Source: a virus (Duplodnaviria; Heunggongvirae; Uroviricota; Caudoviricetes). From it: a stretch of 64,000 bases of DNA. Under the pieces are notes generated by a model. That model ran no database searches. It worked only from the letters and a program-made list of their open reading frames with translations, and was not told where the DNA came from. A program made the position numbers and the translations under genes. Of the stretch, positions 1 to 64,000 are shown one piece after another; positions within the stretch are counted from its first letter, which is position 1; each line of letters begins with the position of its first letter. The stretch lies in the IMG/VR virus record IMGVR_UViG_3300034157_000063. The stretch is one strand, 5' to 3'.

Positions 1-2700
1 CACTTGATTGTTACTATCAAGAACAGTCGCAGACAATACCGTTGTGGCTGTATTATTAGCCAAGACATTTGAAATGCTTGATGTAATACCAATCACGTTA
101 GCTGTTGAGACTATTGCTGTGAAAATTACGTTAGTATTAACAGAACCTATACCTGATGAAATGACGACATTAGCAGTTCCAGCGATATTGCTTGTTAACG
201 TCATGACAGCATGACCATTCGCATCGGTAAGACTTGTAGCAGCACCTAATGTTCCGATTGAAGTAGCCCATGAGACTAAAGTATTAGCTGGTGCTTTGTT
301 TCCATTGGCATCTTTAACATCTACACCAAATGAAATAACATCAATGCCATCTGCAGTTGCACTTGGTATAGAAGCTGCGAGATTGACGGGTGTAAAGGTT
401 GATGAGTCTACTGTAAAGTCAATCGCTGTATTCATTGAACCTTGTGAAGCATTAGCCGTAACAACTGCAGAACCAATGGTTGTCGATTTAAGGGTGACAG
501 ATGTATTACCATTAATGTCTGTATAAGTAATCGCTGAACTCAATGTACCTAATGTTGTTGACCAACCCACTGGTGTGTTGGCTGGAACTGGGTCACCATT
601 CACATCAAGAACCGTAGCTGAAATGACACTGGTGGATGTGTTGTTAGCCACCACTGATGCTACTGATGAACTTATGGCTGTCACTCTCGCTGTAGATGTA
701 TTCGGTGTAGCATTTATGGTTACTGTTTTATTACCTTTAACAGCATTGGCAGTAATGGTTATATTTCCTGCTATGTTTGTCTTAAAGGTAACCGTTGTAT
801 GTCCATTCGCATCGGTAACAGTTGAAAATGCACTTAATTGACCATTGGTTGTTGACCATGTGACAGGTGTGTTGACTGGCACCACATTACCATTCTCATC
901 TTGTAGAACAGCATCAATCGTTACAAATGAAACACCATCTGCTAGCAACGTAGTCGCTGTGCTGGTCATAGTTACAACTTTTGCGGTATTCGTATCAGAC
1001 GTAAATACAACATCGGAAGTAATTTCGACGCCTGATGGTTCTTTTACGGAAACTTTAACAGGGTTTGCAAATTTACTGGATATTTTCAATCTTGCAACAC
1101 CATTCGCATCTGTTTTGTTTTCTTGTTCAATGACGGCTGCATTGCCTTGTATCGTCCACACAACATCAGCATTTTGAATATTTTCACCTGTATATTGCTT
1201 TAAGTTTGCAGTAAAGATTACAACATCTGAACCGTTGGCTATTGATGTAGATTGTGAGCTAGCCATTGTTAACTTATTAGCTGACACGATTATTTGTGTG
1301 ATGTTTGATTTAACCATATGACCAAACTCATCATTACCGATGGCTTGTAAATCATAGGTATTTAGACCGCTTGTGTTATAAGATGGCAATCTGACAGAAC
1401 CTGTTGGTCCACCACCATAAGGTAAGGCATATTGACTGGCTGAACCTGTCCACGATACATTTCTAATTGAACCTGTAAAGGCAATAGGGAATAATATAGT
1501 TGAATTAGGGCTGCTATTAATAGTAGCTGGTAATGTAAGGGTACCTAGTTCATTTTTTCTATAATCCATGACTATTTCATTATTTCTGTTGACCAAATCA
1601 TATTTAGCATTCGTTAACAAACGAGAACTTCTAATTTCATCGGGTGATAACTGTTTCTTCATAGGAACACCTAACTGAAAGTTTAACGCTAACTTTATTG
1701 TGGTATCTGATTGACCACCTTGTCCTTGTCTGTAATCAGTGGATAGGGTTACTAATGGAATAGGTGTATAATTTAAACCGATAGTAGCGGCATTAGGATC
1801 TTTCTGTTGGTTAGAAGAACCAAAGAGGCCAACATTATCACCATAGTATTGTTCATACATGAATTTAGCACCTAATTGTGGATACTGAGGTAAATACCCA
1901 TCCACTCTTAGATCCCAACCGTTAGCCGGTCTTTCCATATAGTCATACATATCCACAGATTTCTTCCAATCACTTAATCGAAGATAAGAGTTAGCTGCTA
2001 ATTTAAGGTAATCTGCCCATGCTTCTACACCCAAACCAAGACGGTTGTTGTGTCCAGTAATATCACTGTCATAAAAGGTATTGGCACCGAGTAATATTTT
2101 TTCATACATATGACGATAACCAAGGCCAAGGTTAATGGTATTTCTGTAATCTTCTGTATAGCGATTAGAACGTCTAAAACCAACCTGTGTAAAGATTAAA
2201 TCGTTTTCATCTTCAATGAGTGGCTTCAATAAATCAAAACTTATATTACGTACACCATCATTTCCAGCAGACACCGAGATTTCTGATGTTATTTTATGTG
2301 AAGTAAACCAATTTTTAAGATCGTCGGAAGCAGTTGAATTGAGCAGGCCATAACCCATAGATTGCAAATCCTCAAAGTCTTTTGATTGAGAATTTCTTGG
2401 CTGAGCCGTTTTTTGTTCATAACTGTTTTGACCATTGTCATATTCAATAGTTTTTTTAACTTTTTCTTTTTGTGGAACAAGTCCCAAATCAGGAAGGTTA
2501 TATTCATTTTTACCAATATTTACTTGATCTAGATCATCATTAGTTGTATTCTTATCAGACGAATTGATGACAGTTAATGAATTATTCGTGTTATTGCCGT
2601 TTTGGTTAGTATTGGTACAGGCTGTTAATAGGATTAAAAAGGATACACCGATTCTTTTGCCATACAACTTATACTGATCCTTGTAGTTTTTACTTTTCAT
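1..2700 (-). CDS. Intimin/invasin-family inverse autotransporter (type Ve) with lipoprotein signal; 3' end runs off the window
   Basis: Hand translation from ATG 2700 is open to position 1. Begins MKSKNYK...FLILLTAC (lipobox). Beta-barrel motifs RNTINLGLGYR, LLGANTFYD, RLGLGVEAWADYLKLAANSY, ERPANGWD, YLPQYPQLGAK, GLNYTPIPLVT, YDLVNRNNEIVMDY. These are followed by tandem Big_1-type Ig repeats (ANG/ADG...TDANG). Not in the ORF track because it has no stop inside the window. Confidence 0.93.
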   Translation of the reverse strand, partial: MKSKNYKDQYKLYGKRIGVSFLILLTACTNTNQNGNNTNNSLTVINSSDKNTTNDDLDQVNIGKNEYNLPDLGLVPQKEKVKKTIEYDNGQNSYEQKTAQPRNSQSKDFEDLQSMGYGLLNSTASDDLKNWFTSHKITSEISVSAGNDGVRNISFDLLKPLIEDENDLIFTQVGFRRSNRYTEDYRNTINLGLGYRHMYEKILLGANTFYDSDITGHNNRLGLGVEAWADYLKLAANSYLRLSDWKKSVDMYDYMERPANGWDLRVDGYLPQYPQLGAKFMYEQYYGDNVGLFGSSNQQKDPNAATIGLNYTPIPLVTLSTDYRQGQGGQSDTTIKLALNFQLGVPMKKQLSPDEIRSSRLLTNAKYDLVNRNNEIVMDYRKNELGTLTLPATINSSPNSTILFPIAFTGSIRNVSWTGSASQYALPYGGGPTGSVRLPSYNTSGLNTYDLQAIGNDEFGHMVKSNITQIIVSANKLTMASSQSTSIANGSDVVIFTANLKQYTGENIQNADVVWTIQGNAAVIEQENKTDANGVARLKISSKFANPVKVSVKEPSGVEITSDVVFTSDTNTAKVVTMTSTATTLLADGVSFVTIDAVLQDENGNVVPVNTPVTWSTTNGQLSAFSTVTDANGHTTVTFKTNIAGNITITANAVKGNKTVTINATPNTSTARVTAISSSVASVVANNTSTSVISATVLDVNGDPVPANTPVGWSTTLGTLSSAITYTDINGNTSVTLKSTTIGSAVVTANASQGSMNTAIDFTVDSSTFTPVNLAASIPSATADGIDVISFGVDVKDANGNKAPANTLVSWATSIGTLGAATSLTDANGHAVMTLTSNIAGTANVVISSGIGSVNTNVIFTAIVSTANVIGITSSISNVLANNTATTVLSATVLDSNNQV

Positions 2701-2895
2701 AATTTCCTTCTTGGTTAGGGGTTTTTGTACCTGATGACTATGTTTTAAAATCTTTAATATTCTACATTAAATACTGGACATTTCAAGTGTATTTTATTGA
2801 AATAAAAGTATTTTTCGATATCATTAATTGTATGCATCTTATTTGAAGTGGTATTTTTTGACTGAACGTTGGTTTTGAATAAAAAATGATAAGAA

Positions 2896-2925
2896 TTGAC
2901 AAAATACTGTTTAAAATGATATAAT
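2896..2925 (+). promoter_or_regulatory. sigma70-type promoter
   Basis: TTGACA-18 nt-TATAAT with TGn extension, upstream of the 2955 ORF. Confidence 0.7.
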
Positions 2926-2954
2926 CATATTAATCTAGTAAAAGGTAGAATAAT

Positions 2955-3872
2955 ATGATTTTTGAAGCTTTCTCTTTTTCAAGTATTAGAGCATCTATAT
3001 TGAGTGGTGCTCACAGTATGGAAGACCACCATAAAATTAAACTTGAACTTCAACCCGCGAACATTATTGATTCGTTAGGGGTCAACACATTCTGCTTTTA
3101 TGTAAACAAATCTTTTGGTATTCTTAAGAATGACTTCTTGAAGATCGTTAAAGCTCTTAAAAAGAAAAAGCTGAACTTCGATGTTAAGTCTGATTCACTT
3201 CGTGAATTGAGTGATTTCCATATCATTAAATTTACGGGTGGTGCTGATCTTATTGAATACTTTCAAAACGTGAGCATGAACAACACGAATGAACGACCCA
3301 GAATCTCGGAGAACCAGCTTCTTCGTGAATGCACTATCGTTCGTCTTCAAGACTGCAAAGATTACTACGCCAAAAACAAACCTAAAATTTTGTGCCTCGA
3401 TGTTGAAATTCAAACTAACACTGATAAAGAGTTCAAACCTACCGAATTTGGTTTGGTTTATTTCGATGGTGAAAAAGAGATCTACGAACACTTTTTGATT
3501 GAAGAATTCTACAAATTAAAAGTGGGTGGTGCATTACAACGCAAGTTCCATTTTGGTAAAACAAGTATTGTAAGCTATGAAGAGTTTGTGGATATCATGG
3601 CGAGCTATCTTGATAAGACTGATATGTTCTTGGCTCACTCTGTTAACTCTGAAAATCACTATTTGAGTCGTGCTGGTATTTCATTGTCTTACTTTGTAGA
3701 CGCGGTGGTTGATACTCAATTCTTGTATAAGGATTATGACAGCACGCATGTGAAACCAGTTTCATTGATTGATATGTTAACTTACTTGAAAATTCCATTC
3801 AAGAACTTGCACAACAGTGGTAACGACGCAGCCTTTACTTGGTTAGCATTCAAAAAAATCATGGACCTTTAA
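2955..3872 (+). CDS. DEDDh 3'-5' exonuclease (DnaQ-like)
   Basis: ExoI LCLDVE, FLAHS, DTQ and ExoIII LHNSGNDA motifs. Confidence 0.8.
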   Translation: MIFEAFSFSSIRASILSGAHSMEDHHKIKLELQPANIIDSLGVNTFCFYVNKSFGILKNDFLKIVKALKKKKLNFDVKSDSLRELSDFHIIKFTGGADLIEYFQNVSMNNTNERPRISENQLLRECTIVRLQDCKDYYAKNKPKILCLDVEIQTNTDKEFKPTEFGLVYFDGEKEIYEHFLIEEFYKLKVGGALQRKFHFGKTSIVSYEEFVDIMASYLDKTDMFLAHSVNSENHYLSRAGISLSYFVDAVVDTQFLYKDYDSTHVKPVSLIDMLTYLKIPFKNLHNSGNDAAFTWLAFKKIMDL

Positions 3873-5560
3873 TTAGGTCCATTTATTTTTAACTTCTTTT
3901 CTTTTTTAGATTTAATAATCTCTTTTGCTTTTTCCATTATCTCATCTGTATCAATATAAGGTTTACTTTCGATGTATTCTTTTATTTTAATATGATCATC
4001 AAATGTCATTTTTTTACCAAACTCTTTTTGTAATCCTAATGTTATGTTTAAATGATTTTTTTCATTTTTCTCACATCTATCATAAAAAACAACGTTTTCA
4101 TATTCATAATTACTGAGATGATTCCCAAAACTTTCAAATAATACTCTGTCATCAATGTCTTCACTGGTCACTAAAATACACTGGTTTTCTTTTGCGTATT
4201 TAATAAGATCATCTAACGAATCATTAAATCCTCCATGACGTAATTCTTTACTCGTGTATACGTCTTTTGGTTCTAATAGCTTAACACCATACACATCAAA
4301 TTCTTTAAAGGTGTATTGATAGAGTGTTTCAACTTCATTAACAGATTTTAAGGTCACTAATTTACCTTGTGAATAACTTTCTTCAAAAAAAGCGTCATGA
4401 TTGATGTTGAAATGATTACTTGTCATGAGATCAACACCTCTGATAAGTCCAAAGGGTTTAAGACTTCTCAAATACTCAAAATAACGTTTACCTGACAAGG
4501 CCGTATCATTTGTAAACTCACCGATTTCAACAGATTTAACAGCTTTCAAATTTTTCTCATTAAAGGCTGTTGGGAAATCTTCCAATATTTTTGATTTTAT
4601 TTCATCTATGTGAAAGTTAGCTGAAATTTGTTCTCTTGTTTTTAATAGGGTAACGTTTTCCAGTGAATTAATAAAGTCTGCTCTTAGATCTTCATAGAAT
4701 AAGCCAACAATTTTAAAATATTTTTCGCTTAACTTTAATTGGTCATCTACGACTATACCTGACATCGTATTGTTCTTTACATAGTCGCTTTGTAACAATT
4801 GTTTTATTTTTACAATTTCATCCTCAGTAAGAACATGATTGATTGAACCACTCATAAGCTTATCAAATTTCAAAACGGACTCAAAGTGCCTTGATATTAT
4901 TTTTTCATCTAATGACTTAGTGTTGATAGCCGTATGAATGCCATCTGATGGTGTGGTGTCCGCATTATGGATAGATTCAATTTGATCAAGACCTGTTCTA
5001 AATAGATCTAACCCAATATCAATTTTATCTATCTTGTCTGTTATATCATCAACTGTTTCGGCTTGTTTTAAATGGTATAAGAAAAACAATTTTTTGAAGT
5101 CATAATGTTTTGCATACAATTTCTCTATTTCTTCTAGATACTCTTTATTAATTTTTTTACTTAAGTTATTTGAAAAATCATTCTTAAAATCATTAAAATC
5201 AGCATTGTTTTCGAATAAATTATAAACATCTTTTAAGACTTCCATTTCTTTTTCTGTATGGACAGCGTGTGAACTATTTTTATGCCCATGCCTATCATTG
5301 ATAGTGACAAATTTTTTCTCATCATTGTCATATCTTACGAAGGTATTGGTATTTGTTGGTAATCCAATTTGAAACGCAAATTTATCATCGTTATTATCAT
5401 TGGAAGCTCTAAGAATGGAGAGATTATAAAAGTCTTCCATTTTTAATTCATCCAAGACTGCAGCTAATGCAAATATTTCAAATTTATCATCTGTAATATT
5501 ATGCTTTTCTTTGATTTCTGCGATTGTCTTTCTTACCGCTTCTATTGTTATATTACTCAT
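3869..5560 (-). CDS. Hypothetical protein, 563 aa, with Lys-rich C-terminal tail
   Basis: Long ORF, 4-nt overlap with the upstream gene; ends KSKKEKKLKINGPN. Confidence 0.8.
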   Translation of the reverse strand: MSNITIEAVRKTIAEIKEKHNITDDKFEIFALAAVLDELKMEDFYNLSILRASNDNNDDKFAFQIGLPTNTNTFVRYDNDEKKFVTINDRHGHKNSSHAVHTEKEMEVLKDVYNLFENNADFNDFKNDFSNNLSKKINKEYLEEIEKLYAKHYDFKKLFFLYHLKQAETVDDITDKIDKIDIGLDLFRTGLDQIESIHNADTTPSDGIHTAINTKSLDEKIISRHFESVLKFDKLMSGSINHVLTEDEIVKIKQLLQSDYVKNNTMSGIVVDDQLKLSEKYFKIVGLFYEDLRADFINSLENVTLLKTREQISANFHIDEIKSKILEDFPTAFNEKNLKAVKSVEIGEFTNDTALSGKRYFEYLRSLKPFGLIRGVDLMTSNHFNINHDAFFEESYSQGKLVTLKSVNEVETLYQYTFKEFDVYGVKLLEPKDVYTSKELRHGGFNDSLDDLIKYAKENQCILVTSEDIDDRVLFESFGNHLSNYEYENVVFYDRCEKNEKNHLNITLGLQKEFGKKMTFDDHIKIKEYIESKPYIDTDEIMEKAKEIIKSKKEKKLKINGPN

Positions 5561-7479
5561 AATGGGCCATTACTCATTTTAGTTGATTTTTTGATTTGTG
5601 TTTCAGTTTGTAAACCCACATCATCTTCTGGTTTAGGTGGATAAATTATTGCACTAAGCGATTCATTCATATTTTCTTTCGTTATATACGCTTCAACGGC
5701 TTTCATATGTATTTCAGATAAGTAACTACTTGCAGGATTACTAAACCCAACATAATCATCATTTTTTAAATGTTGTGTTCTCAGTGTTCCATTGGCATGG
5801 ATTGTGAAACCAATGATTGAATAGGTGTCTTTACTGTCTTTTTCAAAATCATAGATAATAAATTGTTGGCAACCATTGTTTGTATAAGTTTTAAAATAAC
5901 TTTCTTGACGATGAATACACCAAGAAGGGCTTCCTAAATCTTTACATTGATCATAATTGTCAATTTTGAAAACAACAATGTTATCTTTATCGTAAAAAGG
6001 CTCGATAGCAAATTTATCTAACTTTCTGTTAAGGTTTTCATTAGTGAACCCATCCAGTTGTTGGAATACATTTTTTAATAACTTCACTAAATCTTCTGGC
6101 TCTTTTAATGCGGCTAGTTTTTTACCGATATAATTCTGCAAATCCTTTTCGCTGAGTTCTTTGTCATACAGTTCTTTAAAGTAGACATCTGACTCTGGTG
6201 TTTCTAAATGCTTATATTTATTACTCAGTATATTTTTTGAAAAGTTCTTAGCTTTATAAGACTTACTTTCAGCGTTTAAATAGTCGTCAATAACTTCTAA
6301 ACTTTTGTCTTTAATCGCTAATATGTTTAAACCTATATTTTTTAATATATCTTGATTGTTAACAAAGGTGTTCACTGTATTTAAAAGATGTTGAATGGTT
6401 TTAAATTCAAGACCTTCTTCAAGAGCAATACTATTAAAGAAGTTTACAATTTTAGGTTTGTTAGGTAATAATTCAGAAATCAAATCTTTTGTTATACTGG
6501 TTAATAAAGCTTTATATTCTTGATGATTCTTGACTGTGTTCATTTCACCATTTTTAGTGATGTAAAGAAGACTTGAATCGTTCATTAAGTAGACTTTAGT
6601 ATTAGTATTGTTTTTATTAAAAGTAAGCGATGTTTTAGCATCGTCAGCTATCATCTTATCGGTGACAAAGGATGTTATAGGGCTTTCACTCACATTTAAG
6701 TCTTTATATTGATCAGCAAGACTGCTATACATGCTGTGTACACCTAAATCTTTGGCTAACGCTATGAGCTTGTAGGTTTCATGCTTAATGCCAACAATAC
6801 TCTCAACTACACTTTCTGGCAATTGATTGAGCCTGTCATTTAATCCGTGACTAAGGTATTCCTTATTGTTTATTAAGTGATTTTTTATTCTATTAAAAAA
6901 CATACTTTTTTCTTCTTCATCAAATGAGGCGTCATTTCCTACATAAAAGCCGGAATCCTTTATTAATTTGTCATTGGCATTGATGACTTTTCTTATATAG
7001 ATTTTTTGATCTTCAAGTACTTTAAAATGATTCTTGATGTTTTGCTCTATTTCCATCTGTTCAGGCGTGTTACCTAAATCTTGACGACTTTTTTCGATAA
7101 TATTGTTAGCGGTCATCAATATAGTATTAATAGTACTTGTGTAATTACCGAGATCATTGCCATGATACCCATATGACAGTGGCATGTATCCTAATTTTTC
7201 ATAAATAACATTGGTGCAGGTTTCACTACCCACGATAAGATCATAATCTTCATCGGATTCAATCACTCTGTTGACTATATTAAATCTTGATTTAGACATA
7301 TCCAACAAATCAAGATTATCTAATGTATTAAAATCTAATTTAAGATAAGTATTAGGGTTATAGGTTGGAAATAAATGTTCATCACCCGCTTCTACAAACT
7401 TCGTTTTATTTAAGCTGAATATTTTTTCTATATTTTCGGAAGGATTCATCTGATCTATTAATATATTAGTTAAATTCAT
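5557..7479 (-). CDS. Protein with C-terminal PcfJ-like domain
   Basis: LGSPSWCI...YFKTY...QFIIYDF...IIGFT motif resembles phage PcfJ-like domains; ends KKSTKMSNGPL. Confidence 0.6.
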   Translation of the reverse strand: MNLTNILIDQMNPSENIEKIFSLNKTKFVEAGDEHLFPTYNPNTYLKLDFNTLDNLDLLDMSKSRFNIVNRVIESDEDYDLIVGSETCTNVIYEKLGYMPLSYGYHGNDLGNYTSTINTILMTANNIIEKSRQDLGNTPEQMEIEQNIKNHFKVLEDQKIYIRKVINANDKLIKDSGFYVGNDASFDEEEKSMFFNRIKNHLINNKEYLSHGLNDRLNQLPESVVESIVGIKHETYKLIALAKDLGVHSMYSSLADQYKDLNVSESPITSFVTDKMIADDAKTSLTFNKNNTNTKVYLMNDSSLLYITKNGEMNTVKNHQEYKALLTSITKDLISELLPNKPKIVNFFNSIALEEGLEFKTIQHLLNTVNTFVNNQDILKNIGLNILAIKDKSLEVIDDYLNAESKSYKAKNFSKNILSNKYKHLETPESDVYFKELYDKELSEKDLQNYIGKKLAALKEPEDLVKLLKNVFQQLDGFTNENLNRKLDKFAIEPFYDKDNIVVFKIDNYDQCKDLGSPSWCIHRQESYFKTYTNNGCQQFIIYDFEKDSKDTYSIIGFTIHANGTLRTQHLKNDDYVGFSNPASSYLSEIHMKAVEAYITKENMNESLSAIIYPPKPEDDVGLQTETQIKKSTKMSNGPL

Positions 7480-7585
7480 TATAACATATTAAGAAAAAAT
7501 ATCTAAAAAAAAATAAAAAAAGTTTGAATTGTCTTTTATATCTAGGATCTTTATGCTATAATGATATAAATATTAGGAGAAAATA

Positions 7586-8434
7586 ATGAAGCCTATCAAA
7601 GACGAAGAAGTTACCAGTCTTATGCAAGAAAATCTAGACACCTATGGCGAGTATGAAAAAGTTACATTTATTGCCAATGTTAACGGAAAACCAACAGAAT
7701 TGAGTGGTGTTCGCTTAATTGATAGTAGAGAGAATGAATATTTTATTGTTCGCACAAAAAAACAAGGGTATTATAATTTTAGTGCTCCCGAGGTTTCTCA
7801 TTTTGAACGTGTGTCGGTTGAAAAGCGTGAAGAGGAAGATGCATCCTTAAATCCACTTTCACCACTTCAAAAGGCTATTGCTGACAAGATTCAGCAGGAA
7901 AAAGCTGAGACAGCCGAACATAGTAAGCAAATGGCCGAAAAATTGGCTGACAGTATTGGATACTTTCCATTGCTTCAATCTGCCAACGTGAGTGGTCTTA
8001 CGGTTGACTTCCTTGACAAAAATCAAGAAGTTCAAGACTCCATTTACTTTCCTTTTGTTAAAGGTGAAACTTATGAGGTTTTTTCTCATGAAGACGAGCG
8101 TGATATTGAAATTAATTCATTGATGGTTGATGTTAGTTTGGCAACAGATGAACATGGCGATGATGTTAAACCTGAATTGTTTGCAAAATATTATGAAACC
8201 TATAATGTTATTCAAGACTTTGAATTTATTATTGATGACAATTACACACAAGAAATTTTTAACACGTATAGACTAGATGAAAAATACGCAAGAGTTGTTG
8301 GTGATCTTAACAAGCATGACTTGCTTGAATTGGTTACTGAGAATGCTCAGGATAAAAATATTCAGGATGCGGCGAAAGAATTGAGAATTAAAAACGGTCT
8401 TCTTAAAAAAGATCCTGTTAAATTTAAGCCTTAA
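7586..8434 (+). CDS. Hypothetical acidic protein with basic tail
   Basis: AGGAG SD, TATAAT upstream; ends KKDPVKFKP. Confidence 0.8.
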   Translation: MKPIKDEEVTSLMQENLDTYGEYEKVTFIANVNGKPTELSGVRLIDSRENEYFIVRTKKQGYYNFSAPEVSHFERVSVEKREEEDASLNPLSPLQKAIADKIQQEKAETAEHSKQMAEKLADSIGYFPLLQSANVSGLTVDFLDKNQEVQDSIYFPFVKGETYEVFSHEDERDIEINSLMVDVSLATDEHGDDVKPELFAKYYETYNVIQDFEFIIDDNYTQEIFNTYRLDEKYARVVGDLNKHDLLELVTENAQDKNIQDAAKELRIKNGLLKKDPVKFKP

Positions 8435-8451
8435 CTTTTTAAATATATGAG

Positions 8452-8478
8452 AAAAGACCTTTGATAAGGTCTTTTTTT
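8452..8478 (+). terminator. Intrinsic terminator
   Basis: AAAAGACCT...AGGTCTTTTTTT hairpin followed by a U-run. Confidence 0.8.
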
Positions 8479-8540
8479 ATCTTCTAAATTTGTTTATATT
8501 CTTGATAATGGTATACTGACCAAAACAATAATAATAAAAT

Positions 8541-9515
8541 ATGAAAAATATATTAGTCTTATCTGCATTAGCCATTGGTGTAACTTATGCTGATTACAAA
8601 GTAACATACCCCTTAGATTCAAATTCTGTGACATTTAGAAATAATGAACCTGTTACTGAAGAATGGATACCCGGCACTCCATTAGTAGGAGCATGGGTAA
8701 ATAATGGTTCTCTTTTTAACTGTAATACAACGCCATTGATCAATGGTTCTTTTACTCATATTAAAACCTGCTCTCAGCAACAAACACAAAACATAAGCAC
8801 ACCTGCAACATCAACTATCACACATGAAGTAAGATATACAGAAATTACAAAAGAACAAACCATAGCCATTACTGAGAATTTAACTGAGCAATGGTTTGCG
8901 GGTTCTCCAGTGTTATCCATATGGACTGATAAAGGTGCCCTTTTTGATTGTTCAACGCTTCCAAGTGTCAACGATTATTCTACGGGTGTTGCATTTACTC
9001 AGACCAAGACCTGTTCGCAAAAACAAGAACAAACGGTTAATACACCAGAAACGTCTAGTATTACGAATGACGTTAGACAGGTTGAAACTTTAAACGAACA
9101 AATCATTACTAAAAAAACTGATAATAATGCAGTCGGTGAACGATATACAAACATTATGAAAGTCGGCTATTATACATTACCGTACAACAATTATAGTGGA
9201 TATCTAAATCCTAACTACAAGAGTTATCCTGACTACAATGACTTTACACAGCAAGCAGCTAGCACATTGACGCCTAATTCTATTGCTGGTGCTGAAATTA
9301 GGTGGATGTGGACATATATGGATGGGAATTTAGTTGTCATGCCTGCGAATAAAGCATTAAATAGTAATCTATTAAAATATAATGTAACCGTTAATGGCGT
9401 AACATGTCCATTAGTCATGCATACCTATGAAATGAATGTTGTTATCGGAACTAATTGTTTTTCATTTATTAATAAAGTTGGTTCAGAATTTAAAATGGAT
9501 ATTAGACTAAAGTAA
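8541..9515 (+). CDS. Secreted Cys/Trp-repeat protein, paralogue 1 (two repeats plus variable C-terminal domain)
   Basis: Signal peptide MKNILVLSALAIGVTYA; two W..G.P...W...G..F.C...KTCSQ.Q.Q repeats. Confidence 0.8.
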   Translation: MKNILVLSALAIGVTYADYKVTYPLDSNSVTFRNNEPVTEEWIPGTPLVGAWVNNGSLFNCNTTPLINGSFTHIKTCSQQQTQNISTPATSTITHEVRYTEITKEQTIAITENLTEQWFAGSPVLSIWTDKGALFDCSTLPSVNDYSTGVAFTQTKTCSQKQEQTVNTPETSSITNDVRQVETLNEQIITKKTDNNAVGERYTNIMKVGYYTLPYNNYSGYLNPNYKSYPDYNDFTQQAASTLTPNSIAGAEIRWMWTYMDGNLVVMPANKALNSNLLKYNVTVNGVTCPLVMHTYEMNVVIGTNCFSFINKVGSEFKMDIRLK

Positions 9516-9601
9516 AAGACCTGATGAGGTCTTTTTGTCTTCTAAATTTGCGTATATTCTAGATAATGTTATACTTTAAAAAACAATAATAATAATACAA
9601 T

Positions 9602-10585
9602 ATGAAAAATATAATGATCCTCTCGGCATTAGCTATTGGTGTAACTTATGCAGATTATAAAGTGACGTATCCTTTAGATTCAAATTCTTTGACATTTAAA
9701 AACAATATACCTATTACTGAAAAATGGATACCGGGTGTCCCATTAGTAGGATCATGGACAAATAATGGACCACTTTTTGACTGTAATACGACTCCATTGA
9801 TAAATGGTTCTTTTACACATATTAAAACCTGTTCTCAGAAACAAACACAAAACATAAAGACACCTGAAACATCAACTGTTACAAACGAAGTTAGATACTC
9901 AGAAACTATAAAAGAACAAACCATAGCAATTATTGATAACTTAACTGAGCAATGGTCACCGGGTTCTCCTGTTTTGTCTATATGGACAGATAAAGGTGAT
10001 CCGTTTGATTGTTCAACACTTCCAAGCGTCAATGATTACTCAACAGGTGTATCATTCACTCAGACTAAAACCTGTTCCCAGAAACAAGAACAAACCGCCA
10101 AAACACCAGAAACATCCAGCATTACGAATGATGTTAGACAGGTTGAAACTGTAAATGAACAAACCATTACTAAAAATACTAATAATAATGCGGTTGGTGA
10201 GCGATATACAAACATCATAAAAGTAGGCTATTACACCTTGAGTGGTGTCCATCATTACAATGGTTATGTGAATCCAAATTCTAAGAATTACCAAGACCAA
10301 TATAATGCGGTTGTTGAACACAATCCAAGTACATTAACACCTAATGTTATAGGTGGTTTAGAAATTCGTTGGATGTGGACACTGGCTTATGATGGAAATT
10401 TAATAATTATGCCAGCTAATAGAGCTATGCAAAACGAGTTGCTAAAATATAAGCTTACGATTAATGGAGTAACATGTCCATTAGCAATAGCTACCTATGA
10501 ATTGGATTTTGTTGTAGGTAAAAACTGTTTTTCATTTCTTAATAAGGCAGGTTCTGAATTTAAAATGGATATAACATTAAAATAA
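9602..10585 (+). CDS. Secreted Cys/Trp-repeat protein, paralogue 2 (tandem duplicate of 8541)
   Basis: Highly similar to 8541..9515 over the N-terminal two thirds; upstream terminator and promoter are also duplicated. Confidence 0.8.
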   Translation: MKNIMILSALAIGVTYADYKVTYPLDSNSLTFKNNIPITEKWIPGVPLVGSWTNNGPLFDCNTTPLINGSFTHIKTCSQKQTQNIKTPETSTVTNEVRYSETIKEQTIAIIDNLTEQWSPGSPVLSIWTDKGDPFDCSTLPSVNDYSTGVSFTQTKTCSQKQEQTAKTPETSSITNDVRQVETVNEQTITKNTNNNAVGERYTNIIKVGYYTLSGVHHYNGYVNPNSKNYQDQYNAVVEHNPSTLTPNVIGGLEIRWMWTLAYDGNLIIMPANRAMQNELLKYKLTINGVTCPLAIATYELDFVVGKNCFSFLNKAGSEFKMDITLK

Positions 10586-10610
10586 AAAAAGACCTTTCAA
10601 GGTCTTTTTT
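10585..10610. terminator. Bidirectional intrinsic terminator
   Basis: AAAAAAGACCTT-TC-AAGGTCTTTTTT between convergent genes. Confidence 0.8.
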
Positions 10611-10617
10611 GCTTTCT

Positions 10618-11268
10618 TTAACTATTGTTTGAATTTTTAAAGTTATCTTCTATTTTTTTCATTGTTTCAAAAATTTCTTTAAATAGCTTATTCTCATAAG
10701 TAACAAGATTAGCTAGAATGTTAGGTAAGGTGGATTCTCTTTTGTATGGTTCGCTTCTGATATAGTCAAAAGTAAAATGGTGTATATTAATAGTGATGTC
10801 ATCATTATATACTTCATTTTTTGAACGAGCTTCATCCGATCTTCTTTCTAATTCTAAATAGGCATCTTCAACATAATCATCGTCAACTACAACACCATTG
10901 TCCGCATCAAAATCTTTGTATTCTGATGGGTTTGTTAAGTATTCAACTTCTGGTATTAACAATGTTATTTCTTGGTCATAATTGTAGAATGGGTGATATT
11001 GCTTATTTTGGGGATTTAAAATAGGCTCGCCATATCGTAAAGAAACCATCTTAAAAAAACTATGTACGAAACAACTTTCAACCAGATTTAATCCACTAAA
11101 GCTTATATATAGACCTTTATCATAATGGACTGCATAACTATGTTCTGTTGGAAACTGTGAAACATAAATAGACTCATTATTTGATAAAAATTTTGAATCT
11201 TTCAATATCGCTTCAAGTTCATCTGCAGGAGCGTCTTTCTTTAAATGTAAGGACATTGAATATCCCAT
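10618..11268 (-). CDS. Hypothetical protein (paralogue of 11283)
   Basis: Start revised to MGYSMSLHLKKDAP (GAGGTG SD); shares N-terminus and H.YA...G.YIS motif with the neighbour. Confidence 0.75.
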   Translation of the reverse strand: MGYSMSLHLKKDAPADELEAILKDSKFLSNNESIYVSQFPTEHSYAVHYDKGLYISFSGLNLVESCFVHSFFKMVSLRYGEPILNPQNKQYHPFYNYDQEITLLIPEVEYLTNPSEYKDFDADNGVVVDDDYVEDAYLELERRSDEARSKNEVYNDDITINIHHFTFDYIRSEPYKRESTLPNILANLVTYENKLFKEIFETMKKIEDNFKNSNNS

Positions 11269-11282
11269 AGCATACACCTCAA

Positions 11283-11918
11283 CTATTGGTAGATTTCTGT
11301 TATTTTTGTGGTTGATGGATAATTTTCTAATAGTTTTTGTTTAATCGACTTAAATTCTTTTTCAGCCAAACGAAGTCTTTTAAACTCACCACTTAAAAAT
11401 TTAACGACTTTTAATGAAAACCAGAGATCATCTCTTTTTGGGGATTCGTTATACTTTGATGTTTCAAAGTATTGAAACACTCGTTCGTCATCATCTTCAT
11501 AGTCTTCGTTATCGTTTTTATTTTCTTTCACAATTACATTATCAAACATCTTATACTGATATTGTGATGGACTTAATTTACCTAACTCATTTTCAGACAA
11601 TATAAAGATTACAGCGTTATCATACATGTAATATGGCACATTTTTTCTTAACTTATGATGTTTAGTTCGTAATCCATAGTGAACGGATACTAAATAAATT
11701 AATGCATGAATAAGATAAGATTCAACTGTGTGAACAATACTATAGCTAATGTAAACGCCAAAGCCATTAGGGCTTTTAATAGCATAGCCATGCTCATCTG
11801 AGTTGGTTGTCACCCTGATTGATGGGTTATATCTAATGGTGGGCGAATTTTCTAAAAAACTCACAATTTCATCAATTGGAGCATCTTCTTTTAAGTGCAA
11901 TGATAATGTATATCCCAT
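11283..11918 (-). CDS. Hypothetical protein (paralogue of 10618)
   Basis: MGYTLSLHLKEDAP...HGYA...GVYISYS. Confidence 0.75.
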   Translation of the reverse strand: MGYTLSLHLKEDAPIDEIVSFLENSPTIRYNPSIRVTTNSDEHGYAIKSPNGFGVYISYSIVHTVESYLIHALIYLVSVHYGLRTKHHKLRKNVPYYMYDNAVIFILSENELGKLSPSQYQYKMFDNVIVKENKNDNEDYEDDDERVFQYFETSKYNESPKRDDLWFSLKVVKFLSGEFKRLRLAEKEFKSIKQKLLENYPSTTKITEIYQ

Positions 11919-11981
11919 TCTGATTTACCTCAATAAATTTTGTCGATAGTAACATTTTTAAAACACACCCGTCAAGCATTA

Positions 11982-12776
11982 TTAGCTTGACATGGACATT
12001 TTTCTGTTTTCAATGGCTGTGTCATAAAATGGCGTGCCATGTGTTGAGTTATCGACCAGAGCTTTAATGAGGTTTTTTGAAGCTGATGTTGGATCAACTT
12101 TAACCATTTGTTCAAAGTCATTACGAATGCCTTCAACAGTGTGGAAAACATCCTTCCAACTAACAAACCAGTCATCTTTATTGTTGAAGTTCCTAATCCA
12201 ATCTTCTGTTTGAATAGTTGACTCCAAACCAGCACGAAGTTGTTCACGACGAGCAGTAATCTTCTTGAATACTTCATTATGATCTTTAAACATTAAAATA
12301 TCATCAGTCACATTAACCGGCTCATAACCAAACATTTCAATCACATCATCACACCAGATGCGTTGTTTGAAGGTGTGCTGTCTCAATTCAGGCTCAAAGT
12401 AATAGATAAACACTTCCGACATAAGCGAAGCTTCCAGTTCGTTTTGCCACATGGCTGCTTTCCACTCTTCAAAGTTATCAAACTTCTTCTCAGGGAACGA
12501 GATAAGGTGATAGAACTCATGAAAGAAGAACAAGTCATGGATATATGGGTTTTCATATTGACGATGACCGATGTGGTAGAACCATAGGAACATGTGTTTA
12601 TATTCCAAGTCATTAGAGTAATCGAATACAAACAAACCTTTTTCTTTAAGTCGAGTAATCATGAGATCAACGACTGATCCTTCTTTCTTTTGAAGGTTTT
12701 TGAAGAAATCTGTTTTCCAGTTATTATAGATAAAGTCATCCATATTTTCACTTGATACAAATTGAATGTTATTCAT
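11982..12776 (-). CDS. HExxH-motif putative metalloprotein
   Basis: FFHEFYH followed by ELEASLMSE; overlaps the end of the aminotransferase gene. Confidence 0.55.
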   Translation of the reverse strand: MNNIQFVSSENMDDFIYNNWKTDFFKNLQKKEGSVVDLMITRLKEKGLFVFDYSNDLEYKHMFLWFYHIGHRQYENPYIHDLFFFHEFYHLISFPEKKFDNFEEWKAAMWQNELEASLMSEVFIYYFEPELRQHTFKQRIWCDDVIEMFGYEPVNVTDDILMFKDHNEVFKKITARREQLRAGLESTIQTEDWIRNFNNKDDWFVSWKDVFHTVEGIRNDFEQMVKVDPTSASKNLIKALVDNSTHGTPFYDTAIENRKMSMSS

Positions 12777-13752
12777 TGTTTACAACCTTATTAATGATTT
12801 TTTCAAGGGTTGGTGTAATACACACTCTAATTTCTTTAGAATTTTTACTGCGTGACAATAACTTCTCATGTTCAAAGGTGTCTTTCACAATAGTGGTCAG
12901 CAACAAAGCATCCGAATTTCTAATTTTTAGATTCATGACACTTTCTAGTTTCTTAATAGCTTTCAACTTTTGCTCATTGTATTTTTTAGGGAAGTAATAA
13001 ACATTGAACTGTTTCATTAATTCTTCACCATAACGCATTGAGAATACGTTTTTAAACCACATATTACCATACAGCAATGGATTTGCCTCTTTCAAGAAAA
13101 CACCACCAATACGATGGTAATAAACACCAAAGGCTTTGCTTAAACTGAAGAAGACACCTTTAATGATTTCAAAATCCAAATAAATGCTATATTCTTTTGA
13201 AATGCAACCAACATAAACGGTATCAATGTAAACCGATACATTGTCGTAGATTGAAAGGTAACTCATAAAGGCATTGAATTCATTCCAAACGTTTCCTTCA
13301 ATAGAGCTTGGTTGGCTAATAAAGAAACTACCACCTTGTTCAAATTCTTTGGCATACTCAGTGTATTTTTCACGGTTAATTTTAACAACCACCATATTGA
13401 GAGCAGTCGCTACAGCTTCATAGCCTTCATATTCACCATCGAATACGAAAATTCGTTTGTTTTCTTTTGTAGACAAATAAGCTAATTGTTCACGAATGGC
13501 TTCGGAAGCACCATTAGTTGGATAGAAGAACGGAAAATCATCCCAGTTTACAGTGAGATTAGGTTTGGACCATTCTTTAAAAGTTTCGGCAAAGGATAGA
13601 TGGTAGTTATCTTGTTTTTTAGTCCATGTTTCCGAGTACATATCATGAAGCCCTTCGGATTTATTCCAAAGTGATTCTAATACTTTTTTTGTCTCAGGGA
13701 AACACAGCGAGTAAACAGTTTTTGAGATTCCAAATTCTTCAATAATATCCAT
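12769..13752 (-). CDS. PLP-dependent aminotransferase class I/II-like (HisC/CobD-like fold)
   Basis: TNGASEAI, P.S.EG, YIDTVY, FFSLSKAFG...RIG (Schiff-base Lys motif); start revised to MDIIEEF after an AGAGGA SD. Confidence 0.8.
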   Translation of the reverse strand: MDIIEEFGISKTVYSLCFPETKKVLESLWNKSEGLHDMYSETWTKKQDNYHLSFAETFKEWSKPNLTVNWDDFPFFYPTNGASEAIREQLAYLSTKENKRIFVFDGEYEGYEAVATALNMVVVKINREKYTEYAKEFEQGGSFFISQPSSIEGNVWNEFNAFMSYLSIYDNVSVYIDTVYVGCISKEYSIYLDFEIIKGVFFSLSKAFGVYYHRIGGVFLKEANPLLYGNMWFKNVFSMRYGEELMKQFNVYYFPKKYNEQKLKAIKKLESVMNLKIRNSDALLLTTIVKDTFEHEKLLSRSKNSKEIRVCITPTLEKIINKVVNNE

Positions 13753-13819
13753 TTCTAGTCCTCTTTCGTATAGTATTATTATACTACAACAGGAGGAAAA
13801 CATCAATCACTTGTTTGAA

Positions 13820-14152
13820 TTAAAGTGTAAAAGATTGTCCGCAACCACAGGTTGTGGTGGCTTGTGGGTTATTAACAATGAATTTAGATCCTAGGATATC
13901 ACTGGTATAATCTATTTGTGAGTTTTCTATATACTGATAGCTAAGTGGATCAATCAGTAATCTTGAACCGGGAACTTGAATGTCGTCTTCTTCCATAGTG
14001 GGTACCACATCAAACATATACTGGAATCCCGAGCAACCACCCCCCTGAATATACAGGCGTATAAATTCATTCTCTTTTAATATTGTTTTTATTTTTTCAT
14101 TAGCATTCTCTGAGATGGTTATTCTAATGTTTGGATCAAATTCGGTAATCAT
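13820..14152 (-). CDS. erpA: A-type Fe-S cluster carrier (ErpA/IscA/HesB family)
   Basis: RLYIQGGGCSGFQY and NPQATTTCGCGQSF signatures. Confidence 0.9.
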   Translation of the reverse strand: MITEFDPNIRITISENANEKIKTILKENEFIRLYIQGGGCSGFQYMFDVVPTMEEDDIQVPGSRLLIDPLSYQYIENSQIDYTSDILGSKFIVNNPQATTTCGCGQSFTL

Positions 14153-14245
14153 TTTTATCTCCGTTATAATATATCAACTATATTAACATTTCAAAAAAAA
14201 TAAGCAATAAAAAACCCCGACATGTCGAGGCTTTAAAGTTTTTGA

Positions 14246-15010
14246 TTATCTATCAAAAGGTGTTGGTTTTGGTTTCATATTAGGATTGATGTAATAAGGA
14301 TTGTTCAAATTTGGATTTTTAATTGTATTACTTGTTCCCAAATCAGGTGGTTCTCTATCTTGCATATCCACTTCAAGCTCTAACCCCGCAAGACTTGATG
14401 AATAATCTATATCAGAATCTTTTTGATACATCTTAATACCAGACGTTTGATCAATGTTGTCATATTTGTCACTGACATCAAAATCATCAATCACAGTCAT
14501 TGCTCTTTGCACAAAACCTTCTATCTTTGGTCCACGGAACCCCAATTGTCCCACAAAGCTTCTGAATGATTCTTCTAGTTCTGCTGGTGAAGCTGGAGAA
14601 TCATTGCCGTCATCGTGAGCATAGTGAGCCATAACAAATTTAGCCATCAATTCAGGTGTGAGAATGCTTTCTAATTGACTCATACATTCTTCTTCTGTCA
14701 TGGTTGGATCATTGTCATTAGTGACACCAGCCGTTTGTTCAGGTGCAGGCTTTAACTCTTGTTCAGGTCTGTATCTAAAATCATTTTCATTTTTTAAGGC
14801 AGGTTCCATTTCCAAATCCAATCTATTAGCGAGTTCAGGATTAATGGTTAAATCTCGTTCAGGTCTATAAGTAAGTTCTTGTTCATTCTTTAATGATCTA
14901 ATTCTTTCAAGTTGTGCGTCGTTAGATATTTCAGGATTTAATTCAACTTTACGCTTAATGTCATTGGTTGGCATAGGCTTCTGATTGAGGTCATATTTTA
15001 ATTTATCCAT
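14246..15010 (-). CDS. Hypothetical acidic protein with short internal repeats
   Basis: Repeated (L/I)NPE and YRPE motifs; ends NPNMKPKPTPFDR. Confidence 0.75.
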   Translation of the reverse strand: MDKLKYDLNQKPMPTNDIKRKVELNPEISNDAQLERIRSLKNEQELTYRPERDLTINPELANRLDLEMEPALKNENDFRYRPEQELKPAPEQTAGVTNDNDPTMTEEECMSQLESILTPELMAKFVMAHYAHDDGNDSPASPAELEESFRSFVGQLGFRGPKIEGFVQRAMTVIDDFDVSDKYDNIDQTSGIKMYQKDSDIDYSSSLAGLELEVDMQDREPPDLGTSNTIKNPNLNNPYYINPNMKPKPTPFDR

Positions 15011-15071
15011 GTTTTTCTCAATGTTCTCTTATAGTCATTGTAGCATAAATAAATGAAAAAGCCATAATTTC

Positions 15072-16214
15072 TTATGGCTTGATAGGCTTTCTTGTAACAG
15101 TTTGTGTTTCTTTTATCTGACCAGCAGCAACAGCTTCACGGTAGGCGACTTTACAATTTTTCAAAAATTCTTCTTTTTCAGTTAATTTTTTTGTAACAAC
15201 AGGTGCAGGTGGTGTAACTGCTTGTTGTCTTTCCTGTTCAAGCTTTTGTTGAATGAAAGCCGCAGGAGATGGAGCTTTATCCCCAGCAGGTCGTTGTTGT
15301 GGCGTTACTGGTCTTGGCTGTGCAGACTGGGCTGGTGCTGCAGCTTTTTGTGGAGCTGGTGTTGCTTGTGGTGTTTTTTGAGCATTAGTATTTTCAACAG
15401 GCTTCTTAGCTGGATAGCTTGGTTTTGCACCCGTTTTATTTTGGTATCCTGCTTTATTGTTTTGTGCAGGTTTTTCAAATAATTTTTCCAATGACATCAA
15501 GTCAAGATCAGGGAATTTTTCAGCCAACATTTTAAGTTGATGAACGTTGAAAGACAATGACATTGCATATTTTTTTACTTTAATACCTTCTTTCTCTTCC
15601 TCTTTGATATACAACATTGCTCCTTCTTTTTGCATCATTCTGACAAGAGCATCTACACCTTTTGATGAAATACTGATGGCCTTTGCAATTTCTTCGGTTG
15701 TTAACATTCTTCTTGATTCTTTTAATGCCTTCATCATAGCCGTAAACTTTGGATTGTTGTATGACTGTTGTACAACTAATGGTTTCAAACCAGCCGCAAT
15801 AATCTCATCAGCGTGCTTTTGTTCTGGGGTGGTTCGTGCTGTAGTAGGCATTTCGTTTTGTGTTGGGGTTGCTTTATAGTTTTGTTTGATTGCATTCTTA
15901 GCCCACAATCTTTCACGAAGTTCATCCATCGCTTGCATCGACGCCATAACAGCTTTTTCTAAGTCAACACGAAAAAATTCTCGGCTTTCATTTGTTCTGA
16001 AACGAGTAAGTCTAGTATGAATAAGTTCTTCACACAACATGGCATCTTCTACGAACCAGTATTTTTCAACGAAGAATGGTGTAGGCACGCCAGTTGTAAA
16101 TAGGTCGAAGGATCTATCATAAGGAGAGTTTTGTGTGTAGCCTATCTTTAAGTCTTTTAATGATTCATTACTTAATATATAGACATAGCCCGGATTTTCG
16201 AATTTTAATGTCAT
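15072..16214 (-). CDS. T5orf172/GIY-YIG domain protein with low-complexity Pro/Ala/Gln linker
   Basis: GYVYILSN...LKIGYT...TGVPTPF...E..IH..L...R....EFF motif; ends TRKPIKP. Confidence 0.85.
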   Translation of the reverse strand: MTLKFENPGYVYILSNESLKDLKIGYTQNSPYDRSFDLFTTGVPTPFFVEKYWFVEDAMLCEELIHTRLTRFRTNESREFFRVDLEKAVMASMQAMDELRERLWAKNAIKQNYKATPTQNEMPTTARTTPEQKHADEIIAAGLKPLVVQQSYNNPKFTAMMKALKESRRMLTTEEIAKAISISSKGVDALVRMMQKEGAMLYIKEEEKEGIKVKKYAMSLSFNVHQLKMLAEKFPDLDLMSLEKLFEKPAQNNKAGYQNKTGAKPSYPAKKPVENTNAQKTPQATPAPQKAAAPAQSAQPRPVTPQQRPAGDKAPSPAAFIQQKLEQERQQAVTPPAPVVTKKLTEKEEFLKNCKVAYREAVAAGQIKETQTVTRKPIKP

Positions 16215-16338
16215 TTTATGCTATCTTTGATTTATTACTATTCATTATAACATAATAATGTGATAAATAAAAACCTCATTTTATTTTTTTATTTCAATTT
16301 CATGTTATAATAAGAATATCAAACAAGAAGACTTACTT

Positions 16339-17118
16339 ATGGAAAATAACACAAAAAAGATAGTCGATAGTTACATAGATGAACTTAATAAAGAGAACAT
16401 GTCTTACAGTACTGAAATGGTTGTTCGTAACAGTGATAGTAAGTTCCCTTATCTTGGATTATCTGTGTATGACGAATTGACCAATGTTAAAGAACTCATA
16501 TTACTCAGTAACAAAGAACATCCAGAAACATTAGATGATGTTAAGTTCTTAGTCGTTGAGATCTATAAAATACCAACGCCGGAAGGTCATCACTTTGGCG
16601 TTCCGTCATTCCTTTATGTTGATAAAGTTACAAATGATGAACAGATTTCCCGTTATACACTTACCGATGATGATATTAAGACCTACGCTAACCCTGTAGA
16701 TGCTGTTATTTCTGCTATAAAAAATTTCGAATTAGACAATTATCAAAGAAAAATGTCTGTAGACAATATTGCGGAAAATATTAATGCCCTATCTGATGGT
16801 GATCCTTTCAATGATGAAATTGCTGGTTTGGTATTGGCACAAGCTGTTACAAAGTCATTAAATACTGAAAATGTAAATTTATTTGAAACTGCAATTGACC
16901 TAGATGTTCCGAAATTAGTAGTTTCATGTCCTAAATATGACAACTGGGCTGATATAGTTAATACAGGCGAAGAGGGTAGTCTTCATAATCAAGTGGTTTC
17001 TTTTACTAGTGAAAACTTTGCAAAATTTGTTGATGAGACATTAGATACCGCTAGGGTCTATTGTTTGAATACATTAAAAGATAAAAAAAACAACAATCAT
17101 AAAATAAAGCCTTCGTAA
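16339..17118 (+). CDS. Hypothetical protein with basic tail
   Basis: 259-aa ORF; ends KDKKNNNHKIKPS; stop codon lies in the terminator loop. Confidence 0.75.
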   Translation: MENNTKKIVDSYIDELNKENMSYSTEMVVRNSDSKFPYLGLSVYDELTNVKELILLSNKEHPETLDDVKFLVVEIYKIPTPEGHHFGVPSFLYVDKVTNDEQISRYTLTDDDIKTYANPVDAVISAIKNFELDNYQRKMSVDNIAENINALSDGDPFNDEIAGLVLAQAVTKSLNTENVNLFETAIDLDVPKLVVSCPKYDNWADIVNTGEEGSLHNQVVSFTSENFAKFVDETLDTARVYCLNTLKDKKNNNHKIKPS

Positions 17119-17187
17119 GAAGGTTTTTTCTTGCTTAATATTCGATATTTTGATAGTATACAGAGATTCATCTTATGGGGTATTTTT

Positions 17188-17886
17188 ATGGATTTTGATA
17201 ATTTTGTATTTACTAAGCGAAATGATAACTACACGTTATCGCTTCTTGACTACCTGCAGCTTGTTCAGGAATCGAGTCAACATGAATCCATTAGAACACT
17301 AAAATACCATACTCGTAAGGTGGATGTTAATGGCGTTCAAGATATTTCTACACCTGAAATCTATATTCAAACAGAACAACACAAAATCCATGTGTTCAAT
17401 CAAGCTGATACTACGCATGAAGCAGCTTATTCATTTACAGGAGCAGGGAATTTTCTTTATTACATTGCCAAGTATCCTACGATAGATCGTGTTCTCACTC
17501 AAATGGAATTCTTACGCCGTATGCATGATGAGTTGCATTCTAGCATGGGTGTTGACAATCCTTTTCTGGATAACCGCACTAGTAGCTATAAAGCAGTTTT
17601 GAAAAATGTTGATGGTGTTATTAAGTTATTTCATGTGCTCAACTATGACACTGGATTTAGAGCTGTGTTTGATCAATCCTTTAACATTGTTGATGTTTAC
17701 TTTCGTCATCCGAATTTAGAGAAGTTTAGAACACGTTCACTTGAAGATAAAAAAGTTATCTTTGCTTTTTTTAATGTTTACTTTCGAAGCCCTTTGCTGA
17801 GAGAAGAACTTTGCAAAAAGTATGATGAATTATCTTTTGAGGAAATTCGTGATTATCTTACTATTTATAGAATGGTTAATATTTAA
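17188..17886 (+). CDS. Hypothetical protein, MxxI-tail family
   Basis: Start revised to MDFDN (GGGG SD); ends ELSFEEIRDYLTIYRMVNI. Confidence 0.75.
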   Translation: MDFDNFVFTKRNDNYTLSLLDYLQLVQESSQHESIRTLKYHTRKVDVNGVQDISTPEIYIQTEQHKIHVFNQADTTHEAAYSFTGAGNFLYYIAKYPTIDRVLTQMEFLRRMHDELHSSMGVDNPFLDNRTSSYKAVLKNVDGVIKLFHVLNYDTGFRAVFDQSFNIVDVYFRHPNLEKFRTRSLEDKKVIFAFFNVYFRSPLLREELCKKYDELSFEEIRDYLTIYRMVNI

Positions 17887-17951
17887 TAGAAATCAAAAAA
17901 AGTATAATAAGAAAACATCTGTTGAGGCAGATGTTTTTATTTGTTTATTAT

Positions 17952-18611
17952 TTAAAGTGTTATGTCTGGTGCTTTCTTTAATCTTTGATTTCTATCATAA
18001 GCAACAATTGCTTCTTTTGCCATAATATCAAGCAAAGCATGTTCCATTAACATACACAGTGTTTTTGGCAAATAGCGAAATCTATGATCATCATCAAGTA
18101 ATTTTAATTGTTTTTTTGCAATTGAACGGCCTTTTTGTGTCGGTAAGGTAAATTCTCTAGTGTGTAATCTCATTTTAGACAAGAAAAAATCAATATCGAA
18201 TGGACTCAATCGACTGTAATCAGTGGGATCATGTTTAAATACTTCTGTAGTTATTTTTGCAATAGACTCCATAAGGTCTATATAATTAGTTAAAGATCTT
18301 ATCGTTGATGGACTGTAGCTATTAGAAGGTTTAAATAAAGTAGAGAGTAGATGATTAACGTCGCCGCCTGATAATATTTCATGTTTGATATTATCTTCAC
18401 AGGCTACGGATAAGTTATATTGTGCAAATTCTGTATTAAATTGTGACACCAATTCTTCAACAGTCATAGAACCAATACTTTCGCCATCACGAGTTTGAAA
18501 GCCATTATTCTGATAGGCTGCTGTTCGCCTCTCAATATGTCGTGTTAATGTGTGCTTAAAGAAACTGCAGTTTAATTGTTCCTGTTCTAATTGATAGGCT
18601 GTCAACATCAA
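17952..18611 (-). CDS. Hypothetical protein
   Basis: 219-aa ORF with GAGGA SD. Confidence 0.7.
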   Translation of the reverse strand: MMLTAYQLEQEQLNCSFFKHTLTRHIERRTAAYQNNGFQTRDGESIGSMTVEELVSQFNTEFAQYNLSVACEDNIKHEILSGGDVNHLLSTLFKPSNSYSPSTIRSLTNYIDLMESIAKITTEVFKHDPTDYSRLSPFDIDFFLSKMRLHTREFTLPTQKGRSIAKKQLKLLDDDHRFRYLPKTLCMLMEHALLDIMAKEAIVAYDRNQRLKKAPDITL

Positions 18612-18729
18612 TAAATCCTCATTATTTTAACCATTATAGCATAAAATCATTGTGAATTAAAGAAATCCTTTAACTTTACTTTTTGTTTGATTTTTGTTAT
18701 AATAACGCTCTATTACAGAGGATTCATAC

Positions 18730-19449
18730 GTGGATAAATTAGAAGTCGCCCAGTTAATCAAATCATACATTTTATCTTTTGAAGATGTGAAGTGTGAAGA
18801 CGATGATGGCTTTTTAGATTTATACATTCATGAAAAGGCTAAGCCGGGTGGTTTGATTCATTTAAACAATGAAAATGATTATACGAATAAAACACTATTC
18901 AGTTATGAGAAATATGAAAACTATCATATCTTTTTTATGAACACTGCCGGTGGTGTAAATAATCTCTTCAAAATAGTGGATATGGCGACTCATCCATCTA
19001 GTAAAAATGCATTAACATACCATGAACGCATTCTGAGTAATTTAAAATTTGTTCGTTCTTATTGTTCTGCATTGGAAGAAGCAATCCCGACCAAATACAA
19101 GTTACTGCAAGATGAACGACTGGATAGGTTTAGAATTGATCTTGATGACACTTCTGGTCATTTTGTGATTAGTCATACTACGGCCTTCTTTTCATACCAT
19201 TATTCGGCTGTTTATGTGACCTTTATATTTGACAAAAATCATAATTTGATTAATATAGGATTTGAAGATTCTCATGTAAAAGAAGTCATGAAAGACTTAA
19301 CTATTGAGAAAAAAGCCAAAGCTTTTGCTTTTTTTATTGATTACTTTATTGAGAAAGATTTTAGAGAACTTGTTAATATAGATTATAAAGAAGTCAATAT
19401 AGATAATCTTGATGATTATTTGTTATTGCACGCCATGAAAGAGGTTTAA
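18730..19449 (+). CDS. Hypothetical protein, MxxI-tail family
   Basis: GAGGA SD plus GTG start; ends DDYLLLHAMKEV. Confidence 0.75.
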   Translation: MDKLEVAQLIKSYILSFEDVKCEDDDGFLDLYIHEKAKPGGLIHLNNENDYTNKTLFSYEKYENYHIFFMNTAGGVNNLFKIVDMATHPSSKNALTYHERILSNLKFVRSYCSALEEAIPTKYKLLQDERLDRFRIDLDDTSGHFVISHTTAFFSYHYSAVYVTFIFDKNHNLINIGFEDSHVKEVMKDLTIEKKAKAFAFFIDYFIEKDFRELVNIDYKEVNIDNLDDYLLLHAMKEV

Positions 19450-19450
19450 C

Positions 19451-20104
19451 ATGTATTTTGTAGATGGAATGGATTTGTCAACTATATTTAAGGGAGTATT
19501 TCCTTATTATACCCAAGGATTTAGGCTAAAAAAGATTAATCGCAGTGAGTTAGAAGGTTATGATGCCTTGAAAGAATCTCTTTCTACACCTTTGGATCAT
19601 AATATGTCTTACGGTAGGTTGGTTAATAATTTTGGCGAAGAGTTAGGAATGTTTCAAACTGTGAATAATAAGACTAAAGTCTTATTTAACAGCGAATTCA
19701 TTTTCTCTCAGATAAACAATGTTGACAAGACGGTTAATCATTATTACTTGACGTTTGCTTTTTACTTGAATAACGATTTCACCTTTAAATCATTTAGTTT
19801 TGATTTTTTGTATTCATTTAAACCCTACACTGACAATGGTTCTGCAAAGGATAGGTATAGTAATCATATTGAGCTTATTTTAGAAGATGACTTTGTAAAA
19901 ATTACTACAGATGAAGTCGATTATGATTTAAAGGGAACCCATACTATATTTGAAATTTTACCTGATTTTGTGTTGGCATGTATTTATAATGCGAATAATG
20001 ATATTGTAAAGGATGACCATTTTGATCTTAATCTTATCCTTCAAGGTCAAAAAATTGATGATAAAAAACGATGTAAAGATTTGCTTAGTATGATCTCTTA
20101 TTAA
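19451..20104 (+). CDS. Hypothetical protein, MxxI-tail family
   Basis: Starts 1 nt after the previous stop; ends KDLLSMISY. Confidence 0.75.
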   Translation: MYFVDGMDLSTIFKGVFPYYTQGFRLKKINRSELEGYDALKESLSTPLDHNMSYGRLVNNFGEELGMFQTVNNKTKVLFNSEFIFSQINNVDKTVNHYYLTFAFYLNNDFTFKSFSFDFLYSFKPYTDNGSAKDRYSNHIELILEDDFVKITTDEVDYDLKGTHTIFEILPDFVLACIYNANNDIVKDDHFDLNLILQGQKIDDKKRCKDLLSMISY

Positions 20105-20122
20105 AAATATATAAAAACCATG

Positions 20123-20151
20123 TTGACATGGTTTTAAATCCAAGGTATTAT
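20123..20151 (+). promoter_or_regulatory. sigma70 promoter of tRNA-Met
   Basis: TTGACA-17-TATTAT; the -35 box sits inside the inverted repeat AAAACCATG-TTGA-CATGGTTTT. Confidence 0.7.
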
Positions 20152-20204
20152 ATAAAAACGAAATAAAGAACAATTCTTAAATGAATATTTTTATTTTACT
20201 TAGT

Positions 20205-20279
20205 CGCAGGGTGGAGAAGTGGTATCTCGTTAGGCTCATAACCTGAAGATCGTGGGTTCAATTCCCGCCCCTGCAACCA
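20205..20279 (+). tRNA. tRNA-Met(CAT), initiator-like
   Basis: Full cloverleaf, CAT anticodon, C1:A72 mismatch, A11:U24 pair, encoded CCA. Confidence 0.92.
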
Positions 20280-20357
20280 GATTTAGTTTGAAAAAAATAG
20301 GTGATACGCTACCGTAAATGCGAACTTGAAATATAATTAGCCGTTTAGGCAAGATTT

Positions 20358-20380
20358 AAAACCACTTAGGTGGTTTTTTT
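20358..20380 (+). terminator. Intrinsic terminator
   Basis: AAAACCAC-TTAG-GTGGTTTTTTT. Confidence 0.8.
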
Positions 20381-20464
20381 GCTTCAGTACTTTTATTTTT
20401 TTGACATGTTTAAATTTAAATCATATCATAAATATAATTTAAATGACATATTAAGAGGGTAATC

Positions 20465-21058
20465 ATGTTTAAAACTATTTCTATTGCTTTATCACTATTA
20501 ACAGTTGGGATTGCATCGGCTGACAGCAATTTCAAAGCCGGTCAATATGAGTTTGTTAAAATGGCTGTAACGCCTGACAATCGAGTAGAAGGCTATTATC
20601 ATGAAGTCATGGGTGAAGGTGTTACCAGAACGTGTACGTTCTTTTTCGAAGGGGCTATTGTTCCTGATGGTTCTACTTATGTAAAAACATGGTCAGGCAC
20701 CAGTAAGATTGATGGTGTTGTTGATAATCAACTTGATTCACTTTTTATGGAATTAGCTGATGACCATCCGGGTTGTTCAAGTGTTGGTGCAAGTCAAGCT
20801 AAATATGGTTTGAATTTCTCATTACTTGAAAAGAAACCTTGGATCGGATTAGGTGTTATCACAGAAGCTAAGGTTTATCTAAACAGTGCTCCTATTGCTG
20901 GCACAGAAGGTAAAGTCTATATTGTAGAAGATGACGTATTTAGTATTATTGAAGTTAAAGATGACTATACATCAATTGAATACATTAATGATGATAACAA
21001 GTCTTTTACAGGTTGGATAAAAACATCTAGTTATTCTGGCATTAAAGATGCAAAATGA
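20465..21058 (+). CDS. Secreted protein with probable C-terminal SH3b-like domain
   Basis: Signal peptide ending ASA/D, one Cys pair, C-terminal ...Y...GWIK pattern. Confidence 0.65.
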   Translation: MFKTISIALSLLTVGIASADSNFKAGQYEFVKMAVTPDNRVEGYYHEVMGEGVTRTCTFFFEGAIVPDGSTYVKTWSGTSKIDGVVDNQLDSLFMELADDHPGCSSVGASQAKYGLNFSLLEKKPWIGLGVITEAKVYLNSAPIAGTEGKVYIVEDDVFSIIEVKDDYTSIEYINDDNKSFTGWIKTSSYSGIKDAK

Positions 21059-21067
21059 TGGGTTGAA

Positions 21068-21826
21068 ATGAAAATTCCTTTATTATTGCTGCAGATCTGG
21101 CCGTTATTTAAATTTGAAGTTATTCGAGCTTTTAACTTTGTTAAAAGTAATGATGTTGCTAAATTATTTTTGCTTATTTGTATTACAATGAATTCGTCAA
21201 AATTGACATCAGATGTTGTGAATGATTATTTAATTCTAACAGAATTATCAGTAAAAGCTGTATCCTTGGTTTTAAGTTTTTTTGTTTTTGTTGGTATGAT
21301 GATTACGTTGTATTACTTGAGTTTTAATTTAAAGAAAACGATTTATCAAATGCCTAAAAAATATTATATTTTTTTCATTAGTGTCAATTCTATAAAACTA
21401 TTAATGACTTTTTGTACACCTAATAATTTTATAGCCATTATATCTTTTGAGGTTTTTTATATTTTTGTAATGAGTGCGTTTGTTTTTGATTTAAGAAAAA
21501 TAGCTTTACAACAACGTGAAAATTTGCATGTATCTATTTTTAATGTTGTTCATAAGAATACTGGTTTGGTTATAATCGCCTCTACACCAGATAGTTTTTT
21601 TTCTAAGAGAAATAAGATTTTTACTAATTACATGATAGGCTTCAATAAAAACATTAAAACATGGTTAGTATTAGGTGTTTTTATAAAAATGGATAAAGAA
21701 GGTATTTATTTAAAAAATATTTATATGACGTATAGTGAAGTTGTCATGTTTAATAATAGTTTCGATAAAAAAATAATTGATTACACCAAGAATGAATTAG
21801 ATACTGTCATTATGTATTTCATTTGA
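21068..21826 (+). CDS. Membrane protein, MxxI-tail family
   Basis: Several hydrophobic segments; ends KKIIDYTKNELDTVIMYFI. Confidence 0.7.
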   Translation: MKIPLLLLQIWPLFKFEVIRAFNFVKSNDVAKLFLLICITMNSSKLTSDVVNDYLILTELSVKAVSLVLSFFVFVGMMITLYYLSFNLKKTIYQMPKKYYIFFISVNSIKLLMTFCTPNNFIAIISFEVFYIFVMSAFVFDLRKIALQQRENLHVSIFNVVHKNTGLVIIASTPDSFFSKRNKIFTNYMIGFNKNIKTWLVLGVFIKMDKEGIYLKNIYMTYSEVVMFNNSFDKKIIDYTKNELDTVIMYFI

Positions 21827-21879
21827 TTGATTTGCTTTTTAATGTTACATTGTAAATATATAAAAACAATAAGAATAAT

Positions 21880-22632
21880 ATGAAACATCTCAAAAAAACA
21901 TTAATATTTACTACTATTTCTATCAGTTTGACCCATGCTGATTATAGAGTTACATTGCCTATTGATAGTCAATACATTCAATTTAAAAATGAAACAATTA
22001 CAGAAAAATGGATTGTTGGTACTCCTATTATCGGTAATTGGGTTGATTCAGGTGATACGTTTGATTGTTCTCTTTTACCAAGTGTTTCCGATCAATCTAT
22101 TGGTGTTTCATTTACTCAAACTAAAACTTGCTCACAAAATCAAGAACAAACCGTTAGAACACCAGAAACTTCATCATTGACGAACGAAATAAGATATGTT
22201 GATACAAAAAATGAACAAGTTAAATCTATTGTGTCTACTCAAAATGCTATTGGTGAACGATACACTAACATCATTAAAGTGGGTTATTATACGTTACCGG
22301 GATGGGATTACAGAGGATATTTAAATCCTAACAATAGTACTTATCCAGAAAGCAATAATTTACATGAGGTTACGCCTAGTTCATTAACACCTAATAAAAT
22401 AGCAGGCTTAGATATGCGTTGGGTTTTGGCATTCAATAATGGTGACCTTCTCTTTGCGACTTCTGACCCTGCTGTAAATAACAATCTTACGGCTTACAGT
22501 GTCACTATGAATGGTGTAACATGTTCATTGAAATGGAAGATGTATAATGGATCATTTTTGACGGGTGAAGGTTGTTTCAATTTGAGTACGGTTGAGGGAC
22601 AAGAAATAAAAATGGACGTTAGATTGAAATGA
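21880..22632 (+). CDS. Secreted Cys/Trp-repeat protein, paralogue 3 (single repeat)
   Basis: ADYRVTLPIDS, one KTCSQ repeat, GERYTNIIKVGYYTL and MDVRLK shared with 8541/9602. Confidence 0.8.
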   Translation: MKHLKKTLIFTTISISLTHADYRVTLPIDSQYIQFKNETITEKWIVGTPIIGNWVDSGDTFDCSLLPSVSDQSIGVSFTQTKTCSQNQEQTVRTPETSSLTNEIRYVDTKNEQVKSIVSTQNAIGERYTNIIKVGYYTLPGWDYRGYLNPNNSTYPESNNLHEVTPSSLTPNKIAGLDMRWVLAFNNGDLLFATSDPAVNNNLTAYSVTMNGVTCSLKWKMYNGSFLTGEGCFNLSTVEGQEIKMDVRLK

Positions 22633-22692
22633 TTTTTATTCGCTAATTTTTAACATTGTGGTATACTGTAAAATAAATAATCGGAATAATTA

Positions 22693-23226
22693 ATGAAAAT
22701 AAATTCTTATACAGCCCTCATAGCAGAAGCAGATATGAATACTGTTTATGCAAAAGTAAAACCATTTGTTATAGACGAATCAGATGTAGACCCAGCTCAA
22801 CATAAAAAGCATTCTGTTGTCAGAGTTTTTGATAATGAGACACAAGACTTTACTAATAAAAGCATTTGCACTGACAATTCTATTTTCTTCTTGGTTCAGC
22901 CAACTGAGCGTATTGAGTTTTCTGAAAAAGGCAACCTTCATGTATTTGAACCCTACGAAATGATTGTTGTTTCAGCAGGTGATCAATCAAGATTTAAAAA
23001 ATGGCAATTTGAAAGAGTGGATGATGTTGTTAATTTTAGCAGTAACTTTGAAGCTGTTGAATATGGTCAATATGAAAACGAAAAAAGCAGTATTGACAGC
23101 TTAAAAGAGATGAAAGCGGATCTTTTGAAAACAAAAGTTGAAAGCGAATATTCTTCTGAAAAACAAAAACTTACTGAAAAATCATCCATTTCTATAAAAT
23201 TCCCGTCATTCAAGAAAAATAATTAA
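22693..23226 (+). CDS. Hypothetical protein with basic tail
   Basis: 177-aa ORF; ends SIKFPSFKKNN. Confidence 0.7.
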   Translation: MKINSYTALIAEADMNTVYAKVKPFVIDESDVDPAQHKKHSVVRVFDNETQDFTNKSICTDNSIFFLVQPTERIEFSEKGNLHVFEPYEMIVVSAGDQSRFKKWQFERVDDVVNFSSNFEAVEYGQYENEKSSIDSLKEMKADLLKTKVESEYSSEKQKLTEKSSISIKFPSFKKNN

Positions 23227-23378
23227 ATTTTTCAACATCCTCTACACGGCTCTATTTACTGGCATTCTCAATTACCAGTAAATAGAAAGTGTTACTAAAT
23301 GCACATTTTAAAATAATTTTTGTTGACTTCTATATAAGTTGTGGCATTATGTCATCAAATTTTAGAGGATGTCTTAAT

Positions 23379-25031
23379 ATGAAACTGTTTAATGATTTAG
23401 GTATAAAATGGAAGATACAAATTGCATTTCTTGCTGTATCTTTGATTATCATGTCTGCTTTTAGCTATTTTTATTATTCATATGCCGTAAAAAGTGAATT
23501 AGGCAATATGGATAATAAACTAGAGTTTGCTACTAAATATTTTAATGAAATCATTAACGAACCATTTATTGATAGTGTTATTAATCATAATGATATAGAT
23601 GTTAATTTATCTCATCAAAAATCTATGCAATTAACGAAATTTGTTACTGAGTTAGAAATACCTTACTTTTATGCTATATTTATTGATAAAGATGGCAAAT
23701 CAAAATACATCACCTCTAATTTAACGGACAAAGAAATTAGTGATGAGTCTATACATTATACGGCAACACCTTATGATGAACCTGAAACAGAAAAGTTTAT
23801 CAGACAAGTATTAAACACAAACATTCAAGCCACCGAAGAATATAGTTCAAAAACAGGTGATTTTAGAACATTATATGTTCCTAAAAAAACATTGGCTGGT
23901 AACCGATATGTGGTAGCTGCAGATATTAATCTATCTGATGTTCAAGGTGTTAAAGAACGTATTATTATGACCGTAGCTATCATTTTTGCTATTGCTATTA
24001 TATTCATTAACATTGTAGCTTATTTCCTTGGTAGATTAATTACCGCTCCTATCCTTGAAATGGTAAAAGTTTTTGAACAGCTAGGTTCTGGTAATGCTGA
24101 TTTAACTTATAAGATACCTGTGAAATTTAATGATGAAAGCGGTCAAATGGCTCGTAATTTCAATTTGTTCATCGCAACACTTAGAGATATGGTTGATTCG
24201 ATTAAAACGAACACGCATGAGCTTACAACAGGTCTTGTTGACATTAATGGATTGATGAATAAATTGTTGGTAGATTCCCAAGGACAATCAGACAGAGCCA
24301 CGGCTTCTGCAGCAACAATAGAAGAGTTAACTACAAGTATGGGTAGTATTTCATTCAGCACTGACACTACGACTAAATCCGTAGAGAACGTAAATGAATT
24401 GACAAGTGAAAGTTCAAAGTCAGTTAAGTTGTTGAGTTCAGAAGTAGCAGACATCACTACATCAGCTCAGGATCTTTCAGGATTGATCCATAATTTGGAA
24501 GTTAAATCCCTTGATATTTCAAAAATTGTTACTGTTATTCATGGCATTGCTGATCAAACAAACTTATTGGCTCTCAATGCTTCAATTGAAGCTGCACGAG
24601 CAGGTGAACATGGAAGAGGTTTTGCGGTAGTGGCAGAAGAAGTTCGTAACTTGGCTGGTAAAACAGCAGAAGCTACGTTAAATATATCTAAAACTATTAA
24701 AGATATTAGCAATCAGATTGTGAGTGCTACAAAGAAAATGGACGAAACTAACGACAAAGTTGAAAATGGCGTTAAGCTTGCTGGTAATGTGTTAGTTCAG
24801 ATCAGTTCAATTCAAACGGATATGAAGGCAGTCTTTGATAATGTTCAAGTGATCAACTTAGCGACCAAAGAACAGTCTATTGCTACCCAAGACATGGCTC
24901 GATCTGCAGAGGAAGGCAGTAATAGTTCTATTCGTAGTCAAAAAATTGTTGAGCAAACAGAAGAAACAGTTTCAAAACTTCAAGATAAAGCTAACAAGCT
25001 TAATGAATTGGTATCTCAGTTTAATACTTGA
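23379..25031 (+). CDS. Methyl-accepting chemotaxis protein
   Basis: Two TM segments flanking a periplasmic sensor, HAMP domain, signalling-tip motif [37 protein letters not shown]; start revised to MKLFND after GAGGA. Confidence 0.95.
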
Positions 25032-25095
25032 TATTTATTGTTTAATTAGGATATAAAAAAAGGATAACTAGATTATCCTTTTTTATTTTCTTGAT

Positions 25096-25746
25096 TTAAT
25101 TTAAATCATCTTCTACACCAGTTTCATTATCTATTATTGGTACTACTTCGTCTGCTGATTGCACTGATTTAGTAAATTCTTCATCGACTACAGGCGTTTG
25201 TTCAGTCACTTCGTTAATAGGTGCTTCTTGGACAGTTTCTGTATTTTCTTCTACAAAAGGAACGATAGGCGTATCACTTGAAACTGATTCTGGTGATTTT
25301 GAAGCTACGAAGTCATTTGTTAAATCATGAGTAAATTCAGTTAAGCCTTCTATTCTGCTATCAATTGTGTTAATTTGGCAAATTAAGGCTAATCTTTCTA
25401 TGTCAGCATTAGAATTTTGTTTGCTTTCAATAGCTATTTTAAAGTTACATTGAGTTTCTGCATAATTTTTGTAAGCCATTTTTTCATCTTCAAAAGACTT
25501 TTTTAATGTTGCTGTTGAATCTTGGTCTAAATTAATATCATCAATAGATTTATTAAAATAATGTTCAGACTCACTTAGTTTAGCTAAACTTTCTGATAGG
25601 GTGGTTTCAAGGCAGGCTTTTACTTCTATTGCTGATGATTCTTCACAATTGTAGTCTGCAAGCTGGTAACTTCTTAAATCCGTTGCAAATACGGGTGCAG
25701 CACAAGTGGTTATTAATAGGCTTAATGCAATTTTACTTATATTCAT
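25096..25746 (-). CDS. Secreted LprI/DUF1311-like protein with acidic tail
   Basis: Signal peptide; four-Cys helical pattern C..C..AYKNYAETQC..C. Confidence 0.6.
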   Translation of the reverse strand: MNISKIALSLLITTCAAPVFATDLRSYQLADYNCEESSAIEVKACLETTLSESLAKLSESEHYFNKSIDDINLDQDSTATLKKSFEDEKMAYKNYAETQCNFKIAIESKQNSNADIERLALICQINTIDSRIEGLTEFTHDLTNDFVASKSPESVSSDTPIVPFVEENTETVQEAPINEVTEQTPVVDEEFTKSVQSADEVVPIIDNETGVEDDLN

Positions 25747-26036
25747 TCATGTATCTCCTAGGTTGAATTTTTAATCCGTATCTGTTAATATACACTATAT
25801 TTTTTAAAATAAAGAGGTTTATTGAAAATGAAATAAGAAGTATGCTCGCTAGAATGATTAAAAAAAACAGCATCAACATCTTTTTCATGTATTCATGTTG
25901 AATGACAAAAAACCGTTAACTAAGAAGAAAGCTATTGATTTAAAAGATAAAATAAAAGAATAAAATAGAAAAAAGTGCTTGACTTCAATGAGTGATTACT
26001 GTAGTATTATCAATATTGAAGCAACAAATACTTTAT

Positions 26037-26112
<76 letters not shown>

Positions 26113-26124
26113 GATTAAGATTTA

Positions 26125-26254
26125 TGCTTGTAATAGGCATGTTGATGAAAGAATAATCGTTGCGATATACTAGTCAATCGCAGCTAAGGCTTCCGGGGCT
26201 GAAAGAGTTATTCCAGAGTCAATCTTCGGTTCAATTCCGAATACAAGCAGACCA
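26125..26254 (+). ncRNA. tRNA-like structured RNA (acceptor stem and T-arm, expanded core)
   Basis: TGCTTGTA/TACAAGCA stem, TTCGG-TTCAATT-CCGAA T-arm, terminal ACCA; no canonical D or anticodon arm. Confidence 0.55.
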
Positions 26255-26501
26255 TTTGGTTGGGCAAAGATAGCAGTAATCTACCCCAGCGACAGGGCTA
26301 ATACCCTTTACTGTAAAGCCCTTAGATGGGCACGAAAGATATGTGGTTCGTGTTGCAAGACCGTTCCGCACCAGATTAAATAAACACTCAGCAAAGAAAT
26401 TATGCAAGGCTCATGAAGCCTACTCCCGACGAGAGCACAGGATCTGCAAAGACTGCAAAAGCGAGTATAAGCAAACTGGAAGTGTGCATTTAATCATTAT
26501 T

Positions 26502-26575
26502 GCGGAATTGGCATAGTGGCTGTGCTCCAGCCTTCCAAGCTGGCTACACGAGTTCGATCCTCGTATTCCGCTCCA
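26502..26575 (+). tRNA. tRNA-Gly(TCC)
   Basis: GCGGAAT/ATTCCGC acceptor, CCAGC-CTTCCAA-GCTGG anticodon arm, U73, CCA; a terminator follows. Confidence 0.93.
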
Positions 26576-26647
26576 AATTTACAACACCTTCGGGTGTTTT
26601 TTTATTTGTTGTTTACAGTGATTTCTAATTATAAAAGAGGACATTCT

Positions 26648-27049
26648 ATGAAACAGATTGTTATTGAGGTTTTAAAAAAAGCGATTAGCCGTTCAGCAAT
26701 TAAGGATGGTAAAAAGACGATTAAAACAGAAAATGAATTGTTGTCTCTCAATACTAAATCTCTTATGAAATTATACAATAACGTTATGAAGGAATATAAT
26801 TTTAATATTGCTGACATATGTGAACAACATGGGAAATCATTAACTGACGATAGTTTTCGTGAGTATATGATTGATAAGTTGTATGATACTTACGAAAAGA
26901 CAGATATTTTGTACGACCCAGAGATTGAAGATGAAATGTATATGGCGGATTATGTCTTAGAGTATCCTGATGGTCAGATTGCTCATATTTATAACCATAA
27001 TATGTTTGATCATAATTTCATTAACTTTAAATCCGGTATGAATGATTAA
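26648..27049 (+). CDS. Hypothetical protein
   Basis: Start revised to MKQIV after AGAGGA; the track start lies inside tRNA-Gly. Confidence 0.7.
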   Translation: MKQIVIEVLKKAISRSAIKDGKKTIKTENELLSLNTKSLMKLYNNVMKEYNFNIADICEQHGKSLTDDSFREYMIDKLYDTYEKTDILYDPEIEDEMYMADYVLEYPDGQIAHIYNHNMFDHNFINFKSGMND

Positions 27050-27065
27050 TAACTAAGGGGGTAAA

Positions 27066-27569
27066 ATGGCAGAACTTATTAAAAACCTTAAAATTGATAA
27101 TGTGATTGGCCTATTGAAAAAGCCTGATATTTCTATTGCTTTCGGTAATGTTTCAGGTGAAAATAGCTTAGACATTACTACAGTTGAACAGCTTGAAAAA
27201 TTTCTTGAAGAAAGTTATGATCATGATGCTGAACTTGCATTAGTTGATAAGTCGTTGACTGAACGAGTTTTAACAATATTGACGAATCAAGAATATGTTG
27301 AATCTCTTGATGAATGTGGTGACAATGCGTTTGTGGTTGTTTATCACTTAGGTGATAAAGACTTGATTATCTGGATGGAAACATCAGGCTTTATGACAGG
27401 TTGTGATTTAAAAAGTGAACATGATGTTCTTGATGATTTTGTTGAGGTTCCGCATTTTTACCCAACAAAAGATCTTATAAACGACAAAGAATCCAATTTC
27501 TATCATTATGTGGGTAAGTATCCTAAAATATTGGCCGCGTTGAAAGAAATTTCTATTGAAGAAGAATAA
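27066..27569 (+). CDS. Hypothetical acidic protein (paralogue of 27582)
   Basis: Shared PD...FG.VS, VDK..TE, VYH...KDL.I..ET motifs. Confidence 0.8.
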   Translation: MAELIKNLKIDNVIGLLKKPDISIAFGNVSGENSLDITTVEQLEKFLEESYDHDAELALVDKSLTERVLTILTNQEYVESLDECGDNAFVVVYHLGDKDLIIWMETSGFMTGCDLKSEHDVLDDFVEVPHFYPTKDLINDKESNFYHYVGKYPKILAALKEISIEEE

Positions 27570-27581
27570 AGGAAAATAAAT

Positions 27582-28088
27582 ATGTTTCATGAAATTCAAA
27601 ATCCAAAACTAGACAGCTTAGTTCATTGTTTTAAAGTGCCTGATCTGGCAATGGTGTTTGGTGATGTATCCGATGATAACGTAAATGATGTATTCAATCT
27701 TTTTGACTTGGAAGATCTATTTTCAAGACCACAAGATCATGGTGCATTCATTTTCTATGTTGATAAAGACAACACAGAAGACATCTTTAACGAATTGGTT
27801 GATCAAGATTTTATTGAGTCGGTAGCAGAAGCTGGGGAAAATGGTCTGGTGGCTGTCTATCATGGTGAAACAAAGGATTTGGTCATTCTGTTAGAAACTA
27901 ATACTGGCGTTACATCACAGGCGTATTTATCTCAGCATAATGGTTTTGGTCACACATTTCATTATATTGAAGAATTCTTCGTCACTTTAGAAATGTTTAA
28001 TGGTCAAGACAATAGTTTTCTAGAAAGATTGGATGGTAATCAAGAATTGTTTGAACTCTTTCGTAAACTCGATGTCTATAATGACTAG
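27582..28088 (+). CDS. Hypothetical acidic protein (paralogue of 27066)
   Basis: Same motifs as 27066, in tandem. Confidence 0.8.
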   Translation: MFHEIQNPKLDSLVHCFKVPDLAMVFGDVSDDNVNDVFNLFDLEDLFSRPQDHGAFIFYVDKDNTEDIFNELVDQDFIESVAEAGENGLVAVYHGETKDLVILLETNTGVTSQAYLSQHNGFGHTFHYIEEFFVTLEMFNGQDNSFLERLDGNQELFELFRKLDVYND

Positions 28089-28228
28089 CAAAGAATTGGC
28101 GTAAGCTGATAGAGCCGGGATTTTTGTCCCCCTGCTCTTTAAAAGAGAACACAGGACTCGCGTAAGCACCCGCATAGGTCAGGCTACAAAGGCCAAGTAT
28201 ATGTTGTTAGGCAGCGACTAGCAGATGG

Positions 28229-28254
28229 AAGGCCAGATTTTTCTGGCTTTTTTT
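28229..28254 (+). terminator. Intrinsic terminator
   Basis: AAGGCCAGA-TTTT-TCTGGCTTTTTTT. Confidence 0.8.
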
Positions 28255-28344
28255 CTTTTTCAACTATTTACGATCTATTTTAAAAAAGTGTTGCGTTGAA
28301 GGCTATTCTTTGCTATAATTATGAAAATTCAGGAGAACAACTAA

Positions 28345-29838
28345 ATGACTATTACTCGTGTGCAATATCCAGAAATCTGTGTTGAAACGGCCAAAGAAAT
28401 GGCTAAGAACTATTTCGTTCTACACCGTAATGAAGTGGACTTTCTCTCCCGTGGCTTCAAAGCTATCCCTTCTTTGTTTAAATTTGCGTTTATGAAAGAA
28501 ATGGTTGATGGTGCCACAGAACAAAACACTGCAGTTATGGCTAGAATTGACGCTATTCTCGAAGCGTTTGAAACCAATGATATGGCAGGCACTCTTGAAA
28601 CCAACGTGGCTATTCAAGAAGAATTTGGCACCGTAGAAAACTTCCTTAAAGTGGTTGAAGAAGCGAAACAACTAAAACCTGTTTATGCCGATAGATTGAA
28701 CCCTACATTTGACTCACCAGTCGCTTTGCCAGTGGTTGTTATGTTCTCCGGTGAAGACCTTTACAAAAAAGGTAGCAAAGTTCTTTTGAATACTTTCACC
28801 CTTGGTACTGGTTTGGAAACTGATGATGGCATGACTTATCACTTCCAAGGCACTTACCGCGACATGATTACCACTTTGTCTAAGGTTGGTTTCGTTTATG
28901 ATGACGTTAACTGTGCATTGAAGCCGTTCTTTGGTGAAGTTGAAATTACTGTGACTGAACCAGAAGCGGCAGAACTTGCAGAAATGGAAGTTCGCCACGA
29001 GTTGTCTGAATTCATCCGCGTTGATGATGACTGGGGTATGCGTGACTTCATCTATGACAATGACATTGATACCAGTGTGTTGTTTCGTGATGAAAGCCTT
29101 GTCAGCTACTGCATTGAAATGAACAAACAAGCGTGCTTTATTCAGTCTATGGCTAGTTCAAAAGACCTGTTGAATACGCCAAGTGGTGATTTTGATACTG
29201 CTACAAGTCGTGCGATTTTCTCAGTGGCTTATCGTGGTCTTGATTTTAACCGTTTCCTTGGTGTGTTGGTGAAAAATATCAACTTCAAAGGCAAGCCACA
29301 ATCGACCATTGATGAATTTGTTCGTGAAAGCTTCCATGATCTTCGTCAGGAAATGTCTGTTGATGTGTTTAATCTTTACAAAGACAATATTGATCCAAAA
29401 ATGTTGGCCCTTGCTCTTGTTAAACATAACAACGTCTACCGTATGGAAATTCCAGAAATGGCCGAGATTATCGAAAAGGCGTATGTTGATTACAAAGATG
29501 ACATTCTTGCCATTCCGGGTATGGTTTCACACGTTAACTATTACAAAGAGACACCGCGTTTCATTGAGTGCTTGCGTAATGTTCCAACTGTGATGATCGG
29601 TGAACAGAACGTGTTGTTCTACCTTGACCAAATGAAAGTGGCTCAGGAAGCGGTTGTTGAAGCGGTTCGCGGACAAGACAACGTTGTTGACTTGATTGGT
29701 GGTAAGTTGGCAACCAAGGAAGAACATGCACAAGATAAACTTGATGTAATCAATGGTCACATCAGTTATTTTGAACAGTTTGTTGCTCGCCCTGAACCAG
29801 AGCAGGAAGAAGGTAACATCGGTAGCATGATGGCGTAA
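28345..29838 (+). CDS. Hypothetical protein, 497 aa
   Basis: AGGAG SD, own promoter and terminator; many C-ending codons, as in highly expressed genes. Confidence 0.85.
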   Translation: MTITRVQYPEICVETAKEMAKNYFVLHRNEVDFLSRGFKAIPSLFKFAFMKEMVDGATEQNTAVMARIDAILEAFETNDMAGTLETNVAIQEEFGTVENFLKVVEEAKQLKPVYADRLNPTFDSPVALPVVVMFSGEDLYKKGSKVLLNTFTLGTGLETDDGMTYHFQGTYRDMITTLSKVGFVYDDVNCALKPFFGEVEITVTEPEAAELAEMEVRHELSEFIRVDDDWGMRDFIYDNDIDTSVLFRDESLVSYCIEMNKQACFIQSMASSKDLLNTPSGDFDTATSRAIFSVAYRGLDFNRFLGVLVKNINFKGKPQSTIDEFVRESFHDLRQEMSVDVFNLYKDNIDPKMLALALVKHNNVYRMEIPEMAEIIEKAYVDYKDDILAIPGMVSHVNYYKETPRFIECLRNVPTVMIGEQNVLFYLDQMKVAQEAVVEAVRGQDNVVDLIGGKLATKEEHAQDKLDVINGHISYFEQFVARPEPEQEEGNIGSMMA

Positions 29839-29930
29839 CAAAGCTTGAATGCAAAAGCTTCCTTCTGGAAGCTTCTTGCTTTTGGGGCACTTATTTGATA
29901 TAGTAATGTAATAAAGATAAAGGAGTTAGT

Positions 29931-29978
29931 ATGCACAAATCAAATCATTTGAAGGCTTTTAAAATACTTAGCGTCTAA
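29931..29978 (+). promoter_or_regulatory. Leader ORF MHKSNHLKAFKILSV* (putative attenuator peptide)
   Basis: AAGGAG SD; its 3' end TAGCGTCTAA pairs with TTAGACGTTA at 30001-30010. Confidence 0.55.
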
Positions 29979-30031
29979 TTAACTACTTTCGAGGTGTTTT
30001 TTAGACGTTAACCAATTTTAGGAGACGTAAT

Positions 30032-30292
30032 ATGGAAAAGAATAATAAGCGTGCTGAAAGGCGTTTTAATGACGTTAAACAAGTTCGTAAACAGATGAAA
30101 ATTTTAAAGCAATATGATATGATTACTCCACAAACTATCTCTGGTATGTATGTGAAACATAAAGCGTTAAATTGTGGTAGACCACGTTGCAGGCATTGTA
30201 TGAATCCACGCAAAGCTTATGGTTACAAAACATTGAAAGAAGAAATCAATGATGTAGTGTTTAAAGAGGCCATGAACGACCTCGATATTTAA
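30032..30292 (+). CDS. Small basic Cys-cluster protein (CxxxxCxxCxNPR)
   Basis: AGGAG SD; HKALNCGRPRCRHCMNPRK. Confidence 0.8.
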   Translation: MEKNNKRAERRFNDVKQVRKQMKILKQYDMITPQTISGMYVKHKALNCGRPRCRHCMNPRKAYGYKTLKEEINDVVFKEAMNDLDI

Positions 30293-30376
30293 AGAGAGCT
30301 TAGGCTCTTTTTTGTTGTTTAAATTTTGTGTTTGTAGTATAATACATCTTATTATATTGCTCATATGGAAATTATC

Positions 30377-31078
30377 ATGAACGAAAAAACTTTAACAGAC
30401 GATCTTGCTTTATTTAAAGTTCGTGCCACCAATATTATGGCTGATTTTTTTATAAAATGGCAATCATCATTTGTTTATGATAAGGTTTATTTTGATGAAG
30501 CACAAATTCAACCTACCAGTCTTAAAGAAAGAATTTACACACTTAGTGTTAAGGTGGTTGATGAAAATAGATTTAAAGAAACGAAAGTGGTGGTCACAGG
30601 TAATTTAGATGATGATGATGAGTTGTCTCATCGTTATACAACTACATTGACAGTCAATGGTGATAAGATTCATGGTTTTAAAAGAGTCGATTTTGATCCA
30701 TATTCATTGGGTTCTGATTTTAAAAAATTCTATGCAACATTTTTTAATTATAATGTGTTGGATAATCGTTACAATAGATTTTTTCTTACTTTTGATGAAC
30801 AAGCTAATATATCAAATATTCGCATTTTTTTTGACGCATCAAAAGATAACAATACTTTTACAATTGACCGATTAATTTATAATTATGAAGATATTATTAT
30901 TTTAAGCCGTTACAATCTTCTGAATTCTGGTTTCAGTAGTTATTGTAATTTTAAATTTCTTTGGTACTGCACGAATATTAGAAATGTTATTAACGAACAA
31001 AATTTGATAGATGCATATCAGGAATATATCAAAAATATGGATAGCTATCATATATTGCTTAAAATGGGAAAAATTTAA
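30377..31078 (+). CDS. Hypothetical protein, MxxI-tail family, tandem paralogue A1
   Basis: W..SF..DK.YFDE and FLW..T.I motifs; ends HILLKMGKI. Confidence 0.8.
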   Translation: MNEKTLTDDLALFKVRATNIMADFFIKWQSSFVYDKVYFDEAQIQPTSLKERIYTLSVKVVDENRFKETKVVVTGNLDDDDELSHRYTTTLTVNGDKIHGFKRVDFDPYSLGSDFKKFYATFFNYNVLDNRYNRFFLTFDEQANISNIRIFFDASKDNNTFTIDRLIYNYEDIIILSRYNLLNSGFSSYCNFKFLWYCTNIRNVINEQNLIDAYQEYIKNMDSYHILLKMGKI

Positions 31079-31182
31079 TAAGATAAGTAGATTACACTTC
31101 AAGAGCTTTGGCTCTTTTTTTATTGAACTTATTTTCATTTTGTAGTATAATACGGCTATTATATTGAGCTTGGAGAGTGACT

Positions 31183-31878
31183 ATGACTGAAGAAATAAGT
31201 GCGACTGAAGTGGAAGTATTCAAAAAGCGAGCATCTGAAATTTTGGATAATTTTTGTAAAGAATGGCAGCATTCATTCTATAATGACAAAATCTACTTTG
31301 ATGAATATCAACTTGATTTCCCAAGTGCAGGCGTGTATACATGGAAAGTTATTGCTGTTAATATATCAACGCTAAAAAAGATGGCTATTGTGGTGACAGG
31401 TAACTTAGGAAAGGCTGATTCCTTACAACATGTTTATACGATTTCAGTGGCAGTTGATGGTGCGAGAGTTCGTGATTTAAAAAAAGATGATTTTAACCCG
31501 CTTGAGCTTCGTGATAAGTTTCATACCTTTTATACATCTATCCTTAATTATAAAGAAGTTGATAAACATGCTTATGGTTTATATCTTGTCTTTGATGAAG
31601 ACGCTAAAATTTTAAGTGCCAACACGACATTTACTATTTATAAAAACGATGAAGCCTGTCGTGCAGACCATTTTGTCTACCATGTCAGTGATTTAGATGT
31701 TTTAATCGGTTACAACCTTGTTCATACAGGTATTATTAACTATCGTAATTTTACATTTCTATGGAATCACACCAATATTCGGATTGTAATGAATGAAGGT
31801 GTTTTTTTTAATGCTTACAAGCTATACACTGAGGATATTGAACGTTACCATTCATTACTTCAAATGGAACGAATTTAA
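31183..31878 (+). CDS. Hypothetical protein, MxxI-tail family, tandem paralogue A2
   Basis: Same motifs as A1; ends HSLLQMERI. Confidence 0.8.
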   Translation: MTEEISATEVEVFKKRASEILDNFCKEWQHSFYNDKIYFDEYQLDFPSAGVYTWKVIAVNISTLKKMAIVVTGNLGKADSLQHVYTISVAVDGARVRDLKKDDFNPLELRDKFHTFYTSILNYKEVDKHAYGLYLVFDEDAKILSANTTFTIYKNDEACRADHFVYHVSDLDVLIGYNLVHTGIINYRNFTFLWNHTNIRIVMNEGVFFNAYKLYTEDIERYHSLLQMERI

Positions 31879-31985
31879 TATTATGAATGATATTGCTATT
31901 TAAAAAGAGCTTCGGCTCTTTTTTTGTTGATTTTTATTGCTGTTTTGTAGTATAATAGTGCAATATATGCCTCTTGGAGATTGTG

Positions 31986-32684
31986 ATGAGTCAGGTTACT
32001 TTAACAACAGAAGAAACTTCTATTATCAAAGCAAATGCAGACAATGTGCTTGCTCGATTTTATAGTAAGTGGAAATTCGCCTTTTCTAACGATAAAATCT
32101 TCTTTGATGAAGCCACAACAGATTTGAACCCTGATTATCATCATGTTCTGAAAACAACAGGCGTTAATGTAAGTACTCTTAAGAAGTTTTCTATTATTGT
32201 TTCCGCAAACATTAGGTCTGGAATTTATACTGAACATTATTACAATATCTATATGAGTGTTGATGCTGACAGTATCAACAACTTTAAAACAAAAGACATT
32301 GACCCAGAAAAACTCAGAAATGACTTTCAAGCATTTTATCGAAAAGTTATTGGAGATGAATTAAATGAAAATGAAGCGTCTAAATTAATATTTTCTTTTG
32401 ATCATAATGCTGTTTTGTTAAGTATTAAGATGACATTTACTCATTACGAAAATCAGGTAGGTCGGCGGGTTGATCAGTGTCTTTATAGAATTGATGATAT
32501 TGATAATTTACGCAAACGTAATATGGTTCGTTCTGGCGTTGTTAATTTTTGTAATTTTACATTCCTTTGGGAACATACATTAATTGAAGACATTCTGAAC
32601 ACAACTGATTTTTATGAGGCTTATAAAATCTATATTTCAGATATTGAACGTTATCACGATTTAATTCAAATGGAGCGTATTTAA
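31986..32684 (+). CDS. Hypothetical protein, MxxI-tail family, tandem paralogue A3
   Basis: Same motifs as A1; ends HDLIQMERI. Confidence 0.8.
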   Translation: MSQVTLTTEETSIIKANADNVLARFYSKWKFAFSNDKIFFDEATTDLNPDYHHVLKTTGVNVSTLKKFSIIVSANIRSGIYTEHYYNIYMSVDADSINNFKTKDIDPEKLRNDFQAFYRKVIGDELNENEASKLIFSFDHNAVLLSIKMTFTHYENQVGRRVDQCLYRIDDIDNLRKRNMVRSGVVNFCNFTFLWEHTLIEDILNTTDFYEAYKIYISDIERYHDLIQMERI

Positions 32685-32685
32685 T

Positions 32686-33387
32686 ATGACGGACATTAAT
32701 AAAACACTTATTGTTAATGATGAAGATATCATAGAGATGTCTTTTGATGTGTTGAGAGGTATATATGCGAAATGGAAAAATGTTTTTAATCAGTCAATTG
32801 TAAATGTTAATGACTTTAATAGTGTTATCGAAGATGATCGAGTTCAAATTTTTTTTGCTGATGCACAGCCAATAGCTATCAATGTTTCAGCCACTAAAAC
32901 AAGTCTTTTTTATGAAGACCTCAATTATGAAATACTGGCTTGGGTTCGTGAACCATTGGTTAAATTATTTGATACTGATGCACTTAGTATTTATGATCTT
33001 CGTGAAAGATTTTATTTAATGGCTCAAGAGCTGGGTGGTTTTGAATGTGAAAACAAAACACGAGCTAGCAGTGAGTTTTCATTTGATAAGTTTGGTAATT
33101 TAACGAAAGTTAGAGTGATATTTCAAAACCATAAAGATCCTACACTGAGTGATGAGAATTATCAACACCTTTCTGACCATTATATTTATGACATTGATGA
33201 TATAGTTTTTTTGAAAGAAAATGGATTAAATGAACTTTATCAGCCATATTTACGAGACTTCTATTTTTTGTGGGAGCATACACATATTGAAGACATTTTA
33301 ATTGCTGCCGATTTTTTGGCGTCATTTAAGTTGTATGCGGAAGACATTACACGTTATAATTCTTTGATTGCAATGACAAAAATATAA
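32686..33387 (+). CDS. Hypothetical protein, MxxI-tail family, tandem paralogue A4
   Basis: FLWEHT.IEDIL motif; ends NSLIAMTKI. Confidence 0.8.
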   Translation: MTDINKTLIVNDEDIIEMSFDVLRGIYAKWKNVFNQSIVNVNDFNSVIEDDRVQIFFADAQPIAINVSATKTSLFYEDLNYEILAWVREPLVKLFDTDALSIYDLRERFYLMAQELGGFECENKTRASSEFSFDKFGNLTKVRVIFQNHKDPTLSDENYQHLSDHYIYDIDDIVFLKENGLNELYQPYLRDFYFLWEHTHIEDILIAADFLASFKLYAEDITRYNSLIAMTKI

Positions 33388-33471
33388 ACTAAATGAGCAG
33401 TCCGTCAAAAACAAGTTGATTTTTATGTTATATGTGTATATAATTTGGGAAATTTATATTAAAGGTGAACT

Positions 33472-34233
33472 ATGATTTTAATTGACAAATATGGTGTCCT
33501 ATATGCACAAGATGAACACACAGGAGAAAAATATAGAATTGAAGACAAGGAAGTTTTAAGTTTTTTAAGAAATTGCATTTCTGGTATGACTCATAACTTT
33601 GGTGTAAGAGATTTTATTTCAATGTTTGAAGCCTATCCATCATTGTTGCTTATTGTTCCAGAATTTGAAGAAGTCATCACTCAGGCCAAGGTCTATGATA
33701 ATTTTACGGAGTCTGATGTTGATTGTTTGTGTATGCAGATTGGTTCAGACATCGTTGCTCGTGAAGATGAAGAAAATTCTATCATGTATTTCAACCTTAT
33801 CGGTGTCACTAAGCTGCAGGAAAACTTTTCACTCAATGTGCAAGCGTGCTCATTGTCACTAAAAAACGTTATCAACTCCAAAATTAGAATCATGGATAGC
33901 TTGGCTTTGACATTTGAGATGGGTGATAGCAATTCGTATAAAGGTCATATCCCCTTTAATGTTAAGAACTTTACTTTATTCGATTTCATTGCAGTCGTAG
34001 CGAATAGTCTTGTTCAAAATACTGAGAATGAAGGTGCCGAAGATAGCTTCAATGAAATCAAAGATAAGCTATTTAAAATGCGTAATATTATGTCTCAAAG
34101 ATTGGGCTTGCCAAACTTTGAAAGTGAGCGTAAAGTGGATGAAGAAGATGTAAAAGAAAATACCAATCACATATTGAAGCAAATCGAAGATATGATGAAT
34201 CCGGGGAAAGATAAAGACAAGGGAAAACAATAA
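33472..34233 (+). CDS. Hypothetical protein (first of three distant paralogues)
   Basis: M..I.K.G start and F.V..F..M...YP.L motif. Confidence 0.75.
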   Translation: MILIDKYGVLYAQDEHTGEKYRIEDKEVLSFLRNCISGMTHNFGVRDFISMFEAYPSLLLIVPEFEEVITQAKVYDNFTESDVDCLCMQIGSDIVAREDEENSIMYFNLIGVTKLQENFSLNVQACSLSLKNVINSKIRIMDSLALTFEMGDSNSYKGHIPFNVKNFTLFDFIAVVANSLVQNTENEGAEDSFNEIKDKLFKMRNIMSQRLGLPNFESERKVDEEDVKENTNHILKQIEDMMNPGKDKDKGKQ

Positions 34234-34243
34234 GGAGTTTTTT

Positions 34244-34921
34244 ATGTTAAGATTAAGCAAAGAAGGTCATATTTTTACAGTTTCTGAACTCGATGAAAAA
34301 TCGGTTTTACTTGAAAATGAAGATCTCTATAATAGTGTTTTTCAAAATTTTGAAATAGAAGAAGATTTTTCAGTAGTATCGTTCTTTGAAATGATTAAAC
34401 AATATCCATTATTTTTGAAATTTTTTCAACAAGGGGCTTCATACCTTGAAGAATATGAAGCGATTGATAAGTCTGTTGGTCAAGATTGTGATAAAATTGC
34501 CGTTATAACTCCACACTTTATGCTTAAAGATGGCGTCATTAGTCAATTTAACAAAATGGAAATTTATTTTTATAACAATGCTGAGTCATTCTGTGAAGAT
34601 GACCTCAGTTCAATGTATTTGAAAGATTATATCCATTACAGAATTGGTATCAATAGTTTAGCTTTTGTTGACAGTATTGATGAAAATGGTGTCAGTGATT
34701 CGCTTTACTTAGAATACTTCCCAGAAACTCAATTCCACTTGCTTAACTTTGTTCATTTTGTATTTGATACCATTTCACTGCATGGTTTTGTTGAAGAGCG
34801 AAACACTGTTATTGAAGAGATTGAACGTGATGAAAAAGAAATGCAAGAACACCTTGAAATAGAAGCCAACGATTTAACTGCAAAATTTCTTGAACAAATC
34901 AAGTCTGGCGGCAAGTCATGA
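34244..34921 (+). CDS. Hypothetical protein (second of three distant paralogues)
   Basis: EDFSVVSFFEMIKQYPLF. Confidence 0.75.
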   Translation: MLRLSKEGHIFTVSELDEKSVLLENEDLYNSVFQNFEIEEDFSVVSFFEMIKQYPLFLKFFQQGASYLEEYEAIDKSVGQDCDKIAVITPHFMLKDGVISQFNKMEIYFYNNAESFCEDDLSSMYLKDYIHYRIGINSLAFVDSIDENGVSDSLYLEYFPETQFHLLNFVHFVFDTISLHGFVEERNTVIEEIERDEKEMQEHLEIEANDLTAKFLEQIKSGGKS

Positions 34922-35583
34922 TTAAAATAACTAAAAATGGTTACATCCATTTCAAAGATAAATGTATTCCTAATAGTGTTGTGTTAACGATGTTGAGTGA
35001 GCGGTTGGTTCTTGATGAAGATTTTACACTTAATTCATTTTTCAAAATGTTAAACCTTTATCCAAACTTACTGAAACTTGAAACTTGTATGCCTCTTTAT
35101 TTAGATTTTTATAATAAAACTGCAGAGAAAGGGGCTATTGAAGAAATTGACACCACTAAAAAAATTCTTTTTAATAGTTACATTGTAGAAGATGAAGGTT
35201 TGTCGATGGATAAGAAGCATAACCTCACCGTAAAGTTTAAATCAGGTCATCTGTCCAATGTTAATAATCATCAATTATTCGAACTGATTAATCACCCGAT
35301 TAAATTAAACGAAAAAATTGTAAATTTTAGAATGGAAGACAACCCAGACTATGTTGAAAATAAAGCGTATCCTAAAAAAGTCTATGTAAGACAACCACAA
35401 GTTAATAAATCGAAATATCCCTGTGATTTCTTTTCTTTTATTATGTTCTTGTCTGGTTCTTTGTTTAGAGGTATGACACCAGAAAGTAGACGAAACACTG
35501 TTGAAATTACTGAAATGTCTTATACTATGTTAGCCTCAGAAGTGTTTAGAGAAATTAATAAAATAGTTTCAGGCACACCATAA
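34918..35583 (+). CDS. Hypothetical protein (third of three distant paralogues)
   Basis: EDFTLNSFFKMLNLYPNL; ATGA overlap with the previous gene. Confidence 0.75.
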   Translation: MIKITKNGYIHFKDKCIPNSVVLTMLSERLVLDEDFTLNSFFKMLNLYPNLLKLETCMPLYLDFYNKTAEKGAIEEIDTTKKILFNSYIVEDEGLSMDKKHNLTVKFKSGHLSNVNNHQLFELINHPIKLNEKIVNFRMEDNPDYVENKAYPKKVYVRQPQVNKSKYPCDFFSFIMFLSGSLFRGMTPESRRNTVEITEMSYTMLASEVFREINKIVSGTP

Positions 35584-35668
35584 AATAAGGTTTGCAAACA
35601 TATCCTAGATTTGATATACTACTCTAAGTGTTGTATTAGAGTAGCAAATCTTTTTTTAGGAGAAAATT

Positions 35669-36199
35669 ATGAAAGATGTTAAGAAGTCGCTTACAGGACA
35701 AGAAAAAGCCAACTTAATTGCTAGTGCGGATAAGGCTCTCTGCGAATCAGTGCAGTCTATGCGTAAAAAACTTATTCAAGAAGGTTTTTTGACATCTTAT
35801 ACACAAGTTCAAGTGCTTGATAAACTTTTGTGGGGTGTTCGTGAAGCTGAAAATAACACGCTCAGTAAGGCTTTGTTGGATAACCTCGTTAAAACAAAAC
35901 AAGTCACACTCATTCAAAATATTGTTGAATTATTCCGTGAAGGCTGGAAGTTGTCTCGTGCTTTCAAGTTTTATACAGGTAGCGGTCCAGTCGCTGAAAT
36001 GAATGCTTGGAAAATTAAACGAATTCTTGAAGTTATTGTAAAAAAGGATCGTTCAGATTTTCCTAAAATGGAAGCAGAAGACAATAAAAAACCAGCTCTC
36101 CCTAAAAAGAAGCCAGTGAATAAGTCTGCCCAACCTGTTGTGAAGAAAGAAACGGCGGTTGTTCCTATCACTATTAAGACACAACCAGTAAAAAAATAA
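35669..36199 (+). CDS. Hypothetical basic protein
   Basis: AGGAG SD; Lys/Pro-rich C-terminus. Confidence 0.75.
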   Translation: MKDVKKSLTGQEKANLIASADKALCESVQSMRKKLIQEGFLTSYTQVQVLDKLLWGVREAENNTLSKALLDNLVKTKQVTLIQNIVELFREGWKLSRAFKFYTGSGPVAEMNAWKIKRILEVIVKKDRSDFPKMEAEDNKKPALPKKKPVNKSAQPVVKKETAVVPITIKTQPVKK

Positions 36200-36287
36200 G
36201 AAACATTTTTAACACTTTAAAAGACAACAAGCCTATTGTTGTCTTTTTTGTTTTGTGGTAAAATATTTAGATAAAAGAGGATTAATT

Positions 36288-37049
36288 ATGAGTTATGTTG
36301 TAAATGGTGATTGTTTAGATGTTTTGAAAAAAATGGATTCTTCAAGTGTTGATCTTATTGTTGCAGATCCACCTTATTTTCAGGTTTGTGGTGATTTTGA
36401 CTTTGTTTTTAAAAATCGTAAAGAATACATGGACTGGTGTTTGAATTGGTTGAAAGAAGCAAAAAGAGTGCTTAAAGATACTGGAACATTGATTCTATGG
36501 GGTGGTGTTGGCGAGAAAGAAATGAACATTGCTCGTTTAGCTATTATGGTAGAAGACGAAAACTTGTTCATCCGTAAGAATTGGATTACTCAACGTAATA
36601 GTCGTGGATACGGAACAAAAAGAAACTATATGTCAGCAAGAGAAGACTTTTTGTTTCTTACTAAGACTGAAAATTATACGTTCAATATTCCATATACCAA
36701 TGAAAAATCTAAACGTAAGGACTTGGGTGCTAATGGCAAACCAAGAACTAATGAATTTAAACGAGTGTCAAACGTCTGGAATGATATTACAGAAGCCAGT
36801 CAATCATCTATTGAAAGATGTTGGCACCCTACTGTAAAAGCTCAGGCATTGTGTGATAGATTGATTCAAACCCACTCTAATGAAGGTGATATTGTTTTTA
36901 TACCATTCATGGGTTCTGGTAGTGAAGTGGTGAGTGCTATCAATAATAAAAGAGAATATATTGGTGTTGAACTTGATAAAGAGCATTTTGATAACTCAAT
37001 AGAAAGAATTAAACAACTCACATTAACTGAACATATAGAAATTAAGTAA
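36288..37049 (+). CDS. N6-adenine/N4-cytosine DNA methyltransferase (beta class)
   Basis: GDCL, DLIVADPPY (motif IV) precedes HPTVK and PFMGSGS (motif I); start revised to MSYVV. Confidence 0.92.
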   Translation: MSYVVNGDCLDVLKKMDSSSVDLIVADPPYFQVCGDFDFVFKNRKEYMDWCLNWLKEAKRVLKDTGTLILWGGVGEKEMNIARLAIMVEDENLFIRKNWITQRNSRGYGTKRNYMSAREDFLFLTKTENYTFNIPYTNEKSKRKDLGANGKPRTNEFKRVSNVWNDITEASQSSIERCWHPTVKAQALCDRLIQTHSNEGDIVFIPFMGSGSEVVSAINNKREYIGVELDKEHFDNSIERIKQLTLTEHIEIK

Positions 37050-37052
37050 ATT

Positions 37053-37985
37053 ATGATCACTATTAAAGATATAGTAAGACTTGATAACGTTACTTTAACT
37101 AACGACGAAATTGATGTTTTAAAGAAAATATCTTCTAATACAAGTAACACTTGGCAAAGCAACCGAACACCAGAAGAGAAGTTGAAAGACACTCTTTTGG
37201 GTAAGTTTGCTGAAAAAGGTCTTGCCTTACTCTTTAATTATTCTAAAACACATACACCTATGATTTCATTCTATGATGAGTTTAGAATTGATGATTACAA
37301 AAAACATAATGGTGTTGATTTTATTTTTGAAGAACATCGTGAAAATGGTATTATTCTTGCAAAAGATAACACTTCCATTGTAAGAGTTCAAGACTATTTA
37401 AACAAAATTTATGCTTCAAAAAATGGCTATTATTCGTTATCTGATAAAGAGAGAGATAATTTAAGAAGTATTAATGTCTCCATAGGTGAAATAAAGTCTA
37501 CAAGAATAGGTTCACGACATTTGATGACAGATGGTAGTGTTAATTTAACAAAAATTATTTCTGACGACTTTCTGACTTATCCAAAGCATACAAGAAAATC
37601 ATCTACTATCTCTAATAAAAATGATTATATTGAGTATGTTAAAAAGCAAACTCAATTACAGGAACTTGATGAAATTATAAAAGCTGAACAAAGAAATCTA
37701 ACCGATTGGTATTTTCGAGTTTATGTTAAAGAGAAGGATTTTAATTCTTGTGATTTGTATATTGTTGGATGTTTAAGTGGTGTTTATTTTGCGAATAATT
37801 TTGATGTGAAAAAGATGTCAAAGCAAACGAAATCAGAAGAAGCTATTTATTTGTCTGTTCCGATTCGAAAGGGAACTCCAATTAAAGATTTTATAAAAGA
37901 GAACTTGATGTTTTCTGAGAACAGTAACGTAGGTTATCAAAACCTTTCTCAATATGGATTAAAAAAACAAAAAAACCAACAGTGA
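37053..37985 (+). CDS. Putative PD-(D/E)xK restriction endonuclease
   Basis: 3 nt after the MTase stop; GKFAEK...GVDF...GEIKS pattern. Confidence 0.55.
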   Translation: MITIKDIVRLDNVTLTNDEIDVLKKISSNTSNTWQSNRTPEEKLKDTLLGKFAEKGLALLFNYSKTHTPMISFYDEFRIDDYKKHNGVDFIFEEHRENGIILAKDNTSIVRVQDYLNKIYASKNGYYSLSDKERDNLRSINVSIGEIKSTRIGSRHLMTDGSVNLTKIISDDFLTYPKHTRKSSTISNKNDYIEYVKKQTQLQELDEIIKAEQRNLTDWYFRVYVKEKDFNSCDLYIVGCLSGVYFANNFDVKKMSKQTKSEEAIYLSVPIRKGTPIKDFIKENLMFSENSNVGYQNLSQYGLKKQKNQQ

Positions 37986-38012
37986 TGTTGGTTTTTTATT
38001 GTCTTTGATATT

Positions 38013-38312
38013 TTAAATTAAACCATACAAGACATCAGTAGGATCTAAACTCGCCAGTGTTGCTGCAGTTTGAGCTACATCAAGAGCATCACTCCACCCT
38101 TCAATACTGTCTTTATATGTCGATGTAATACGCAAGAGTAACGCTAAGTGCTCAGCGTTTACTTCTTCTGGCACTAATCCTGATAAATTAAGATTACTTA
38201 CACCATTTAAGAGTAACCATGCAAAAGCACTTTCAGCCGTCTTGGTTAAGTTATCAACTGAAGTGTCTTTATTTGATTTTGAAATGAAATCTGTAATATT
38301 AAATGAACTCAT
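38013..38312 (-). CDS. Hypothetical protein
   Basis: Start revised to MSSFN after AGGAG. Confidence 0.65.
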   Translation of the reverse strand: MSSFNITDFISKSNKDTSVDNLTKTAESAFAWLLLNGVSNLNLSGLVPEEVNAEHLALLLRITSTYKDSIEGWSDALDVAQTAATLASLDPTDVLYGLI

Positions 38313-38313
38313 G

Positions 38314-39153
38314 TTATCTCCTAGGTTGAGCGTAAAGACAGAAAGAAGCATTTCTTCTGTATATTTTGTTAAAGGTTTGGTAGATCTCAGGTGTTAATCG
38401 TCCAACTAATTTCAAATTTAAAGCAAAGTACGCATATTCTAACATCGTTTGTTCTGATAAGTTTGCTGCTGGGTATGGAAACATTTTATAAGGGAACATT
38501 AAATAGGTCTTGTCACCATTCACCACTTTTGGATACATAGAAACAGCCGTCACATTGTTCATGATAAATTTTTCTTCAAGTCCTATCATTTTTATTCGGC
38601 TTTGATCTTTAACATAATCCACAACCTTCTGTGCGGATGGCACTGCTACAATGACCACGTTAGACGCATTATGGAACTGCAAGAAGTCTTGGTAGGCACT
38701 TACATCAGTTATTCTTAATTGCCTCTTAAATGGCACGATAGCGTTCATATCTGTCAATCTTTGCTCTACACCGTTGCAACTGTATGTTGTGTAGGATTGT
38801 TCCACATCAATTTTTGATACATTTTGTTTAAATTGAAAAACAATATCATTATAACTATTTGCTTGTTCTTCTATTTGATTTCTTTCACGCTGGTCAATCA
38901 ACCCTGAATCAAACAGCATGTTCAATGCATCATCTCTGTGATCACTGTTAACGACTGCTGTATGACGAAGCGACTCCCTTACAATCAGTTGCTTGTCTCT
39001 GTCATTTTTTAAAAACTGACCTAACTGTAATGCATAATCTTTGTTGCCTAAATTCTTTTGAGTTTCCATGAGTATGGAAGTTATCTTTTCATTACCAGCA
39101 AAGGCACTGGTTGTTGTAAGTGCTATGCAAATAGATAATAGTAATTTCTTCAT
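38314..39153 (-). CDS. Secreted hypothetical protein
   Basis: Signal peptide MKKLLLSICIALTTTSAFA. Confidence 0.75.
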   Translation of the reverse strand: MKKLLLSICIALTTTSAFAGNEKITSILMETQKNLGNKDYALQLGQFLKNDRDKQLIVRESLRHTAVVNSDHRDDALNMLFDSGLIDQRERNQIEEQANSYNDIVFQFKQNVSKIDVEQSYTTYSCNGVEQRLTDMNAIVPFKRQLRITDVSAYQDFLQFHNASNVVIVAVPSAQKVVDYVKDQSRIKMIGLEEKFIMNNVTAVSMYPKVVNGDKTYLMFPYKMFPYPAANLSEQTMLEYAYFALNLKLVGRLTPEIYQTFNKIYRRNASFCLYAQPRR

Positions 39154-39272
39154 TATATAGACCTTTTTATGTTTCTATTATTGTAGTTTTTTTACGTTAA
39201 AAGTCAATGTTTACTTTTATTTTTAACCAAAATATGATATAATAGGTGTTCATTATAGGTGGAGAACATTAA

Positions 39273-39827
39273 ATGTCTATTTTTTTAAACGCTTTAAATC
39301 GTCTCAAAAATCCAGTAGAAAAACTGGAATTTTTTAGAAAGGAAGATTATCGAAGACAAGCTATCATTGCTAATTTGAATGCAATGAATGTGATGATTAG
39401 CACTCGTTATTCAATCTATGATAAACATACAAAATCAGATATCAATTATCTTGCTGAAAAATATAAGCTAATGTTTGGTGATTATCGTTCTGCTATGATT
39501 AAAGATTCTAAAAAAGTTGATCTCCCTAATACGCTTATTTCGATCAATAATCGTATGATCAAAGAAGCTGAAAGCTTTTATATTGAAAGCAATATTATTC
39601 TTGAACGTATTAAAAAAGAAATGAGCAATCATGTCAAACATCAATACGGTCAAAAACTACTGGAAAAGATTTATCCTCAGAAGGATGAGTATATGAGATC
39701 CTTTGATACAGTATCAGAAGGTGTTCGTGCTTGGGAATGTTTAGTATCTATTGTCGAAGATGGTACGATTCAGTTGAATGACTTACCAGAATATGGAATT
39801 GATATTGAAGGTATTGTGCTTGACTGA
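39273..39827 (+). CDS. Hypothetical protein
   Basis: GGAG SD, TATAAT upstream. Confidence 0.7.
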   Translation: MSIFLNALNRLKNPVEKLEFFRKEDYRRQAIIANLNAMNVMISTRYSIYDKHTKSDINYLAEKYKLMFGDYRSAMIKDSKKVDLPNTLISINNRMIKEAESFYIESNIILERIKKEMSNHVKHQYGQKLLEKIYPQKDEYMRSFDTVSEGVRAWECLVSIVEDGTIQLNDLPEYGIDIEGIVLD

Positions 39828-40430
39828 TTAGATGGATGCCATATCAAATATGCTCATTAGCTTGTCAAATTCTTCTTTATTTAAATTTTTGATATATTCT
39901 TCTGAGCATTCTATTTCTATCTTATTAAATGACGTTAACAAAAGATCATATATATTTTTAAAATGATAAGGTTTTTTGTTGGCATGAAGATAACTATAAC
40001 ATTTATCCTTTTTCAAAAAGTTAAAGACTCCGGTGGCCGGAACGATTGAAAAAGTTATATCTATTATTAACCGTTCTATCCATGTCTTTTTATTGTTTGG
40101 ATTTAAATTGTTATAATGATATATTTGATTTGATTCTTCAGTTTGAAACTTATAGACTTGCTCTTTTAATCGCATAATTTTATACATTTCTAATTTTAAA
40201 TCGCAATCATTTATAAATACCTTATTTAAATCTTCAATATTAAATTTTAGAATCTCTCCCAAGTCGATGACACTGTTATTTTCTATATTTTTAATTTGAG
40301 CATAAATATATTTGATTGAAAAATCATCTGGCTTATATCTTTCTACTAGATCAAGAAAGGCCATGTAGTCAATAGAATACACATCATTTAATTTTTTTAT
40401 TAGTTTTTTGCTTATGTTGTAGTTTGACAT
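39828..40430 (-). CDS. Hypothetical protein, MxxI-tail family
   Basis: AGGAGG SD; ends NLNKEEFDKLMSIFDMASI. Confidence 0.75.
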   Translation of the reverse strand: MSNYNISKKLIKKLNDVYSIDYMAFLDLVERYKPDDFSIKYIYAQIKNIENNSVIDLGEILKFNIEDLNKVFINDCDLKLEMYKIMRLKEQVYKFQTEESNQIYHYNNLNPNNKKTWIERLIIDITFSIVPATGVFNFLKKDKCYSYLHANKKPYHFKNIYDLLLTSFNKIEIECSEEYIKNLNKEEFDKLMSIFDMASI

Positions 40431-40480
40431 ACTTAAACCTCCTACAGTATTATTGTAGAAGGTTCAAAAAAGTCAACATA

Positions 40481-41149
40481 TTATCTTCTCATCTGATACA
40501 AATCAGCTAATCGGTATTCAACAGGAGATGGTGCTTTTTTTTCCAACCACTCTTGATTGAGTTTCACACAACGCCCATCAACCGTCATTTCAATAATTTT
40601 ATTGTCAATAGTATATGAATACTTGGCAAAAGTTCCATGTGTTGTTTTAGTATCACCTTTAAATAACATTGGTAGCGTCCATATTTCTTCATAGGTATGA
40701 ATTTTTGTTTCTATTTTCTTAAATTCATCCTTGTAACCAAACTCTTTTGAACGTTCACTGTAAGTATGAGCCGTCAACAGTTTAATATCGCCGTCAATCC
40801 ACTCATTAAGCAAATCATTAGTCTGTAAAAACGAATCCCAGTCTTCTTTGGCTTCATAAGTTCCTGCTTTAATGGCTAACCACGTATGCAGTTGTTCTAC
40901 GGAATACACGTTTTCAGCCGTAAGGATAGTTTCAGACACGTCTAAGACTTCTAATGCTTTGTGAACTGATTTATGTTTTTTTGTTTGAATGACGATTTCT
41001 TCAATAGTAATATTGTGGTCAATATTTTCAAGAGAACGGCTCATTCCATTCATGTAGTCATGAAAGTAAGTAGGGTCACTGGATACTATTGCGAATTTTT
41101 TGTTTGAGAGGTTGCAGAAGGCCACTTTCAATTTGATATTGCTTTTCAT
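40481..41149 (-). CDS. Hypothetical protein
   Basis: AAGGAG SD, TTGACA promoter upstream. Confidence 0.75.
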   Translation of the reverse strand: MKSNIKLKVAFCNLSNKKFAIVSSDPTYFHDYMNGMSRSLENIDHNITIEEIVIQTKKHKSVHKALEVLDVSETILTAENVYSVEQLHTWLAIKAGTYEAKEDWDSFLQTNDLLNEWIDGDIKLLTAHTYSERSKEFGYKDEFKKIETKIHTYEEIWTLPMLFKGDTKTTHGTFAKYSYTIDNKIIEMTVDGRCVKLNQEWLEKKAPSPVEYRLADLYQMRR

Positions 41150-41353
41150 TTTTACACTCCTTTTTATGTGATTGAAGTGCCTCTTTTTATAGACTTGGGG
41201 TTGTCTTATTTATTAGTTATTTTAAATCAATTAAATCTCAATGTCAATCGTTTTTACCATTAAATAAGTTAAAATTTCATAATTATTGACTTTTAACATA
41301 GGGATGGTGTACTAAATTAGATTATAAAACTTATTATATAATGGAGAATAAGA

Positions 41354-41650
41354 ATGATTGACGATGATGATGAAAATAAAAAATGTATGTTTTTGGTATG
41401 GATTGATGAGTTAGATGAAGAATTTGCCTTTAAGTTATTCGATGAGGGTGAAGACAGAGAAAAAGACAGTTACCTAGCAGAAGATTTCATGGGGAACTTT
41501 ATTGAGGTGATTGATGGTAAGATTTATGCTTACGTTCATGATTCTGAACCGTTCCATTTCTTGCTCTTTAAAAATCAAAAAGAATTTCTCAAAAACATTG
41601 AATTATTAACATTTGATGAATATCAAGATATAGTTGATAGCCAAGATTAA
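41354..41650 (+). CDS. Small acidic hypothetical protein
   Basis: GGAG SD; 98 aa. Confidence 0.65.
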   Translation: MIDDDDENKKCMFLVWIDELDEEFAFKLFDEGEDREKDSYLAEDFMGNFIEVIDGKIYAYVHDSEPFHFLLFKNQKEFLKNIELLTFDEYQDIVDSQD

Positions 41651-41687
41651 TTTTGGTATAATGACTGTATTAATTAGGAGTTAAATC

Positions 41688-42212
41688 ATGCAAGAAGAAA
41701 AAACTTATTATGGTGATGCTATTGTCTACCTAAGCTTTATTCCAGCTAAGCAGTTAGAATCCATCACAGATAAAACAGTGACTTCTGTGCATTGCTTTCC
41801 AGTGAAAGGTAACGAAATCATGTTTACAACGAATCCACGAGGTATTGATATTATCGGTGGACATGTTGAGAAAGGTGAAACACCAGAAGAAGCTATGAAA
41901 CGTGAAGGCATGGAAGAAGGTTATTTGACCATTAATACCATGAAGCTTATCGGAGCTGTTCGTGTTGACAACAGAGATAACCCGAAAGCTCTTGAATCAG
42001 GTTATCCAGCAGTAGGTTATCAATTGTTTTATGCCGTGACTGACTTCAATACCCATGAATTTAAAGCTGACTTTGAATGCACTAGCCGTATTTATCTTAC
42101 GCAAGATAAAGTCGCTGAAAAACATCATAAATGGTTGAATACTCATACAGAAATTCTCAATGAGATGAATGCTATTTTGAAACCTGTTAGAAAATTGAAA
42201 TCAAAAATGTAA
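41688..42212 (+). CDS. Nudix hydrolase
   Basis: Nudix box GGHVEKGETPEEAMKREGMEEG; basic tail KPVRKLKSKM. Confidence 0.9.
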   Translation: MQEEKTYYGDAIVYLSFIPAKQLESITDKTVTSVHCFPVKGNEIMFTTNPRGIDIIGGHVEKGETPEEAMKREGMEEGYLTINTMKLIGAVRVDNRDNPKALESGYPAVGYQLFYAVTDFNTHEFKADFECTSRIYLTQDKVAEKHHKWLNTHTEILNEMNAILKPVRKLKSKM

Positions 42213-42237
42213 AAAAGCGAACAAAATTAGGCTTCAT

Positions 42238-42600
42238 TTAAAAAAAGTAAAGGTAGATGAAGCCTATCATCAATAAAATCGCATAAAAAATAGTCAATCG
42301 TATTTTAATCTTCTTCAATCTATTAAAAAATGGTGTATCCGGCACTTTTCTGTTGAGCCTGTGATACTTATCATTTTCTCTTGAATAGAGATAGAGCATT
42401 CCATCTTTTTCACCAAAAGAAAAACTTAATCTTCCTTTGTTTTTTATAATTTTATTAACAATTTGTGCTTCTAACACATTTCTACTTCGTTCTTGTGGAA
42501 CGGTTAATATTAAGATATCAACGACTTCTTTGATAGTGAAGTGTCTGTCAGGTTCTTTGTTTAATATCTTTTCAACATGAGATAATATCATATCAGTCAC
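42238..42600 (-). CDS. Small protein with C-terminal membrane anchor (possible winged-helix N-terminus)
   Basis: GGAG SD; hydrophobic C-terminus. Confidence 0.6.
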   Translation of the reverse strand: MTDMILSHVEKILNKEPDRHFTIKEVVDILILTVPQERSRNVLEAQIVNKIIKNKGRLSFSFGEKDGMLYLYSRENDKYHRLNRKVPDTPFFNRLKKIKIRLTIFYAILLMIGFIYLYFF

Positions 42601-42718
42601 TCCTATTTTTCTTTTTAATGTATTCGTTATACGACTAAAGTCAAATAGCTTCTTGTATTAATGATTGACAAATTATGCCATTTTTAGTAAAATAATGCTA
42701 ATTTATAGAGGTCATTTC

Positions 42719-43339
42719 ATGAATGAGCGAAACATTATATTTACGCCTGAAAATATTATTTCAACCTTTGGCCTAGTCATTGATGATCGCTTTCAATATG
42801 ACATTGAACAATCGAATGGTTCTTTTCTTATTTCCTCAAAATTTTCTATTACAAAAAAAAATCAATCTAAAAAGTCCGATGATTGTTTTTCAACTGATAA
42901 TTATGAGGATGTGCTAAATCCTTGTATTGTAGCACTTGTTAATACTAATTTTAATAAAGATGGCTCTTTTACAACCGCTATTGACTTTAATAATCAGGCT
43001 ATCAGCAATTTATTAAAAGTGAGCAATAGATATCTTGAAGTATATAAGCTTATGTATGACATTAAAGAATTTAATAAGTATGATAAAGTTGATCTGGTTT
43101 TCATTGCTGATTATGAATTTACCAATAAGTTAACAATGTCTCATGTTTATTGTCAAAAAATAAAATTTCTTGAATATGTTGACGATTATCAGGGGCCAAT
43201 CGAAACTGATGTTCATTATTTTGTTAATGATTTCTTAAAAAGTTTGGATATTAAGTGCATTGATGAGCATACAGACATGGAGAATCTATATCCACTAATA
43301 GAAATGCAAAGAACAATTAACCATATGGAGAGGATTTAA
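42719..43339 (+). CDS. Hypothetical protein, MxxI-tail family, tandem paralogue B1
   Basis: FT.ENIIS..G start; ends EMQRTINHMERI. Confidence 0.8.
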   Translation: MNERNIIFTPENIISTFGLVIDDRFQYDIEQSNGSFLISSKFSITKKNQSKKSDDCFSTDNYEDVLNPCIVALVNTNFNKDGSFTTAIDFNNQAISNLLKVSNRYLEVYKLMYDIKEFNKYDKVDLVFIADYEFTNKLTMSHVYCQKIKFLEYVDDYQGPIETDVHYFVNDFLKSLDIKCIDEHTDMENLYPLIEMQRTINHMERI

Positions 43340-43341
43340 AT

Positions 43342-43968
43342 ATGTCATCAATGAACGGGAATAACGTCGTTTTTAGTGCTGAAAATATAATATCGACTTT
43401 AGGTATCAATATTCAAGATGACTATAATATTAAATTTGAACCTGACCCAAGTGCTATTGATATTACGTCGAGATTTATGATTGAAAGCAAATCAAATCCA
43501 TACTCTGGTTTCTACATTGCCAGCGATAACTTTGAGAACAGTGCGACTCCCGGTTATATCGCGTCATTGCCAACCAATTTGACACGAGATGGCGTTGTCA
43601 CAATTAAGCTTGATATGCATTTACCAGAAATGACAAAAATAATGAAACGTGTAAATGATTATATTCAATTTTTTATGGTGATTAATGACCAAAAAGGTTT
43701 CTATGTTCATGAGACAGTTAGATTAGAAATTATGACTGATTATAAGTATACAGATGTTTTGTTGCTTACAAATGTCGAACTTTTTAATTTTGTCCTATAC
43801 TCACCATTAGAAACAAATTATAAGAAAAAAGAAATTAACATTGAAGATTTTGTTAATACTTATCTTTCTAAACTAGGTGTAGATAAGATTGATGCACACA
43901 CTGATGTTGATGCTTTGATGGTATTGGTGAAAATGCAGAAAACACTGGAAGCTATGGTAGCCATATAA
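43342..43968 (+). CDS. Hypothetical protein, MxxI-tail family, tandem paralogue B2
   Basis: FSAENIISTLG; ends KMQKTLEAMVAI. Confidence 0.8.
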   Translation: MSSMNGNNVVFSAENIISTLGINIQDDYNIKFEPDPSAIDITSRFMIESKSNPYSGFYIASDNFENSATPGYIASLPTNLTRDGVVTIKLDMHLPEMTKIMKRVNDYIQFFMVINDQKGFYVHETVRLEIMTDYKYTDVLLLTNVELFNFVLYSPLETNYKKKEINIEDFVNTYLSKLGVDKIDAHTDVDALMVLVKMQKTLEAMVAI

Positions 43969-44032
43969 TTTAAATATCACATTATTGATTATACTTTAGT
44001 ATTAATGTACCTTGTGGTTTTGGAGATTTCTA

Positions 44033-44632
44033 ATGAATAACATTGCTGTTTTTACAGAACAAAATATGATATCAAGCTTAGGCATTGAGACTAATGATGA
44101 CTTTGATGTTGAATTTTTTCGAGAAGACTCTTATGAGCATATGACATCGAGCTTATCTGTTACAGGTAGAGAAAAACAAAGTTATGGACTTTTTATTAAC
44201 AATTTAGAAACAATTAACAAAATATCATCTGTAATAGAATTCGAACCGATGTTAAGCCTTGATGGTGTTATTAAGACTTTTGTTCCTATGAACAATCCTA
44301 AAATAAAAAGTGCTCTCTATTTAATTAATCAATATATCAAAGTATTTATGGCTATTTATAGCGTTGATGAATTTAACAAGTACGATAGTTTTATGTTAAA
44401 GTTGATTGTTGATTACAACAAGGATCTAGAAATTATTAATGTAACCTCTACCACCGATCTTTTTAAATTTTATAGCTGGCATCATGATCTTGTTGAAATT
44501 GAAATTGAATCATATATTAACAATCTACTGAATCAGGTTGGTATTGAATCTCTTAATGAAGATAGTGATATTGAACAAGCCATTGATCTTTTGAAAATGC
44601 AAGAGTTGATCTATGAGATGGATTTAATTTAA
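44033..44632 (+). CDS. Hypothetical protein, MxxI-tail family, tandem paralogue B3
   Basis: FTEQNMISSLG; ends KMQELIYEMDLI. Confidence 0.8.
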   Translation: MNNIAVFTEQNMISSLGIETNDDFDVEFFREDSYEHMTSSLSVTGREKQSYGLFINNLETINKISSVIEFEPMLSLDGVIKTFVPMNNPKIKSALYLINQYIKVFMAIYSVDEFNKYDSFMLKLIVDYNKDLEIINVTSTTDLFKFYSWHHDLVEIEIESYINNLLNQVGIESLNEDSDIEQAIDLLKMQELIYEMDLI

Positions 44633-44690
44633 TAAACCAGATAAAGAAAAAAGACACCCTAGTGTCTTTTCTTATTTTTAAAATTTTTAA

Positions 44691-44894
44691 TCAATGATTA
44701 TGAAAGGTGAAATTATTGGTTGGTTCATGATCTATCTTGTTCCATACTTTTTCGTGGAAGTAGAAAACAACCGTATTAATCATTGGCTCAACAATCGCCA
44801 TTAGACCACCTACCATCCAGCTACCTGTAAAAGCGTAACCTACTGTAAAGGCAACCATCATGTGTAGAATACCAAAGCTAATTGTCTTTTTCAT
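44691..44894 (-). CDS. DUF2061-family small membrane protein
   Basis: KTISF..LH..VAF.V.Y..TG....GG..A.VEP..NTV.FYFHEKVW. Confidence 0.85.
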   Translation of the reverse strand: MKKTISFGILHMMVAFTVGYAFTGSWMVGGLMAIVEPMINTVVFYFHEKVWNKIDHEPTNNFTFHNH

Positions 44895-44978
44895 TTTCTA
44901 TCTCCTTTTTCTTTTAGTTTTAGCACACAAAAAAGAAGATTTAAAATTTATTAAAATGATTGCTTTAATAGTTTATTA

Positions 44979-46163
44979 CTATTTGTTTTTTAAAGTGTTT
45001 CTTTTTCTTTCTTTTCTTTCTTTGACATCATCTTTAATGTTTTCCATTGTTTCTGGTAGATTATTGATCATGTTATTTAAGAATTTTTTTAATTTGTCCA
45101 TTTCATCATCAACCATTCTTGATCGTTGACTGGATGTTAAAGATTTATCTTTATAAATTTCTCTTAGCTTGTCATTATGACCTTCATAGGTTTCTTTTTG
45201 TTTATAACCAATCATTCTTTTGTAAAAGTCTTTATTTTGTTTGTCCAAATAAGGCGTAATACTCTTTAAGGCGGTATAATCAATAGGCGTAGAATCACGG
45301 TATTTAATGTGGATATCAAAAACATGTGCTATAAGATCATTCGCTATCTTTTTGACTAATTCACGTTGTGGTTTTCTTAATAGCTCGTAATTTTCAAAAA
45401 ATTTAGTGTCTGGCACGTATATTTTTATCGAACTGGATTCTTCACCAAACCTGTGGTGGTCTAATTTAACGATGACAATATTATCTTCTGCAACTAATAA
45501 TTTATCTTTTGTAAATCCTGTTTTCGTCTGGCTGAATTTTTCTAGATACTTGTCTAAGAGTAACTGACAATTAGCATCAGTTATTATTTTATTCTTATTG
45601 ATGATGAGATAGGTGAGTAAATCATCTTCATTTCCAGCATGTGTTTTTACATAGTTATTGACATCAAACTCTTTTGAGCGGACAAGTTCTTTGAAACTTT
45701 TTACTTTAAAGACTTCGCAAGGAATTAATGCATTAGGACGGAACAAGACTTCACTTTCCACTGCTTGGCCGGATAGGTTAACATCCACTACGGTGCCTTT
45801 CTTTGCCGTAGCAGTCAATATAACACCACAGTAGCCCGCGATCTTTTCGCCTTGAACGTTACGCTTTGCTTCTTCTATTACGACTTCCATTGTAGGGAAA
45901 TACGTTTTAGTCGTTGTTGAGAAATCGTAAGCTGTGTCGTAACGTGGTGAGAACCCAGCAGCTTCTGATGATTGATAACCACCAGTAGCCTTTAACTCTT
46001 TTAAAAAGTCTTCATATTTTTCTTTTGTTGAAAAGTTAATTCCACGATATACTGTAATGTCTTCTTCGTTAGGCCATTCAGCAAGCATTTTATTAAAATC
46101 GGATTCAAGATAAATAGGATTTTCGTCTTTTGTGTAACTTCTTAACTTTTGTTCTATGTCCAT
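44979..46163 (-). CDS. Putative ADP-ribosyltransferase (R-S-E clade) with helical C-terminal region
   Basis: TVYRG ... GFS...A..F ... VESEVLF motif order. Confidence 0.65.
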   Translation of the reverse strand: MDIEQKLRSYTKDENPIYLESDFNKMLAEWPNEEDITVYRGINFSTKEKYEDFLKELKATGGYQSSEAAGFSPRYDTAYDFSTTTKTYFPTMEVVIEEAKRNVQGEKIAGYCGVILTATAKKGTVVDVNLSGQAVESEVLFRPNALIPCEVFKVKSFKELVRSKEFDVNNYVKTHAGNEDDLLTYLIINKNKIITDANCQLLLDKYLEKFSQTKTGFTKDKLLVAEDNIVIVKLDHHRFGEESSSIKIYVPDTKFFENYELLRKPQRELVKKIANDLIAHVFDIHIKYRDSTPIDYTALKSITPYLDKQNKDFYKRMIGYKQKETYEGHNDKLREIYKDKSLTSSQRSRMVDDEMDKLKKFLNNMINNLPETMENIKDDVKERKERKRNTLKNK

Positions 46164-46284
46164 TGTCAATAAGATCTAGTGTTTGTATTACTATTGTATC
46201 ATTGATTGATTTTTTTGAAAGAACTGTTGTGTTATACTTTATAATCTTATATAATAAAACCATTTAAATGAGGTTTAAATAGTT

Positions 46285-46992
46285 ATGTTGTTATTGATGC
46301 GAAGTCTTCTTGAATCTTGTTTGAAAATGATGACGTTTAGAACTATAAAAAAATACCATTATCGAGTTATTATTGAGCAAATTTTTATGCGTTTAAATAA
46401 ACTCTATAATACAACTGAATATACTTCTTTAAACTATCCAATGAAAGTTTCTGGTAATGTATTTGTTGAGTGTTGTAATCATACCAGTGGTGAAACATTG
46501 ATCTCTTTTGCTATACCATGGGAAGATGGCATAGCTGTAATAAAAAATTTTGATTTAAGTTGTCTAGATTTTTTTAAAGAGCATTTTTGTTACATAACTC
46601 GTTATTCAACAATCAACAATTTCCATTCAGTGGCTTATTTCAATAATGGAAAAATTACTAGATTTTACTTTATTATGACCATATGCTCGGCTTCAGGCCC
46701 GAGAAAAGATAATAATTATATAGAATTATCTATTACTACTGATGATCAATTTCATCTCTTGGAAATAGTAAAAAAATTATGTGTGTACTCTCCTACTTCC
46801 ATTGTTTCCAAACACTTAATTAAAAATAATGTTTCTTTTGATGATGAACTCAAATTAATAAAGCTGAAAGCTCAATCTCAAAATCCAGAAATTAATATAT
46901 TGATACCTGAAATCAATACACCATCAGCCTACGATTTCAATTCAGATGATTTTAACAATCGTTTGTTATTGGTATCAATGCTGGAGAGTTAA
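46285..46992 (+). CDS. Hypothetical protein, MxxI-tail family
   Basis: Ends DFNSDDFNNRLLLVSMLES; start uncertain. Confidence 0.7.
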   Translation: MLLLMRSLLESCLKMMTFRTIKKYHYRVIIEQIFMRLNKLYNTTEYTSLNYPMKVSGNVFVECCNHTSGETLISFAIPWEDGIAVIKNFDLSCLDFFKEHFCYITRYSTINNFHSVAYFNNGKITRFYFIMTICSASGPRKDNNYIELSITTDDQFHLLEIVKKLCVYSPTSIVSKHLIKNNVSFDDELKLIKLKAQSQNPEINILIPEINTPSAYDFNSDDFNNRLLLVSMLES

Positions 46993-47062
46993 TCATTTAA
47001 TGGTTGACCAAAGGTTAGTATTATGGTATTATAATCTCTCTCAAATAAAAGGATAAATTATC

Positions 47063-47095
47063 ATGAAACTCCAAAGTCTACGACAACGGCATTAA
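47063..47095 (+). promoter_or_regulatory. Leader ORF MKLQSLRQRH* forming an anti-SD hairpin
   Basis: AAGGA SD, TTGACC-17-TATTAT promoter; AAACTCCA (47066-73) is complementary to TGGAGTTT (47146-53), the SD of the next gene. Confidence 0.7.
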
Positions 47096-47159
47096 ACCTA
47101 AACTTTCGTTTAATTGTATTACATTGTCTTAAATTTAACTAATTATGGAGTTTTAAAAA

Positions 47160-47711
47160 ATGAAACCTATTTATGTCGCAAATTTCGTGGCTAATCCTGA
47201 TGCTGTGTTCAAAAGATTATTGAACGAGTTAGAATGGAAAAGATACGGAAACAAACCTAGAAAAGAATACTACTGCAACGATCACGATGTGCCTTATAGT
47301 TATGGCAATCCCGAGTTTGCGGATACCTATACTAGAAGTCCTTACAGTGATGACATCTTGGATATCAGATACAAGTTGGAAGAAGAATTGAAATCTATTT
47401 TTGATGTCTGCTTTTTAAATTTGTATGATGACTTTGCCGGTCACATTGGATGGCACGCTGATGACAGTCCAGAAATGGACCCTGACAGACCTATTGTCAC
47501 TGTTAGTTTGGGTGCTGAAAGAGAAATCTGGTTTAAAGAAAGACCTTCTGAAACCAGTTCTAAGGAAGTCACTAAGATTAAGTTAGGACATGGGAGTGCT
47601 TGTATCATGCCAGCCGGTATGCAAGCTACAGACTTACACAGAATCCCTAAGAATGACAGACCTTGTGGTGAAAGGGTTAGTTTGACTTACAGAGGTTATA
47701 AGTTCATATGA
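47160..47711 (+). CDS. AlkB-family 2OG-Fe(II) dioxygenase (ALKBH2/3-like)
   Basis: FLNLY...IGWHADD...VSLGAER...HRIPK...RVSLTYR (HxD...H, RxxxxxR). Confidence 0.92.
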   Translation: MKPIYVANFVANPDAVFKRLLNELEWKRYGNKPRKEYYCNDHDVPYSYGNPEFADTYTRSPYSDDILDIRYKLEEELKSIFDVCFLNLYDDFAGHIGWHADDSPEMDPDRPIVTVSLGAEREIWFKERPSETSSKEVTKIKLGHGSACIMPAGMQATDLHRIPKNDRPCGERVSLTYRGYKFI

Positions 47712-48406
47712 CCGATTTTTTGAAGCGTGTGTTTGATGTTAAATTCACTTGTCAACACGAAGAAGATAAGTTCCTAGCGGATCTCGCTATGGAACTTATT
47801 CGTGTTCATACAGATTGTGTTGTACATGAGCTGATTTCAGTGAAAAAACATATGATTAAATTAAAAAATACACACACAGGTCTTTTTTATTTTGTTTATC
47901 TCTATAAAGTTATTGACTATACTTCTGATGGTCGATACTTCTATAAAGAGCTTTCTTTTGAATTCAACATGTTATTTACTAAACGTCTTCATCTCACCTT
48001 GTCTAATTTCTACAATTACTATTCTAGACGTTATGATGTTGGTTATTTTTCTGAATTGAGAAGTAAAGTGGTATTTTCGAATAACACACAAAGCCTTCAT
48101 TTTAGATTCATCGGTGTTGATGACCATTGCACCAAGTTTATTATTGAAGATGACAAAGTTTGTCAATATAATTATTATGACGCGGAATTAATGTCCACTC
48201 AATTATTAACATTTGCAGAATTTGAAATATTATTTAAATGTTCCATATTGCATGAACATGCTAATCATCTATTGTTGGAGTATATTCCAGAGTTTTTTGG
48301 CCCTCAACAAAAAATGCCTTCTAATGATTCATTAATTGCAAATTTAGCACTGATTGATATTTTGATGTTTACACAAGGATTGTCGGGAATTGATTACACA
48401 TTGTAG
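47708..48406 (+). CDS. Hypothetical protein (possible extended MxxI-family member)
   Basis: ATGA overlap with the AlkB-like gene; IPE...ALIDILM near the C-terminus resembles 46285. Confidence 0.65.
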   Translation: MTDFLKRVFDVKFTCQHEEDKFLADLAMELIRVHTDCVVHELISVKKHMIKLKNTHTGLFYFVYLYKVIDYTSDGRYFYKELSFEFNMLFTKRLHLTLSNFYNYYSRRYDVGYFSELRSKVVFSNNTQSLHFRFIGVDDHCTKFIIEDDKVCQYNYYDAELMSTQLLTFAEFEILFKCSILHEHANHLLLEYIPEFFGPQQKMPSNDSLIANLALIDILMFTQGLSGIDYTL

Positions 48407-49086
48407 ATGTCAGTAAGGTTAACAATGGTAAACTCTTCGTAACAAAATGCTCCTGTATCAATGTAAAATACATTACCTAAAACTAATGGATCTCTCACAA
48501 TGGTATGACCCACATACACATAATCAATATTTCTAATTTTTGATTTATCTTTACGTTTGAGCTTAGACCTACCCCAGAGAGCTTCATCGAGAGCACGAAG
48601 TGCCTCTACGCCTTTGGTGCTTTTCAATCTAGCGTCAAATATTTTCCAGTTGTCATCAGGAACCTCGGCATGAATGATGCCAATCCTTTTATTATGGACT
48701 TCTAATTCAATCGCTGCTGGTAATGTTTCAAGTTTTAAAACAACGGCTTCTTTTTTATCATCTGATAAGTTTAAGAACCATTCACCACCATATTCATCTA
48801 AATGATTAGGGTAATCACCATAACGCCAGAAATCAATCACAATAATTTCATGGTTACCTAACACGGGATAAAACCACGGCTCATCAATTAAAGCAAACAC
48901 TGCTAATGAATCAAGTCCCTTGTTCACCAAATCACCCACAGAAAATAATCTATCTTTTTCAAAGTCGAATTTAATGAATACGAGATATTCCATTAATAAT
49001 TCGTAGGAACCATGAATATCACCAATGACAAAATCTCTACCATTCATGTTTTTACTGACTTTCCTTATATGCGGTATTAATGCCAT
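48394..49086 (-). CDS. Ser/Thr protein phosphatase (PrpA/PrpB/lambda NinI-like metallophosphoesterase)
   Basis: GDIHG, GDLVNKG, GNHE, VGHT, IDTGA. Confidence 0.93.
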   Translation of the reverse strand: MALIPHIRKVSKNMNGRDFVIGDIHGSYELLMEYLVFIKFDFEKDRLFSVGDLVNKGLDSLAVFALIDEPWFYPVLGNHEIIVIDFWRYGDYPNHLDEYGGEWFLNLSDDKKEAVVLKLETLPAAIELEVHNKRIGIIHAEVPDDNWKIFDARLKSTKGVEALRALDEALWGRSKLKRKDKSKIRNIDYVYVGHTIVRDPLVLGNVFYIDTGAFCYEEFTIVNLTDIYNV

Positions 49087-49089
49087 TAT

Positions 49090-49791
49090 TTACTCCAAAT
49101 ACATTTCAAATAATTTCAACTCTCTTTTCGTTAATTTCAAAAACTCTTTACCAAACAATTCCATTGTGTGTTTTTCAGATATAACATCATTAAGACCTTT
49201 TTTAAAGTCCATTCTTTTACTGGTTGATACCGTTGTTCCGCCTAACTTTAAAATATATTTCTCAACATATTGTGAACTCAACACATGTTCGTGATCAACT
49301 TTCATTTTGACGTATGATTTATTCAAAATCGCATAATCACCTTTTTCTAACATAACAAAATCTTTATGATGTCCAAATAATTTCGCAACCAATGTAATAA
49401 AATTAGCATTAGCCGGGGTAACTTCGTGTTCACCAGCCGCTGATTGATTATAAAATGAGCGTCTAATGTAATGTCTAGGTATCGTAATGGCTAATATATC
49501 GTCAGTTAATGCCCCTAGAAACTCAACAGTGTATAAATTTCTTGAAGTTTCAATACTGTTATCTATAATGCTATTGTATAATTTCATAGTATTTGACGAA
49601 TTGAATAGCTTCCAGTAAATTTCATATCTTAATTTTCTTTCGACAAGATCAGGCACATTCTCATAATCAGCAATATCTCTTAAAAACTCATTATGATAAG
49701 TTGATAAGTCATCAATAAGAATTTGACTTCTCAATGTATGAGTTATATTTTTCATTAAGGAATCATTTAAAACTATTTTATTCAAGATCAT
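49090..49791 (-). CDS. Hypothetical protein, MxxI-tail family, array C
   Basis: Ends KEFLKLTKRELKLFEMYLE. Confidence 0.75.
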   Translation of the reverse strand: MILNKIVLNDSLMKNITHTLRSQILIDDLSTYHNEFLRDIADYENVPDLVERKLRYEIYWKLFNSSNTMKLYNSIIDNSIETSRNLYTVEFLGALTDDILAITIPRHYIRRSFYNQSAAGEHEVTPANANFITLVAKLFGHHKDFVMLEKGDYAILNKSYVKMKVDHEHVLSSQYVEKYILKLGGTTVSTSKRMDFKKGLNDVISEKHTMELFGKEFLKLTKRELKLFEMYLE

Positions 49792-49797
49792 ATCCTT

Positions 49798-50502
49798 TCA
49801 AGTATTGTTCATTTCTAAGACTAAAATGTCAGCATATGTCAAATCTGTTAACTTTTTATTTAGTAGTGGCAACGTATATTTATTTTCAATCATCTGCACC
49901 AGTTTTTCTTCAAAATCATCTTCACCTGTTGAAGCAATCGTATGATAGTAGCCTTTCACGCCCATAGCTGTGTTAAGTCCAGTAGTATCATAGTAGGTAT
50001 ACCTCATGATGTAGTCTATATTATTATTATTATCAATTTCTATAACATCATATTTTACAACATTGTGTTGGTAATGCATCCGATTTTGATGAGCACCCTC
50101 TTTATGATTTCTAAATATTCTTTGATATAATGTTATCAGTTCATACTCAGATTCTGATATAGCTAATTGAACATTGTTGTTGTAAAAGCTTCTATCAATT
50201 AAACATTCCGGTAACTGTATCTCTGTTGTCAAAAGAACAGAGTTACCTTCAATCGGGAAAGACGTTGACGCTTTTATTATACCACAATCTGGATTGTTTT
50301 CATAGCGAAATGACACTTTTAACATATGAAATGAAAATTTAGTTGTCGTTTCCCATTCTATCTGAATACGATGCCTATCCCTTGTTAAGATTTCTAATAT
50401 TTCATCATCGTAATTACTAAAAATCAACCAATTTTCTTTCTTAAAATTACTGAAGTCTTTTATTAATGTAAACGCTGTCAACATTTCAGTATAGGATGTC
50501 AT
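49798..50502 (-). CDS. Hypothetical protein, MxxI-tail family, array C
   Basis: Ends KKLTDLTYADILVLEMNNT. Confidence 0.75.
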   Translation of the reverse strand: MTSYTEMLTAFTLIKDFSNFKKENWLIFSNYDDEILEILTRDRHRIQIEWETTTKFSFHMLKVSFRYENNPDCGIIKASTSFPIEGNSVLLTTEIQLPECLIDRSFYNNNVQLAISESEYELITLYQRIFRNHKEGAHQNRMHYQHNVVKYDVIEIDNNNNIDYIMRYTYYDTTGLNTAMGVKGYYHTIASTGEDDFEEKLVQMIENKYTLPLLNKKLTDLTYADILVLEMNNT

Positions 50503-51260
50503 ATTAGCCCCATTTGGATAACAGTGATGTCATCTTCGGTTAACTCATTAATTTTTTTTGCAACCATTGGTAAAGTATATTCAGTTTCTAAAAGATACCT
50601 TAATTTTTCTGCAAATAACGCATTGGATGTGTCACTTATTTTCATAAAGTGTCTGGACATTCCCGCATTTATTTGTTTTCTAGCTAATAATTCGTATGAA
50701 ACTAGATATTGAAAATCATCACTTACGCTTATTGTATTTTTTTGTTTTATTGCATGTTTTGTATTATAGGTGATAGGTGACTTAGTATTGAATAATTTAT
50801 TGTATAGTTCAATTAATTGGTAATCTTCTTCTGTGTAAATGTTTATTGTATGTTTTTTTAAAAACGATTCTTTTAAATAAATAGCTTCGATGTCAAATTC
50901 AATGTCAACAGGTATACCATTGCTATCAATGTTCGAAGCTGTTCTAAGCTCTATTGTCTCACCTGTTTTTGGTATTGTTATTGCATAAATAAGTCCAAAA
51001 GTATCCCAACTTTGAATCCAATTGACACTCTTTTCTATTACGCATTCTTTAAGAAGTATGTCTTTTTTATTCTCAAAAAGATAATCTATATGTTCTATTT
51101 TATCGACTGGAACGATGAATTCTATTTGTTCTTTGTTTAAATGAGACAAGTTTTCAACAAAAACACCTTGATTCAGTCTAATCAAGGCTTCTTTTACTTT
51201 CTTCTCTTTTTCCACTTTTACATGATTTCCAAAATCATTAAAATTATTATATTTTCTCAT
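50499..51260 (-). CDS. Hypothetical protein, MxxI-tail family, array C
   Basis: Ends KKINELTEDDITVIQMGLI. Confidence 0.75.
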   Translation of the reverse strand: MRKYNNFNDFGNHVKVEKEKKVKEALIRLNQGVFVENLSHLNKEQIEFIVPVDKIEHIDYLFENKKDILLKECVIEKSVNWIQSWDTFGLIYAITIPKTGETIELRTASNIDSNGIPVDIEFDIEAIYLKESFLKKHTINIYTEEDYQLIELYNKLFNTKSPITYNTKHAIKQKNTISVSDDFQYLVSYELLARKQINAGMSRHFMKISDTSNALFAEKLRYLLETEYTLPMVAKKINELTEDDITVIQMGLI

Positions 51261-51361
51261 ATAAGCCTCATTTTTAAGACGGTTAACTGCTCATTTTCAA
51301 ACAACATTAATCTCCAATCATTTTCAGTTAATATTGAAAGGTCATATATCAATTTCTTCAT
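51257..51361 (-). CDS. 34-aa mini-ORF or remnant consisting only of the MxxI tail
   Basis: Hand translation MKKLIYDLSILTENDWRLMLFENEQLTVLKMRLI*; its TGA overlaps the next ATG (ATGA). Confidence 0.55.
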   Translation of the reverse strand: MKKLIYDLSILTENDWRLMLFENEQLTVLKMRLI

Positions 51362-51394
51362 GTGTTAATGGTTGTTTTCTGTTCATAATATAGC

Positions 51395-51937
51395 TTATTT
51401 ATAGTGATAAATTCTGACCATCATTAATTCATCATTAGATAATTCGGAAAATTTTTTATCTGCTACCATTGCAACGAGCTTTGTTGTTAACATGTCATCT
51501 AGTATTTCAAAAAAAAATGGTTCTTTAATATTGGTTATTTGATAATCTCCATGATTAACAAGTAAATGTACGGCATAATCTTCGTCATAGGTTGTCTGAT
51601 TTGATTGCTTATCAAACGTGATATTGGAACAGTTTATTAAAACATTCTGTTTGTCTTTTTCAAATGTCATTACAAAAGGTGCGTCTAATACTTTTTCTAA
51701 TTTTCTAATCAACTTAATATTATCATAGTAATGAATAGGTACTTCATTTGAGACAAGTCTATATTTCTTATTAATGGCTGTATAGGGCACTCGATGAACA
51801 CTCACTGCATTACCATCAGTAAAGGTTAACTGGGGCGTATACCCCAGCTCCTTATTTCCTAATAAAATATCATTCGAAGTGAGCGTGTCATTAAAGACTT
51901 CCGCAAACCAGAATAATAAATCTTTTGGACTGTTCAA
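51395..51937 (-). CDS. Hypothetical protein, array C (variant tail)
   Basis: Ends KKFSELSNDELMMVRIYHYK. Confidence 0.7.
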   Translation of the reverse strand: MNSPKDLLFWFAEVFNDTLTSNDILLGNKELGYTPQLTFTDGNAVSVHRVPYTAINKKYRLVSNEVPIHYYDNIKLIRKLEKVLDAPFVMTFEKDKQNVLINCSNITFDKQSNQTTYDEDYAVHLLVNHGDYQITNIKEPFFFEILDDMLTTKLVAMVADKKFSELSNDELMMVRIYHYK

Positions 51938-51938
51938 C

Positions 51939-53855
51939 TTAACTTACACCGTAGTAACTTAGGAAGTTATCAATACTCACTTCTTGACCACGGAAGTTAT
52001 CATACAATTTCAATGGTTCAACACTGCTACCTTTTTCCAAGAATTCTTTCTTGAATTTGATAGCATTCTTTTCTTTGTCTTCAATGACATGCATAAACGC
52101 ATCGACTGAGTAAATATCAGCCCACATGTAACCATAATAACCAGCACTGTAACCACCCGCGAAGATGTGACCGAACGTATTTGGGAAAGAAGTGTCGTCA
52201 TCCACTTTTGATGGAAGAATTTCATTCGCAATAGATTTGTAGAAATCAGTAATATCACCTTCAAACGTGTTATAAAGGTTAATATCGAAGGTGGCAAGCA
52301 CCAACTGACGGGCATACATACTACCTACGTTGTAGTTCTTTGAAGCAATGATTGAATTCAGCATAACTTGTGGTATTTTCTCGCCTGTTTCAACATGCCC
52401 AGACACTGACATCAAAAACTCAGGATCGTAGGCGAATTGCTCAAGCATCTGACTTGGGATTTCAACCGCATCACGAGCCATGCCGCTGGTACCGGCCATA
52501 TCCGAATATTGAACCTTGGAACTGAAGTGGTGAACCGCATGACCCATTTCGTGTAAGAAGGTGACAATCTCATCAATATCCATACCGATATCTTTCTTGT
52601 TGATGTTGCAGCAAAGCGAAACAAGACCTACTTCGTCCAGCGTTACACCAGAAAGACAGGATACCCAAGCACCGCTACCTTTCAATTCTCTTTCATACAT
52701 GTCCACAATAAGGCGAGCTTTCAATACATTACCTTCGTACACTTTGAAACATTCACTGTCTTCATAAGGAAGGTCAAAAGCTTCTGTATCTTTGACAAAA
52801 GTAAAACCAAACAGTTTTTCAACCAGATTAAAAACACCTTCAAATACACGATCCTTATTGAAATATGGACGTTCCATGTTGAATTCATAGTTAAGCAATT
52901 TTTCTTTCTTGATGTTGCCATAGAAACCACGATTCCATTTTGGAATGGTATCCACACCAAATTCAGTTTTAGCAAACTGATTAAGGGCTTCGTATTCTAC
53001 TTTTGCCAACGGTTGCATTTTTTCTTTGATACGACCAAGGAAGTTGGTTACAACATCGTAAGTGGGAGCCATACGATCTTCTAACGCCATTTCAGTGTAA
53101 GATTTATAACCCATGATAGCGGCAATCTGTTGTTTCAAGCTCAAAATCTTTTTAGTCACTTCGGTGTTATCAAAGTTTGAACGTGGTGACCCCGGATATC
53201 CACTGGCTTCATAGATGATTTGTTTCAGTTCATCTGATGGCGATTTAACCATGATGTCACCCATCGCATTCTGGTTGAATTTCATTACCAGTTCGCCATC
53301 AATCTCTTTAAATGATTCAAGGTCTTTTTCTGATAGAGTCGCTTTGACTTCAGTTGTTAGGGTGTAGGACCACTCTTTTTTCGAGTCAATGAGGTTTTTG
53401 CTGAATAGCATTTGAGCAGTAGATAGCTCTTGGCTAATAGCATTCAGTTCATCCTGCTTGTCTTTTGGCAAATCAATACCAGACTTCTCGAACGCTTCGA
53501 TATAACGTTTTTTAAGACGTTCTTCTGTTTCATTTTCTGTTACCAATGATTTGATAAACTCGTAATGCACAGGGTCTTGGCTAAAAGGGTCAGAGTATTT
53601 TTCATATTCAGTGACCATAAATTCATACAGTTCACTGACTTCATCCGTTTTCTTGACATTTGAGAGGTAGTTGTAACGCAGGAAAATATCAGACATAGCT
53701 TTAGATTGGATATCGCTTTCTTTCATGTAATCATTGAACTTCATGCCTTTGTTATTTTTGATGAAGTCATAAATCCAAGTTTTATAACTTTCGAAGACAG
53801 CGAGAAATGTTTCTTTATCATTTGCTTTTGGTTGAAATAAGTCTTTATTGAACAT
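51939..53855 (-). CDS. prlC: M3-family oligopeptidase A-like metallopeptidase
   Basis: K.SGAW, TFLHEMGHAVH, DAVEIPSQMLE, FGHIFAGGYSAGYYGYMWA. Confidence 0.93.
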   Translation of the reverse strand: MFNKDLFQPKANDKETFLAVFESYKTWIYDFIKNNKGMKFNDYMKESDIQSKAMSDIFLRYNYLSNVKKTDEVSELYEFMVTEYEKYSDPFSQDPVHYEFIKSLVTENETEERLKKRYIEAFEKSGIDLPKDKQDELNAISQELSTAQMLFSKNLIDSKKEWSYTLTTEVKATLSEKDLESFKEIDGELVMKFNQNAMGDIMVKSPSDELKQIIYEASGYPGSPRSNFDNTEVTKKILSLKQQIAAIMGYKSYTEMALEDRMAPTYDVVTNFLGRIKEKMQPLAKVEYEALNQFAKTEFGVDTIPKWNRGFYGNIKKEKLLNYEFNMERPYFNKDRVFEGVFNLVEKLFGFTFVKDTEAFDLPYEDSECFKVYEGNVLKARLIVDMYERELKGSGAWVSCLSGVTLDEVGLVSLCCNINKKDIGMDIDEIVTFLHEMGHAVHHFSSKVQYSDMAGTSGMARDAVEIPSQMLEQFAYDPEFLMSVSGHVETGEKIPQVMLNSIIASKNYNVGSMYARQLVLATFDINLYNTFEGDITDFYKSIANEILPSKVDDDTSFPNTFGHIFAGGYSAGYYGYMWADIYSVDAFMHVIEDKEKNAIKFKKEFLEKGSSVEPLKLYDNFRGQEVSIDNFLSYYGVS

Positions 53856-53963
53856 TTAATTCTCCTTAATAATTCCCATGATTATACCTGTAACAATTGA
53901 AAAAATCAATTGACTTTTGAATAATATTTCTGTTATTCTATGTGCTATTATAGGAGAAGTTAT

Positions 53964-54467
53964 ATGGGAACTGATGTGATGATATATTTGGGTCCGACTA
54001 TTGTTGTGCCAACAAAAACTGTTAAAACCACTGTAGATTTGTATTGTTGTTCGTCTACTTCCTGTAAAAAGCATACCAAAGCAGCTTCTGAAGCTGATAA
54101 GTTTTGTTCGAGTTGTGGATCAGCTAATCAAAATAGACAAGTTGCGTCTTCATCAAGTCTTGAACCTTATGAGGAAGATGCTGATAATGATTATGACCAT
54201 TGGTATGAATTGTTTGAAAATCATAATGTTGATGATCGAACCATTTACACTCCTAATTTTGATTTGGATGAAAAGGATATTTTTAGTGTTTATGACTCTG
54301 AAAAATATAGTGAATTCGATTTTGATTTGAGTAATGTTGATTTAAAGAGTAATCTTGACAAATTTAAACAATTACCCGAAACAAAAGAAGTGCTTGAATT
54401 GCTTCAACGTTTTTATAACGATGATGAAATTATTATCAGTTATAGATTATTTAAATACTGTTGTTAA
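53964..54467 (+). CDS. Zinc-ribbon-containing hypothetical protein
   Basis: C....C...KFCSSCG; start revised to MGTDV after AGGAG. Confidence 0.7.
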   Translation: MGTDVMIYLGPTIVVPTKTVKTTVDLYCCSSTSCKKHTKAASEADKFCSSCGSANQNRQVASSSSLEPYEEDADNDYDHWYELFENHNVDDRTIYTPNFDLDEKDIFSVYDSEKYSEFDFDLSNVDLKSNLDKFKQLPETKEVLELLQRFYNDDEIIISYRLFKYCC

Positions 54468-54479
54468 TGAATGATTGTT

Positions 54480-54507
54480 AAAAAAGCCACTTTCGAGTGG
54501 CTTTTTT
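54480..54507. terminator. Bidirectional intrinsic terminator
   Basis: AAAAAAGCCACT-TTCG-AGTGGCTTTTTT. Confidence 0.85.
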
Positions 54508-54525
54508 GTCTTTAATAAGTCGCTA

Positions 54526-55065
54526 TTAGATTAAAGATTTCAACAACGGTGTTGGATCAAGTAAATATTCTGGCTTATCTGTGTGTAATGTCCATTCTGT
54601 AATAGGTGTAACAGCTTCTGGTTGATACATTTCAATATGCAACATTGCCATCGGGCGACCTTTGTCTTTTAATAGAACGGTTCTAATATGACCAATCACT
54701 TCACCTGCTTTGACAACGTAGCCTTCTTTCATGTGTTCTGCAGGAATAAGTTCTCCATAGTTAATAATGTAACCATCATGCTCAATAAAGATAGAATAGG
54801 TATTGTTCCACCAAGGAGTGTTAGCAATTTCACCTGTGAATGGGATTATTTTGCGAATGATACCCTTTTCAATAGCAACCACATCGTCACCTTCTTCAGC
54901 ATACAGATCAACACCTTCATGAATATGGTTCTTACGCACATAGCCAAATGACCCCGGATGAGGTGCAACGGGAATTTCAGTTGTTTCTTTATATGAAAGA
55001 AGAAATGCTGTATTGCTATCATTAATGGTGATGTTATCTTTTTTCAAAGGAAAATATCTTAACAT
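54526..55065 (-). CDS. M23-family peptidase-like protein
   Basis: HEGVDL (HxxxD), V.AG.VIG, LHIE, DPTPLL. Confidence 0.8.
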   Translation of the reverse strand: MLRYFPLKKDNITINDSNTAFLLSYKETTEIPVAPHPGSFGYVRKNHIHEGVDLYAEEGDDVVAIEKGIIRKIIPFTGEIANTPWWNNTYSIFIEHDGYIINYGELIPAEHMKEGYVVKAGEVIGHIRTVLLKDKGRPMAMLHIEMYQPEAVTPITEWTLHTDKPEYLLDPTPLLKSLI

Positions 55066-55149
55066 GTGATGAACTCCTAATAATGCTTTATTATACTCTA
55101 TTTTTAATTAAATATAAAGTAAAAAGACCATCGCTGGTCTTTTTTATTA

Positions 55150-55923
55150 TTAAAATTTCAATTTTCCTACATTTTTTGGTTTATGGTACACCATTTCATC
55201 GGGTCTAATGATTTTGTTAATATGACTCCCAATCATAACAGGGTTTTTCATGTTGGTCATAAGTTGAAAGGCTTCTTCACTGTCCAATATAGTTGATCTT
55301 TTAACGTTTCCTTTAAAATTTTGTTTAAGTGAAGCAATGGTTATCTCATCTTGAATATCGCTGAGCTTTTCTTTGTTGTCTGCATACACTTTAATATCAA
55401 AGTTTCCACGGTCTTTACTTCCATTGTCATAATAGTTTTTTGTAATGTGAACGCCTTCTTTTTCTAATATTTTATTGATAGTTTCAACTTTATCCATTGT
55501 TAATCCTAATATCTGAACATTCAATACTTGTGTTAAATATCCTGTGTTTTCTTTTGCTTCGTCAAATGAACGTTGAAGATTATTTAATTTTTGTGTAGCC
55601 GTATGATCGAGAACTTTCAATTTTTCATTGATAGCAGTAGAGTTTAATTTTGCATAAGCGTCAGTTAATAGTTTATCAACACTGGCAGAGTCTTTTGAAT
55701 TTATTAATCCTGCTTTTGCCATATCATCCAACCAATTTACAAGTTTGTCTTTAACATCAGTAAAAGGTTCCTCGTAGGATAAGCTATCAATGCTGGTTAA
55801 TTTGTCAGTTTCTGCTTGATATTCGTTTCTTTCTATACAGGCTCCCTGATACATCTTGAAAAATCCTTGCATATTGTTTCTATTATAATCAATTTGTGTT
55901 GTATGAGTTGAGTATTCTTTCAT
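55150..55923 (-). CDS. Hypothetical protein with basic tail
   Basis: 257 aa; ends HKPKNVGKLKF. Confidence 0.75.
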   Translation of the reverse strand: MKEYSTHTTQIDYNRNNMQGFFKMYQGACIERNEYQAETDKLTSIDSLSYEEPFTDVKDKLVNWLDDMAKAGLINSKDSASVDKLLTDAYAKLNSTAINEKLKVLDHTATQKLNNLQRSFDEAKENTGYLTQVLNVQILGLTMDKVETINKILEKEGVHITKNYYDNGSKDRGNFDIKVYADNKEKLSDIQDEITIASLKQNFKGNVKRSTILDSEEAFQLMTNMKNPVMIGSHINKIIRPDEMVYHKPKNVGKLKF

Positions 55924-56064
55924 CAGATATTCCTGTTATTTTAATACATTATACTTTATTTTTGATAAATTGACAAATATTGTAAAAAACAAATAGAATC
56001 AACCAAAATAACTTGTCTTAGAGCTTTCTTAGTGTATAATTGAAAGTGAAAAGGAGTATTTGTT

Positions 56065-56685
56065 ATGAAAAAGAAACTGATTATATTTGACTGCTACGGT
56101 ACATTGTTAACGTCAACAGTTAGTAATCCACATGGTAAATTTTTAAGTTCTGTGGGCCTTAATCCGAGAGAGTTCCGTCGAAAAATAATGACTGAAAAAA
56201 ATGTTGACTGGCGTAGTTTAATTCCAGCCGATGTGAATGATGAATTTATTGCAGAAAATCTTGATAGTATGCAGTTAGAGCTTAAATTAGAATTAAAAAA
56301 TATCACACCTTACTTAAAAGATATCGGAAACAAACTGGATGAGTTAAGAAAGGATTACACCGTTGTGTTGCTTTCCAATCTTTCAGAAGAGTATGCTAAG
56401 CCGATTGAGAAATATTTAGCAAAACACGTTGACTACTGTTTCTATTCATTTGAAATAGGGAAGGCTAAGCCAGACCAAGAAGCGTTTGAACATGTTATTA
56501 CTTGGTATGAAGATAATTTTGAAACCATCAACCCGATGGAAATATTAGTTGTCGATGATAATAGTCAAAATATTAGTAAATGTAAGTTTATGGGTTGTCA
56601 TACATTTTTGGTGAATAATAGTTATTCAGAATCACCATTTTCCATTAAATCTTTCTTTGCTTGGTTAGACACCAAAGACCTTTAA
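56065..56685 (+). CDS. HAD-superfamily hydrolase
   Basis: IIFDCYGTL, LLSN, AKP, VVDD motifs I-IV. Confidence 0.88.
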   Translation: MKKKLIIFDCYGTLLTSTVSNPHGKFLSSVGLNPREFRRKIMTEKNVDWRSLIPADVNDEFIAENLDSMQLELKLELKNITPYLKDIGNKLDELRKDYTVVLLSNLSEEYAKPIEKYLAKHVDYCFYSFEIGKAKPDQEAFEHVITWYEDNFETINPMEILVVDDNSQNISKCKFMGCHTFLVNNSYSESPFSIKSFFAWLDTKDL

Positions 56686-56693
56686 TCCATAAA

Positions 56694-56921
56694 TTAGCTC
56701 TGTTTCGACAGAGCTTTTTGTTTTTCTAAGGCTATTAGCATTTCAAGCTTATTTAAGTGGAGATGAAGCCCGCCTGCAGAATCTGTTCCACATGCTGAAC
56801 AATGAACCATTCTGAATAAATACGTGATTCTTTTGTCAGTTTTTAACTTTTTCATATGGATAATTTCAGCCAATGTATTTAAAGTACCGCAGATTGTACA
56901 TTCTTCGTCCATTTCATTCAT
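56694..56921 (-). CDS. Small CxxC...CxxC zinc-finger protein
   Basis: CTICG...CSACG; AGGTG SD. Confidence 0.65.
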   Translation of the reverse strand: MNEMDEECTICGTLNTLAEIIHMKKLKTDKRITYLFRMVHCSACGTDSAGGLHLHLNKLEMLIALEKQKALSKQS

Positions 56922-57058
56922 ATCTTCACCTTTTAATTTGATGTCATTATAGTAATGTATCGCCTTTTCGTCAAGTTAACTGATCATAATTTATTTGTTA
57001 TTCATAGTCTTTTGTGGTATAATTTCGTCAACTTATAAACATAGGATATTTACTAATT

Positions 57059-57757
57059 ATGATTGATTATCATGTAGAAAAGAAATATGAATTGCCAAAA
57101 CGTTTCTTTGGTAAGTTTCCAAGTGAAAAATGGGATGAAATGATTGCCGATATCAATGATGACATAAATTATGAAGAAGCTAATGCTAAAATCATCAGCT
57201 TTATGACACAACTTAAACCTATTTTTGAAGGTGGTAAGGGATATCGTGTAAAAATATATAAATCATGCACACCCGCTTATAATAACCATGTGACGGTTTC
57301 AACTTTTAATATTGAAATATATTTGGATAAACAACGTATTGTTGAATTTGACTATTTTCCACTACGTTCTGATGGTTTGCCTAGTATTCATGACTATTAT
57401 ACTTTTTGGATTGATAGTACATTGTTTAACAAACAGTTATTGATTAAAAATTTGTATCATTTCAATGATGATTTCAAAATTGAATTTGTTAATCACATTT
57501 TCTTTAATTCTGGTTTTACAATTGATGCTGTGAGTGAACGAATTATTACTAAGGTTAGAACTCGAATCAAAGTAGATGGCAAAACCCGCGATGTTGCAGA
57601 TCTAAATTATGACTTTGAATCATTGTGTCATGATCTTATGAAAGAACCTAAGAAAGTCGTTCATGCCCTTTATTTTAGAAATAATGAAGTAACCTATGAA
57701 GACTTTATCAACAACGAAAAAGATTCACATGTACTATCAGCAATGGTTAATATTTAA
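57059..57757 (+). CDS. Hypothetical protein, MxxI-tail family
   Basis: Ends SHVLSAMVNI. Confidence 0.75.
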   Translation: MIDYHVEKKYELPKRFFGKFPSEKWDEMIADINDDINYEEANAKIISFMTQLKPIFEGGKGYRVKIYKSCTPAYNNHVTVSTFNIEIYLDKQRIVEFDYFPLRSDGLPSIHDYYTFWIDSTLFNKQLLIKNLYHFNDDFKIEFVNHIFFNSGFTIDAVSERIITKVRTRIKVDGKTRDVADLNYDFESLCHDLMKEPKKVVHALYFRNNEVTYEDFINNEKDSHVLSAMVNI

Positions 57758-57768
57758 TAGGAGTTATT

Positions 57769-58992
57769 ATGTTGTTTGATCATTTAAAAGTAAATAAAGC
57801 TGATTTTAAAGAATTGTTATCTTCTAAACACTTTAAATTCAATGAAATTCCTATTGTTGATGATTATTTTTCACTGGACCCAGTAAAAGAAAAAGGCTAT
57901 ATTATTTTAGTAGAGCATCAACTATCTAGCATTATTGGTCTTATATTTTCCAGTATAAAAAAATCGCAATCAGCGACAATAATGCCATACATTGAAGATA
58001 TAGTTTCAGTTTCAGATAAAAATATTCCGTTTTCTATACCTGAAAAAACACATTTATTTTTTCATAATTCTGATAAAGTTGTTGTTTATTTCATATTTAA
58101 AGATAGTAAAATTAGTGTAATAATAAAAGACCTTTTACATATTATTATTGATGACACTGATGTTGTTAATTTATCCATCTCAGGATTTACATTATCTTTC
58201 AAGGATACGTTGAGATTTGACAAATTTTTACAATTGCTTCACGAAAACAATAAAGCGTATTTTGAGAGAAATTATGACTTGCCTTACACTGTTGAAAACA
58301 TTGCTAACATTAAGAAAATTATTAACACTAAATACAACATCAATGCAGTTAATTATCAAGATTCAGTTAATAAAAAATATAATCAAACAAAAATTGCCCA
58401 ACATATGAATGAACATTATGTAGGTGTTATGCTTTCATCCGTTGTTAACAATAATATATCTCTGAGTTTGTTGGTCACTGAACCAACAGTTGACATGTCA
58501 AGGAAACTTAATTCTGATGGCAAGTTTTCAGGCTGTGAACGTATTACCTTTCCAGTTAATAATTTGAATAAAGCAGAAAAGCTTTTCGATCATATATTAA
58601 TCAATGAATGGTCAAAACAAACACTGCAAATGGTTAATGCAATGATTTTGTATCAATCAGCGATTAATGGCGTCACCATTAAACATGTTTCAGTAGTCAT
58701 GCCTAAGCTGTATGAAGATAAAAAGAACCTTAGTAGCTTTGAATTGTTTAATGTGGTATCGGAAGCTGATGTTTATTTTGATAATCAACAACACTTTAAG
58801 ATTATTTTTGGTTTAAATATAAAAATTCAGGTTAAGGATGGTATTAAAATTGTTTATGACCATGAATTTAAGACTTTGGATGAGGCTTATGTTCATTTTA
58901 TTGATTATTTTAGAAAACGTATTATAAAGAAGATACCTTCTAGTGACATTAATAATAATACATTTAAATTGTTATCAATGATCAATATCTAA
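57769..58992 (+). CDS. Hypothetical protein, MxxI-tail family (407 aa)
   Basis: AGGAG SD; ends TFKLLSMINI. Confidence 0.75.
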   Translation: MLFDHLKVNKADFKELLSSKHFKFNEIPIVDDYFSLDPVKEKGYIILVEHQLSSIIGLIFSSIKKSQSATIMPYIEDIVSVSDKNIPFSIPEKTHLFFHNSDKVVVYFIFKDSKISVIIKDLLHIIIDDTDVVNLSISGFTLSFKDTLRFDKFLQLLHENNKAYFERNYDLPYTVENIANIKKIINTKYNINAVNYQDSVNKKYNQTKIAQHMNEHYVGVMLSSVVNNNISLSLLVTEPTVDMSRKLNSDGKFSGCERITFPVNNLNKAEKLFDHILINEWSKQTLQMVNAMILYQSAINGVTIKHVSVVMPKLYEDKKNLSSFELFNVVSEADVYFDNQQHFKIIFGLNIKIQVKDGIKIVYDHEFKTLDEAYVHFIDYFRKRIIKKIPSSDINNNTFKLLSMINI

Positions 58993-59081
58993 AAATTTAA
59001 AGAAATATCTTTTGTTTATTGACATAATAAGCTTTTTGATGTTATTATGTTATAGACAACTTTTATAAATAGGAGGAAGCT

Positions 59082-59980
59082 ATGTCACAGCTAAACGCAA
59101 TCTAATTATCGAAACATACAAAGACCATTCCAGATTATATGAATTGGACTTTCATATAAATTCATCTGTCAAAAGTCCTGACGATACAACTCTGTTTACC
59201 ACATCTGGTATGCAACAATTTAAACCCTTATATTCTAATCTAGAATACACCAACACATTTACCAACATCCAGCAATGTCTAAGAATTAATGATCTAGACG
59301 AAATAGGCGATGGCACACACTTTTTAAAATTTGAAATGATAGGTTTATTTTCATTTAGACAATGGACACTTAAACAAGCTATTGATTTCATGTATTCCTT
59401 TGTTAACAAGCTGGGTATTATTCCAGACTATGTAACTATTCACCCTGATAAATATGAAGACTGGAAAGACCTTTATTCTGAATATGGCGTTGAAATACGT
59501 TTAGATCCTGAATGTGTCTGGTCAGATGGTAGTATTGGTGGATATTGCACAGAGTTTTACAAGAACGATGTTGAGATAGGGAATATTGTGAATACAATGG
59601 ATACTTGCATAGATGTGGGTTTTGGACTTGAAAGACTGCTTGAAGTGACTGGAAGCTTAAGACCGAAAAGTAAGCTTCAAATCCTTGAAGAAACTGCTTT
59701 ATTATTGATAGACGATGGTGTATTACTTGGTCACAATAAGAAAGAATACATTTTGAAAAAACTAATCACTGAATCTATTTTTCATGGTAGTCAAATAAGT
59801 AATGAATTTTTTGATCGAATTCGTTTCAATCAAGAAAAAGCTTATTCTACTTATATGAGGAAAAGAAACCATAAACGCTTTAAAGATAAAGATTCCATTT
59901 TCTGGATGGATACCTATGGTTTTAATATTAGTCGAATGGATGAATATGTATCAGTGTTTGGAAAAAAAGAAGACTCGTAA
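59082..59980 (+). CDS. Truncated alanyl-tRNA synthetase-like protein (aminoacylation core only); true start probably ATG 59082, joined by a -1 frameshift or indel
   Basis: DTTLFTTSGMQQFK, QCLRINDLDEIG..THF..FEMIGLFSF and IDVGFGLERL match AlaRS motifs. No editing or C-Ala domain. AGGAGG-ATG at 59071/59082 is out of frame with the body ORF (track: 59144..59980). Confidence 0.8.
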
Positions 59981-60006
59981 GAGTCTTTTTTTATTTTAAA
60001 CTTTTC

Positions 60007-60195
60007 CTATAAATTTATCGGACCTATATATTCTGCTTTGATGTAATAACTTGGTGTTGTTAAACGACCACCATATTTTTCATAAGTCTCTTGAACCATT
60101 TTTTTCGCCTCTTCTTCTGTTGGATAATCAGTGTTCCAAGTCTCTTGCTTCCAACTGTCACTGTCAAAATACTTAACTCTATATACTGTAGGCAT
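60007..60195 (-). CDS. Small hypothetical protein
   Basis: AAGGAG SD and TTGACA upstream. Confidence 0.65.
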   Translation of the reverse strand: MPTVYRVKYFDSDSWKQETWNTDYPTEEEAKKMVQETYEKYGGRLTTPSYYIKAEYIGPINL

Positions 60196-60253
60196 AATAG
60201 CATCTCCTTTTTGTTATTCATAACACATTGAAGAGTGAAATGTCAACTATTTT

Positions 60254-60445
60254 TTAAGATGTTTTTGCTTTAATTATATACGCTTTCCACTTTCCATGTT
60301 TTAAATGGAATCTTGAATACTTTTCAGGCACGAAGTGATTGCCTTCGCATGGAGGATGAGATTCAGGACCGTATAGACGCTCCCATAACGCAATGTTTCT
60401 GAATCTTACTTTCGGTTGTAGAAATTTGTTCATCATTTTATTCAT
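60254..60445 (-). CDS. Small hypothetical protein
   Basis: AAGGAG SD directly after the PcfJ-like gene. Confidence 0.55.
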   Translation of the reverse strand: MNKMMNKFLQPKVRFRNIALWERLYGPESHPPCEGNHFVPEKYSRFHLKHGKWKAYIIKAKTS

Positions 60446-60456
60446 AATAAATCTCC

Positions 60457-61584
60457 TTAGTAACGGTAGCTTAGGTTAAGGTTGTTCTCGTTAGACCAAA
60501 GTCTAATAAGATTGTCTTCTTCACCCGTTGTTTTTCTGTTTGCAAAACCACGAGCTTGGACAACACAACGGTTGGATCTGACTTCAATGGTGACTTTACG
60601 TTTACCATTGACTTTCAATGACCAGATTGAGGCAGAGCCATCAATGCAAGAGTTTTTGTAGCCAAATACACAATGGTGTTGTTGTTTACCTTCATCCAAG
60701 AGTTCTTTGGATGACTTAATTTGTGTGATGGTCCATTCTTCTGCGTTATATTCATCTTTACGTTTGGTCAAGCTGAAATCTTTAAAATCATGCCCAGCCC
60801 AAGTGAATGAACCCATCTTTTTGGAACGACGAAGGTCATAGTGCCAGTCATGCATTCTCTTGGTGAGTGAGGCCAATGTCCATCCATTACCGAAAATATT
60901 GAAATTGTTGTTTTCGAGTTTTTGTGCGTTGATAAAGTCTACCAAGTCGTTAATTTGTTCAACGGTTTCTGGTGTTTTACCTTCTTGGGAGAAGAACTTA
61001 ACCACATTCTTCCAGAATTCAGTTTCATAACTCTTTTCATTGAGTTTGGATTTAGCAATACGCAACGCTGCACCCGCACGACCATCTTCTGCCAACGCAA
61101 TAGAATAAACGAGAGCTTGATCAATGGTGAGGTCAAAAGGGCAGTTAACAAACAGCAACCCTTCTTTTTTTGTCAAGAATGTTTTCAAATGTTCTTTGTA
61201 AAGAGAACCACCTGTTGCGGCACAGACAAACCATTTACGGTAACGAATGGCTGATGATTTTTTCTTGGTGTTGGTACGACCCGGAATAGATGGGCCATCC
61301 CATACTTGTTCAAGAATTTTTGGCGTTTTGTATTTTGAAAAAAGGAATTTAGCCAACATCCTTACTTTTTTATCACGATTGCTGGATTTTAACGTGTATT
61401 TAAAGCTGTCAGGATCGTTAATGGCGAACGTCAACAATTCAGGCTCAATTTCGCTGATAGCTGGCACTTCTTGTTTGGTTGAGTTTTCGACTTTAATTTT
61501 ATTGGAATGATTGGCAATAGATTGCTTGAATCGCATTTCACTGGATTCAAACTCTTCAATTTTCTTTTTATTTTGCTTACCCAT
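60457..61584 (-). CDS. PcfJ-domain protein
   Basis: ELLDEGKQQHHCVFGY...IWSL...VTIEV...VQARGFANR. Confidence 0.85.
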   Translation of the reverse strand: MGKQNKKKIEEFESSEMRFKQSIANHSNKIKVENSTKQEVPAISEIEPELLTFAINDPDSFKYTLKSSNRDKKVRMLAKFLFSKYKTPKILEQVWDGPSIPGRTNTKKKSSAIRYRKWFVCAATGGSLYKEHLKTFLTKKEGLLFVNCPFDLTIDQALVYSIALAEDGRAGAALRIAKSKLNEKSYETEFWKNVVKFFSQEGKTPETVEQINDLVDFINAQKLENNNFNIFGNGWTLASLTKRMHDWHYDLRRSKKMGSFTWAGHDFKDFSLTKRKDEYNAEEWTITQIKSSKELLDEGKQQHHCVFGYKNSCIDGSASIWSLKVNGKRKVTIEVRSNRCVVQARGFANRKTTGEEDNLIRLWSNENNLNLSYRY

Positions 61585-61737
61585 TTTTCAATACCTTTAA
61601 TTGAATATCTTTAATACTTTAATGATAGCACAAAATAACCCATTAGATCAAGTCTTTTTCTGTGTTTATTTCGGCTTATTTATTGACTTTTTTTGATAAA
61701 AAATGTATAATTTTCGCTACATTATTGAGGATGACTA

Positions 61738-62445
61738 ATGGACAGACGAAAAAATCATAAGATTCTTAGACGTTTTAAAAATGGTTCACAACTTGAAAAC
61801 ACTTTTGAGACATCTAAGACCGAGGGCATGAATACTGTATTTAGTCCGTCTGCTGAAAATATTCTTGTTCATTATTCTAATGGTATTCGTCATTGTGTGA
61901 TTGATGAAGGGTTTCCTTATTTTTACACATTAGAACAAGACGGTAGTTTTTCTTTTTCAGCTACTGGTTATAGTTCAATTGGTTTTATTGCTAGTGATCA
62001 TTATTCTAATTTTGAAGAAGTTTTTGCAGTTTTTAAGAAATTAAATACACTCAATAGTGCTCATGCTGAACAGTTTTTTATTGACGCTTATGAACACTTT
62101 ACACATCAAAAGAATGCTACCTTTACTTATAGCTATAATTTAGGATTTAAAGATTTAGAAAATGATGTTCATGGTGGCGATCATGTCGTTATCTATGATA
62201 TTAAAGGTGAATTTAATTTAAACATGGAATTTCATTTTCTTGATTCAACAATAGTCCTTCGTTGCAAATACAGTGATAGTAAGAAAACAAAAAACAAAGT
62301 GAAAATATACAGTGGTGATTTTGAATCTGTCTGCAAGCATATTTTCAAAGAAGCTGAGATATTTTCTTGCTTGGAAGATGACATTATTGATTTTGATAGT
62401 GATCTTAATGAGTTGTTTCGTTTAAGTGAAATTGTTGATTTTTAA
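61738..62445 (+). CDS. Hypothetical protein (variant tail, Ile at -4)
   Basis: GAGGA SD, TTGACT/TATAAT promoter; ends LNELFRLSEIVDF. Confidence 0.7.
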   Translation: MDRRKNHKILRRFKNGSQLENTFETSKTEGMNTVFSPSAENILVHYSNGIRHCVIDEGFPYFYTLEQDGSFSFSATGYSSIGFIASDHYSNFEEVFAVFKKLNTLNSAHAEQFFIDAYEHFTHQKNATFTYSYNLGFKDLENDVHGGDHVVIYDIKGEFNLNMEFHFLDSTIVLRCKYSDSKKTKNKVKIYSGDFESVCKHIFKEAEIFSCLEDDIIDFDSDLNELFRLSEIVDF

Positions 62446-62506
62446 AATTTACTTTTTTTGGTTATGTTGTATAATGTAGTTATAATTAACAACTACTGGT
62501 CAATTA

Positions 62507-64000
62507 ATGCCATTATTTAAAAAATCCATTTCTGAGAAATTAAATCTCGATTTGATAAATTTTGCAGATAAAGAGAAAGAAAATCTTGCAAAAAAAACCG
62601 TATACCTAAGAAAAGACGTTGAAAAAGATCAAAAAAGTTTGATGGTTGTAGGTCTTGCAACAGGTGTATCTACTATTTTAGTTGTAGGTAGTCTTCTTGC
62701 TCACGTCACCAACACGATACCACTTGATGTGGCTAAATCAATGGCTCAAATGGCAATCGTTACTTCCGCAGGAGCTTTTGCTGCAACGCCTTTAATGAAT
62801 CTTTATGACAAAATGAAAGACGGTTTATGTAAAATATCAGGTGAAAAATTAAAATCTGTCAATGATTATGAATATGACTATCAAGAATTATCTATTTTTA
62901 AAGAGCGTATTGCTGGAAAGATCGAAACACCTATCAATCAAGAAAATAGATATATTACTGCAGAAGAAGTTAAACTTGAAGGCAGGGATTATCTTTACAA
63001 TTCATTCGCTACGGGTGTTGTAGGCACTATGCTTGCAGCCGGATTAACTAATAGCATGACCAATGTTCTTCCAGTTAGTTCTGTGGAACCCATTATGACC
63101 GCTGGTTTGTATTCATTGCCTTTGTATGCGATCTCTCCTTTGTTAACGCTTGTTGATAAGTGTAAAGAGAATTACAGTAAAATTACTTCATCATTAAAAA
63201 CGAATGCAGCTTTGGCTAATGAAATTGACAATGGTTTAACAAATGTTGTTTTTGCTGCACCTATCATGGAAGCTAATAAATTAGATGTCAATGTAGCTAC
63301 GATGCCAACAATAGATTATCAATTACCTGCTAAAAAACCAGAAGTGCCTATGAACCAAGATGGCTTAATGGATAAGTCTGATTACTTAAATTTAGTGAGT
63401 GATGTGAGAAAGTCTTATGCTGCTTTACTTCCTGCTCCAACTACTAAACTTATTAGCTTACATGATGATAATTATTTTGTTGAAGCTCAACTTGAAAATG
63501 AAATCAATATTGCAATTGAGAATTCAACTATTAACGTTAATACACCAACTGCTAACATTATAGAAGTTCCTTATGTGAAAGATAACTTGAAGAAGCCATT
63601 GTTTATAGACTCTTTTATAAAACAAGAAAAAGAAGAAAAACCTGTTAATGTTGCCACAGTAGAAAATGACAATTTAACTACGAGTGACTTACTTAAATTT
63701 GTGACAAAAATTAAGGAAACGTATCAACCATTACCAGAGCCAACTACCAGACAAATACCTAAAGAAGTATTTATCTTTGAAGAGCCAGAGTTAATAGACA
63801 TGCCAGTATCAGGTATTAGTACTAAACAAGCTTCAACTACTGAACTTAATATCAATATACCAAAAGAACTTGAAGGTTTAAAAGCGAGCAAAGCTGATGA
63901 TGTTTTACCTATTCTTGAAATTCAAGATAATGGATTTAAAGTTAAAAAAGGTGATCACATTAAACAATTCTTCAAAGATCAAATTCTTAAACAACAAGCT
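62507..64000 (+). CDS. Large membrane protein, partial (runs off the window)
   Basis: Hand translation MPLFKKSISEKLNLD..., two pairs of hydrophobic helices, then a Pro/Glu/Lys-rich region; not in the ORF track. Confidence 0.7.
   Translation, partial: MPLFKKSISEKLNLDLINFADKEKENLAKKTVYLRKDVEKDQKSLMVVGLATGVSTILVVGSLLAHVTNTIPLDVAKSMAQMAIVTSAGAFAATPLMNLYDKMKDGLCKISGEKLKSVNDYEYDYQELSIFKERIAGKIETPINQENRYITAEEVKLEGRDYLYNSFATGVVGTMLAAGLTNSMTNVLPVSSVEPIMTAGLYSLPLYAISPLLTLVDKCKENYSKITSSLKTNAALANEIDNGLTNVVFAAPIMEANKLDVNVATMPTIDYQLPAKKPEVPMNQDGLMDKSDYLNLVSDVRKSYAALLPAPTTKLISLHDDNYFVEAQLENEINIAIENSTINVNTPTANIIEVPYVKDNLKKPLFIDSFIKQEKEEKPVNVATVENDNLTTSDLLKFVTKIKETYQPLPEPTTRQIPKEVFIFEEPELIDMPVSGISTKQASTTELNINIPKELEGLKASKADDVLPILEIQDNGFKVKKGDHIKQFFKDQILKQQA

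Follow-up and report, generated by a model that had tools for sequence, protein, structure and literature searches.

About a quarter of the proteins encoded in the DNA studied here have no known relatives, yet they share one short C-terminal helix with methionine at position −4. What is this common tail, and what reads it? The window, i.e. the whole stretch of DNA that was analysed (64,000 nt; IMG/VR record IMGVR_UViG_3300034157_000063), comes from an uncultured bacterial DNA element of 1.9 million bases.

A C-terminal motif enriched at the protein level

Met occupies position −4 in 18 out of 71 window ORFs of at least 80 aa and in one remnant of 34 aa, the chains ending M-x-x-[I/V/Y…]-stop; given a Met frequency of 2.8%, the binomial probability is P = 8e-13, and it is P = 1e-5 once paralogues are collapsed (10 BLAST groups among 63 independent window ORFs). 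Within the last ten residues the most enriched residue/position pair is Met −4, followed by Ile −1 and then Leu −7. A sequence-only reading of this DNA had listed 19 such ORFs in roughly ten independent groups. All 18 full-length ORFs were verified, the nineteenth (ending MRLI) being the 34-aa one, and the ten groups found by BLAST agree with HMM comparison; the earlier coordinates mark the low end of each ORF and not the site of the tail.

The enrichment extends beyond the window: 102 out of 528 ORFs carry the tail in a 437-kb syntenic relative from IMG/VR (P = 4e-53), and the two sequences together hold 93 BLAST-independent tail families. About one gene in five belongs to the tail family in a clade of giant, AT-rich bacterial elements (the contigs of this clade measure 0.44, 0.52, 1.84 and 1.92 Mb). 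We found no description of the tail in database families or in the literature.

A nucleotide-level signal (an ATG-N6-ATH-stop element in DNA or RNA) or a chance product of paralogy and base composition has in its favour that Met has a single codon, which keeps ATG constant of necessity. The neighbouring codons, however, are not constant: in the window tails Ile is encoded by ATT, ATA or ATC, both TAA and TGA serve as stop codon, codons −2 and −3 are free to vary, and the downstream sequences and spacings are unlike one another; the conserved amino-acid profile, moreover, reaches ∼15 residues upstream. With both codons and stops this variable, the signal resides in the protein and not in the DNA. 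Together with the paralogue-collapsed probability and the 93 families, these observations effectively refute both the nucleotide-level and the chance explanation. Nor does the start or ribosome-binding-site context of the next gene account for the tail, a possibility that the sequence-only reading had thought unlikely. No distinctive promoter or location marks the tail genes as one regulon.

Tail proteins of the window

The tail proteins fall into groups A to J, and searches of Pfam and PHROG with ten of them gave no match. Group A is represented by a plus-strand gene at 17131–17886 (no match in either database; 251 aa from a TTG start, or 232 aa from ATG at 17188; ending YLTIYRMVNI), whose orthologue in the relative G001 (78812–79540) is also tailed and ends YQMLNI, and by a paralogue at 18730–19449 (+), which ends LLLHAMKEV and has an equally long G001 orthologue with Leu replacing Met. 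The group B protein (19451–20104, +; 217 aa) ends DLLSMISY. Group C (21068–21826, +) combines an N-terminal membrane domain, with TM-like segments, and a soluble C-terminal part ending ELDTVIMYFI; the G001 gene at 252695–253411 matches this layout and ends ELDTVLMYCH.

Several groups form tandem arrays. Group D has four paralogues on the plus strand (30365–31078, 31177–31878, 31974–32684 and 32686–33387, ending MGKI, MERI, MERI and MTKI); just 12 clusters among 1.84 billion representatives match it, and 11 of these are family members, every one ending h-L-h-x-M-x-x-I, where h is hydrophobic. Group F has three, also on the plus strand (42665–43339, 43342–43968 and 44012–44632; ending MERI, MVAI and MDLI). 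The three full-length members of group H are on the minus strand (49090–49791, 49798–50502 and 50499–51260; ending MYLE, MNNT and MGLI), and the 34-aa ORF (51257–51361, −; ending LTVLKMRLI) is the remnant of a fourth: the same site in the syntenic L001 holds a complete 233-aa gene ending LILLKMEII, so that L001 has four copies, all full-length.

The remaining carriers are single genes: group E (39828–40430, −; 200 aa; ending SIFDMASI), group G (46285–46992, +; 235 aa; ending LLLVSMLES; G001 orthologue at 274292–274945, ending VAGMIDY), group I (57059–57757, +; 232 aa; ending VLSAMVNI), whose L001 and G001 orthologues retain the tail, and group J (57769–58992, +; 407 aa; ending FKLLSMINI). Group J is the slowest-evolving carrier; 21 out of its 29 homologue clusters have a terminal M-[IML]-N-[IF].

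Three variants had been proposed, and two are truly derived, with Ile in place of Met. One is a half-size member of the H family (51395–51937, −; 180 aa), which ends MMVRIYHYK with one extra residue; its C-terminal half matches the H profile (E = 5e-4), and its G001 orthologue retains Met at −4 (TVKMYHE). The other (61738–62445, +) ends FRLSEIVDF, and its L001 orthologue FKLSEIVDY. The third, at 47708–48406, is not convincing.

A helix locked to the chain end

The earlier description of an acidic-then-hydrophobic helix before Met is borne out as a profile. The helix spans ∼12–15 residues and starts with an acidic or Ser/Thr-capped segment; generic hydrophobic residues follow at −13, −10/−9, −6 and −3, with Leu/Ile/Val at −7, Glu/Lys at −5, the invariant Met at −4 and Ile/Tyr at −1 before the free carboxylate. 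Met is invariant, whereas the other hydrophobic positions exchange Leu, Ile and Val. The information-content moment of the helix, which is weak (0.47), has a direction of 318 degrees, close to Met at 300, whereas that of the hydrophobic moment is 173 degrees. AlphaFold models give the tail helix a pLDDT of ∼90 and no linker.

The motif is restricted to chain ends. A 15-position tail matrix with a cut-off of 12 bits or more matches 83 out of 119 C-terminal segments and 5 out of 132,440 internal ones; three of these five sit 1–7 residues from the chain end, the best of them 7 residues before the end of the group F protein at 44012–44632. This family has a tail one heptad longer, with Met at −11 as well as −4: a heptad was gained and Met is again at −4. 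In tail families the last residues of homologous pairs align with each other in 34 out of 40 cases, versus 32 out of 133 in other families, despite the lower identity of the tail families. Where Met has been lost, the length has changed too: by +1 in the H variant, and by −3 and +2 in the two Met-less subclades of group J. Between orthologues, the bodies of tail proteins are 0.30 identical versus 0.48 for neighbouring genes, while the last 20 residues are 0.41 versus 0.42 identical; the bodies thus change faster than their neighbours, and both the tail and its spacing from the chain end are conserved.

Probably one superfamily rather than a portable tag

The sequence-only reading took the tail for a constant module on variable proteins. 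A constant, end-locked element on bodies without detectable similarity is indeed what we observe, and within these fast-evolving proteins it behaves as a part under constraint that probably faces a partner; an independent docking peptide attached to unrelated domains, however, fits the data poorly. No recognisable domain carries the tail and, as had been noted, no recognisable enzyme does: the intimin, MCP, M3 peptidase, methylase, AlkB, phosphoesterase and PcfJ proteins of the window are all tail-less. Among the M(−4) proteins of the 437-kb relative, 97 out of 99 have no Pfam domain (the remaining two are chance cases), none matches NCBIfam and at most five match PHROG; the 100 largest non-tail proteins, in contrast, match 77 Pfam families. 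The carriers are about 240 aa long (interquartile range 216–269 aa). They are cytoplasmic and lack Sec signal peptides (Sec-like N-termini in two out of 120 carriers versus 35 out of 333 other proteins).

Structure prediction had been proposed as a check on whether the bodies differ in fold, and the two that we modelled share one predicted architecture. The AlphaFold models of D (m7366c2450f99; pLDDT 84.5, pTM 0.80) and H (m13e7ea19f53b; pLDDT 85.0, pTM 0.75) run through an identical succession of elements (helix, four strands, helices, three strands, helices, tail helix) and share five of their top-50 PDB neighbours (∼0.05 expected by chance), although hhalign gives D versus H a probability of 0.2%, i.e. 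no sequence similarity. The positional orthologue of the D array in G001, a single gene, is missed by BLAST and found by a 22-sequence profile (E = 1.2e-9). Body-only hhalign links four out of 153 pairs of tail families and none of 110 control pairs; for most group pairs neither profile nor body-only searches give a link. Given the Pfam-less carriers, their narrow lengths, the likeness of the D and H models and the orthologue found by profile, most of the 'independent groups' are probably diverged members of one lineage-specific superfamily, with the N-terminal membrane-domain, half-size and 400-aa versions as exceptions. These same versions show some modularity among the carriers.

If most carriers share one fold, the constant end might reflect nothing but chain-terminus packing: the helix would be the conserved core or a homo-oligomer interface of a hyper-divergent fold, with no external reader. 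We regard this as a distinct though minor possibility. The helix is modelled with high confidence, linker-free and continuous with a C-terminal helical subdomain, more than half of its positions are hydrophobic, and foreign domains never carry it. But Met is strictly invariant where structural positions normally swap Leu, Ile, Val and Met, and all other core positions of the bodies have drifted past recognition; the best-conserved positions lie off the main hydrophobic face, and the same tail also closes proteins that have a membrane domain as their N-terminal half.

A proposed docking handle and its possible reader

We therefore favour, with a probability of about 0.5, the view that the tail is the last, end-locked helix of a very large, lineage-specific, fast-evolving cytoplasmic family and serves as its common docking handle. 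Most likely, a single partner docks on the constant terminal helix, and the variable alpha+beta body would bind changing targets; the weak structural neighbours of the bodies are small inhibitor- or immunity-like folds. The helix would pack onto its own body through the generic hydrophobic face and present the face with the conserved residues (Ile −1, Met −4, Glu/Lys −5, Leu −7 and Asp/Asn −11), together with the nearby chain end, to a constant cytoplasmic partner. All paralogues would then be spokes on one hub, and docking might lead to tethering, delivery or turnover. If true, a very large and fast-changing set of proteins carries one constant handle.

The analysis found neither a protease or chaperone partner of the tail nor an export or packaging one. 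Family searches of the 437-kb relative, a record that is possibly a fragment, gave no match to gp45 or beta clamps, VirB4, the ABC-exporter membrane domain, HK97 or gp23 capsids or T4-type terminases. Three more specific readings of the tail can be weighed.

It is unlikely that the tail is a translocation, export or packaging signal, which a machine for secretion, injection or virion loading would read through a cytoplasmic ATPase or receptor (examples being capsid cargo and the substrates of type IVB, type I and type VII systems). Several secretion signals of such kinds depend on the last few residues, and the tail is C-terminal, uncleaved, acidic then hydrophobic and end-locked, on carriers that lack Sec signal peptides and form a large, fast-evolving, effector-like repertoire. 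Against this stand the missing VirB4, exporter, capsid and terminase matches in the 437-kb relative, the polytopic membrane proteins among the carriers, the absence of the tail from any enzyme or other recognisable effector domain, and a helix that is modelled as folded onto the body and not as a flexible tail.

A degradation tag or timer, by which ClpXP, Lon, FtsH or the neighbouring M3 peptidase would read the non-polar end and keep the repertoire short-lived, has very little probability. The chain does end freely in a non-polar residue; each of the three related elements has an M3 peptidase gene beside its H array, and the relative encodes M48 and S49 peptidases and Hsp70. We know of no ClpX C-terminal motif resembling the tail, however, M3 enzymes act on short peptides, and the ordered helix would be a poor degron.

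We consider it very unlikely that the tail is a PIP-like tether to a sliding clamp. The RB69 polymerase ends SLFDMFDF, which would fit the tail profile at −7, −6, −5, −4, −3 and −1. In the T4 family, gp43, gp55 and gp33 bind the clamp gp45 through short, hydrophobic and acidic epitopes at the extreme C-terminus, which are interchangeable (PMC2988020). As here, a C-terminal element is common to otherwise unrelated proteins and serves one hub; but T4 has three such ligands, on flexible and divergent linkers (PMC2988020), whereas the tail is predicted to be a linkerless, ordered helix on about a hundred proteins per 437 kb, membrane proteins included, which would be unprecedented, and the relative gave no clamp match.

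Comparison with known systems

Other known systems resemble the tail proteins in part. The Dot/Icm (type IVB) substrates of Legionella and Coxiella carry a Glu-rich block and a hydrophobic residue at −3 or −4, and they too form a large, fast-evolving orphan repertoire with an uncleaved, acidic-then-hydrophobic C-terminus; their signals, however, are compositionally loose and disordered, without an invariant Met, the effectors vary widely in size and domains, and the relative yielded no VirB4-type ATPase. Type I substrates of the protease/HasA class have an acidic residue and then hydrophobic ones at the very end, and share with the tail the end-counted position, the preceding amphipathic helix and the lack of a Sec signal peptide, but the motif differs, some of our carriers are membrane proteins, and the relative gave no match to the ABC-exporter membrane domain. 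Poxvirus ankyrin/PRANC proteins, which are F-box-like and, with other adaptor repertoires, supplied the analogy of the sequence-only reading, offer many paralogues in a large genome, in which the recognition part varies and a docking element at the C-terminus stays constant; they have no sequence or Pfam similarity to the tail proteins, and the PRANC box is a small Skp1-binding domain used in eukaryotic hosts, in contrast to the one end-locked helix of these bacterial elements. Type VII substrates such as EsxB end in a helix whose Leu and Met lie a few residues before the terminus, and the EccC ATPase binds this end: a helical C-terminal signal, a conserved Met near the free end and one cytoplasmic ATPase as reader. 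The register differs, though, EsxB-type substrates are WXG100 proteins of ∼100 aa, and type VII systems belong to monoderm bacteria, whereas the element studied here encodes an outer-membrane intimin.

A C-terminal tail shared by orphan proteins

The window has a G+C content of 31%, and its bacterial-type genes are interspersed with many orphans. The recognisable genes encode an inverse-autotransporter intimin, a chemoreceptor, an M3 peptidase, an N6/N4 DNA methylase, an AlkB-like oxygenase, a phosphoesterase, and PcfJ-like and T5orf172 proteins. Among the 71 non-overlapping ORFs of at least 80 aa, 18 end with a methionine at position -4 (M-x-x-[I/V/Y...]-stop), compared with a Met frequency of 2.8% (P = 8e-13, or P = 1e-5 with paralogues collapsed). 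Over the last ten residues, no residue/position pair is more enriched than Met at -4, with Ile at -1 and Leu at -7 following it. We call this end the tail, the proteins bearing it carriers, and the rest of each protein the body.

The sequence-only reading had counted 19 such ORFs in roughly ten independent groups, and both figures were recovered. In addition to the 18 ORFs there is a 34-aa ORF at 51257-51361(-), and BLAST and HMM searches place the carriers in ten groups: A (17131 and 18730), B (19451), C (21068), D (a four-gene array, 30365-33387), E (39828), F (three paralogues, 42665-44632, plus strand), G (46285), H (49090-51260), I (57059) and J (57769). The 34-aa ORF consists of little more than the tail and is most simply a deletion remnant; its place in L001, a 20.7-kb stretch of a 520-kb JGI contig, is taken by a full 233-aa H paralogue (9303-10004), for which reason a stand-alone regulatory tail peptide was dropped as an explanation.

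All three Ile codons (ATT, ATA and ATC) are used for the terminal residue, the stop codon is TAA or TGA, codons -2 and -3 are variable, and the 3' sequence differs from carrier to carrier; the signal is therefore at the protein level. This variation rules out a signal in the DNA itself, as well as the possibility, raised in the sequence-only reading, that the methionine codon merely reflects the ATG/SD context of downstream genes.

Related elements

The profile of family D finds 12 clusters in 1.84 billion representatives, 11 of which end in h-L-h-x-M-x-x-I (where h is hydrophobic); a 2,239-aa match to this profile was rejected as spurious (a repeat adhesin). Family J has homologues in 29 clusters. 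The contig with the window's J copy is 1,917,244 bp long, and another, of 1,843,594 bp, bears a copy that is 65% identical, so the replicon is megabase-sized in two assemblies. To our knowledge, bacterial elements of up to 1.9 Mb are far larger than any described phage.

Two relatives align with the window over longer distances. L001 is syntenic with window 47-62 kb. The IMG/VR record UViG_3300031133_000383 (G001; 437,043 bp, 30.9% G+C), which was analysed whole as L003-L024, is collinear over its 69-112 kb with window 1-62445, the non-tail genes being 25-75% identical. In this record 102 of 528 ORFs have Met at -4 (P = 4e-53), evenly distributed along the sequence. We found no special upstream motif or k-mer, strand bias or clustering beyond chance for the G001 tail genes, and no unusual pI for the tail proteins. 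Between the window and G001 the tail genes are the fastest-evolving class: the bodies of tail orthologues are 30% identical vs 48% for neighbouring genes, and copy number varies (e.g. four D genes vs one).

G001 is listed as a 98%-complete virus, although no ORF in it exceeds 778 aa. Genes recognised in it encode Hsp70, GatA/B, several aminoacyl-tRNA synthetases, NAD salvage functions, TilS, M3, M48 and S49 peptidases, ligases and transposases, and the DEDDh exonuclease has seven paralogues. Instead of a complete phage, the record may represent a fragment of a megabase element. The 778-aa orphan (L012 11520-13853(-)) is ∼45% identical to hypothetical proteins of the Xanthomonas jumbo phages XacN1 and Xoo-sp13 and is the only link to cultured phages that we found; these phages were rejected as tail-bearing relatives, as none of the 47 ORFs in a 42-kb stretch of XacN1 has Met at -4.

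Window DNA and tail proteins had no match in plasmid and phage collections, and neither did families D and H in IMG/VR scans. GTDB genome scans with family H and a conserved M23-like protein gave nothing relevant, an ESM Atlas search gave no usable match, and neither the tail nor these elements, almost all of whose genes are unannotated, turned up in our literature searches. The tail is a robust observation that the databases and papers searched do not explain.

Tail profile and position at the chain end

A profile built on 93 BLAST-independent families is acidic or Asn/Ser at -15 to -11, generically hydrophobic at -13, -10/-9, -6 and -3, Leu/Ile/Val at -7 (82%), Glu/Lys at -5, Met at -4, and Ile (39%) or Tyr (20%) at -1. 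The consensus differs between the two elements: Glu/Lys is found at -5 in 60 of 96 G001 tails, whereas the window mostly has Ala/Ser/Gln, and -1 is Ile in 13 of 18 window tails vs Ile in 39 and Tyr in 19 of the 96 in G001. Tails could be co-evolving with an element-specific reader (i.e. a putative constant partner of the tail), the window sample being small.

On a helical wheel, information content (Met excluded) points to 318 degrees and Met to 300, compared with 173 degrees for the hydrophobic moment. The best-conserved patch of Met, Ile and Leu, with its charged flanks, thus lies off the main hydrophobic face. The information-content moment is weak; as we infer from these sequence patterns, the generic hydrophobic face may pack against the variable body of the same protein, and the functional surface may be the conserved face.

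Several results bear on the position of the motif at the chain end. A 15-position scoring matrix (cut-off at least 12 bits) matches 83 of 119 C-terminal windows vs five of 132,440 internal ones, and three of these five sit 1-7 residues before a chain end. Homologous pairs share the same aligned end residue in 34 of 40 cases in tail families vs 32 of 133 in other families, although the tail pairs are the less similar (29% vs 38% identity). Loss of Met usually goes with a change in length: the H variant at 51395 has Ile for Met and one extra residue (Met at -4 is retained in its G001 orthologue), and of the J subclades without Met one has Leu and is three residues shorter and another has Ile and is two residues longer; in the remaining two Met-loss orthologues (G79597 and G100887) length is unchanged. 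In family F (42665-44632(+)) the motif is followed by exactly seven residues, with Met at both -11 and -4 in all three paralogues. The matrix scan, the shared ends, the coupling of Met loss to length and the family F heptad argue for selection on Met together with its distance from the free end, as one unit.

One divergent family or a portable tag

The sequence-only reading had proposed a portable docking or sorting peptide on unrelated domains. Some modularity is indeed observed: about one-tenth of the carriers begin with a domain of 2-5 membrane segments, and half-size and 400-aa forms are present. The association with varied domains was not supported, as the tail is never found on a recognisable domain. 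Ten window carriers had no match in Pfam-A or PHROGs v4, and the 99 G001 carriers gave two Pfam matches, at most five PHROGs matches and none in NCBIfam 20; the two with Pfam matches (a DEDDh exonuclease and a dCMP deaminase) are chance cases of Met at -4. Thus 97 of 99 G001 carriers are without a Pfam domain, whereas the 100 largest non-carriers match 77 Pfam families. Lengths are also narrow, with an interquartile range of 216-269 aa.

AlphaFold models of D (pLDDT 84.5, pTM 0.80) and H (pLDDT 85.0, pTM 0.75) further argue against unrelated bodies. The elements follow one another in the same order in both: a long N-terminal helix is succeeded by a four-strand meander, helices, a three-strand meander and, finally, C-terminal helices, the last of which is the 11-residue tail helix (pLDDT ∼89-95), contiguous with the preceding helices and with no linker. 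Compared with PDB and viral folds, neither model had a convincing match (best VIA Z 7.3 and 3.9); Foldseek of both gave PDB E-values of at least 0.04 and one BFVD match (E = 8.8e-4, TM 0.14). Their top-50 PDB lists have five chains in common (4r80_A, 4fr9_A, 7qh3_A, 4h62_Q and 3k0z_B) vs ∼0.05 expected; the five are helix-on-curved-sheet folds, and the lists are rich in small inhibitor and immunity proteins.

The opposite alternative, which the sequence-only reading had set against itself, is that all carriers are full-length homologues of one ordinary family. Linking the groups failed by HMM search, by hhalign of D vs H (a probability of only 0.2%) and by body-only iterative HMMs. Two further results speak against a portable tag. 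Body-only profile comparison gave links in four of 153 tail-family pairs vs none of 110 control pairs. The position of the D array in G001 is held by a single 237-aa tail gene; BLAST does not match it, and a 22-sequence profile aligns with it over nearly its full length (E = 1.2e-9). We read the carriers as a hyper-divergent and mostly monophyletic family, with the C-terminal part as its constant module.

Location and comparison with known systems

Sec-type N-termini are found in two of 120 carriers vs 35 of 333 other proteins (P = 0.0015). In one carrier with four membrane segments the tail would be cytoplasmic, judging from the positive-inside rule.

The closest known system in form is that of T4, where gp43, gp55 and gp33 bind the gp45 clamp through interchangeable hydrophobic-acidic C-termini that are joined to the body by flexible, divergent linkers (PMC2988020). 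The tail, too, combines hydrophobic and acidic residues at the very C-terminus (93-family profile), and clamp binding is one possible role for it; however, both models predict an ordered helix without a low-complexity linker. T4 has three clamp ligands and its system needs the gp45 clamp, whereas no gp45-type or beta-type clamp (PF09116, PF00712) was matched in G001 (which may be a fragment).

In concept the tail also resembles the C-terminal signals of Dot/Icm, type I and type VII secretion and the PRANC adaptors of poxviruses, and a secretion signal would be a second possible role. Dot/Icm (type IVB) signals are loose and lie in 20-35 disordered C-terminal residues of effectors varied in size and domains; the tail is ordered with an invariant Met, on proteins of narrow length range without known domains. 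Neither VirB4 (PF03135) nor the ABC-exporter membrane domain (PF00664) was matched in the possibly fragmentary G001, and the latter is also missing from the window. PRANC/F-box proteins join an F-box/PRANC domain to an ankyrin or other repeat body, whereas carriers have no Pfam match and alpha+beta bodies. Packaging, the third role, would resemble encapsulin or microcompartment cargo loading, in which a linker-joined peptide sits on an enzyme and shell genes are present; no enzyme bears the tail, and HK97-type capsid/encapsulin-like proteins (PF05065), gp23 capsid and T4-type terminase had no match in G001, with the same reservation about its completeness. The missing family matches in G001 weaken the clamp, secretion and packaging explanations.

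The reading that we favour, with a probability of about one-half, is a common docking helix on a hyper-divergent family. A more specific and tentative proposal, which we consider possible and rather doubtful, is an undescribed hub-and-spoke system, in which several hundred interchangeable, rapidly diversifying proteins per megabase-sized element would each dock to one cytoplasmic machine through the Met helix and free end. If so, the machine might serve delivery, tethering or turnover as an apparatus of a new kind, and a fifth of the element's genes would form one functional system. Should the tail prove to be a shared handle, a single short motif would assign a function class to about one-fifth of the clade's genes, and it would be a rare case in bacteria of a motif recognised from the chain end to within a single residue. 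The tail also offers a direct experimental way into the biology of these elements, as bait for the hub and then for the targets of the bodies. On the conservative reading of one hyper-divergent family, the carriers would still rank with the largest lineage-specific expansions known from mobile elements, and would show how far orthologues can drift with one helix kept.

Other conserved features

Non-tail proteins have recurrent C-termini of their own. Two adjacent large orphans in the window, of 563 aa (3869-5560(-)) and 640 aa (5557-7479(-)), end in ...NGPN and ...NGPL; the counterpart region in G001 is 70264-73787, where the orthologue of the 563-aa protein ends in ...NGPS, and the 640-aa protein is one of seven family members across the window and this relative. 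Many other non-tail proteins have Lys-rich ends (e.g. ...KFKP, ...KIKPS and ...PIKP). Among the best-conserved genes here is one for a 179-aa protein (window 54526-55065(-)) with H-x-x-x-D and H-x-E motifs, assigned by eye to the M23/LytM type, which is 72-82% identical across three related elements.

What the first reader, a model, noticed from the sequence alone, without database searches (positions are those of the whole stretch)
26125..26254. tRNA-mimic RNA with acceptor stem and T-arm but a branched core replacing the D and anticodon arms
Seen in sequence: 13 nt after tRNA-Thr there is a TGCTTGTA/TACAAGCA stem, an 8-nt GG-containing loop, GTTGA/TCAAT, GAATAAT/GTTATTC, hairpins GTTGCGAT/ATCGCAGC and GGCTT/GGGCT, then a perfect T-arm (TTCGG TTCAATT CCGAA) and ACCA. 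The topology resembles the tRNA-like domain of tmRNA without a message region, but lacks G3:U70. Inference: a decoy or scaffold RNA processed like a tRNA, for example a sponge for anticodon nucleases or a substrate of element-encoded enzymes.
Basis: partly seen in the sequence, partly recalled or inferred. Interest (0 to 1): 0.7.

Follow-up and report, generated by a model that had tools for sequence, protein, structure and literature searches.

The report
Anticodon-less tRNA-shaped RNA in tRNA operon
Between two ordinary tRNA genes of a giant phage-like element lies a conserved 130-base RNA gene that keeps the top half of a tRNA and replaces the decoding half with a long arm ending in two conserved loops; it is a real, selected RNA of a kind known since phage T4, and its job is still unknown.

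Summary
Window 26125-26254 (+) folds exactly as described: an 8-bp acceptor stem, a GG-containing linker, a long arm ending in a three-way junction with two hairpins, and a canonical T-arm.

It lies in one promoter-to-terminator unit: tRNA-Thr(UGU), X, two more structured RNAs (Y, Z), tRNA-Gly(UCC).

Nine versions from metagenomic relatives support the fold. One is a distant relative whose tRNAs are only 85-87% identical. In total, 17 of 40 pairs show changes on both sides, 94% of cells are paired, and shifted controls give 27-46%.

Conserved throughout are the tRNA T-loop pattern UUCRANU, the AGG that should dock on it, the loop motif AUACUAGU, the hairpin UUCCGGG, a GAAA junction and the 3' GAC.

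There is no G3:U70, no 7-nt anticodon loop, and no hit with ARAGORN at default settings or with Rfam's tRNA or tmRNA models.

X is therefore a non-decoding tRNA mimic, probably excised by tRNA-processing enzymes. Its conserved tip is probably the working surface. The decoy role is untested.

The closest known RNA is T4 species 1 RNA (rnaC), an analogue with no detectable homology. This scan already noted the same family on other DNA (e1-5693271).

The parts
25979..26007 (+). Promoter-like site TTGACT-17-TAGTAT upstream of tRNA-Thr
   Evidence: Consensus scan. Conserved in relatives L003 and L004 and L014.
26037..26112 (+). tRNA-Thr(UGU), first gene of the operon
   Evidence: ARAGORN; Rfam tRNA 74.5 bits. 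Identical in 8 operon versions.
26113..26124 (+). 12-nt leader GAUUAAGAUUUA between tRNA-Thr CCA and X
   Evidence: Almost unchanged in the distant L036 (GAUUAAGAUUUG).
26125..26254 (+). The 12-bp ruler of RNase P predicts a 5' end at G26126. A26249 is the discriminator-like base.
26125..26132 (+). P1 acceptor stem, 5' strand UGCUUGUA, pairing with 26242-26249
   Evidence: Invariant in the close clade. Four of its 8 pairs changed on both sides in L036.
26133..26140 (+). D-loop substitute AUAGGCAU with no D stem. AGG at 26135-26137 is the presumed G18/G19 equivalent.
   Evidence: AGG is invariant in all 9 sequences.
26141..26146 (+). P2 5' strand GUUGAU, pairing with 26218-26223
   Evidence: One-sided changes to and from wobble pairs, and 2 pairs changed on both sides in L036.
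26150..26157 (+). P3 5' strand, pairing with 26207-26214
   Evidence: Six of 8 pairs changed on both sides across the family.
26159..26184 (+). P4 hairpin: 8-bp stem with 10-nt loop AUACUAGUCA (26167-26176)
   Evidence: The stem covaries. The loop motif AUACUAGU is kept in L036, where the stem sequence is unrelated.
26188..26200 (+). P5 hairpin GGCUUCCGGGGCU
   Evidence: UUCCGGG is kept in L036, with C-G changed to A-U at one stem pair under the model alignment. By my reading of L036:136-150, a neighbouring G-U also becomes U-A.
26201..26206 (+). Junction strand GAAAGA
   Evidence: GAAA is kept in L036.
26225..26241 (+). T-arm UUCGG-UUCAAUU-CCGAA, stacked directly on the acceptor stem
   Evidence: Loop variants are UUCAAUU, UUCGAGU, UUCAAAU, UUCAAGU and UUCGAAU. 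Only tRNA positions 57 (A or G) and 59 vary. One stem pair changes from U-A to A-U in L036.
26250..26254 (+). 3' tail GACCA
   Evidence: Invariant in the close clade but GACAA in L036. GAC is conserved; CCA is not.
26255..26373 (+). Y, a second structured RNA. Its 3' part (26342-26370) is a 12-layer hairpin capped by a GNRA tetraloop, followed by CCA.
   Evidence: RNAalifold finds 3 pairs changed on both sides. The tetraloop reads GCAA, GUAA or GAAA. Y is absent from L036.
26374..26495 (+). Z, a third structured RNA closed by GAUUAAAU / AUUUAAUC
   Evidence: RNAalifold finds 2 pairs changed on both sides in the closing stem; the interior is nearly invariant. Z is absent from L036.
26502..26575 (+). 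tRNA-Gly(UCC), last gene of the operon
   Evidence: Identical in 8 versions.
26583..26598 (+). Terminator-like hairpin followed by a T run
   Evidence: Conserved in relatives.

Best explanation
X is a working, non-decoding tRNA-shaped RNA.

Transcription and release (inferred): it is transcribed with tRNA-Thr and tRNA-Gly from one promoter. The host's tRNA-processing enzymes should then cut it out. RNase P would cut before G26126, because the 7-bp acceptor plus 5-bp T stem, U at -1 and G at +1 match its normal substrate. The 3' end would come from an endonuclease cut followed by exonuclease trimming.

The top half as a handle (inferred from conservation): the acceptor/T helix and the T-loop docked on the AGG linker give the RNA a tRNA elbow. 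That should confer stability and recognition by proteins that bind the tRNA body.

The tip as the working surface (inferred from conservation): the D and anticodon arms are replaced by a rigid arm of conserved length. Its tip carries the loop AUACUAGU, the hairpin UUCCGGG and the GAAA junction.

Most likely role (guess, untested): it competes with real tRNAs for a tRNA-binding factor as a mimic that cannot be decoded or cut in an anticodon loop. This would fit the element's tRNA and translation maintenance genes.

It probably is not aminoacylated.
For: Shown:
- One transcription unit: promoter, three or four RNAs, terminator.
- The fold is supported by 17 of 40 pairs changed on both sides, in all six helices (close clade).
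- The tRNAs are 100% identical and the spacer 87-97% identical in relatives whose flanking protein is only 51-75% identical.
- Model R1 finds the homologue in L036 at 46 bits, where BLAST finds nothing and the tRNAs are 85-87% identical.
- T-loop variation follows the tRNA rule UUCRANU, and the AGG is invariant.
- The distal motifs and helix lengths are kept while the stems are rewritten.
- There is no D stem and no 7-nt anticodon loop. ARAGORN at default settings (with or without introns) gives no call, and Rfam's tRNA and tmRNA models give no hit at E<=10.
- The CCA is not conserved, and acceptor pairs 2:71 and 3:70 vary.
- The window encodes an AlkB-like oxygenase and an AlaRS catalytic-core fragment.
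Against:
- The single-sequence fold z-scores are weak: -1.8 for X and +0.25 for the L036 homologue.
- Only nine sequences are available, in few lineages, and the deep comparison rests on one sequence aligned by the model.
- The 8th pair U26125-A26249 and the absence of CCA after it could shift or weaken RNase P cleavage.
- Nothing here distinguishes a decoy from an adaptor or guide role.
Confidence: 0.55

Rival explanations
1. X is an aminoacyl carrier. After trimming to A26249 and CCA addition, X is charged by one of the element's small synthetase-like enzymes that lack an anticodon-binding domain. It then serves a non-ribosomal or sensing function.
For: - X keeps the acceptor/T minihelix, G1-C72 and an A discriminator.
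- An AlaRS catalytic-core fragment lies in the window at 59144-59980.
- Earlier unchecked notes report a GlyRS core without an anticodon domain elsewhere in this genome.
Against: - No CCA is encoded in L036.
- Pairs 2:71 and 3:70 vary, from C-G/U-A to G-U/G-C, so no fixed acceptor identity exists.
- There is no G3:U70.
- The deep conservation of the distal tip is not explained by this reading.
Confidence: 0.1
2. X pairs with other RNA through its P4 loop. Either it forms homodimers through the palindrome ACUAGU, or its UACUAG pairs with the anticodon loop of the co-transcribed tRNA-Thr(UGU), so that ACU acts as a Thr codon followed by a purine, as in a T-box specifier.
For: - The hexamer is invariant in all nine sequences, even though the stem below it is rewritten.
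- Five of 6 Watson-Crick pairs are possible with positions 32-37 of tRNA-Thr, with a U-U at the wobble position.
Against: - Both features are common by chance. A 6-nt palindrome occurs in 8-15% of random or shuffled 10-mers, and a 5-of-6 match to a flanking tRNA's anticodon loop in 7-14%.
- The loop and the anticodon are both invariant, so covariation cannot test the pairing.
- No other target for the loop exists in the window.
Confidence: 0.1
3. X is a cis-acting processing spacer. Its only role is to offer RNase P and RNase E sites that help the flanking tRNAs mature, and it is then degraded.
For: - X always sits between tRNA-Thr and tRNA-Gly, including in L036.
- The leader GAUUAAGAUUU is conserved.
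Against: - A spacer does not need conserved distal loops, a conserved arm length or covarying distal helices.
- tRNA-Thr and tRNA-Gly lie together in other phages without any such element.
Confidence: 0.1
4. X is a decoding-related RNA in disguise: an intron-containing or decayed tRNA, or a tag-less tmRNA that rescues ribosomes.
For: - The topology matches a tmRNA tRNA-like domain plus helix 2.
- With the score threshold cut to 70% and long introns allowed, ARAGORN proposes a tRNA-Ser with a 46-nt intron and a permuted tmRNA.
Against: - Those lax calls come with several obviously false ones on both strands. Default ARAGORN, with or without introns, calls nothing on X.
- Rfam tRNA, tRNA-Sec and tmRNA models give nothing at E<=10.
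- X has no D stem, no G3:U70, no tag frame and no conserved CCA.
- The supposed intron holds the most conserved motifs.
Confidence: 0.04

Closest known systems
Bacteriophage T4 species 1 RNA (rnaC, 139 nt; annotated in NC_000866 at 70908-71046)
   Same: - It is a stable RNA inside a phage tRNA gene cluster, of similar size.
- By my reading of the T4 sequence, a 7-layer acceptor-like stem with two U-U mismatches stacks on a canonical T-arm (CCGGG-UUCGAAU-CCCGG; the T-arm is also in the fold).
- An AGG follows the 5' acceptor strand directly.
- The body is replaced by long helices.
- Its function is unknown.

   Different: - No sequence similarity.
- The family model scores rnaC at 15 bits, the same level as ordinary long-arm tRNAs.
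- T4's body is two separate hairpins, not one arm ending in a three-way junction.
- The host range and element type differ.
- Rfam has no family for rnaC or rnaD, so the absence of an Rfam hit says nothing about this relation.
tRNA-like domain of tmRNA, including the tag-less mitochondrial tmRNAs of jakobids (the latter from my own knowledge)
   Same: The strand order is the same: acceptor stem, an unpaired GG-containing D-loop substitute, a long helix in place of the anticodon arm, a very short connector, then the T-arm.
   Different: - No G3:U70, no tag frame, no pseudoknots and no conserved CCA.
- ARAGORN at default settings and the Rfam tmRNA models are silent.
Bacterial Y RNA-like YrlA, partner of Ro/Rsr (RF02553)
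   Same: It is a non-decoding RNA with a tRNA-like module. Some jumbo phages carry Ro with a tRNA-like partner (PMC7824862).
   Different: - In YrlA the 5' and 3' ends form the Ro-binding stem and the tRNA-like part is internal. In X the ends form the acceptor stem.
- Rfam scores 16 bits against a gathering score of 69, and that match mostly covers tRNA-Thr.
- No TROVE protein was seen among the 30 window ORFs scanned.
Engineered 'tRNA scaffold' RNAs and viral tRNA-like RNAs such as the MHV68 TMERs and mascRNA (from my own knowledge)
   Same: A tRNA frame is used as a processing and stability handle for a non-tRNA module.
   Different: Those keep a D arm or belong to eukaryotic systems processed by RNase Z. 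They are not related by descent.

Membership tests
tRNA (RF00005) | Acceptor stem stacked on a 5-bp T stem with a 7-nt UUCRANY loop | tested here: met
tRNA (RF00005) | D arm, and a 5-bp anticodon stem with a 7-nt loop (U33, purine 37) | tested here: not met
   There is no D stem. The hairpin loops are 10 nt (or 16 nt in L036) and 3-7 nt. ARAGORN at default settings gives no call, and the Rfam tRNA model gives no hit at E<=10.
tmRNA | G3:U70 alanine identity pair and an encoded ACCA 3' end | tested here: not met
   The acceptor stem has no G-U pair in the window. L036 has G2-U71 and no CCA.
tmRNA | Tag reading frame with a resume codon, and pseudoknots | tested here: not met
   X is closed off by a three-way junction. 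Neither Rfam nor ARAGORN at default settings calls a tmRNA.
T4 species 1 RNA (rnaC) | Detectable homology to T4 rnaC | tested here: not met
   The MAFFT alignment shows no meaningful similarity. Model R2 scores 15 bits on rnaC, equal to ordinary tRNAs. X finds nothing in 50,697 phage records by blastn.
T4 species 1 RNA (rnaC) | Same kind of object: a ~130-140-nt RNA in a phage tRNA operon with an acceptor stem plus T-arm and a rebuilt body | tested here: met
   for T4; for X.
YrlA / Y RNA | Ro-binding stem formed by the RNA's two ends, and a neighbouring Ro (TROVE) gene | tested here: not met
   Rfam scores 16 bits against 69. The ends of X form an acceptor stem. No TROVE hit was found in the 30 ORFs scanned, but the rest of the element could not be searched.
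Intron-containing tRNA | A normal cloverleaf remains once the insert is removed, and the insert evolves freely | tested here: not met
   ARAGORN with introns allowed gives no call at default settings. The insert holds the most conserved motifs.

The most novel reading that the evidence does not exclude
X is a two-ended adaptor. Its tRNA top half is held by one factor, while its tip does a second job. Either the tip's codon-like ACU-A loop captures the anticodon of the co-transcribed tRNA-Thr(UGU), or X, after CCA addition, is the private acceptor of one of the element's anticodon-blind mini-synthetases. Either way it would be a natural orthogonal tRNA-like carrier or sensor working outside decoding.
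Probability: 0.08. Interest if true: 0.9.

Novelty: new variant of a known kind. Interest (0 to 1): 0.55.

Why it matters
T4's species 1 and 2 RNAs have been known since the 1970s, and as far as I know their function is still unknown.

X shows that an unrelated lineage of giant phage-like elements keeps its own anticodon-less tRNA-shaped RNA under strong selection, in a genome with several tRNA and synthetase genes.

The family offers clear handles for experiments:
- two conserved loops;
- an arm of fixed length;
- a tRNA elbow.

If the partner turns out to be a host defence enzyme that attacks tRNAs, or an element enzyme that repairs or charges them, X would identify a role for this class of phage RNA. 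It would also be a natural example of the 'tRNA scaffold' used in RNA engineering.

Tried and rejected
**Searches that found nothing**
- Rfam at gathering and at E<=10: nothing on X except a weak antisense tRNA-like match.
- blastn of X, of Y+Z and of the whole spacer against phages and plasmids: no match.
- Five exact-pattern or protein scans of IMG/VR, plus a profile scan.
- Two scans of GTDB genomes.
- The single metagenome scan found only the 520-kb contig L023.

- No whole genome is held for the window.
- Metagenome records cannot be searched through handles.

**Ideas tested and dropped**
- Pseudomonas phage PA5oct shares a 95-96% identical tRNA-Thr but has no X.
- No second copy of X exists in the window or in the fetched loci.
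- Hammerhead-like reading of UGAUGA...GAAA: rejected, because the junction strands come in the wrong cyclic order and Rfam gives no hit.
- Internal promoter TTGATG-18-TATACT and minus-strand TTGACT-16-TATTCT: by my reading of the aligned sequences, not conserved across the variants or in L036.
- Coding potential: rejected, because substitutions are compensatory and Y has 1-2-nt indels.
- Reading the loops as Thr, Gly or Arg anticodon mimics: position 37 of P4 is a pyrimidine and the registers are ambiguous, so this is kept only as a lead.
- P4 loop pairing with Z (6 nt): about 0.2 such matches are expected by chance (my estimate).
- Neighbouring proteins (133/143, 167, 168, 497 and 216 aa): no informative Pfam or NCBIfam family.

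Full report
**1. What is in the sequence**

- Window 26125-26254 (+) lies 12 nt after the CCA of tRNA-Thr(UGU) (26037-26112). It is followed by about 250 nt of non-coding sequence and then tRNA-Gly(UCC) (26502-26575).
- A promoter-like TTGACT-17-TAGTAT sits at 25979-26007, and a terminator hairpin at 26583-26598. The whole stretch therefore looks like one transcription unit.
  - P1, an 8-bp acceptor stem (26125-26132 with 26242-26249);
  - an 8-nt linker containing AGG;
  - P2 (26141-26146 with 26218-26223);
  - P3 (26151-26157 with 26207-26213);
  - a three-way junction carrying hairpin P4 (26159-26184, 10-nt loop) and hairpin P5 (26188-26200);
  - one unpaired C;
  - a T-arm UUCGG-UUCAAUU-CCGAA (26225-26241) stacked on P1;
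  - a GACCA tail.
- The z-score is only -1.8, so a single sequence proves little.

**2. Known-family checks**

- ARAGORN finds only the three true tRNAs. With introns allowed it still calls nothing on X at default settings.
- Only at 70% of the score threshold does ARAGORN propose an intron-bearing tRNA-Ser and a permuted tmRNA. These come alongside several obviously false calls on both strands.
- Rfam gives no tRNA, tRNA-Sec, tmRNA or other credible hit on X, even at E<=10. YrlA scores 16 bits against a gathering score of 69, and that match mostly covers tRNA-Thr.
- blastn of X and of the rest of the spacer finds nothing in 50,697 phage records or 72,556 plasmids.

**3. Relatives**

- The window is from a metagenomic element. 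No whole genome is held for it.
- An exact look-up of a neighbouring protein returned contigs from several JGI and Logan samples, including a 190-kb contig. Those that cover the locus are 94.7% identical to the window across the 701-nt query.
- Homologues of the flanking 216-aa protein, at 51-75% identity for the contigs fetched, led to syntenic loci on contigs of 171 kb, 244 kb, 520 kb and 1.84 Mb.
- Eight distinct operon versions resulted.
  - Both tRNAs are identical in all eight.
  - X has 27 variable columns out of 130.
  - Across the 551-nt operon region, identity is 87-97%, far above that of the flanking protein.
- A homologue of the downstream 497-aa protein at only 51% identity led to L036.
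  - There the order is tRNA-Thr, a 12-nt leader, X', an 8-nt spacer, tRNA-Gly. Y and Z are absent.
  - BLAST does not detect X'. The covariance model built from the close clade does, at 46 bits with E about 1e-12.

**4. Structure under selection**

- In the close clade, 96.1% of cells are paired and four pairs change on both sides. In X numbering these are 27-89, 31-85, 39-56 and 41-54. G-U intermediates are present, and RNAalifold recovers the same fold.
- With L036 added, 17 of 40 pairs change on both sides: four in the acceptor stem, two in P2, six in P3, three in P4, one in P5 and one in the T stem.
  - 94.4% of cells are paired.
  - No shuffle out of 500 reaches the observed values.
  - Partners slid by 1-3 columns give 27-46% paired.
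  - That alignment was fitted to the model, which favours the structure, but the acceptor, T-arm and P3 pairings of L036 are plain by eye.
- Several G-U pairs would be C-A on the other strand, so the + strand is the RNA.

**5. What stays fixed**

- The T loop varies only at tRNA positions 57 (A or G) and 59 (any base). The variants are UUCAAUU, UUCGAGU, UUCAAAU, UUCAAGU and UUCGAAU, which is exactly the tRNA rule.
- The AGG in the linker is invariant. It sits where G18 and G19 would dock on the T loop.
- U at -1, G1-C72 and the unpaired-or-paired A at 26249 are fixed.
- The tip keeps AUACUAGU in the P4 loop, UUCCGGG in P5 and GAAA in the junction, while the stems beneath them are rewritten. 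Helix lengths stay similar.
- By contrast, acceptor pairs 2:71 and 3:70 change (C-G/U-A to G-U/G-C), and the tail reads GACCA here but GACAA in L036.

**6. Interpretation**

- Shown: X is a conserved, structured RNA with a tRNA top half and no decoding half, embedded in a tRNA operon.
- Inferred from established RNase P rules: cleavage before G26126. These rules are a 12-bp acceptor/T ruler, a preference for U at -1 and G at +1, and recognition of the elbow.
- Inferred: the 3' end comes from an endonuclease cut followed by trimming.
- Inferred from the conservation pattern: the top half is a handle for processing, stability and recognition by tRNA-binding factors. The tip, held at a fixed distance, is the specific working surface.
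- Guess: X competes with real tRNAs for a tRNA-binding factor. The genomic setting suggests this.
  - The window holds an AlkB-like oxygenase and an AlaRS catalytic-core fragment.
  - Earlier unchecked notes list several synthetases and a Thg1-like enzyme nearby.
- Two attractive details are not statistically remarkable: the ACUAGU palindrome, and the 5-of-6 complementarity of the loop to the tRNA-Thr anticodon loop. Each arises in roughly 7-15% of random loops. I keep them only as leads.

**7. Comparison with known RNAs**

- T4 rnaC (species 1 RNA) is the same kind of object. It is a 139-nt RNA in the T4 tRNA cluster. By my reading of the T4 sequence it has an acceptor-like stem stacked on a canonical T-arm, with AGG directly after the 5' strand.
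- There is no detectable homology. The alignment is at chance level, and the family model scores rnaC at 15 bits, like ordinary long-arm tRNAs.
- Rfam has no model for rnaC or rnaD.
- The tmRNA tRNA-like domain shares the strand topology, but every defining feature I could test is missing.
- I found no paper in the held library that describes this family. That is no proof that none exists.
- This scan has noted the same family on another genome (e1-5693271), and many other anticodon-less tRNA look-alikes in phage tRNA operons. These are not independent evidence.

**8. Verdict**

- X is a new family of a known but poorly understood kind of RNA.
- The function is open, and the decoy reading is my best guess at moderate confidence.

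Noticed in passing
window 26255-26373: Second structured RNA (Y). It has nested hairpins with compensatory changes: GUUGGG/CCCAGC becomes GUUAGG/CCUAGC, and AGAU/AUCU becomes AGGC/GCCU. Its 3' end (26342-26370) is a 12-layer hairpin capped by a GNRA tetraloop that varies as GCAA, GUAA or GAAA, followed by CCA, so it resembles a tRNA minihelix. Its 3' strand GUUCCGC could also pair with the 5' strand of tRNA-Gly. L019 has CUA instead of CCA. Y is absent from the distant relative L036.
   Followed up: partly
window 26374-26495: Third structured RNA (Z). It is closed by GAUUAAAU / AUUUAAUC with two compensatory pairs, and its interior is almost invariant across relatives. It has no Rfam match and is absent from L036.
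   Followed up: partly
window 26125-26501 versus L003, L014, L019, L021, L026, L028, L031: X, Y and Z group the relatives differently. X groups window, L021 and L014 against the rest; Y groups L014 with L031; Z groups L014, L028, L026 and L031. The three RNA modules therefore seem to have been exchanged by recombination. X comes in two main forms that differ at 17-25 of 130 positions, while both flanking tRNAs are identical in all eight operon versions.
   Followed up: partly
L021 (ENA ERZ27281805 k141_522346), L023 (Ga0308157_10000049), L019: The syntenic locus lies on contigs of 1.84 Mb, 520 kb and 244 kb. Most neighbouring proteins have no Pfam family. L021 carries a TnpB-like gene and a resolvase inserted nearby. 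Whether the element is a huge phage, a plasmid, an integrated element or a misassembly is open.
   Followed up: no
L041:1375-1490 (Acinetobacter phage vB_AbaM_ABPW7, Phapecoctavirus): An unannotated homologue of T4 species 2 RNA (rnaD) lies just upstream of tRNA-Thr. Its first ~45 nt are about 85% identical to T4 rnaD, with a compensatory change in the first hairpin. The same tRNA cluster has other 200-330-nt unannotated gaps holding tRNA-shaped sequences that ARAGORN does not call, for example around L041:800-892, 1110-1200 and 1298-1378.
   Followed up: partly
window 20105-20465: tRNA-Met(CAU) at 20205-20279 has its own promoter-like site (20123) and a terminator near 20358-20380. About 80 nt of unexplained sequence lies between the tRNA and the terminator. 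Its trailer after the CCA is GAUUUAG, similar to the GAUUAA trailers of the other operon.
   Followed up: no
window 26648-28088: Three small genes directly downstream of the RNA operon are kept in synteny in relatives (133/143, 167 and 168 aa). The last two are very acidic paralogues. None matches a Pfam or NCBIfam family.
   Followed up: partly
window 1-2700, 23289-25031, 47160-47711, 51939-53855, 59144-59980: Cell-like genes sit among the orphan genes: an inverse-autotransporter/invasin-like protein, a methyl-accepting chemotaxis protein, an AlkB-like 2OG-Fe(II) oxygenase, an M3 oligopeptidase and a 278-aa protein matching only the N-terminal catalytic part of AlaRS.
   Followed up: partly
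window 30365-35583: A run of seven tandem ORFs of about 220-250 aa on the + strand. The one ORF of this run that was scanned (30365-31078) had no Pfam match. They look like a paralogue array.
   Followed up: no

Follow-up and report, generated by a model that had tools for sequence, protein, structure and literature searches.

The locus raises the question of why an AlkB-like gene carried on a viral contig should lack CTN and CGN codons and be preceded by a short open reading frame composed mostly of codons that start with C. The preliminary description of this DNA had proposed that the leader senses slow decoding, that it sequesters the Shine-Dalgarno (SD) sequence of the downstream gene in a hairpin, and that the gene was recoded to remain translatable when the leader stalls. 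The window, meaning the whole stretch of 64,000 nucleotides that was analyzed, has a GC content of 32%, contains mostly ORFans and paralogues along with three tRNAs, a chemoreceptor, and a partial AlaRS, and is read as part of a giant mobile replicon. The features of the locus are collected in Table 1.

Table 1. Features of the leader and the AlkB-like gene, in positions of the window
Feature	Coordinates	Strand	Remarks
Sigma70-like promoter	47004..47035	+	-35 TTGACC; extended -10 TATTAT, overlapping TATAAT
Leader ORF Shine-Dalgarno	47048..47053	+	Read from sequence
Leader ORF (sensor)	47063..47095	+	10 sense codons, 7/10 C-starting, own SD
Anti-SD arm (leader codons 1-4)	47064..47073	+	Predicted pairing with 47146-47155
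Sensor core	47078..47092	+	Uninterrupted run of five codons with an initial C: Leu CTA, Arg CGA, Gln CAA, Arg CGG, His CAT
Inner stems of leader hairpin, variable loop	47082..47128	+	47082-86/47124-28 and 47092-97/47108-13 in MFE fold
SD region of AlkB-like gene, GGAG 47147-47150	47146..47155	+	Predicted to be sequestered without a ribosome on the leader
ALKBH2/3-like 2OG-Fe(II) dioxygenase gene	47160..47711	+	183 aa; Pfam 2OG-FeII_Oxy_2; PHROG 21963

A leader made of ATG and mostly C-starting codons is present as first described and has its own SD. Of the window's 35 short ORFs preceded by an SD, it has the highest C-start fraction (0.78; the next is 0.40). The promoter matches the consensus at 10 of 12 positions and carries a TG, and a TTGAC..TA(T)TAT/TATAAT pair stands at the equivalent site in most of the leader-bearing relatives described below, where the leader ATG is preceded by an AGGA, GAGG, GGAG, or AGG motif in 12 of 12. 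An origin of the leader as the frameshifted remnant of an NNC-rich frame was ruled out, since what is conserved is the C-first frame together with its SD and ATG. A search of the leader RNA with Rfam covariance models gave no match at the gathering score and one chance hit (E value of 0.67), and leader DNA patterns run against viral contigs returned either 113 hits or none, with no AlkB gene near the retrieved loci.

In the AlkB-like gene, all 12 leucines are encoded by TTA or TTG and all 12 arginines by AGA or AGG, while glutamine occurs once and histidine is mostly CAC. The window background uses CTN at 40% and CGN at 49%, against which both absences are significant (P = 0.0022 for CTN and 0.0003 for CGN), and the joint absence of CTN and CGN has a probability of 2.2e-5 against the immediate neighbors. 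No similarly purged gene was found elsewhere in the window. The recoding that had been claimed, with a single glutamine and without CTN or CGN where these are common nearby, was thus confirmed by codon usage tests against the window and the neighbors, and the purge is shared by relatives. Bias toward optimal codons of highly expressed genes was ruled out as its origin: the most biased genes of the window prefer CGT (66%) and use CTN (57%). Five window genes (2955-3872, 11982-12776, 28345-29838, 51939-53855, and 60457-61584) have a distinct codon style, with a GC3 of ~0.39 and a preference for CGT and CTT; they are probably highly expressed, and matches were found only for an M3 peptidase and a PcfJ-like tail.

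The arrangement was compared across 12 leader-bearing relatives (the window, L037, L038, L039, L001, L003, L040, L122, L126, L128, L130, and L253), which share 57 to 100% protein identity and lie on contigs of up to 1.9 Mb. All 12 have an SD-led leader ORF of 10 to 31 codons with an in-frame run of three to five C-starting codons at a varying distance from the ATG; CGA CAA occurs in 11 and CTA CGA CAA in 9 of them. Over 206 leader codons, which come from kin and are therefore not independent, C occupies 43% of first, 8% of second, and 10% of third positions; among the 88 C-starting codons a single one is a proline codon (CCN), and arginine is written CGN 19 times and AGR twice. The 12 genes, whose counts are likewise not independent, hold 3 CTN among 156 leucine codons and 1 CGN among 135 arginine codons, all four exceptions (3 CTT and 1 CGT) being in L130. 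Glutamine is found once, at an invariant residue, in 12 of 12 genes, against a family median of 5. Histidine is CAC in 47 of 64 instances, compared with ~19% in ordinary genes; Tyr, Asn, Asp, and Phe show no comparable shift to C-ending codons, and proline is unreduced (12 versus 13). A purge like that of the AlkB-like gene was seen in none of 106 neighboring genes of the clade.

In a quick tree, the 12 leader-bearers fall within one clade of 15 (SH-aLRT 95), in which the leaderless members L007 (sister to L130), L125 (sister to L126), and L123 occupy separate places. Together these three genes use CTN in 18 of 43 and CGN in 23 of 38 instances, the CTN/CGN use of L123 still being below its background, and in L123 and L125 a promoter-like site runs straight to the SD of the gene. 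The contrasts between leader-bearing and leaderless genes all go in the predicted direction and, with n = 3, are too few for a formal test. Histidine codons show a similar correspondence: the nine leaders with CAT precede CAC-rich genes, and two of the three without CAT precede CAT-rich genes (5 of 8 in L122 and 6 of 7 in L253); L128 has a leader without CAT, yet its gene prefers CAC. Outside the clade, L042 is purged and has no leader, and several distant leaderless members avoid CTN (L046, 0/12 versus 0.73; L010, 0/14; L025, 0/14; L071, 2/11; and XacN1) in a test that ignores gene-to-gene variation and so gives weaker evidence.

The leader and the purged AlkB-like gene are a real, conserved regulatory unit, which is very probably a codon-sensing attenuator. 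Of the earlier proposal, the architecture of codon-sensing leader, sequestered SD, and recoded gene is supported by the 12 relatives and the three leaderless controls, and the switching is predicted. We regard it as very improbable that no codon sensing takes place at all, i.e., that the gene retains the codon habits of an AGA/TTA-using donor beside an incidental leader, or that the leader acts through its peptide by an R-x-R arrest motif. Low-GC donors do use AGA and TTA, R-x-R is an arrest motif known from macrolide leaders, R-Q-R occurs in several of the leaders studied here, and the hairpin is weak alone. However, the purge is absolute over proteins 57 to 70% identical in hosts of 23 to 33% GC, it relaxes with loss of the leader, and it extends to glutamine content and histidine codon choice. 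Moreover, the preference of the leaders for CGN arises in genomes where AGR is common, and the leaders of L037 and L253 have no R-x-R.

The MFE fold of the window leader holds all three stems listed in Table 1, the outermost of which covers the GGAG of the gene, so that the three-stem hairpin described as burying the downstream SD was recovered in full. Taken alone, this hairpin is not significant (z = -1.66; 13 of 200 shuffles), and its SD duplex of -12.7 kcal/mol lies inside the range of other window genes (median, -10.0; minimum, -16.9). Since the hairpin is unremarkable by itself in the window, its support comes from conservation in the relatives. When the folding was extended to these homologues, the strongest partner of the ribosome-binding site (RBS) of the gene within 175 nt upstream coincided in part with the opening codons of the leader in 10 of 12, with sequences that differ between lineages, and the leader/SD duplex averaged -10.8 for own pairs versus -6.0 across groups. 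The stems of the inner hairpin are kept in L037, L038, and L251, where the sequence and length of the loop vary. With a ribosome on the sensor core, opening the RBS is predicted to cost 6.3 kcal/mol in the window, down from 11.4. This cost is predicted to drop in all 11 leaders tested, by less than 1 kcal/mol in L040 and L128; the lack of a meaningful fall upon stalling in L128 counts against the reading that we prefer below. On these models, it is highly likely that the pairing of the RNA and the direction of the switch are as proposed.

A long form of the leader, with an antiterminator and a terminator, is found in four relatives (L039, L001, L003, and L040). In this form, an invariant arm located just past the leader stop codon is able to base-pair with the 5′ strand of a terminator hairpin that is itself invariant and has a U-run. 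For nascent RNA with a ribosome held early, the predicted probability of the antiterminator is 0.94 to 1.0, and with the ribosome at the stop codon it is 0.0, 0.0, 0.66, and 0.80, which makes for a clean predicted switch in two of the four. Neither terminator nor antiterminator is present in the leader of the window itself. The short and long forms are predicted to agree in that slow decoding turns the gene on.

The position of the avoided base is informative about what is sensed. In 11 genes, the five sensor triplets were counted 311 times out of frame, for an expectation of 326, but 17 times in frame, and C at codon positions 2 and 3 of the gene is not reduced (0.19 and 0.14 versus 0.15 and 0.10). 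Because the avoidance is limited to codon position 1, spares proline, chooses CAC, and moves arginine to AGA, damage to mRNA cytidine or generic alkylation fits badly. Among the triggers first suggested, those on the tRNA side are therefore the ones that fit, and modified C in the mRNA and alkylation of the m1A/m3C type fit badly; C is avoided at the first codon position only, and CAC is preferred over CAT.

We consider it improbable, for these reasons, that the signal is a lesion on mRNA cytidine (m3C or similar, from alkylation or an mRNA-modifying toxin), with the leader as the damage target and the message as the substrate of the enzyme. The nearest structures, ALKBH2/3, do repair m1A and m3C, and in E. 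coli, methyl methanesulfonate (MMS) stalls ribosomes and increases the m3C and m1A content of RNA (PMC7521929). The serine codons of the purged genes also lean to AGY (79 of 130), and the out-of-frame counts of CAT and CGA are slightly depressed. Against this, just as the gene has no deficit of C at positions 2 and 3, the leaders have no excess of it there, and the two-C codons CAC and CCN are favored or tolerated. Moreover, m1A blocks decoding at any codon position (PMC7521929), yet arginine went to the A-rich AGA. Leaderless homologues show the AGY lean too (TCN, 0.55 versus 0.67), and it was rejected as part of the signal, being largely family-wide. An mRNA lesion would be viable only if the modifier hit the first A-site base alone.

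The plainest trait shared by the sensed codons is, we infer, a G at position 36 of the tRNAs that read them, namely, Leu-CUN, Arg-CGN, Gln, and His, with tRNA-Pro (G35-G36) spared. If G36 tRNAs were scarce, the gene would be expected to rely on other Leu and Arg tRNAs, to do without glutamine, and to use the Watson-Crick codon for histidine, which is what is observed. Our main reading, to which we give a probability of roughly 0.55, is that the stalling attenuator senses disabled G36 tRNAs (Leu-NAG, Arg-NCG, Gln, and His) and induces a putative tRNA demethylase, for which the tRNA target and the chemistry are deduced from codons and active site. Some observations sit less easily with it. The exemption of proline needs the added assumption that G35 blocks the lesion, L130 keeps its four CTN and CGN codons despite having a leader, L042 is purged without one, and L128 prefers CAC without CAT in its leader.

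The same switch could respond instead to a shortage of charged tRNA, through starvation for Leu, Arg, Gln, or His or for nitrogen, or through tRNA cleavage, in which case the enzyme would act downstream and not on the sensed lesion. Glutamine, arginine, and histidine are nitrogen-rich and the enzyme uses 2-oxoglutarate, and the same replicon carries a leader before an alanine-poor AlaRS-like gene. In theory developed for E. coli, the Leu codon CUA is starvation-sensitive and UUA and UUG are insensitive (PMC1183508), as would suit this possibility. We nevertheless judge it unlikely: it pools four unrelated amino acids whose sole common trait is C at position 1, the codons for Lys, Glu, Gly, Asn, and Val show no comparable purge, and a demethylase cannot cure starvation or cleavage.

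The AlaRS-like locus (59071-59980, + strand) has a 7-codon ORF at 59082 with a strong SD and one Ala codon. The ORF that follows encodes an AlaRS N-terminal domain, has no ATG start, and contains 3 Ala among its 279 aa; across the junction between the two, the -1 frame is open. If the pairing of a leader sensor with a purged gene is a habit of the element, the AlkB-like enzyme would restore the decoding that its leader measures.

The enzyme itself has the double-stranded beta-helix and nucleotide lid of the superfamily and is nearest to ALKBH2/3 (HMM E value of 1e-22). Its structure model (pLDDT of 90.5) gives TM scores of 0.85 to 0.87 to 3btz and 8jnk, with the best likeness to ALKBH2/3. The HxD...H iron triad and the NxY and RxxxxxR motifs are all present, and H99, D101, H160, N87, Y89, R172, and R178 are invariant in 24 sequences. 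The AlkB-like identity was therefore borne out by fold and motifs, and the m1A/m3C-type substrate assumed with it fits badly with the codon pattern and with a serine at the position of AlkB Asp135. This residue, Ser103, lies at HxD+2, a correspondence reached by counting from HxD and by aligning the sequence to ALKBH3 with an HMM. Of 226 family members, 221 have serine there; five ordinary homologues from bacteria or phages have Glu or Asp. In AlkB, Asp135 binds cationic m1A and m3C (PMC8508711), and the human enzymes have Glu there, while the engineered AlkB D135S is an efficient m1G demethylase used in tRNA sequencing (PMC7968990). The change at Ser103 hints at m1G rather than m1A/m3C as the substrate; it was absent from the preliminary description, as were the CAC bias of histidine, the exemption of proline, and the terminator/antiterminator form in relatives. 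Two points weigh against this part of the main reading: D135S also removes m1A and m3C (PMC7968990), and Asp102 is kept beside Ser103 and could serve as an acidic contact.

The activity of D135S extends to m1G37 (PMC7968990), and m1G37 tRNAs read C-starting codons. The leader might then sense loss of TrmD methylation, or the enzyme might erase m1G37 and be recoded to escape its own effect. Near homologues of the gene, tRNAs of the element often have A37 in Leu-CAG (4 of 6) and Arg-CCG (6 of 6), with A37 also in some Leu-GAG and Pro (array tRNAs only), and the CARF_2OG model of PADLOC matches the gene product in its 2OG domain (E value of 5e-13). This link to m1G37 is nonetheless highly improbable, as the stall pattern is nearly the reverse: loss of m1G37 stalls ribosomes at all Pro CCN codons, at CGG, and weakly at CUA and not at CGA, CGC, or CGU (PMC8384417), whereas the leaders avoid proline, the gene does not, and the core comprises CGA, CAA, and CAT. 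In addition, an eraser induced by the stalling that it causes would run away. The CARF_2OG match indicates that related oxygenases are found in defense loci.

The distribution of the family was also considered. The gene lies on large AT-rich contigs (L037, 1.86 Mb; L040, 1.54 Mb; L253, 1.69 Mb; and P0126, 1.92 Mb), taken together as a group of giant replicons. No close relative of the clade was found among GTDB genomes (best, 54%), the window had no DNA match in named phages, and a single-protein search of viral contigs gave no hit. Distant members (36 to 55%) belong to the jumbo phages SCTP-2, XacN1, Cr30, and Colossus and to megaplasmids. About 15 distant homologue loci are inside or adjoining tRNA arrays, many with a single Gln in the protein; the gene is placed between tRNA genes in L049, L057, L059, L066, L069, L071, L109, L111, L116, L117, and L246, and the array loci, often with one Gln, are mostly from one betaproteobacterial plasmid/phage clade.

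Other neighbors were noted as well. An RNA ligase gene is near the AlkB gene in L007, genes for bS21 and HPF/S30AE are near the leaderless gene in L123 (42-635, - strand), and a tRNA call with a CTA (amber) anticodon stands ~1.3 kb upstream of the distant homologue in L036, possibly a recoded phage. In the window, a 396-aa gene (44979-46169, - strand) has an R-S-E-like pattern and Atlas features that include Mod-type ADP-ribosyltransferase clusters at 0.91, and its product has no Pfam or PHROG match; most members of the clade have a gene of similar size that points away from the AlkB gene in a divergent arrangement. The chemoreceptor is a methyl-accepting chemotaxis protein (23289-25031, + strand) whose closest plasmid matches are below 36% identity.

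The codon logic, Ser103, and the tRNA-array neighborhood together suggest that the enzyme repairs N1-methyl-G in the tRNA anticodon. Under the main reading, a ribosome in undisturbed cells would pass through the leader and depart, and leader codons 1 to 4 would pair again with the gene's SD; for the long form, a ribosome that has reached the stop codon would mask the antiterminator and transcription would end. Upon disabling of the G36 tRNAs, the ribosome would wait on the core codons and hide the anti-SD arm, or the antiterminator would form, and the enzyme would be made. The gene would stay translatable by using other Leu and Arg tRNAs, keeping only the invariant Gln, and using the Watson-Crick His codon. 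The enzyme would then strip the alkyl mark from the tRNA anticodon loop and thereby close the loop. A more specific version, in which the lesion is N1-methyl-G at G36 set by an undescribed host defense toxin and the element answers with a natural m1G tRNA demethylase, is tentative and, as we weigh it, rather unlikely. No m1G36-making enzyme or anticodon-methylating toxin was found in a literature search that covered few subscription journals. If this version were true, the codon pattern would predict both an unknown toxin and its antidote.

The unit can be compared with several known systems. Like the attenuators of the his, leu, and trp operons (PMC1183508), it has a short leader with its own SD and clustered sensitive codons, including CUA as in leuL, and slow decoding is predicted to turn the gene on. 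Four relatives also carry a predicted antiterminator and terminator, whereas the form in the window has no terminator and gates the SD. The leader is not a member of this class: its codons belong to four amino acids united by their first base and not by a pathway, and its target is a dioxygenase. In the translational attenuators of ermC and cat, a ribosome stalled in the leader frees a sequestered SD, and the arrest is set by the nascent peptide together with the antibiotic. The AlkB leader resembles them in an SD-sequestering stem that is predicted to be disrupted by a leader-stalled ribosome and differs in that codon identity is conserved, with synonymous codons fixed and R-x-R in some leaders only.

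A further comparison is with leaders that report TrmD loss, such as leuL and ilvL (PMC8384417), which, like this one, report the state of a tRNA class reading C-starting codons. These rely on Pro CCN, CGG, and CUA, while the AlkB leader excludes proline and uses CGA, CAA, and CAT. Another m1G37/TrmD-sensing leader is mgtL. More broadly, the codons of a leader and those purged from its gene, when read jointly, can reveal the repair target of an uncharacterized gene, and the present leader could be used directly as a reporter in a search for the stress or toxin.

With ALKBH2, ALKBH3, and the bacterial ALKBH2/3-like dioxygenases, the enzyme shares the fold (TM score of 0.87) and the HxD..H and RxxxxxR motifs. 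It differs from them in the serine that replaces the acidic HxD+2 residue, as in engineered E. coli AlkB D135S, and such a natural counterpart could serve tRNA sequencing. It differs also in its setting, mostly in jumbo phages and megaplasmids and often in tRNA arrays, with no adjoining ada: the ORF directly upstream in the window has no family match, in contrast with L256, where ada precedes alkB. The jumbo-phage AlkB-like 2OGFeDO AXQ68776.1 (CcrPW gp237) belongs to the same family, at 36% identity. Its proposed substrate is methylated adenine in DNA, and the proposal came with no mention of a leader, a purge, or a connection to tRNA (Iyer et al. 2021, PMC7824862); the CcrPW gene has no such leader and no purge. 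No leader-controlled, codon-purged AlkB was found in the literature covered, which included few subscription journals, nor was anything on this replicon. On the present reading, an AlkB family that is widespread in jumbo phages and megaplasmids, and that has until now been linked to methyl-adenine in DNA, receives a function open to testing. If it is true, the combination of input and output would be new among attenuators, the input being neither an amino acid nor a drug but damage to tRNAs of one structural class, and the output an RNA-repair enzyme.

Follow-up and report, generated by a model that had tools for sequence, protein, structure and literature searches.

Organization of the locus

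Near the 3' end of the window, as we call the whole 64,000-nucleotide stretch analysed here, an AGGAGG at 59071 precedes an ATG at 59082, from which direct reading of the sequence gives a short leader, MSQLNAI*, spanning 59082-59105. From 59069 onwards, the -1 frame stays open up to a stop codon at 59978-59980 and encodes a small protein related to alanyl-tRNA synthetase (AlaRS). A preliminary description of this DNA had listed the leader with its Shine-Dalgarno (SD) sequence, the open -1 frame, three GCT alanine codons and an SGM motif, all of which are present in the sequence, and had proposed that the synthetase is entered by a -1 frameshift at the alanine codon of the leader. The features of the locus are the following.

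59019-59048, + strand: sigma-70-like promoter, TTGACA-18-TATTAT with extended -10 TG (11/12, the top site of the region; a consensus match only)
59071-59076, + strand: leader Shine-Dalgarno sequence AGGAGG (its GGAGG is invariant across 8 aligned loci)
59082-59105, + strand: leader ORF MSQLNAI*, 7 codons, frame 0 (Rhizobium/Inquilinus counterpart MSPRDA*)
59090-59092, + strand: Ala codon GCT in the -1 frame, which would occupy the E site after the slip (GCN in 27/31 lineages, by protein homology)
59093-59096, + strand: putative slip site A-AAC, where the P-site tRNA-Asn would re-pair on AAA (covariation A-AAC, G-GAC, C-CAA, A-AAA, G-GAA)
59097-59099, + strand: putative sensor codon GCA (Ala), A site (invariant GC followed by any third base)
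59096-59143, + strand: trans-frame N-terminal synthetase helix (predicted; overlooked by gene callers; in-frame homologues begin here)
59096-59980, + strand: mini-AlaRS ORF, -1 frame, 294 codons (predicted product 299 aa including 5 leader residues)
59970-59992, + strand: terminator-like hairpin across the stop codon (stem 59970-59987, called on the - strand; T-run on the + strand)

Given the promoter at 59019-59048 and the hairpin over the stop codon, the mini-AlaRS gene appears to be transcribed by itself, behind a leader of about 27 nt into which an attenuator would not fit. The TTGACA of this promoter is retained in four relatives (L001, L002, L004 and L009). The GC of the sensor codon doubles as part of CGC, the first codon of the -1 frame. 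A generalised pattern of the cassette has a single match in the window and none in 100 shuffles, and in four whole genomes the general pattern matched the mini-AlaRS gene only. The SD spacer (59077-59081 in the window) is also conserved in homologues, where it frequently ends in GCN directly before the start codon.

The window has 31% GC and carries phage-like orphan arrays, tRNAs and a chemoreceptor (23349-25031). Close relatives of the locus, next to the same genes, come from contigs of 0.5-1.86 Mb; three of these contigs (L001, L003 and L004) measure 1.28-1.86 Mb, longer, to our knowledge, than any described phage. Searches of the nearest viral record for Terminase_6N and Gp23 gave no match.

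The mini-AlaRS protein

The window protein matches Pfam PF01411 above its cut-off (E=1.2e-20) and 983 homologues were found. A structure model built from the first -1 codon (59096) onwards reaches a mean pLDDT of 93.5, with its N-terminal helix (residues 2-14) predicted at 96-98, and aligns over 280 residues with residues 4-414 of E. coli AlaRS (3hxz; Z 23.8, rmsd 4.0), the runner-up synthetase family reaching Z 16.4. Since the superposition starts at AlaRS residue 4, which pairs with residue 1 of the model, the segment 5' of the TTG at 59144 belongs to the fold, as had been anticipated for the -1 stretch before this codon. The onset of homology coincides with the shift point. Eight positions that we take to be ATP- and alanine-binding active-site residues (R63, D66, W142, E160, N163, D173, G175 and R180) are invariant (57/57) and are matched to Rhizobium AlaS in the alignment. 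At the positions reading the G3:U70 pair, the Asp is present in the window (40/57) and the Asn position is a His (N in 29/57, H in 13/57). The profile of full-length AlaRS, TIGR00344, gives 73 bits against a cut-off of 457, and the ORF stops after the recognition helices, in agreement with the proposal of an editing-less enzyme. Judged by its model, the window protein is a compact AlaRS, lacking both the editing and the C-Ala domain and predicted to charge tRNA-Ala.

Other reduced AlaRS are known. The mini-AlaRS of Tupanvirus similarly consists of catalytic and tRNA-recognition parts only, without editing or C-Ala domain, but its 461 aa (PMC10036535) far exceed the ~290 aa of the window family, which has deletions within both domains, retains the D, and often also the N, of the G3:U70 positions, and appears to be gated by a frameshift. 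AcmF, an AlaRS-like aminoacyl transferase of ascamycin biosynthesis, shares the truncated AlaRS fold (PMC12945691); however, it carries N219Q and D232E and lacks the ATP-binding residues, whereas the active-site N and D of the window family are invariant in 57/57, and this family, unlike AcmF, has no biosynthetic cluster.

In phages, the mini-AlaRS gene is frequently placed among tRNA genes, tRNA-Ala included, and tRNA-Ala genes, with G3:U70 in most, are close by in 10 of 26 viral cassette loci. Rhizobium and Phyllobacterium carry a full-length alaS as well, so that the "backup" role first suggested for the enzyme is borne out in these two, for which alone it is shown. If the replicon of the window were a cell with this sole AlaRS, the switch would be a housekeeping autoregulation as in prfB rather than a backup.

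Distribution of the cassette and alanine content of its products

The comparison covers 162 related loci, mostly gathered by protein similarity and with duplicates counted. The out-of-frame SD-ATG cassette is found in 99 of them, and most of the remaining loci have a plain ATG where the shift would land. Its hosts are giant contigs, huge phages (some of the cassette phages carrying terminase and capsid genes), LR745206 and about 70 alphaproteobacterial genomes, in which the leader is MSPRDA* or similar; these include R. etli CFN42 p42b, where RefSeq annotates a shorter gene (RHE_RS22135) with a wrong start. As the preliminary description had expected of homologues, the out-of-frame SD-ATG, the slip site and the Ala codon are conserved, and these elements persist, together with the Ala depletion of viral copies, over 24-71% GC. 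In a quick tree, the cassette and in-frame states switch at least 7 times.

A missing A in the window had been named as an alternative to a genuine frameshift; it is excluded by the identical cassette in the independently assembled L001-L005 and L009. More generally, in-frame relatives exist, two of them cassette-derived (L006 and L007), as might be expected of sequencing errors, pseudogenes or transcriptional slippage, but the same layout recurs in ~100 independent assemblies and in cultured genomes, the bodies are intact with invariant active sites, and the runs are just 2-3 bases long. This recurrence and the intact bodies refute assembly error and pseudogenization, and we find this group of explanations as a whole barely credible. 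The two cassette-derived copies (L006:5001 and L007:366) are nested within the cassette clade, and that of L007 has 7 Ala against 0-1 in its relatives.

The base 5' of the P-site codon is always the first base of that codon itself (A-AAC, G-GAC, C-CAA, A-AAA or G-GAA), so that the P-site tRNA would hold at least two pairs after a back-step. This X-X rule applies to 32/32 distinct genuine cassette strings, each with at least 2 of 3 pairs, a tally that is partly circular because some pattern scans preset cassette bases. The unbiased evidence comes from the protein-homology set and from a scan in which SD, ATG and codon 2 alone were fixed: the latter returned 23 short ORFs, 16 of them with GCN at codon 6, and all 16 have an X-X slip site, a -1-frame Ala codon and a long -1 ORF after it. 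The A-site codon can be any GCN, and the hungry codon is therefore not limited to GCA and tRNA-Ala(UGC) as initially suggested. Likewise, the A-AAC-GCN-NNN-stop arrangement first described holds for the GCN, but its slip site is one of an X-XAN family and the leader stop lies 0 to >7 codons downstream across homologues. The -1-frame Ala codon before the slip site occurs with all four third bases, the frame-0 residue being L, R, P or Q. Its sole exception is a GTG-GAC-GCA lineage (L008, L015, L025 and L048), in which the SD is 11 nt from the slip site, within the known stimulatory range. Directly 5' of the cassette of L042 (before 3950) lies a tRNA-Ala-like remnant with most of its anticodon arm gone.

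These comparisons also bear on other ways of reaching the -1 frame. Re-initiation that depends on the leader, or initiation in the -1 frame at a non-AUG codon close to the leader stop (ATT, CTG or TTG), could make use of the CTG that overlaps the leader stop in Rhizobium and of the ATT in the window. However, the codon at this place can be CTG, CTA, TTG, ATA, ATT, AAT or AAC, and the X-X covariation would be unexplained; the absence of a conserved -1 start codon, combined with the mobile leader stop, counts against such initiation, which we regard as very unlikely. As for the two starts considered in the preliminary description, L004 has TTA in place of the TTG at 59144, and the ATT at the leader stop can be replaced by ATA, ATC, GTA or AAA. 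The two conserved Ala codons, in different frames and 7 nt apart, would suit a back-hop, in which peptidyl-tRNA-Ala at GCA returns 7 nt to the -1-frame GCN, giving MSQLNA-KRNL. Nevertheless, a back-hop has no need of X-XAN, which is invariant, would lack its upstream GCN in the GTG-GAC-GCA lineage, and demands charged tRNA-Ala, the opposite of what the Ala purge implies; it seems to us remoter still. A forward hop from AAC to AAT over the Ala codon was rejected, as G-GAC lineages are without the landing codon.

The 278-aa body read from TTG 59144 contains 3 Ala, all GCT (residues 79, 185 and 233), and has SGM in place of the AGM motif; at the window-wide Ala rate of 4.7%, the probability of 3 or fewer Ala in 278 residues is 8e-4. 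Among viral homologues, the Ala share is 0.51% in cassette-type copies versus 1.96% in in-frame ones (ratio 0.26), or 1.4 against 5.5 Ala per copy on average, while the remaining residues differ 0.87-1.26 fold, showing that Ala alone is depleted. Measured against neighbouring genes, observed/expected Ala is 0.10 in cassette copies versus 0.34 in in-frame copies, and no more than one Ala is present in 92 of the top 120 homologues. SGM replaces AGM in 16/24 viral cassette loci versus 2/58 in-frame loci, both of the latter nested in the cassette clade. GCA itself is used at 4/24 in GCA-gated bodies versus 102/214 (p=0.004, uncorrected for kinship); with correction for kinship, only 3 independent pairs with support are left for comparing the cassette with Ala content (p=0.5). 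Ordinary AlaRS, too, is Ala-poor in its front half (5.8-7.8%). The expected conservation of Ala depletion thus holds for the viral copies and only in part for the bacterial ones, which retain 5-21 Ala (observed/expected 0.33) and whose Ala avoidance is weak. Arg depletion was looked for in the ArgRS of G002, which is not Arg-poor. Three mini-AlaRS copies (L055, L073 and L144) have neither the cassette nor a standard start; that of L144 contains 1 Ala only, and copies of this type may be under a different control.

The cassette also precedes two further phage protein families, cultured phages included. The first is a protein of 90-130 aa (71 homologues, 2.1% Ala) often encoded in tRNA arrays; it has cassettes in L191:1174-1481, L190, L192, L194, L208, L211, L212, L226, L243, L246, L253, L257, L283, L284, L318, L323, L325 and RsoM2USA_128 (L332), and in-frame versions in phages ACF1 and XacN1 with 9 and 11 Ala. 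It has no Pfam, NCBIfam, usable PHROG or Atlas match and no profile match to the mini-AlaRS. The second is a free-standing protein of ~105 aa resembling the tRNA-recognition helices of AlaRS (Atlas 0.92, to a cluster in which 16% of the members carry PF01411), with cassettes in L161:2354-2685, L235 and Aeromonas phages 65.2, CC2 and Ahp1 (L335, L336 and L338) and an in-frame copy with 8 Ala in LPKP23. In five records carrying either family, no mini-AlaRS was found by a search without positive control. From its sequence contexts, the cassette appears to be a portable switch. Cassettes with G-GAA and G-GAC in L321 and L322 stand ahead of ORFs of 60-70 aa outside the three families.

A candidate switch and its precedents

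Taken together, our comparisons support, at the sequence level, the switch reading of the preliminary description: we consider it likely that the cassette is a programmed -1 frameshift that senses alanyl-tRNA and whose product restores charging. Ribosomes would initiate at ATG 59082 and, when Ala-tRNA-Ala is ample, decode GCA and terminate at 59105. When it is scarce, they would stall at the unfilled GCA while AAC occupies the P site, the peptidyl-tRNA would move back one base and CGC would then be read, so that the 299-aa mini-AlaRS would be made until charging recovers and the switch turns off. The purge of Ala codons would keep the enzyme translatable during the shortage. Starvation, inhibition of the host AlaRS and an attack on charging are candidate triggers. 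Slippage of a single tRNA while the A site is empty is an established mechanism that requires no stimulator (PMC7026636).

The slip itself would be weak in the window. Re-pairing at A-AAC involves 2 of 3 bases only, and the tRNA-Asn of E. coli reportedly fails to support single slippage (PMC5009743). The X XXY YYZ heptamer is absent (G CTA AAC), the last tRNA alone being able to re-pair, and the SD lies 16-17 nt from the shift site, outside the stimulatory range of 9-14 nt. There is no 3' hairpin in the window (folding z +0.3); by mononucleotide shuffles, such a hairpin falls below z -2 in 10/31 lineages, the window not among them. Around the cassette, the mean folding z is +0.63, with 0/31 below -2, and a conserved RNA structure or tRNA-Ala mimic was rejected, none being conserved among the 31 folded. 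In L010, L019, L042 and L165, we observed a hairpin of 9-11 bp with apparent compensatory changes ~12-45 nt past the P codon, at the mRNA entry site.

Fixed-ratio shifting is the usual kind of -1 frameshifting (PMC5009743), and some G-GAC lineages (L010, L019, L042, L084 and L130) have a hairpin ~12 nt from the P codon, as would suit a constitutive low-level shift that fixes a small amount of protein without sensing Ala. A constitutive shift, however, accounts neither for the constant presence of an Ala codon, of any third base, in the A site, nor for the retention of another Ala codon in the -1 frame, nor for a purge restricted to Ala, and better slippery sites are available yet rarely used. 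We therefore think it unlikely, and favour a frameshift that depends on Ala-tRNA.

An additional input is suggested by the weak re-pairing, the lack of a known stimulator in the window and the conservation of the -1-frame Ala codon, with which uncharged tRNA-Ala could pair in the E site, locking the weak slip. Cognate E-site tRNA drives reverse movement of tRNAs. An input from the E site would make the switch respond to uncharged tRNA, not to tRNA loss, which is the situation where a synthetase helps. On this basis, we tentatively propose, as a possibility short of even odds, that the cassette works as a portable sensor of uncharged tRNA-Ala with two inputs (A site and E site), which switches on at least three phage and soil-bacterial counter-measures against a widespread attack on alanine charging. 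Were this so, the ribosome would take over the job of the T-box riboswitch. Ascamycin is a natural Ala-adenylate mimic (PMC12945691), although nothing in the present data ties it to the switch.

The closest precedent is prfB (release factor 2; PMC5009743), where a short 5' ORF and a slow A site likewise lead to a P-site slip and the trans-frame product provides the missing A-site ligand, closing a feedback. The cassette differs from it in shifting -1 instead of +1 and at a sense Ala codon instead of UGA, in having no SD 3 nt from the site, and in being reused on three unrelated gene families. The "hungry" one-tRNA -1 slippage of dnaX and HIV-1 gag-pol (PMC7026636) is also a P-site slip while the A site awaits a limiting aminoacyl-tRNA; there, however, it is an alternative route at a tandem heptamer, whereas the cassette has no heptamer and slippage is apparently the only route to the protein. 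Compared with canonical tandem -1 frameshifting, the cassette of the window has no heptamer, 3' structure or SD at 9-14 nt, with stimulators in some other lineages. T-box riboswitches and leader-peptide attenuators regulate a synthetase gene according to how far the cognate tRNA is charged. The cassette resembles them in this charging-sensing control, but without RNA structure, within a 5' UTR of ~27 nt, and with the reading frame as readout rather than termination or SD masking.

Hungry-codon frameshifting could yield starvation-specific proteins, of which "no examples are known" (Atkins et al., 2016; PMC5009743). Our literature search, with most subscription journals outside its scope, found no description of an Ala-sensing frameshift switch, and the word "alanyl" is absent from the main text of the GeneTack survey. 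What appears new, judging from these comparisons, is the gating of two more phage families by the cassette and a conserved second Ala codon hinting at the sensing of uncharged tRNA-Ala. The cassette, 18 bases in size, is thus a conserved candidate for a starvation-specific frameshift product, and its presence in cultured strains and phages makes it directly testable. In addition, it flags two uncharacterised phage families as putative responses to alanyl-tRNA shortage, and its sharing by these families and the mini-AlaRS may point to an unknown defence or antibiotic aimed at alanine charging.
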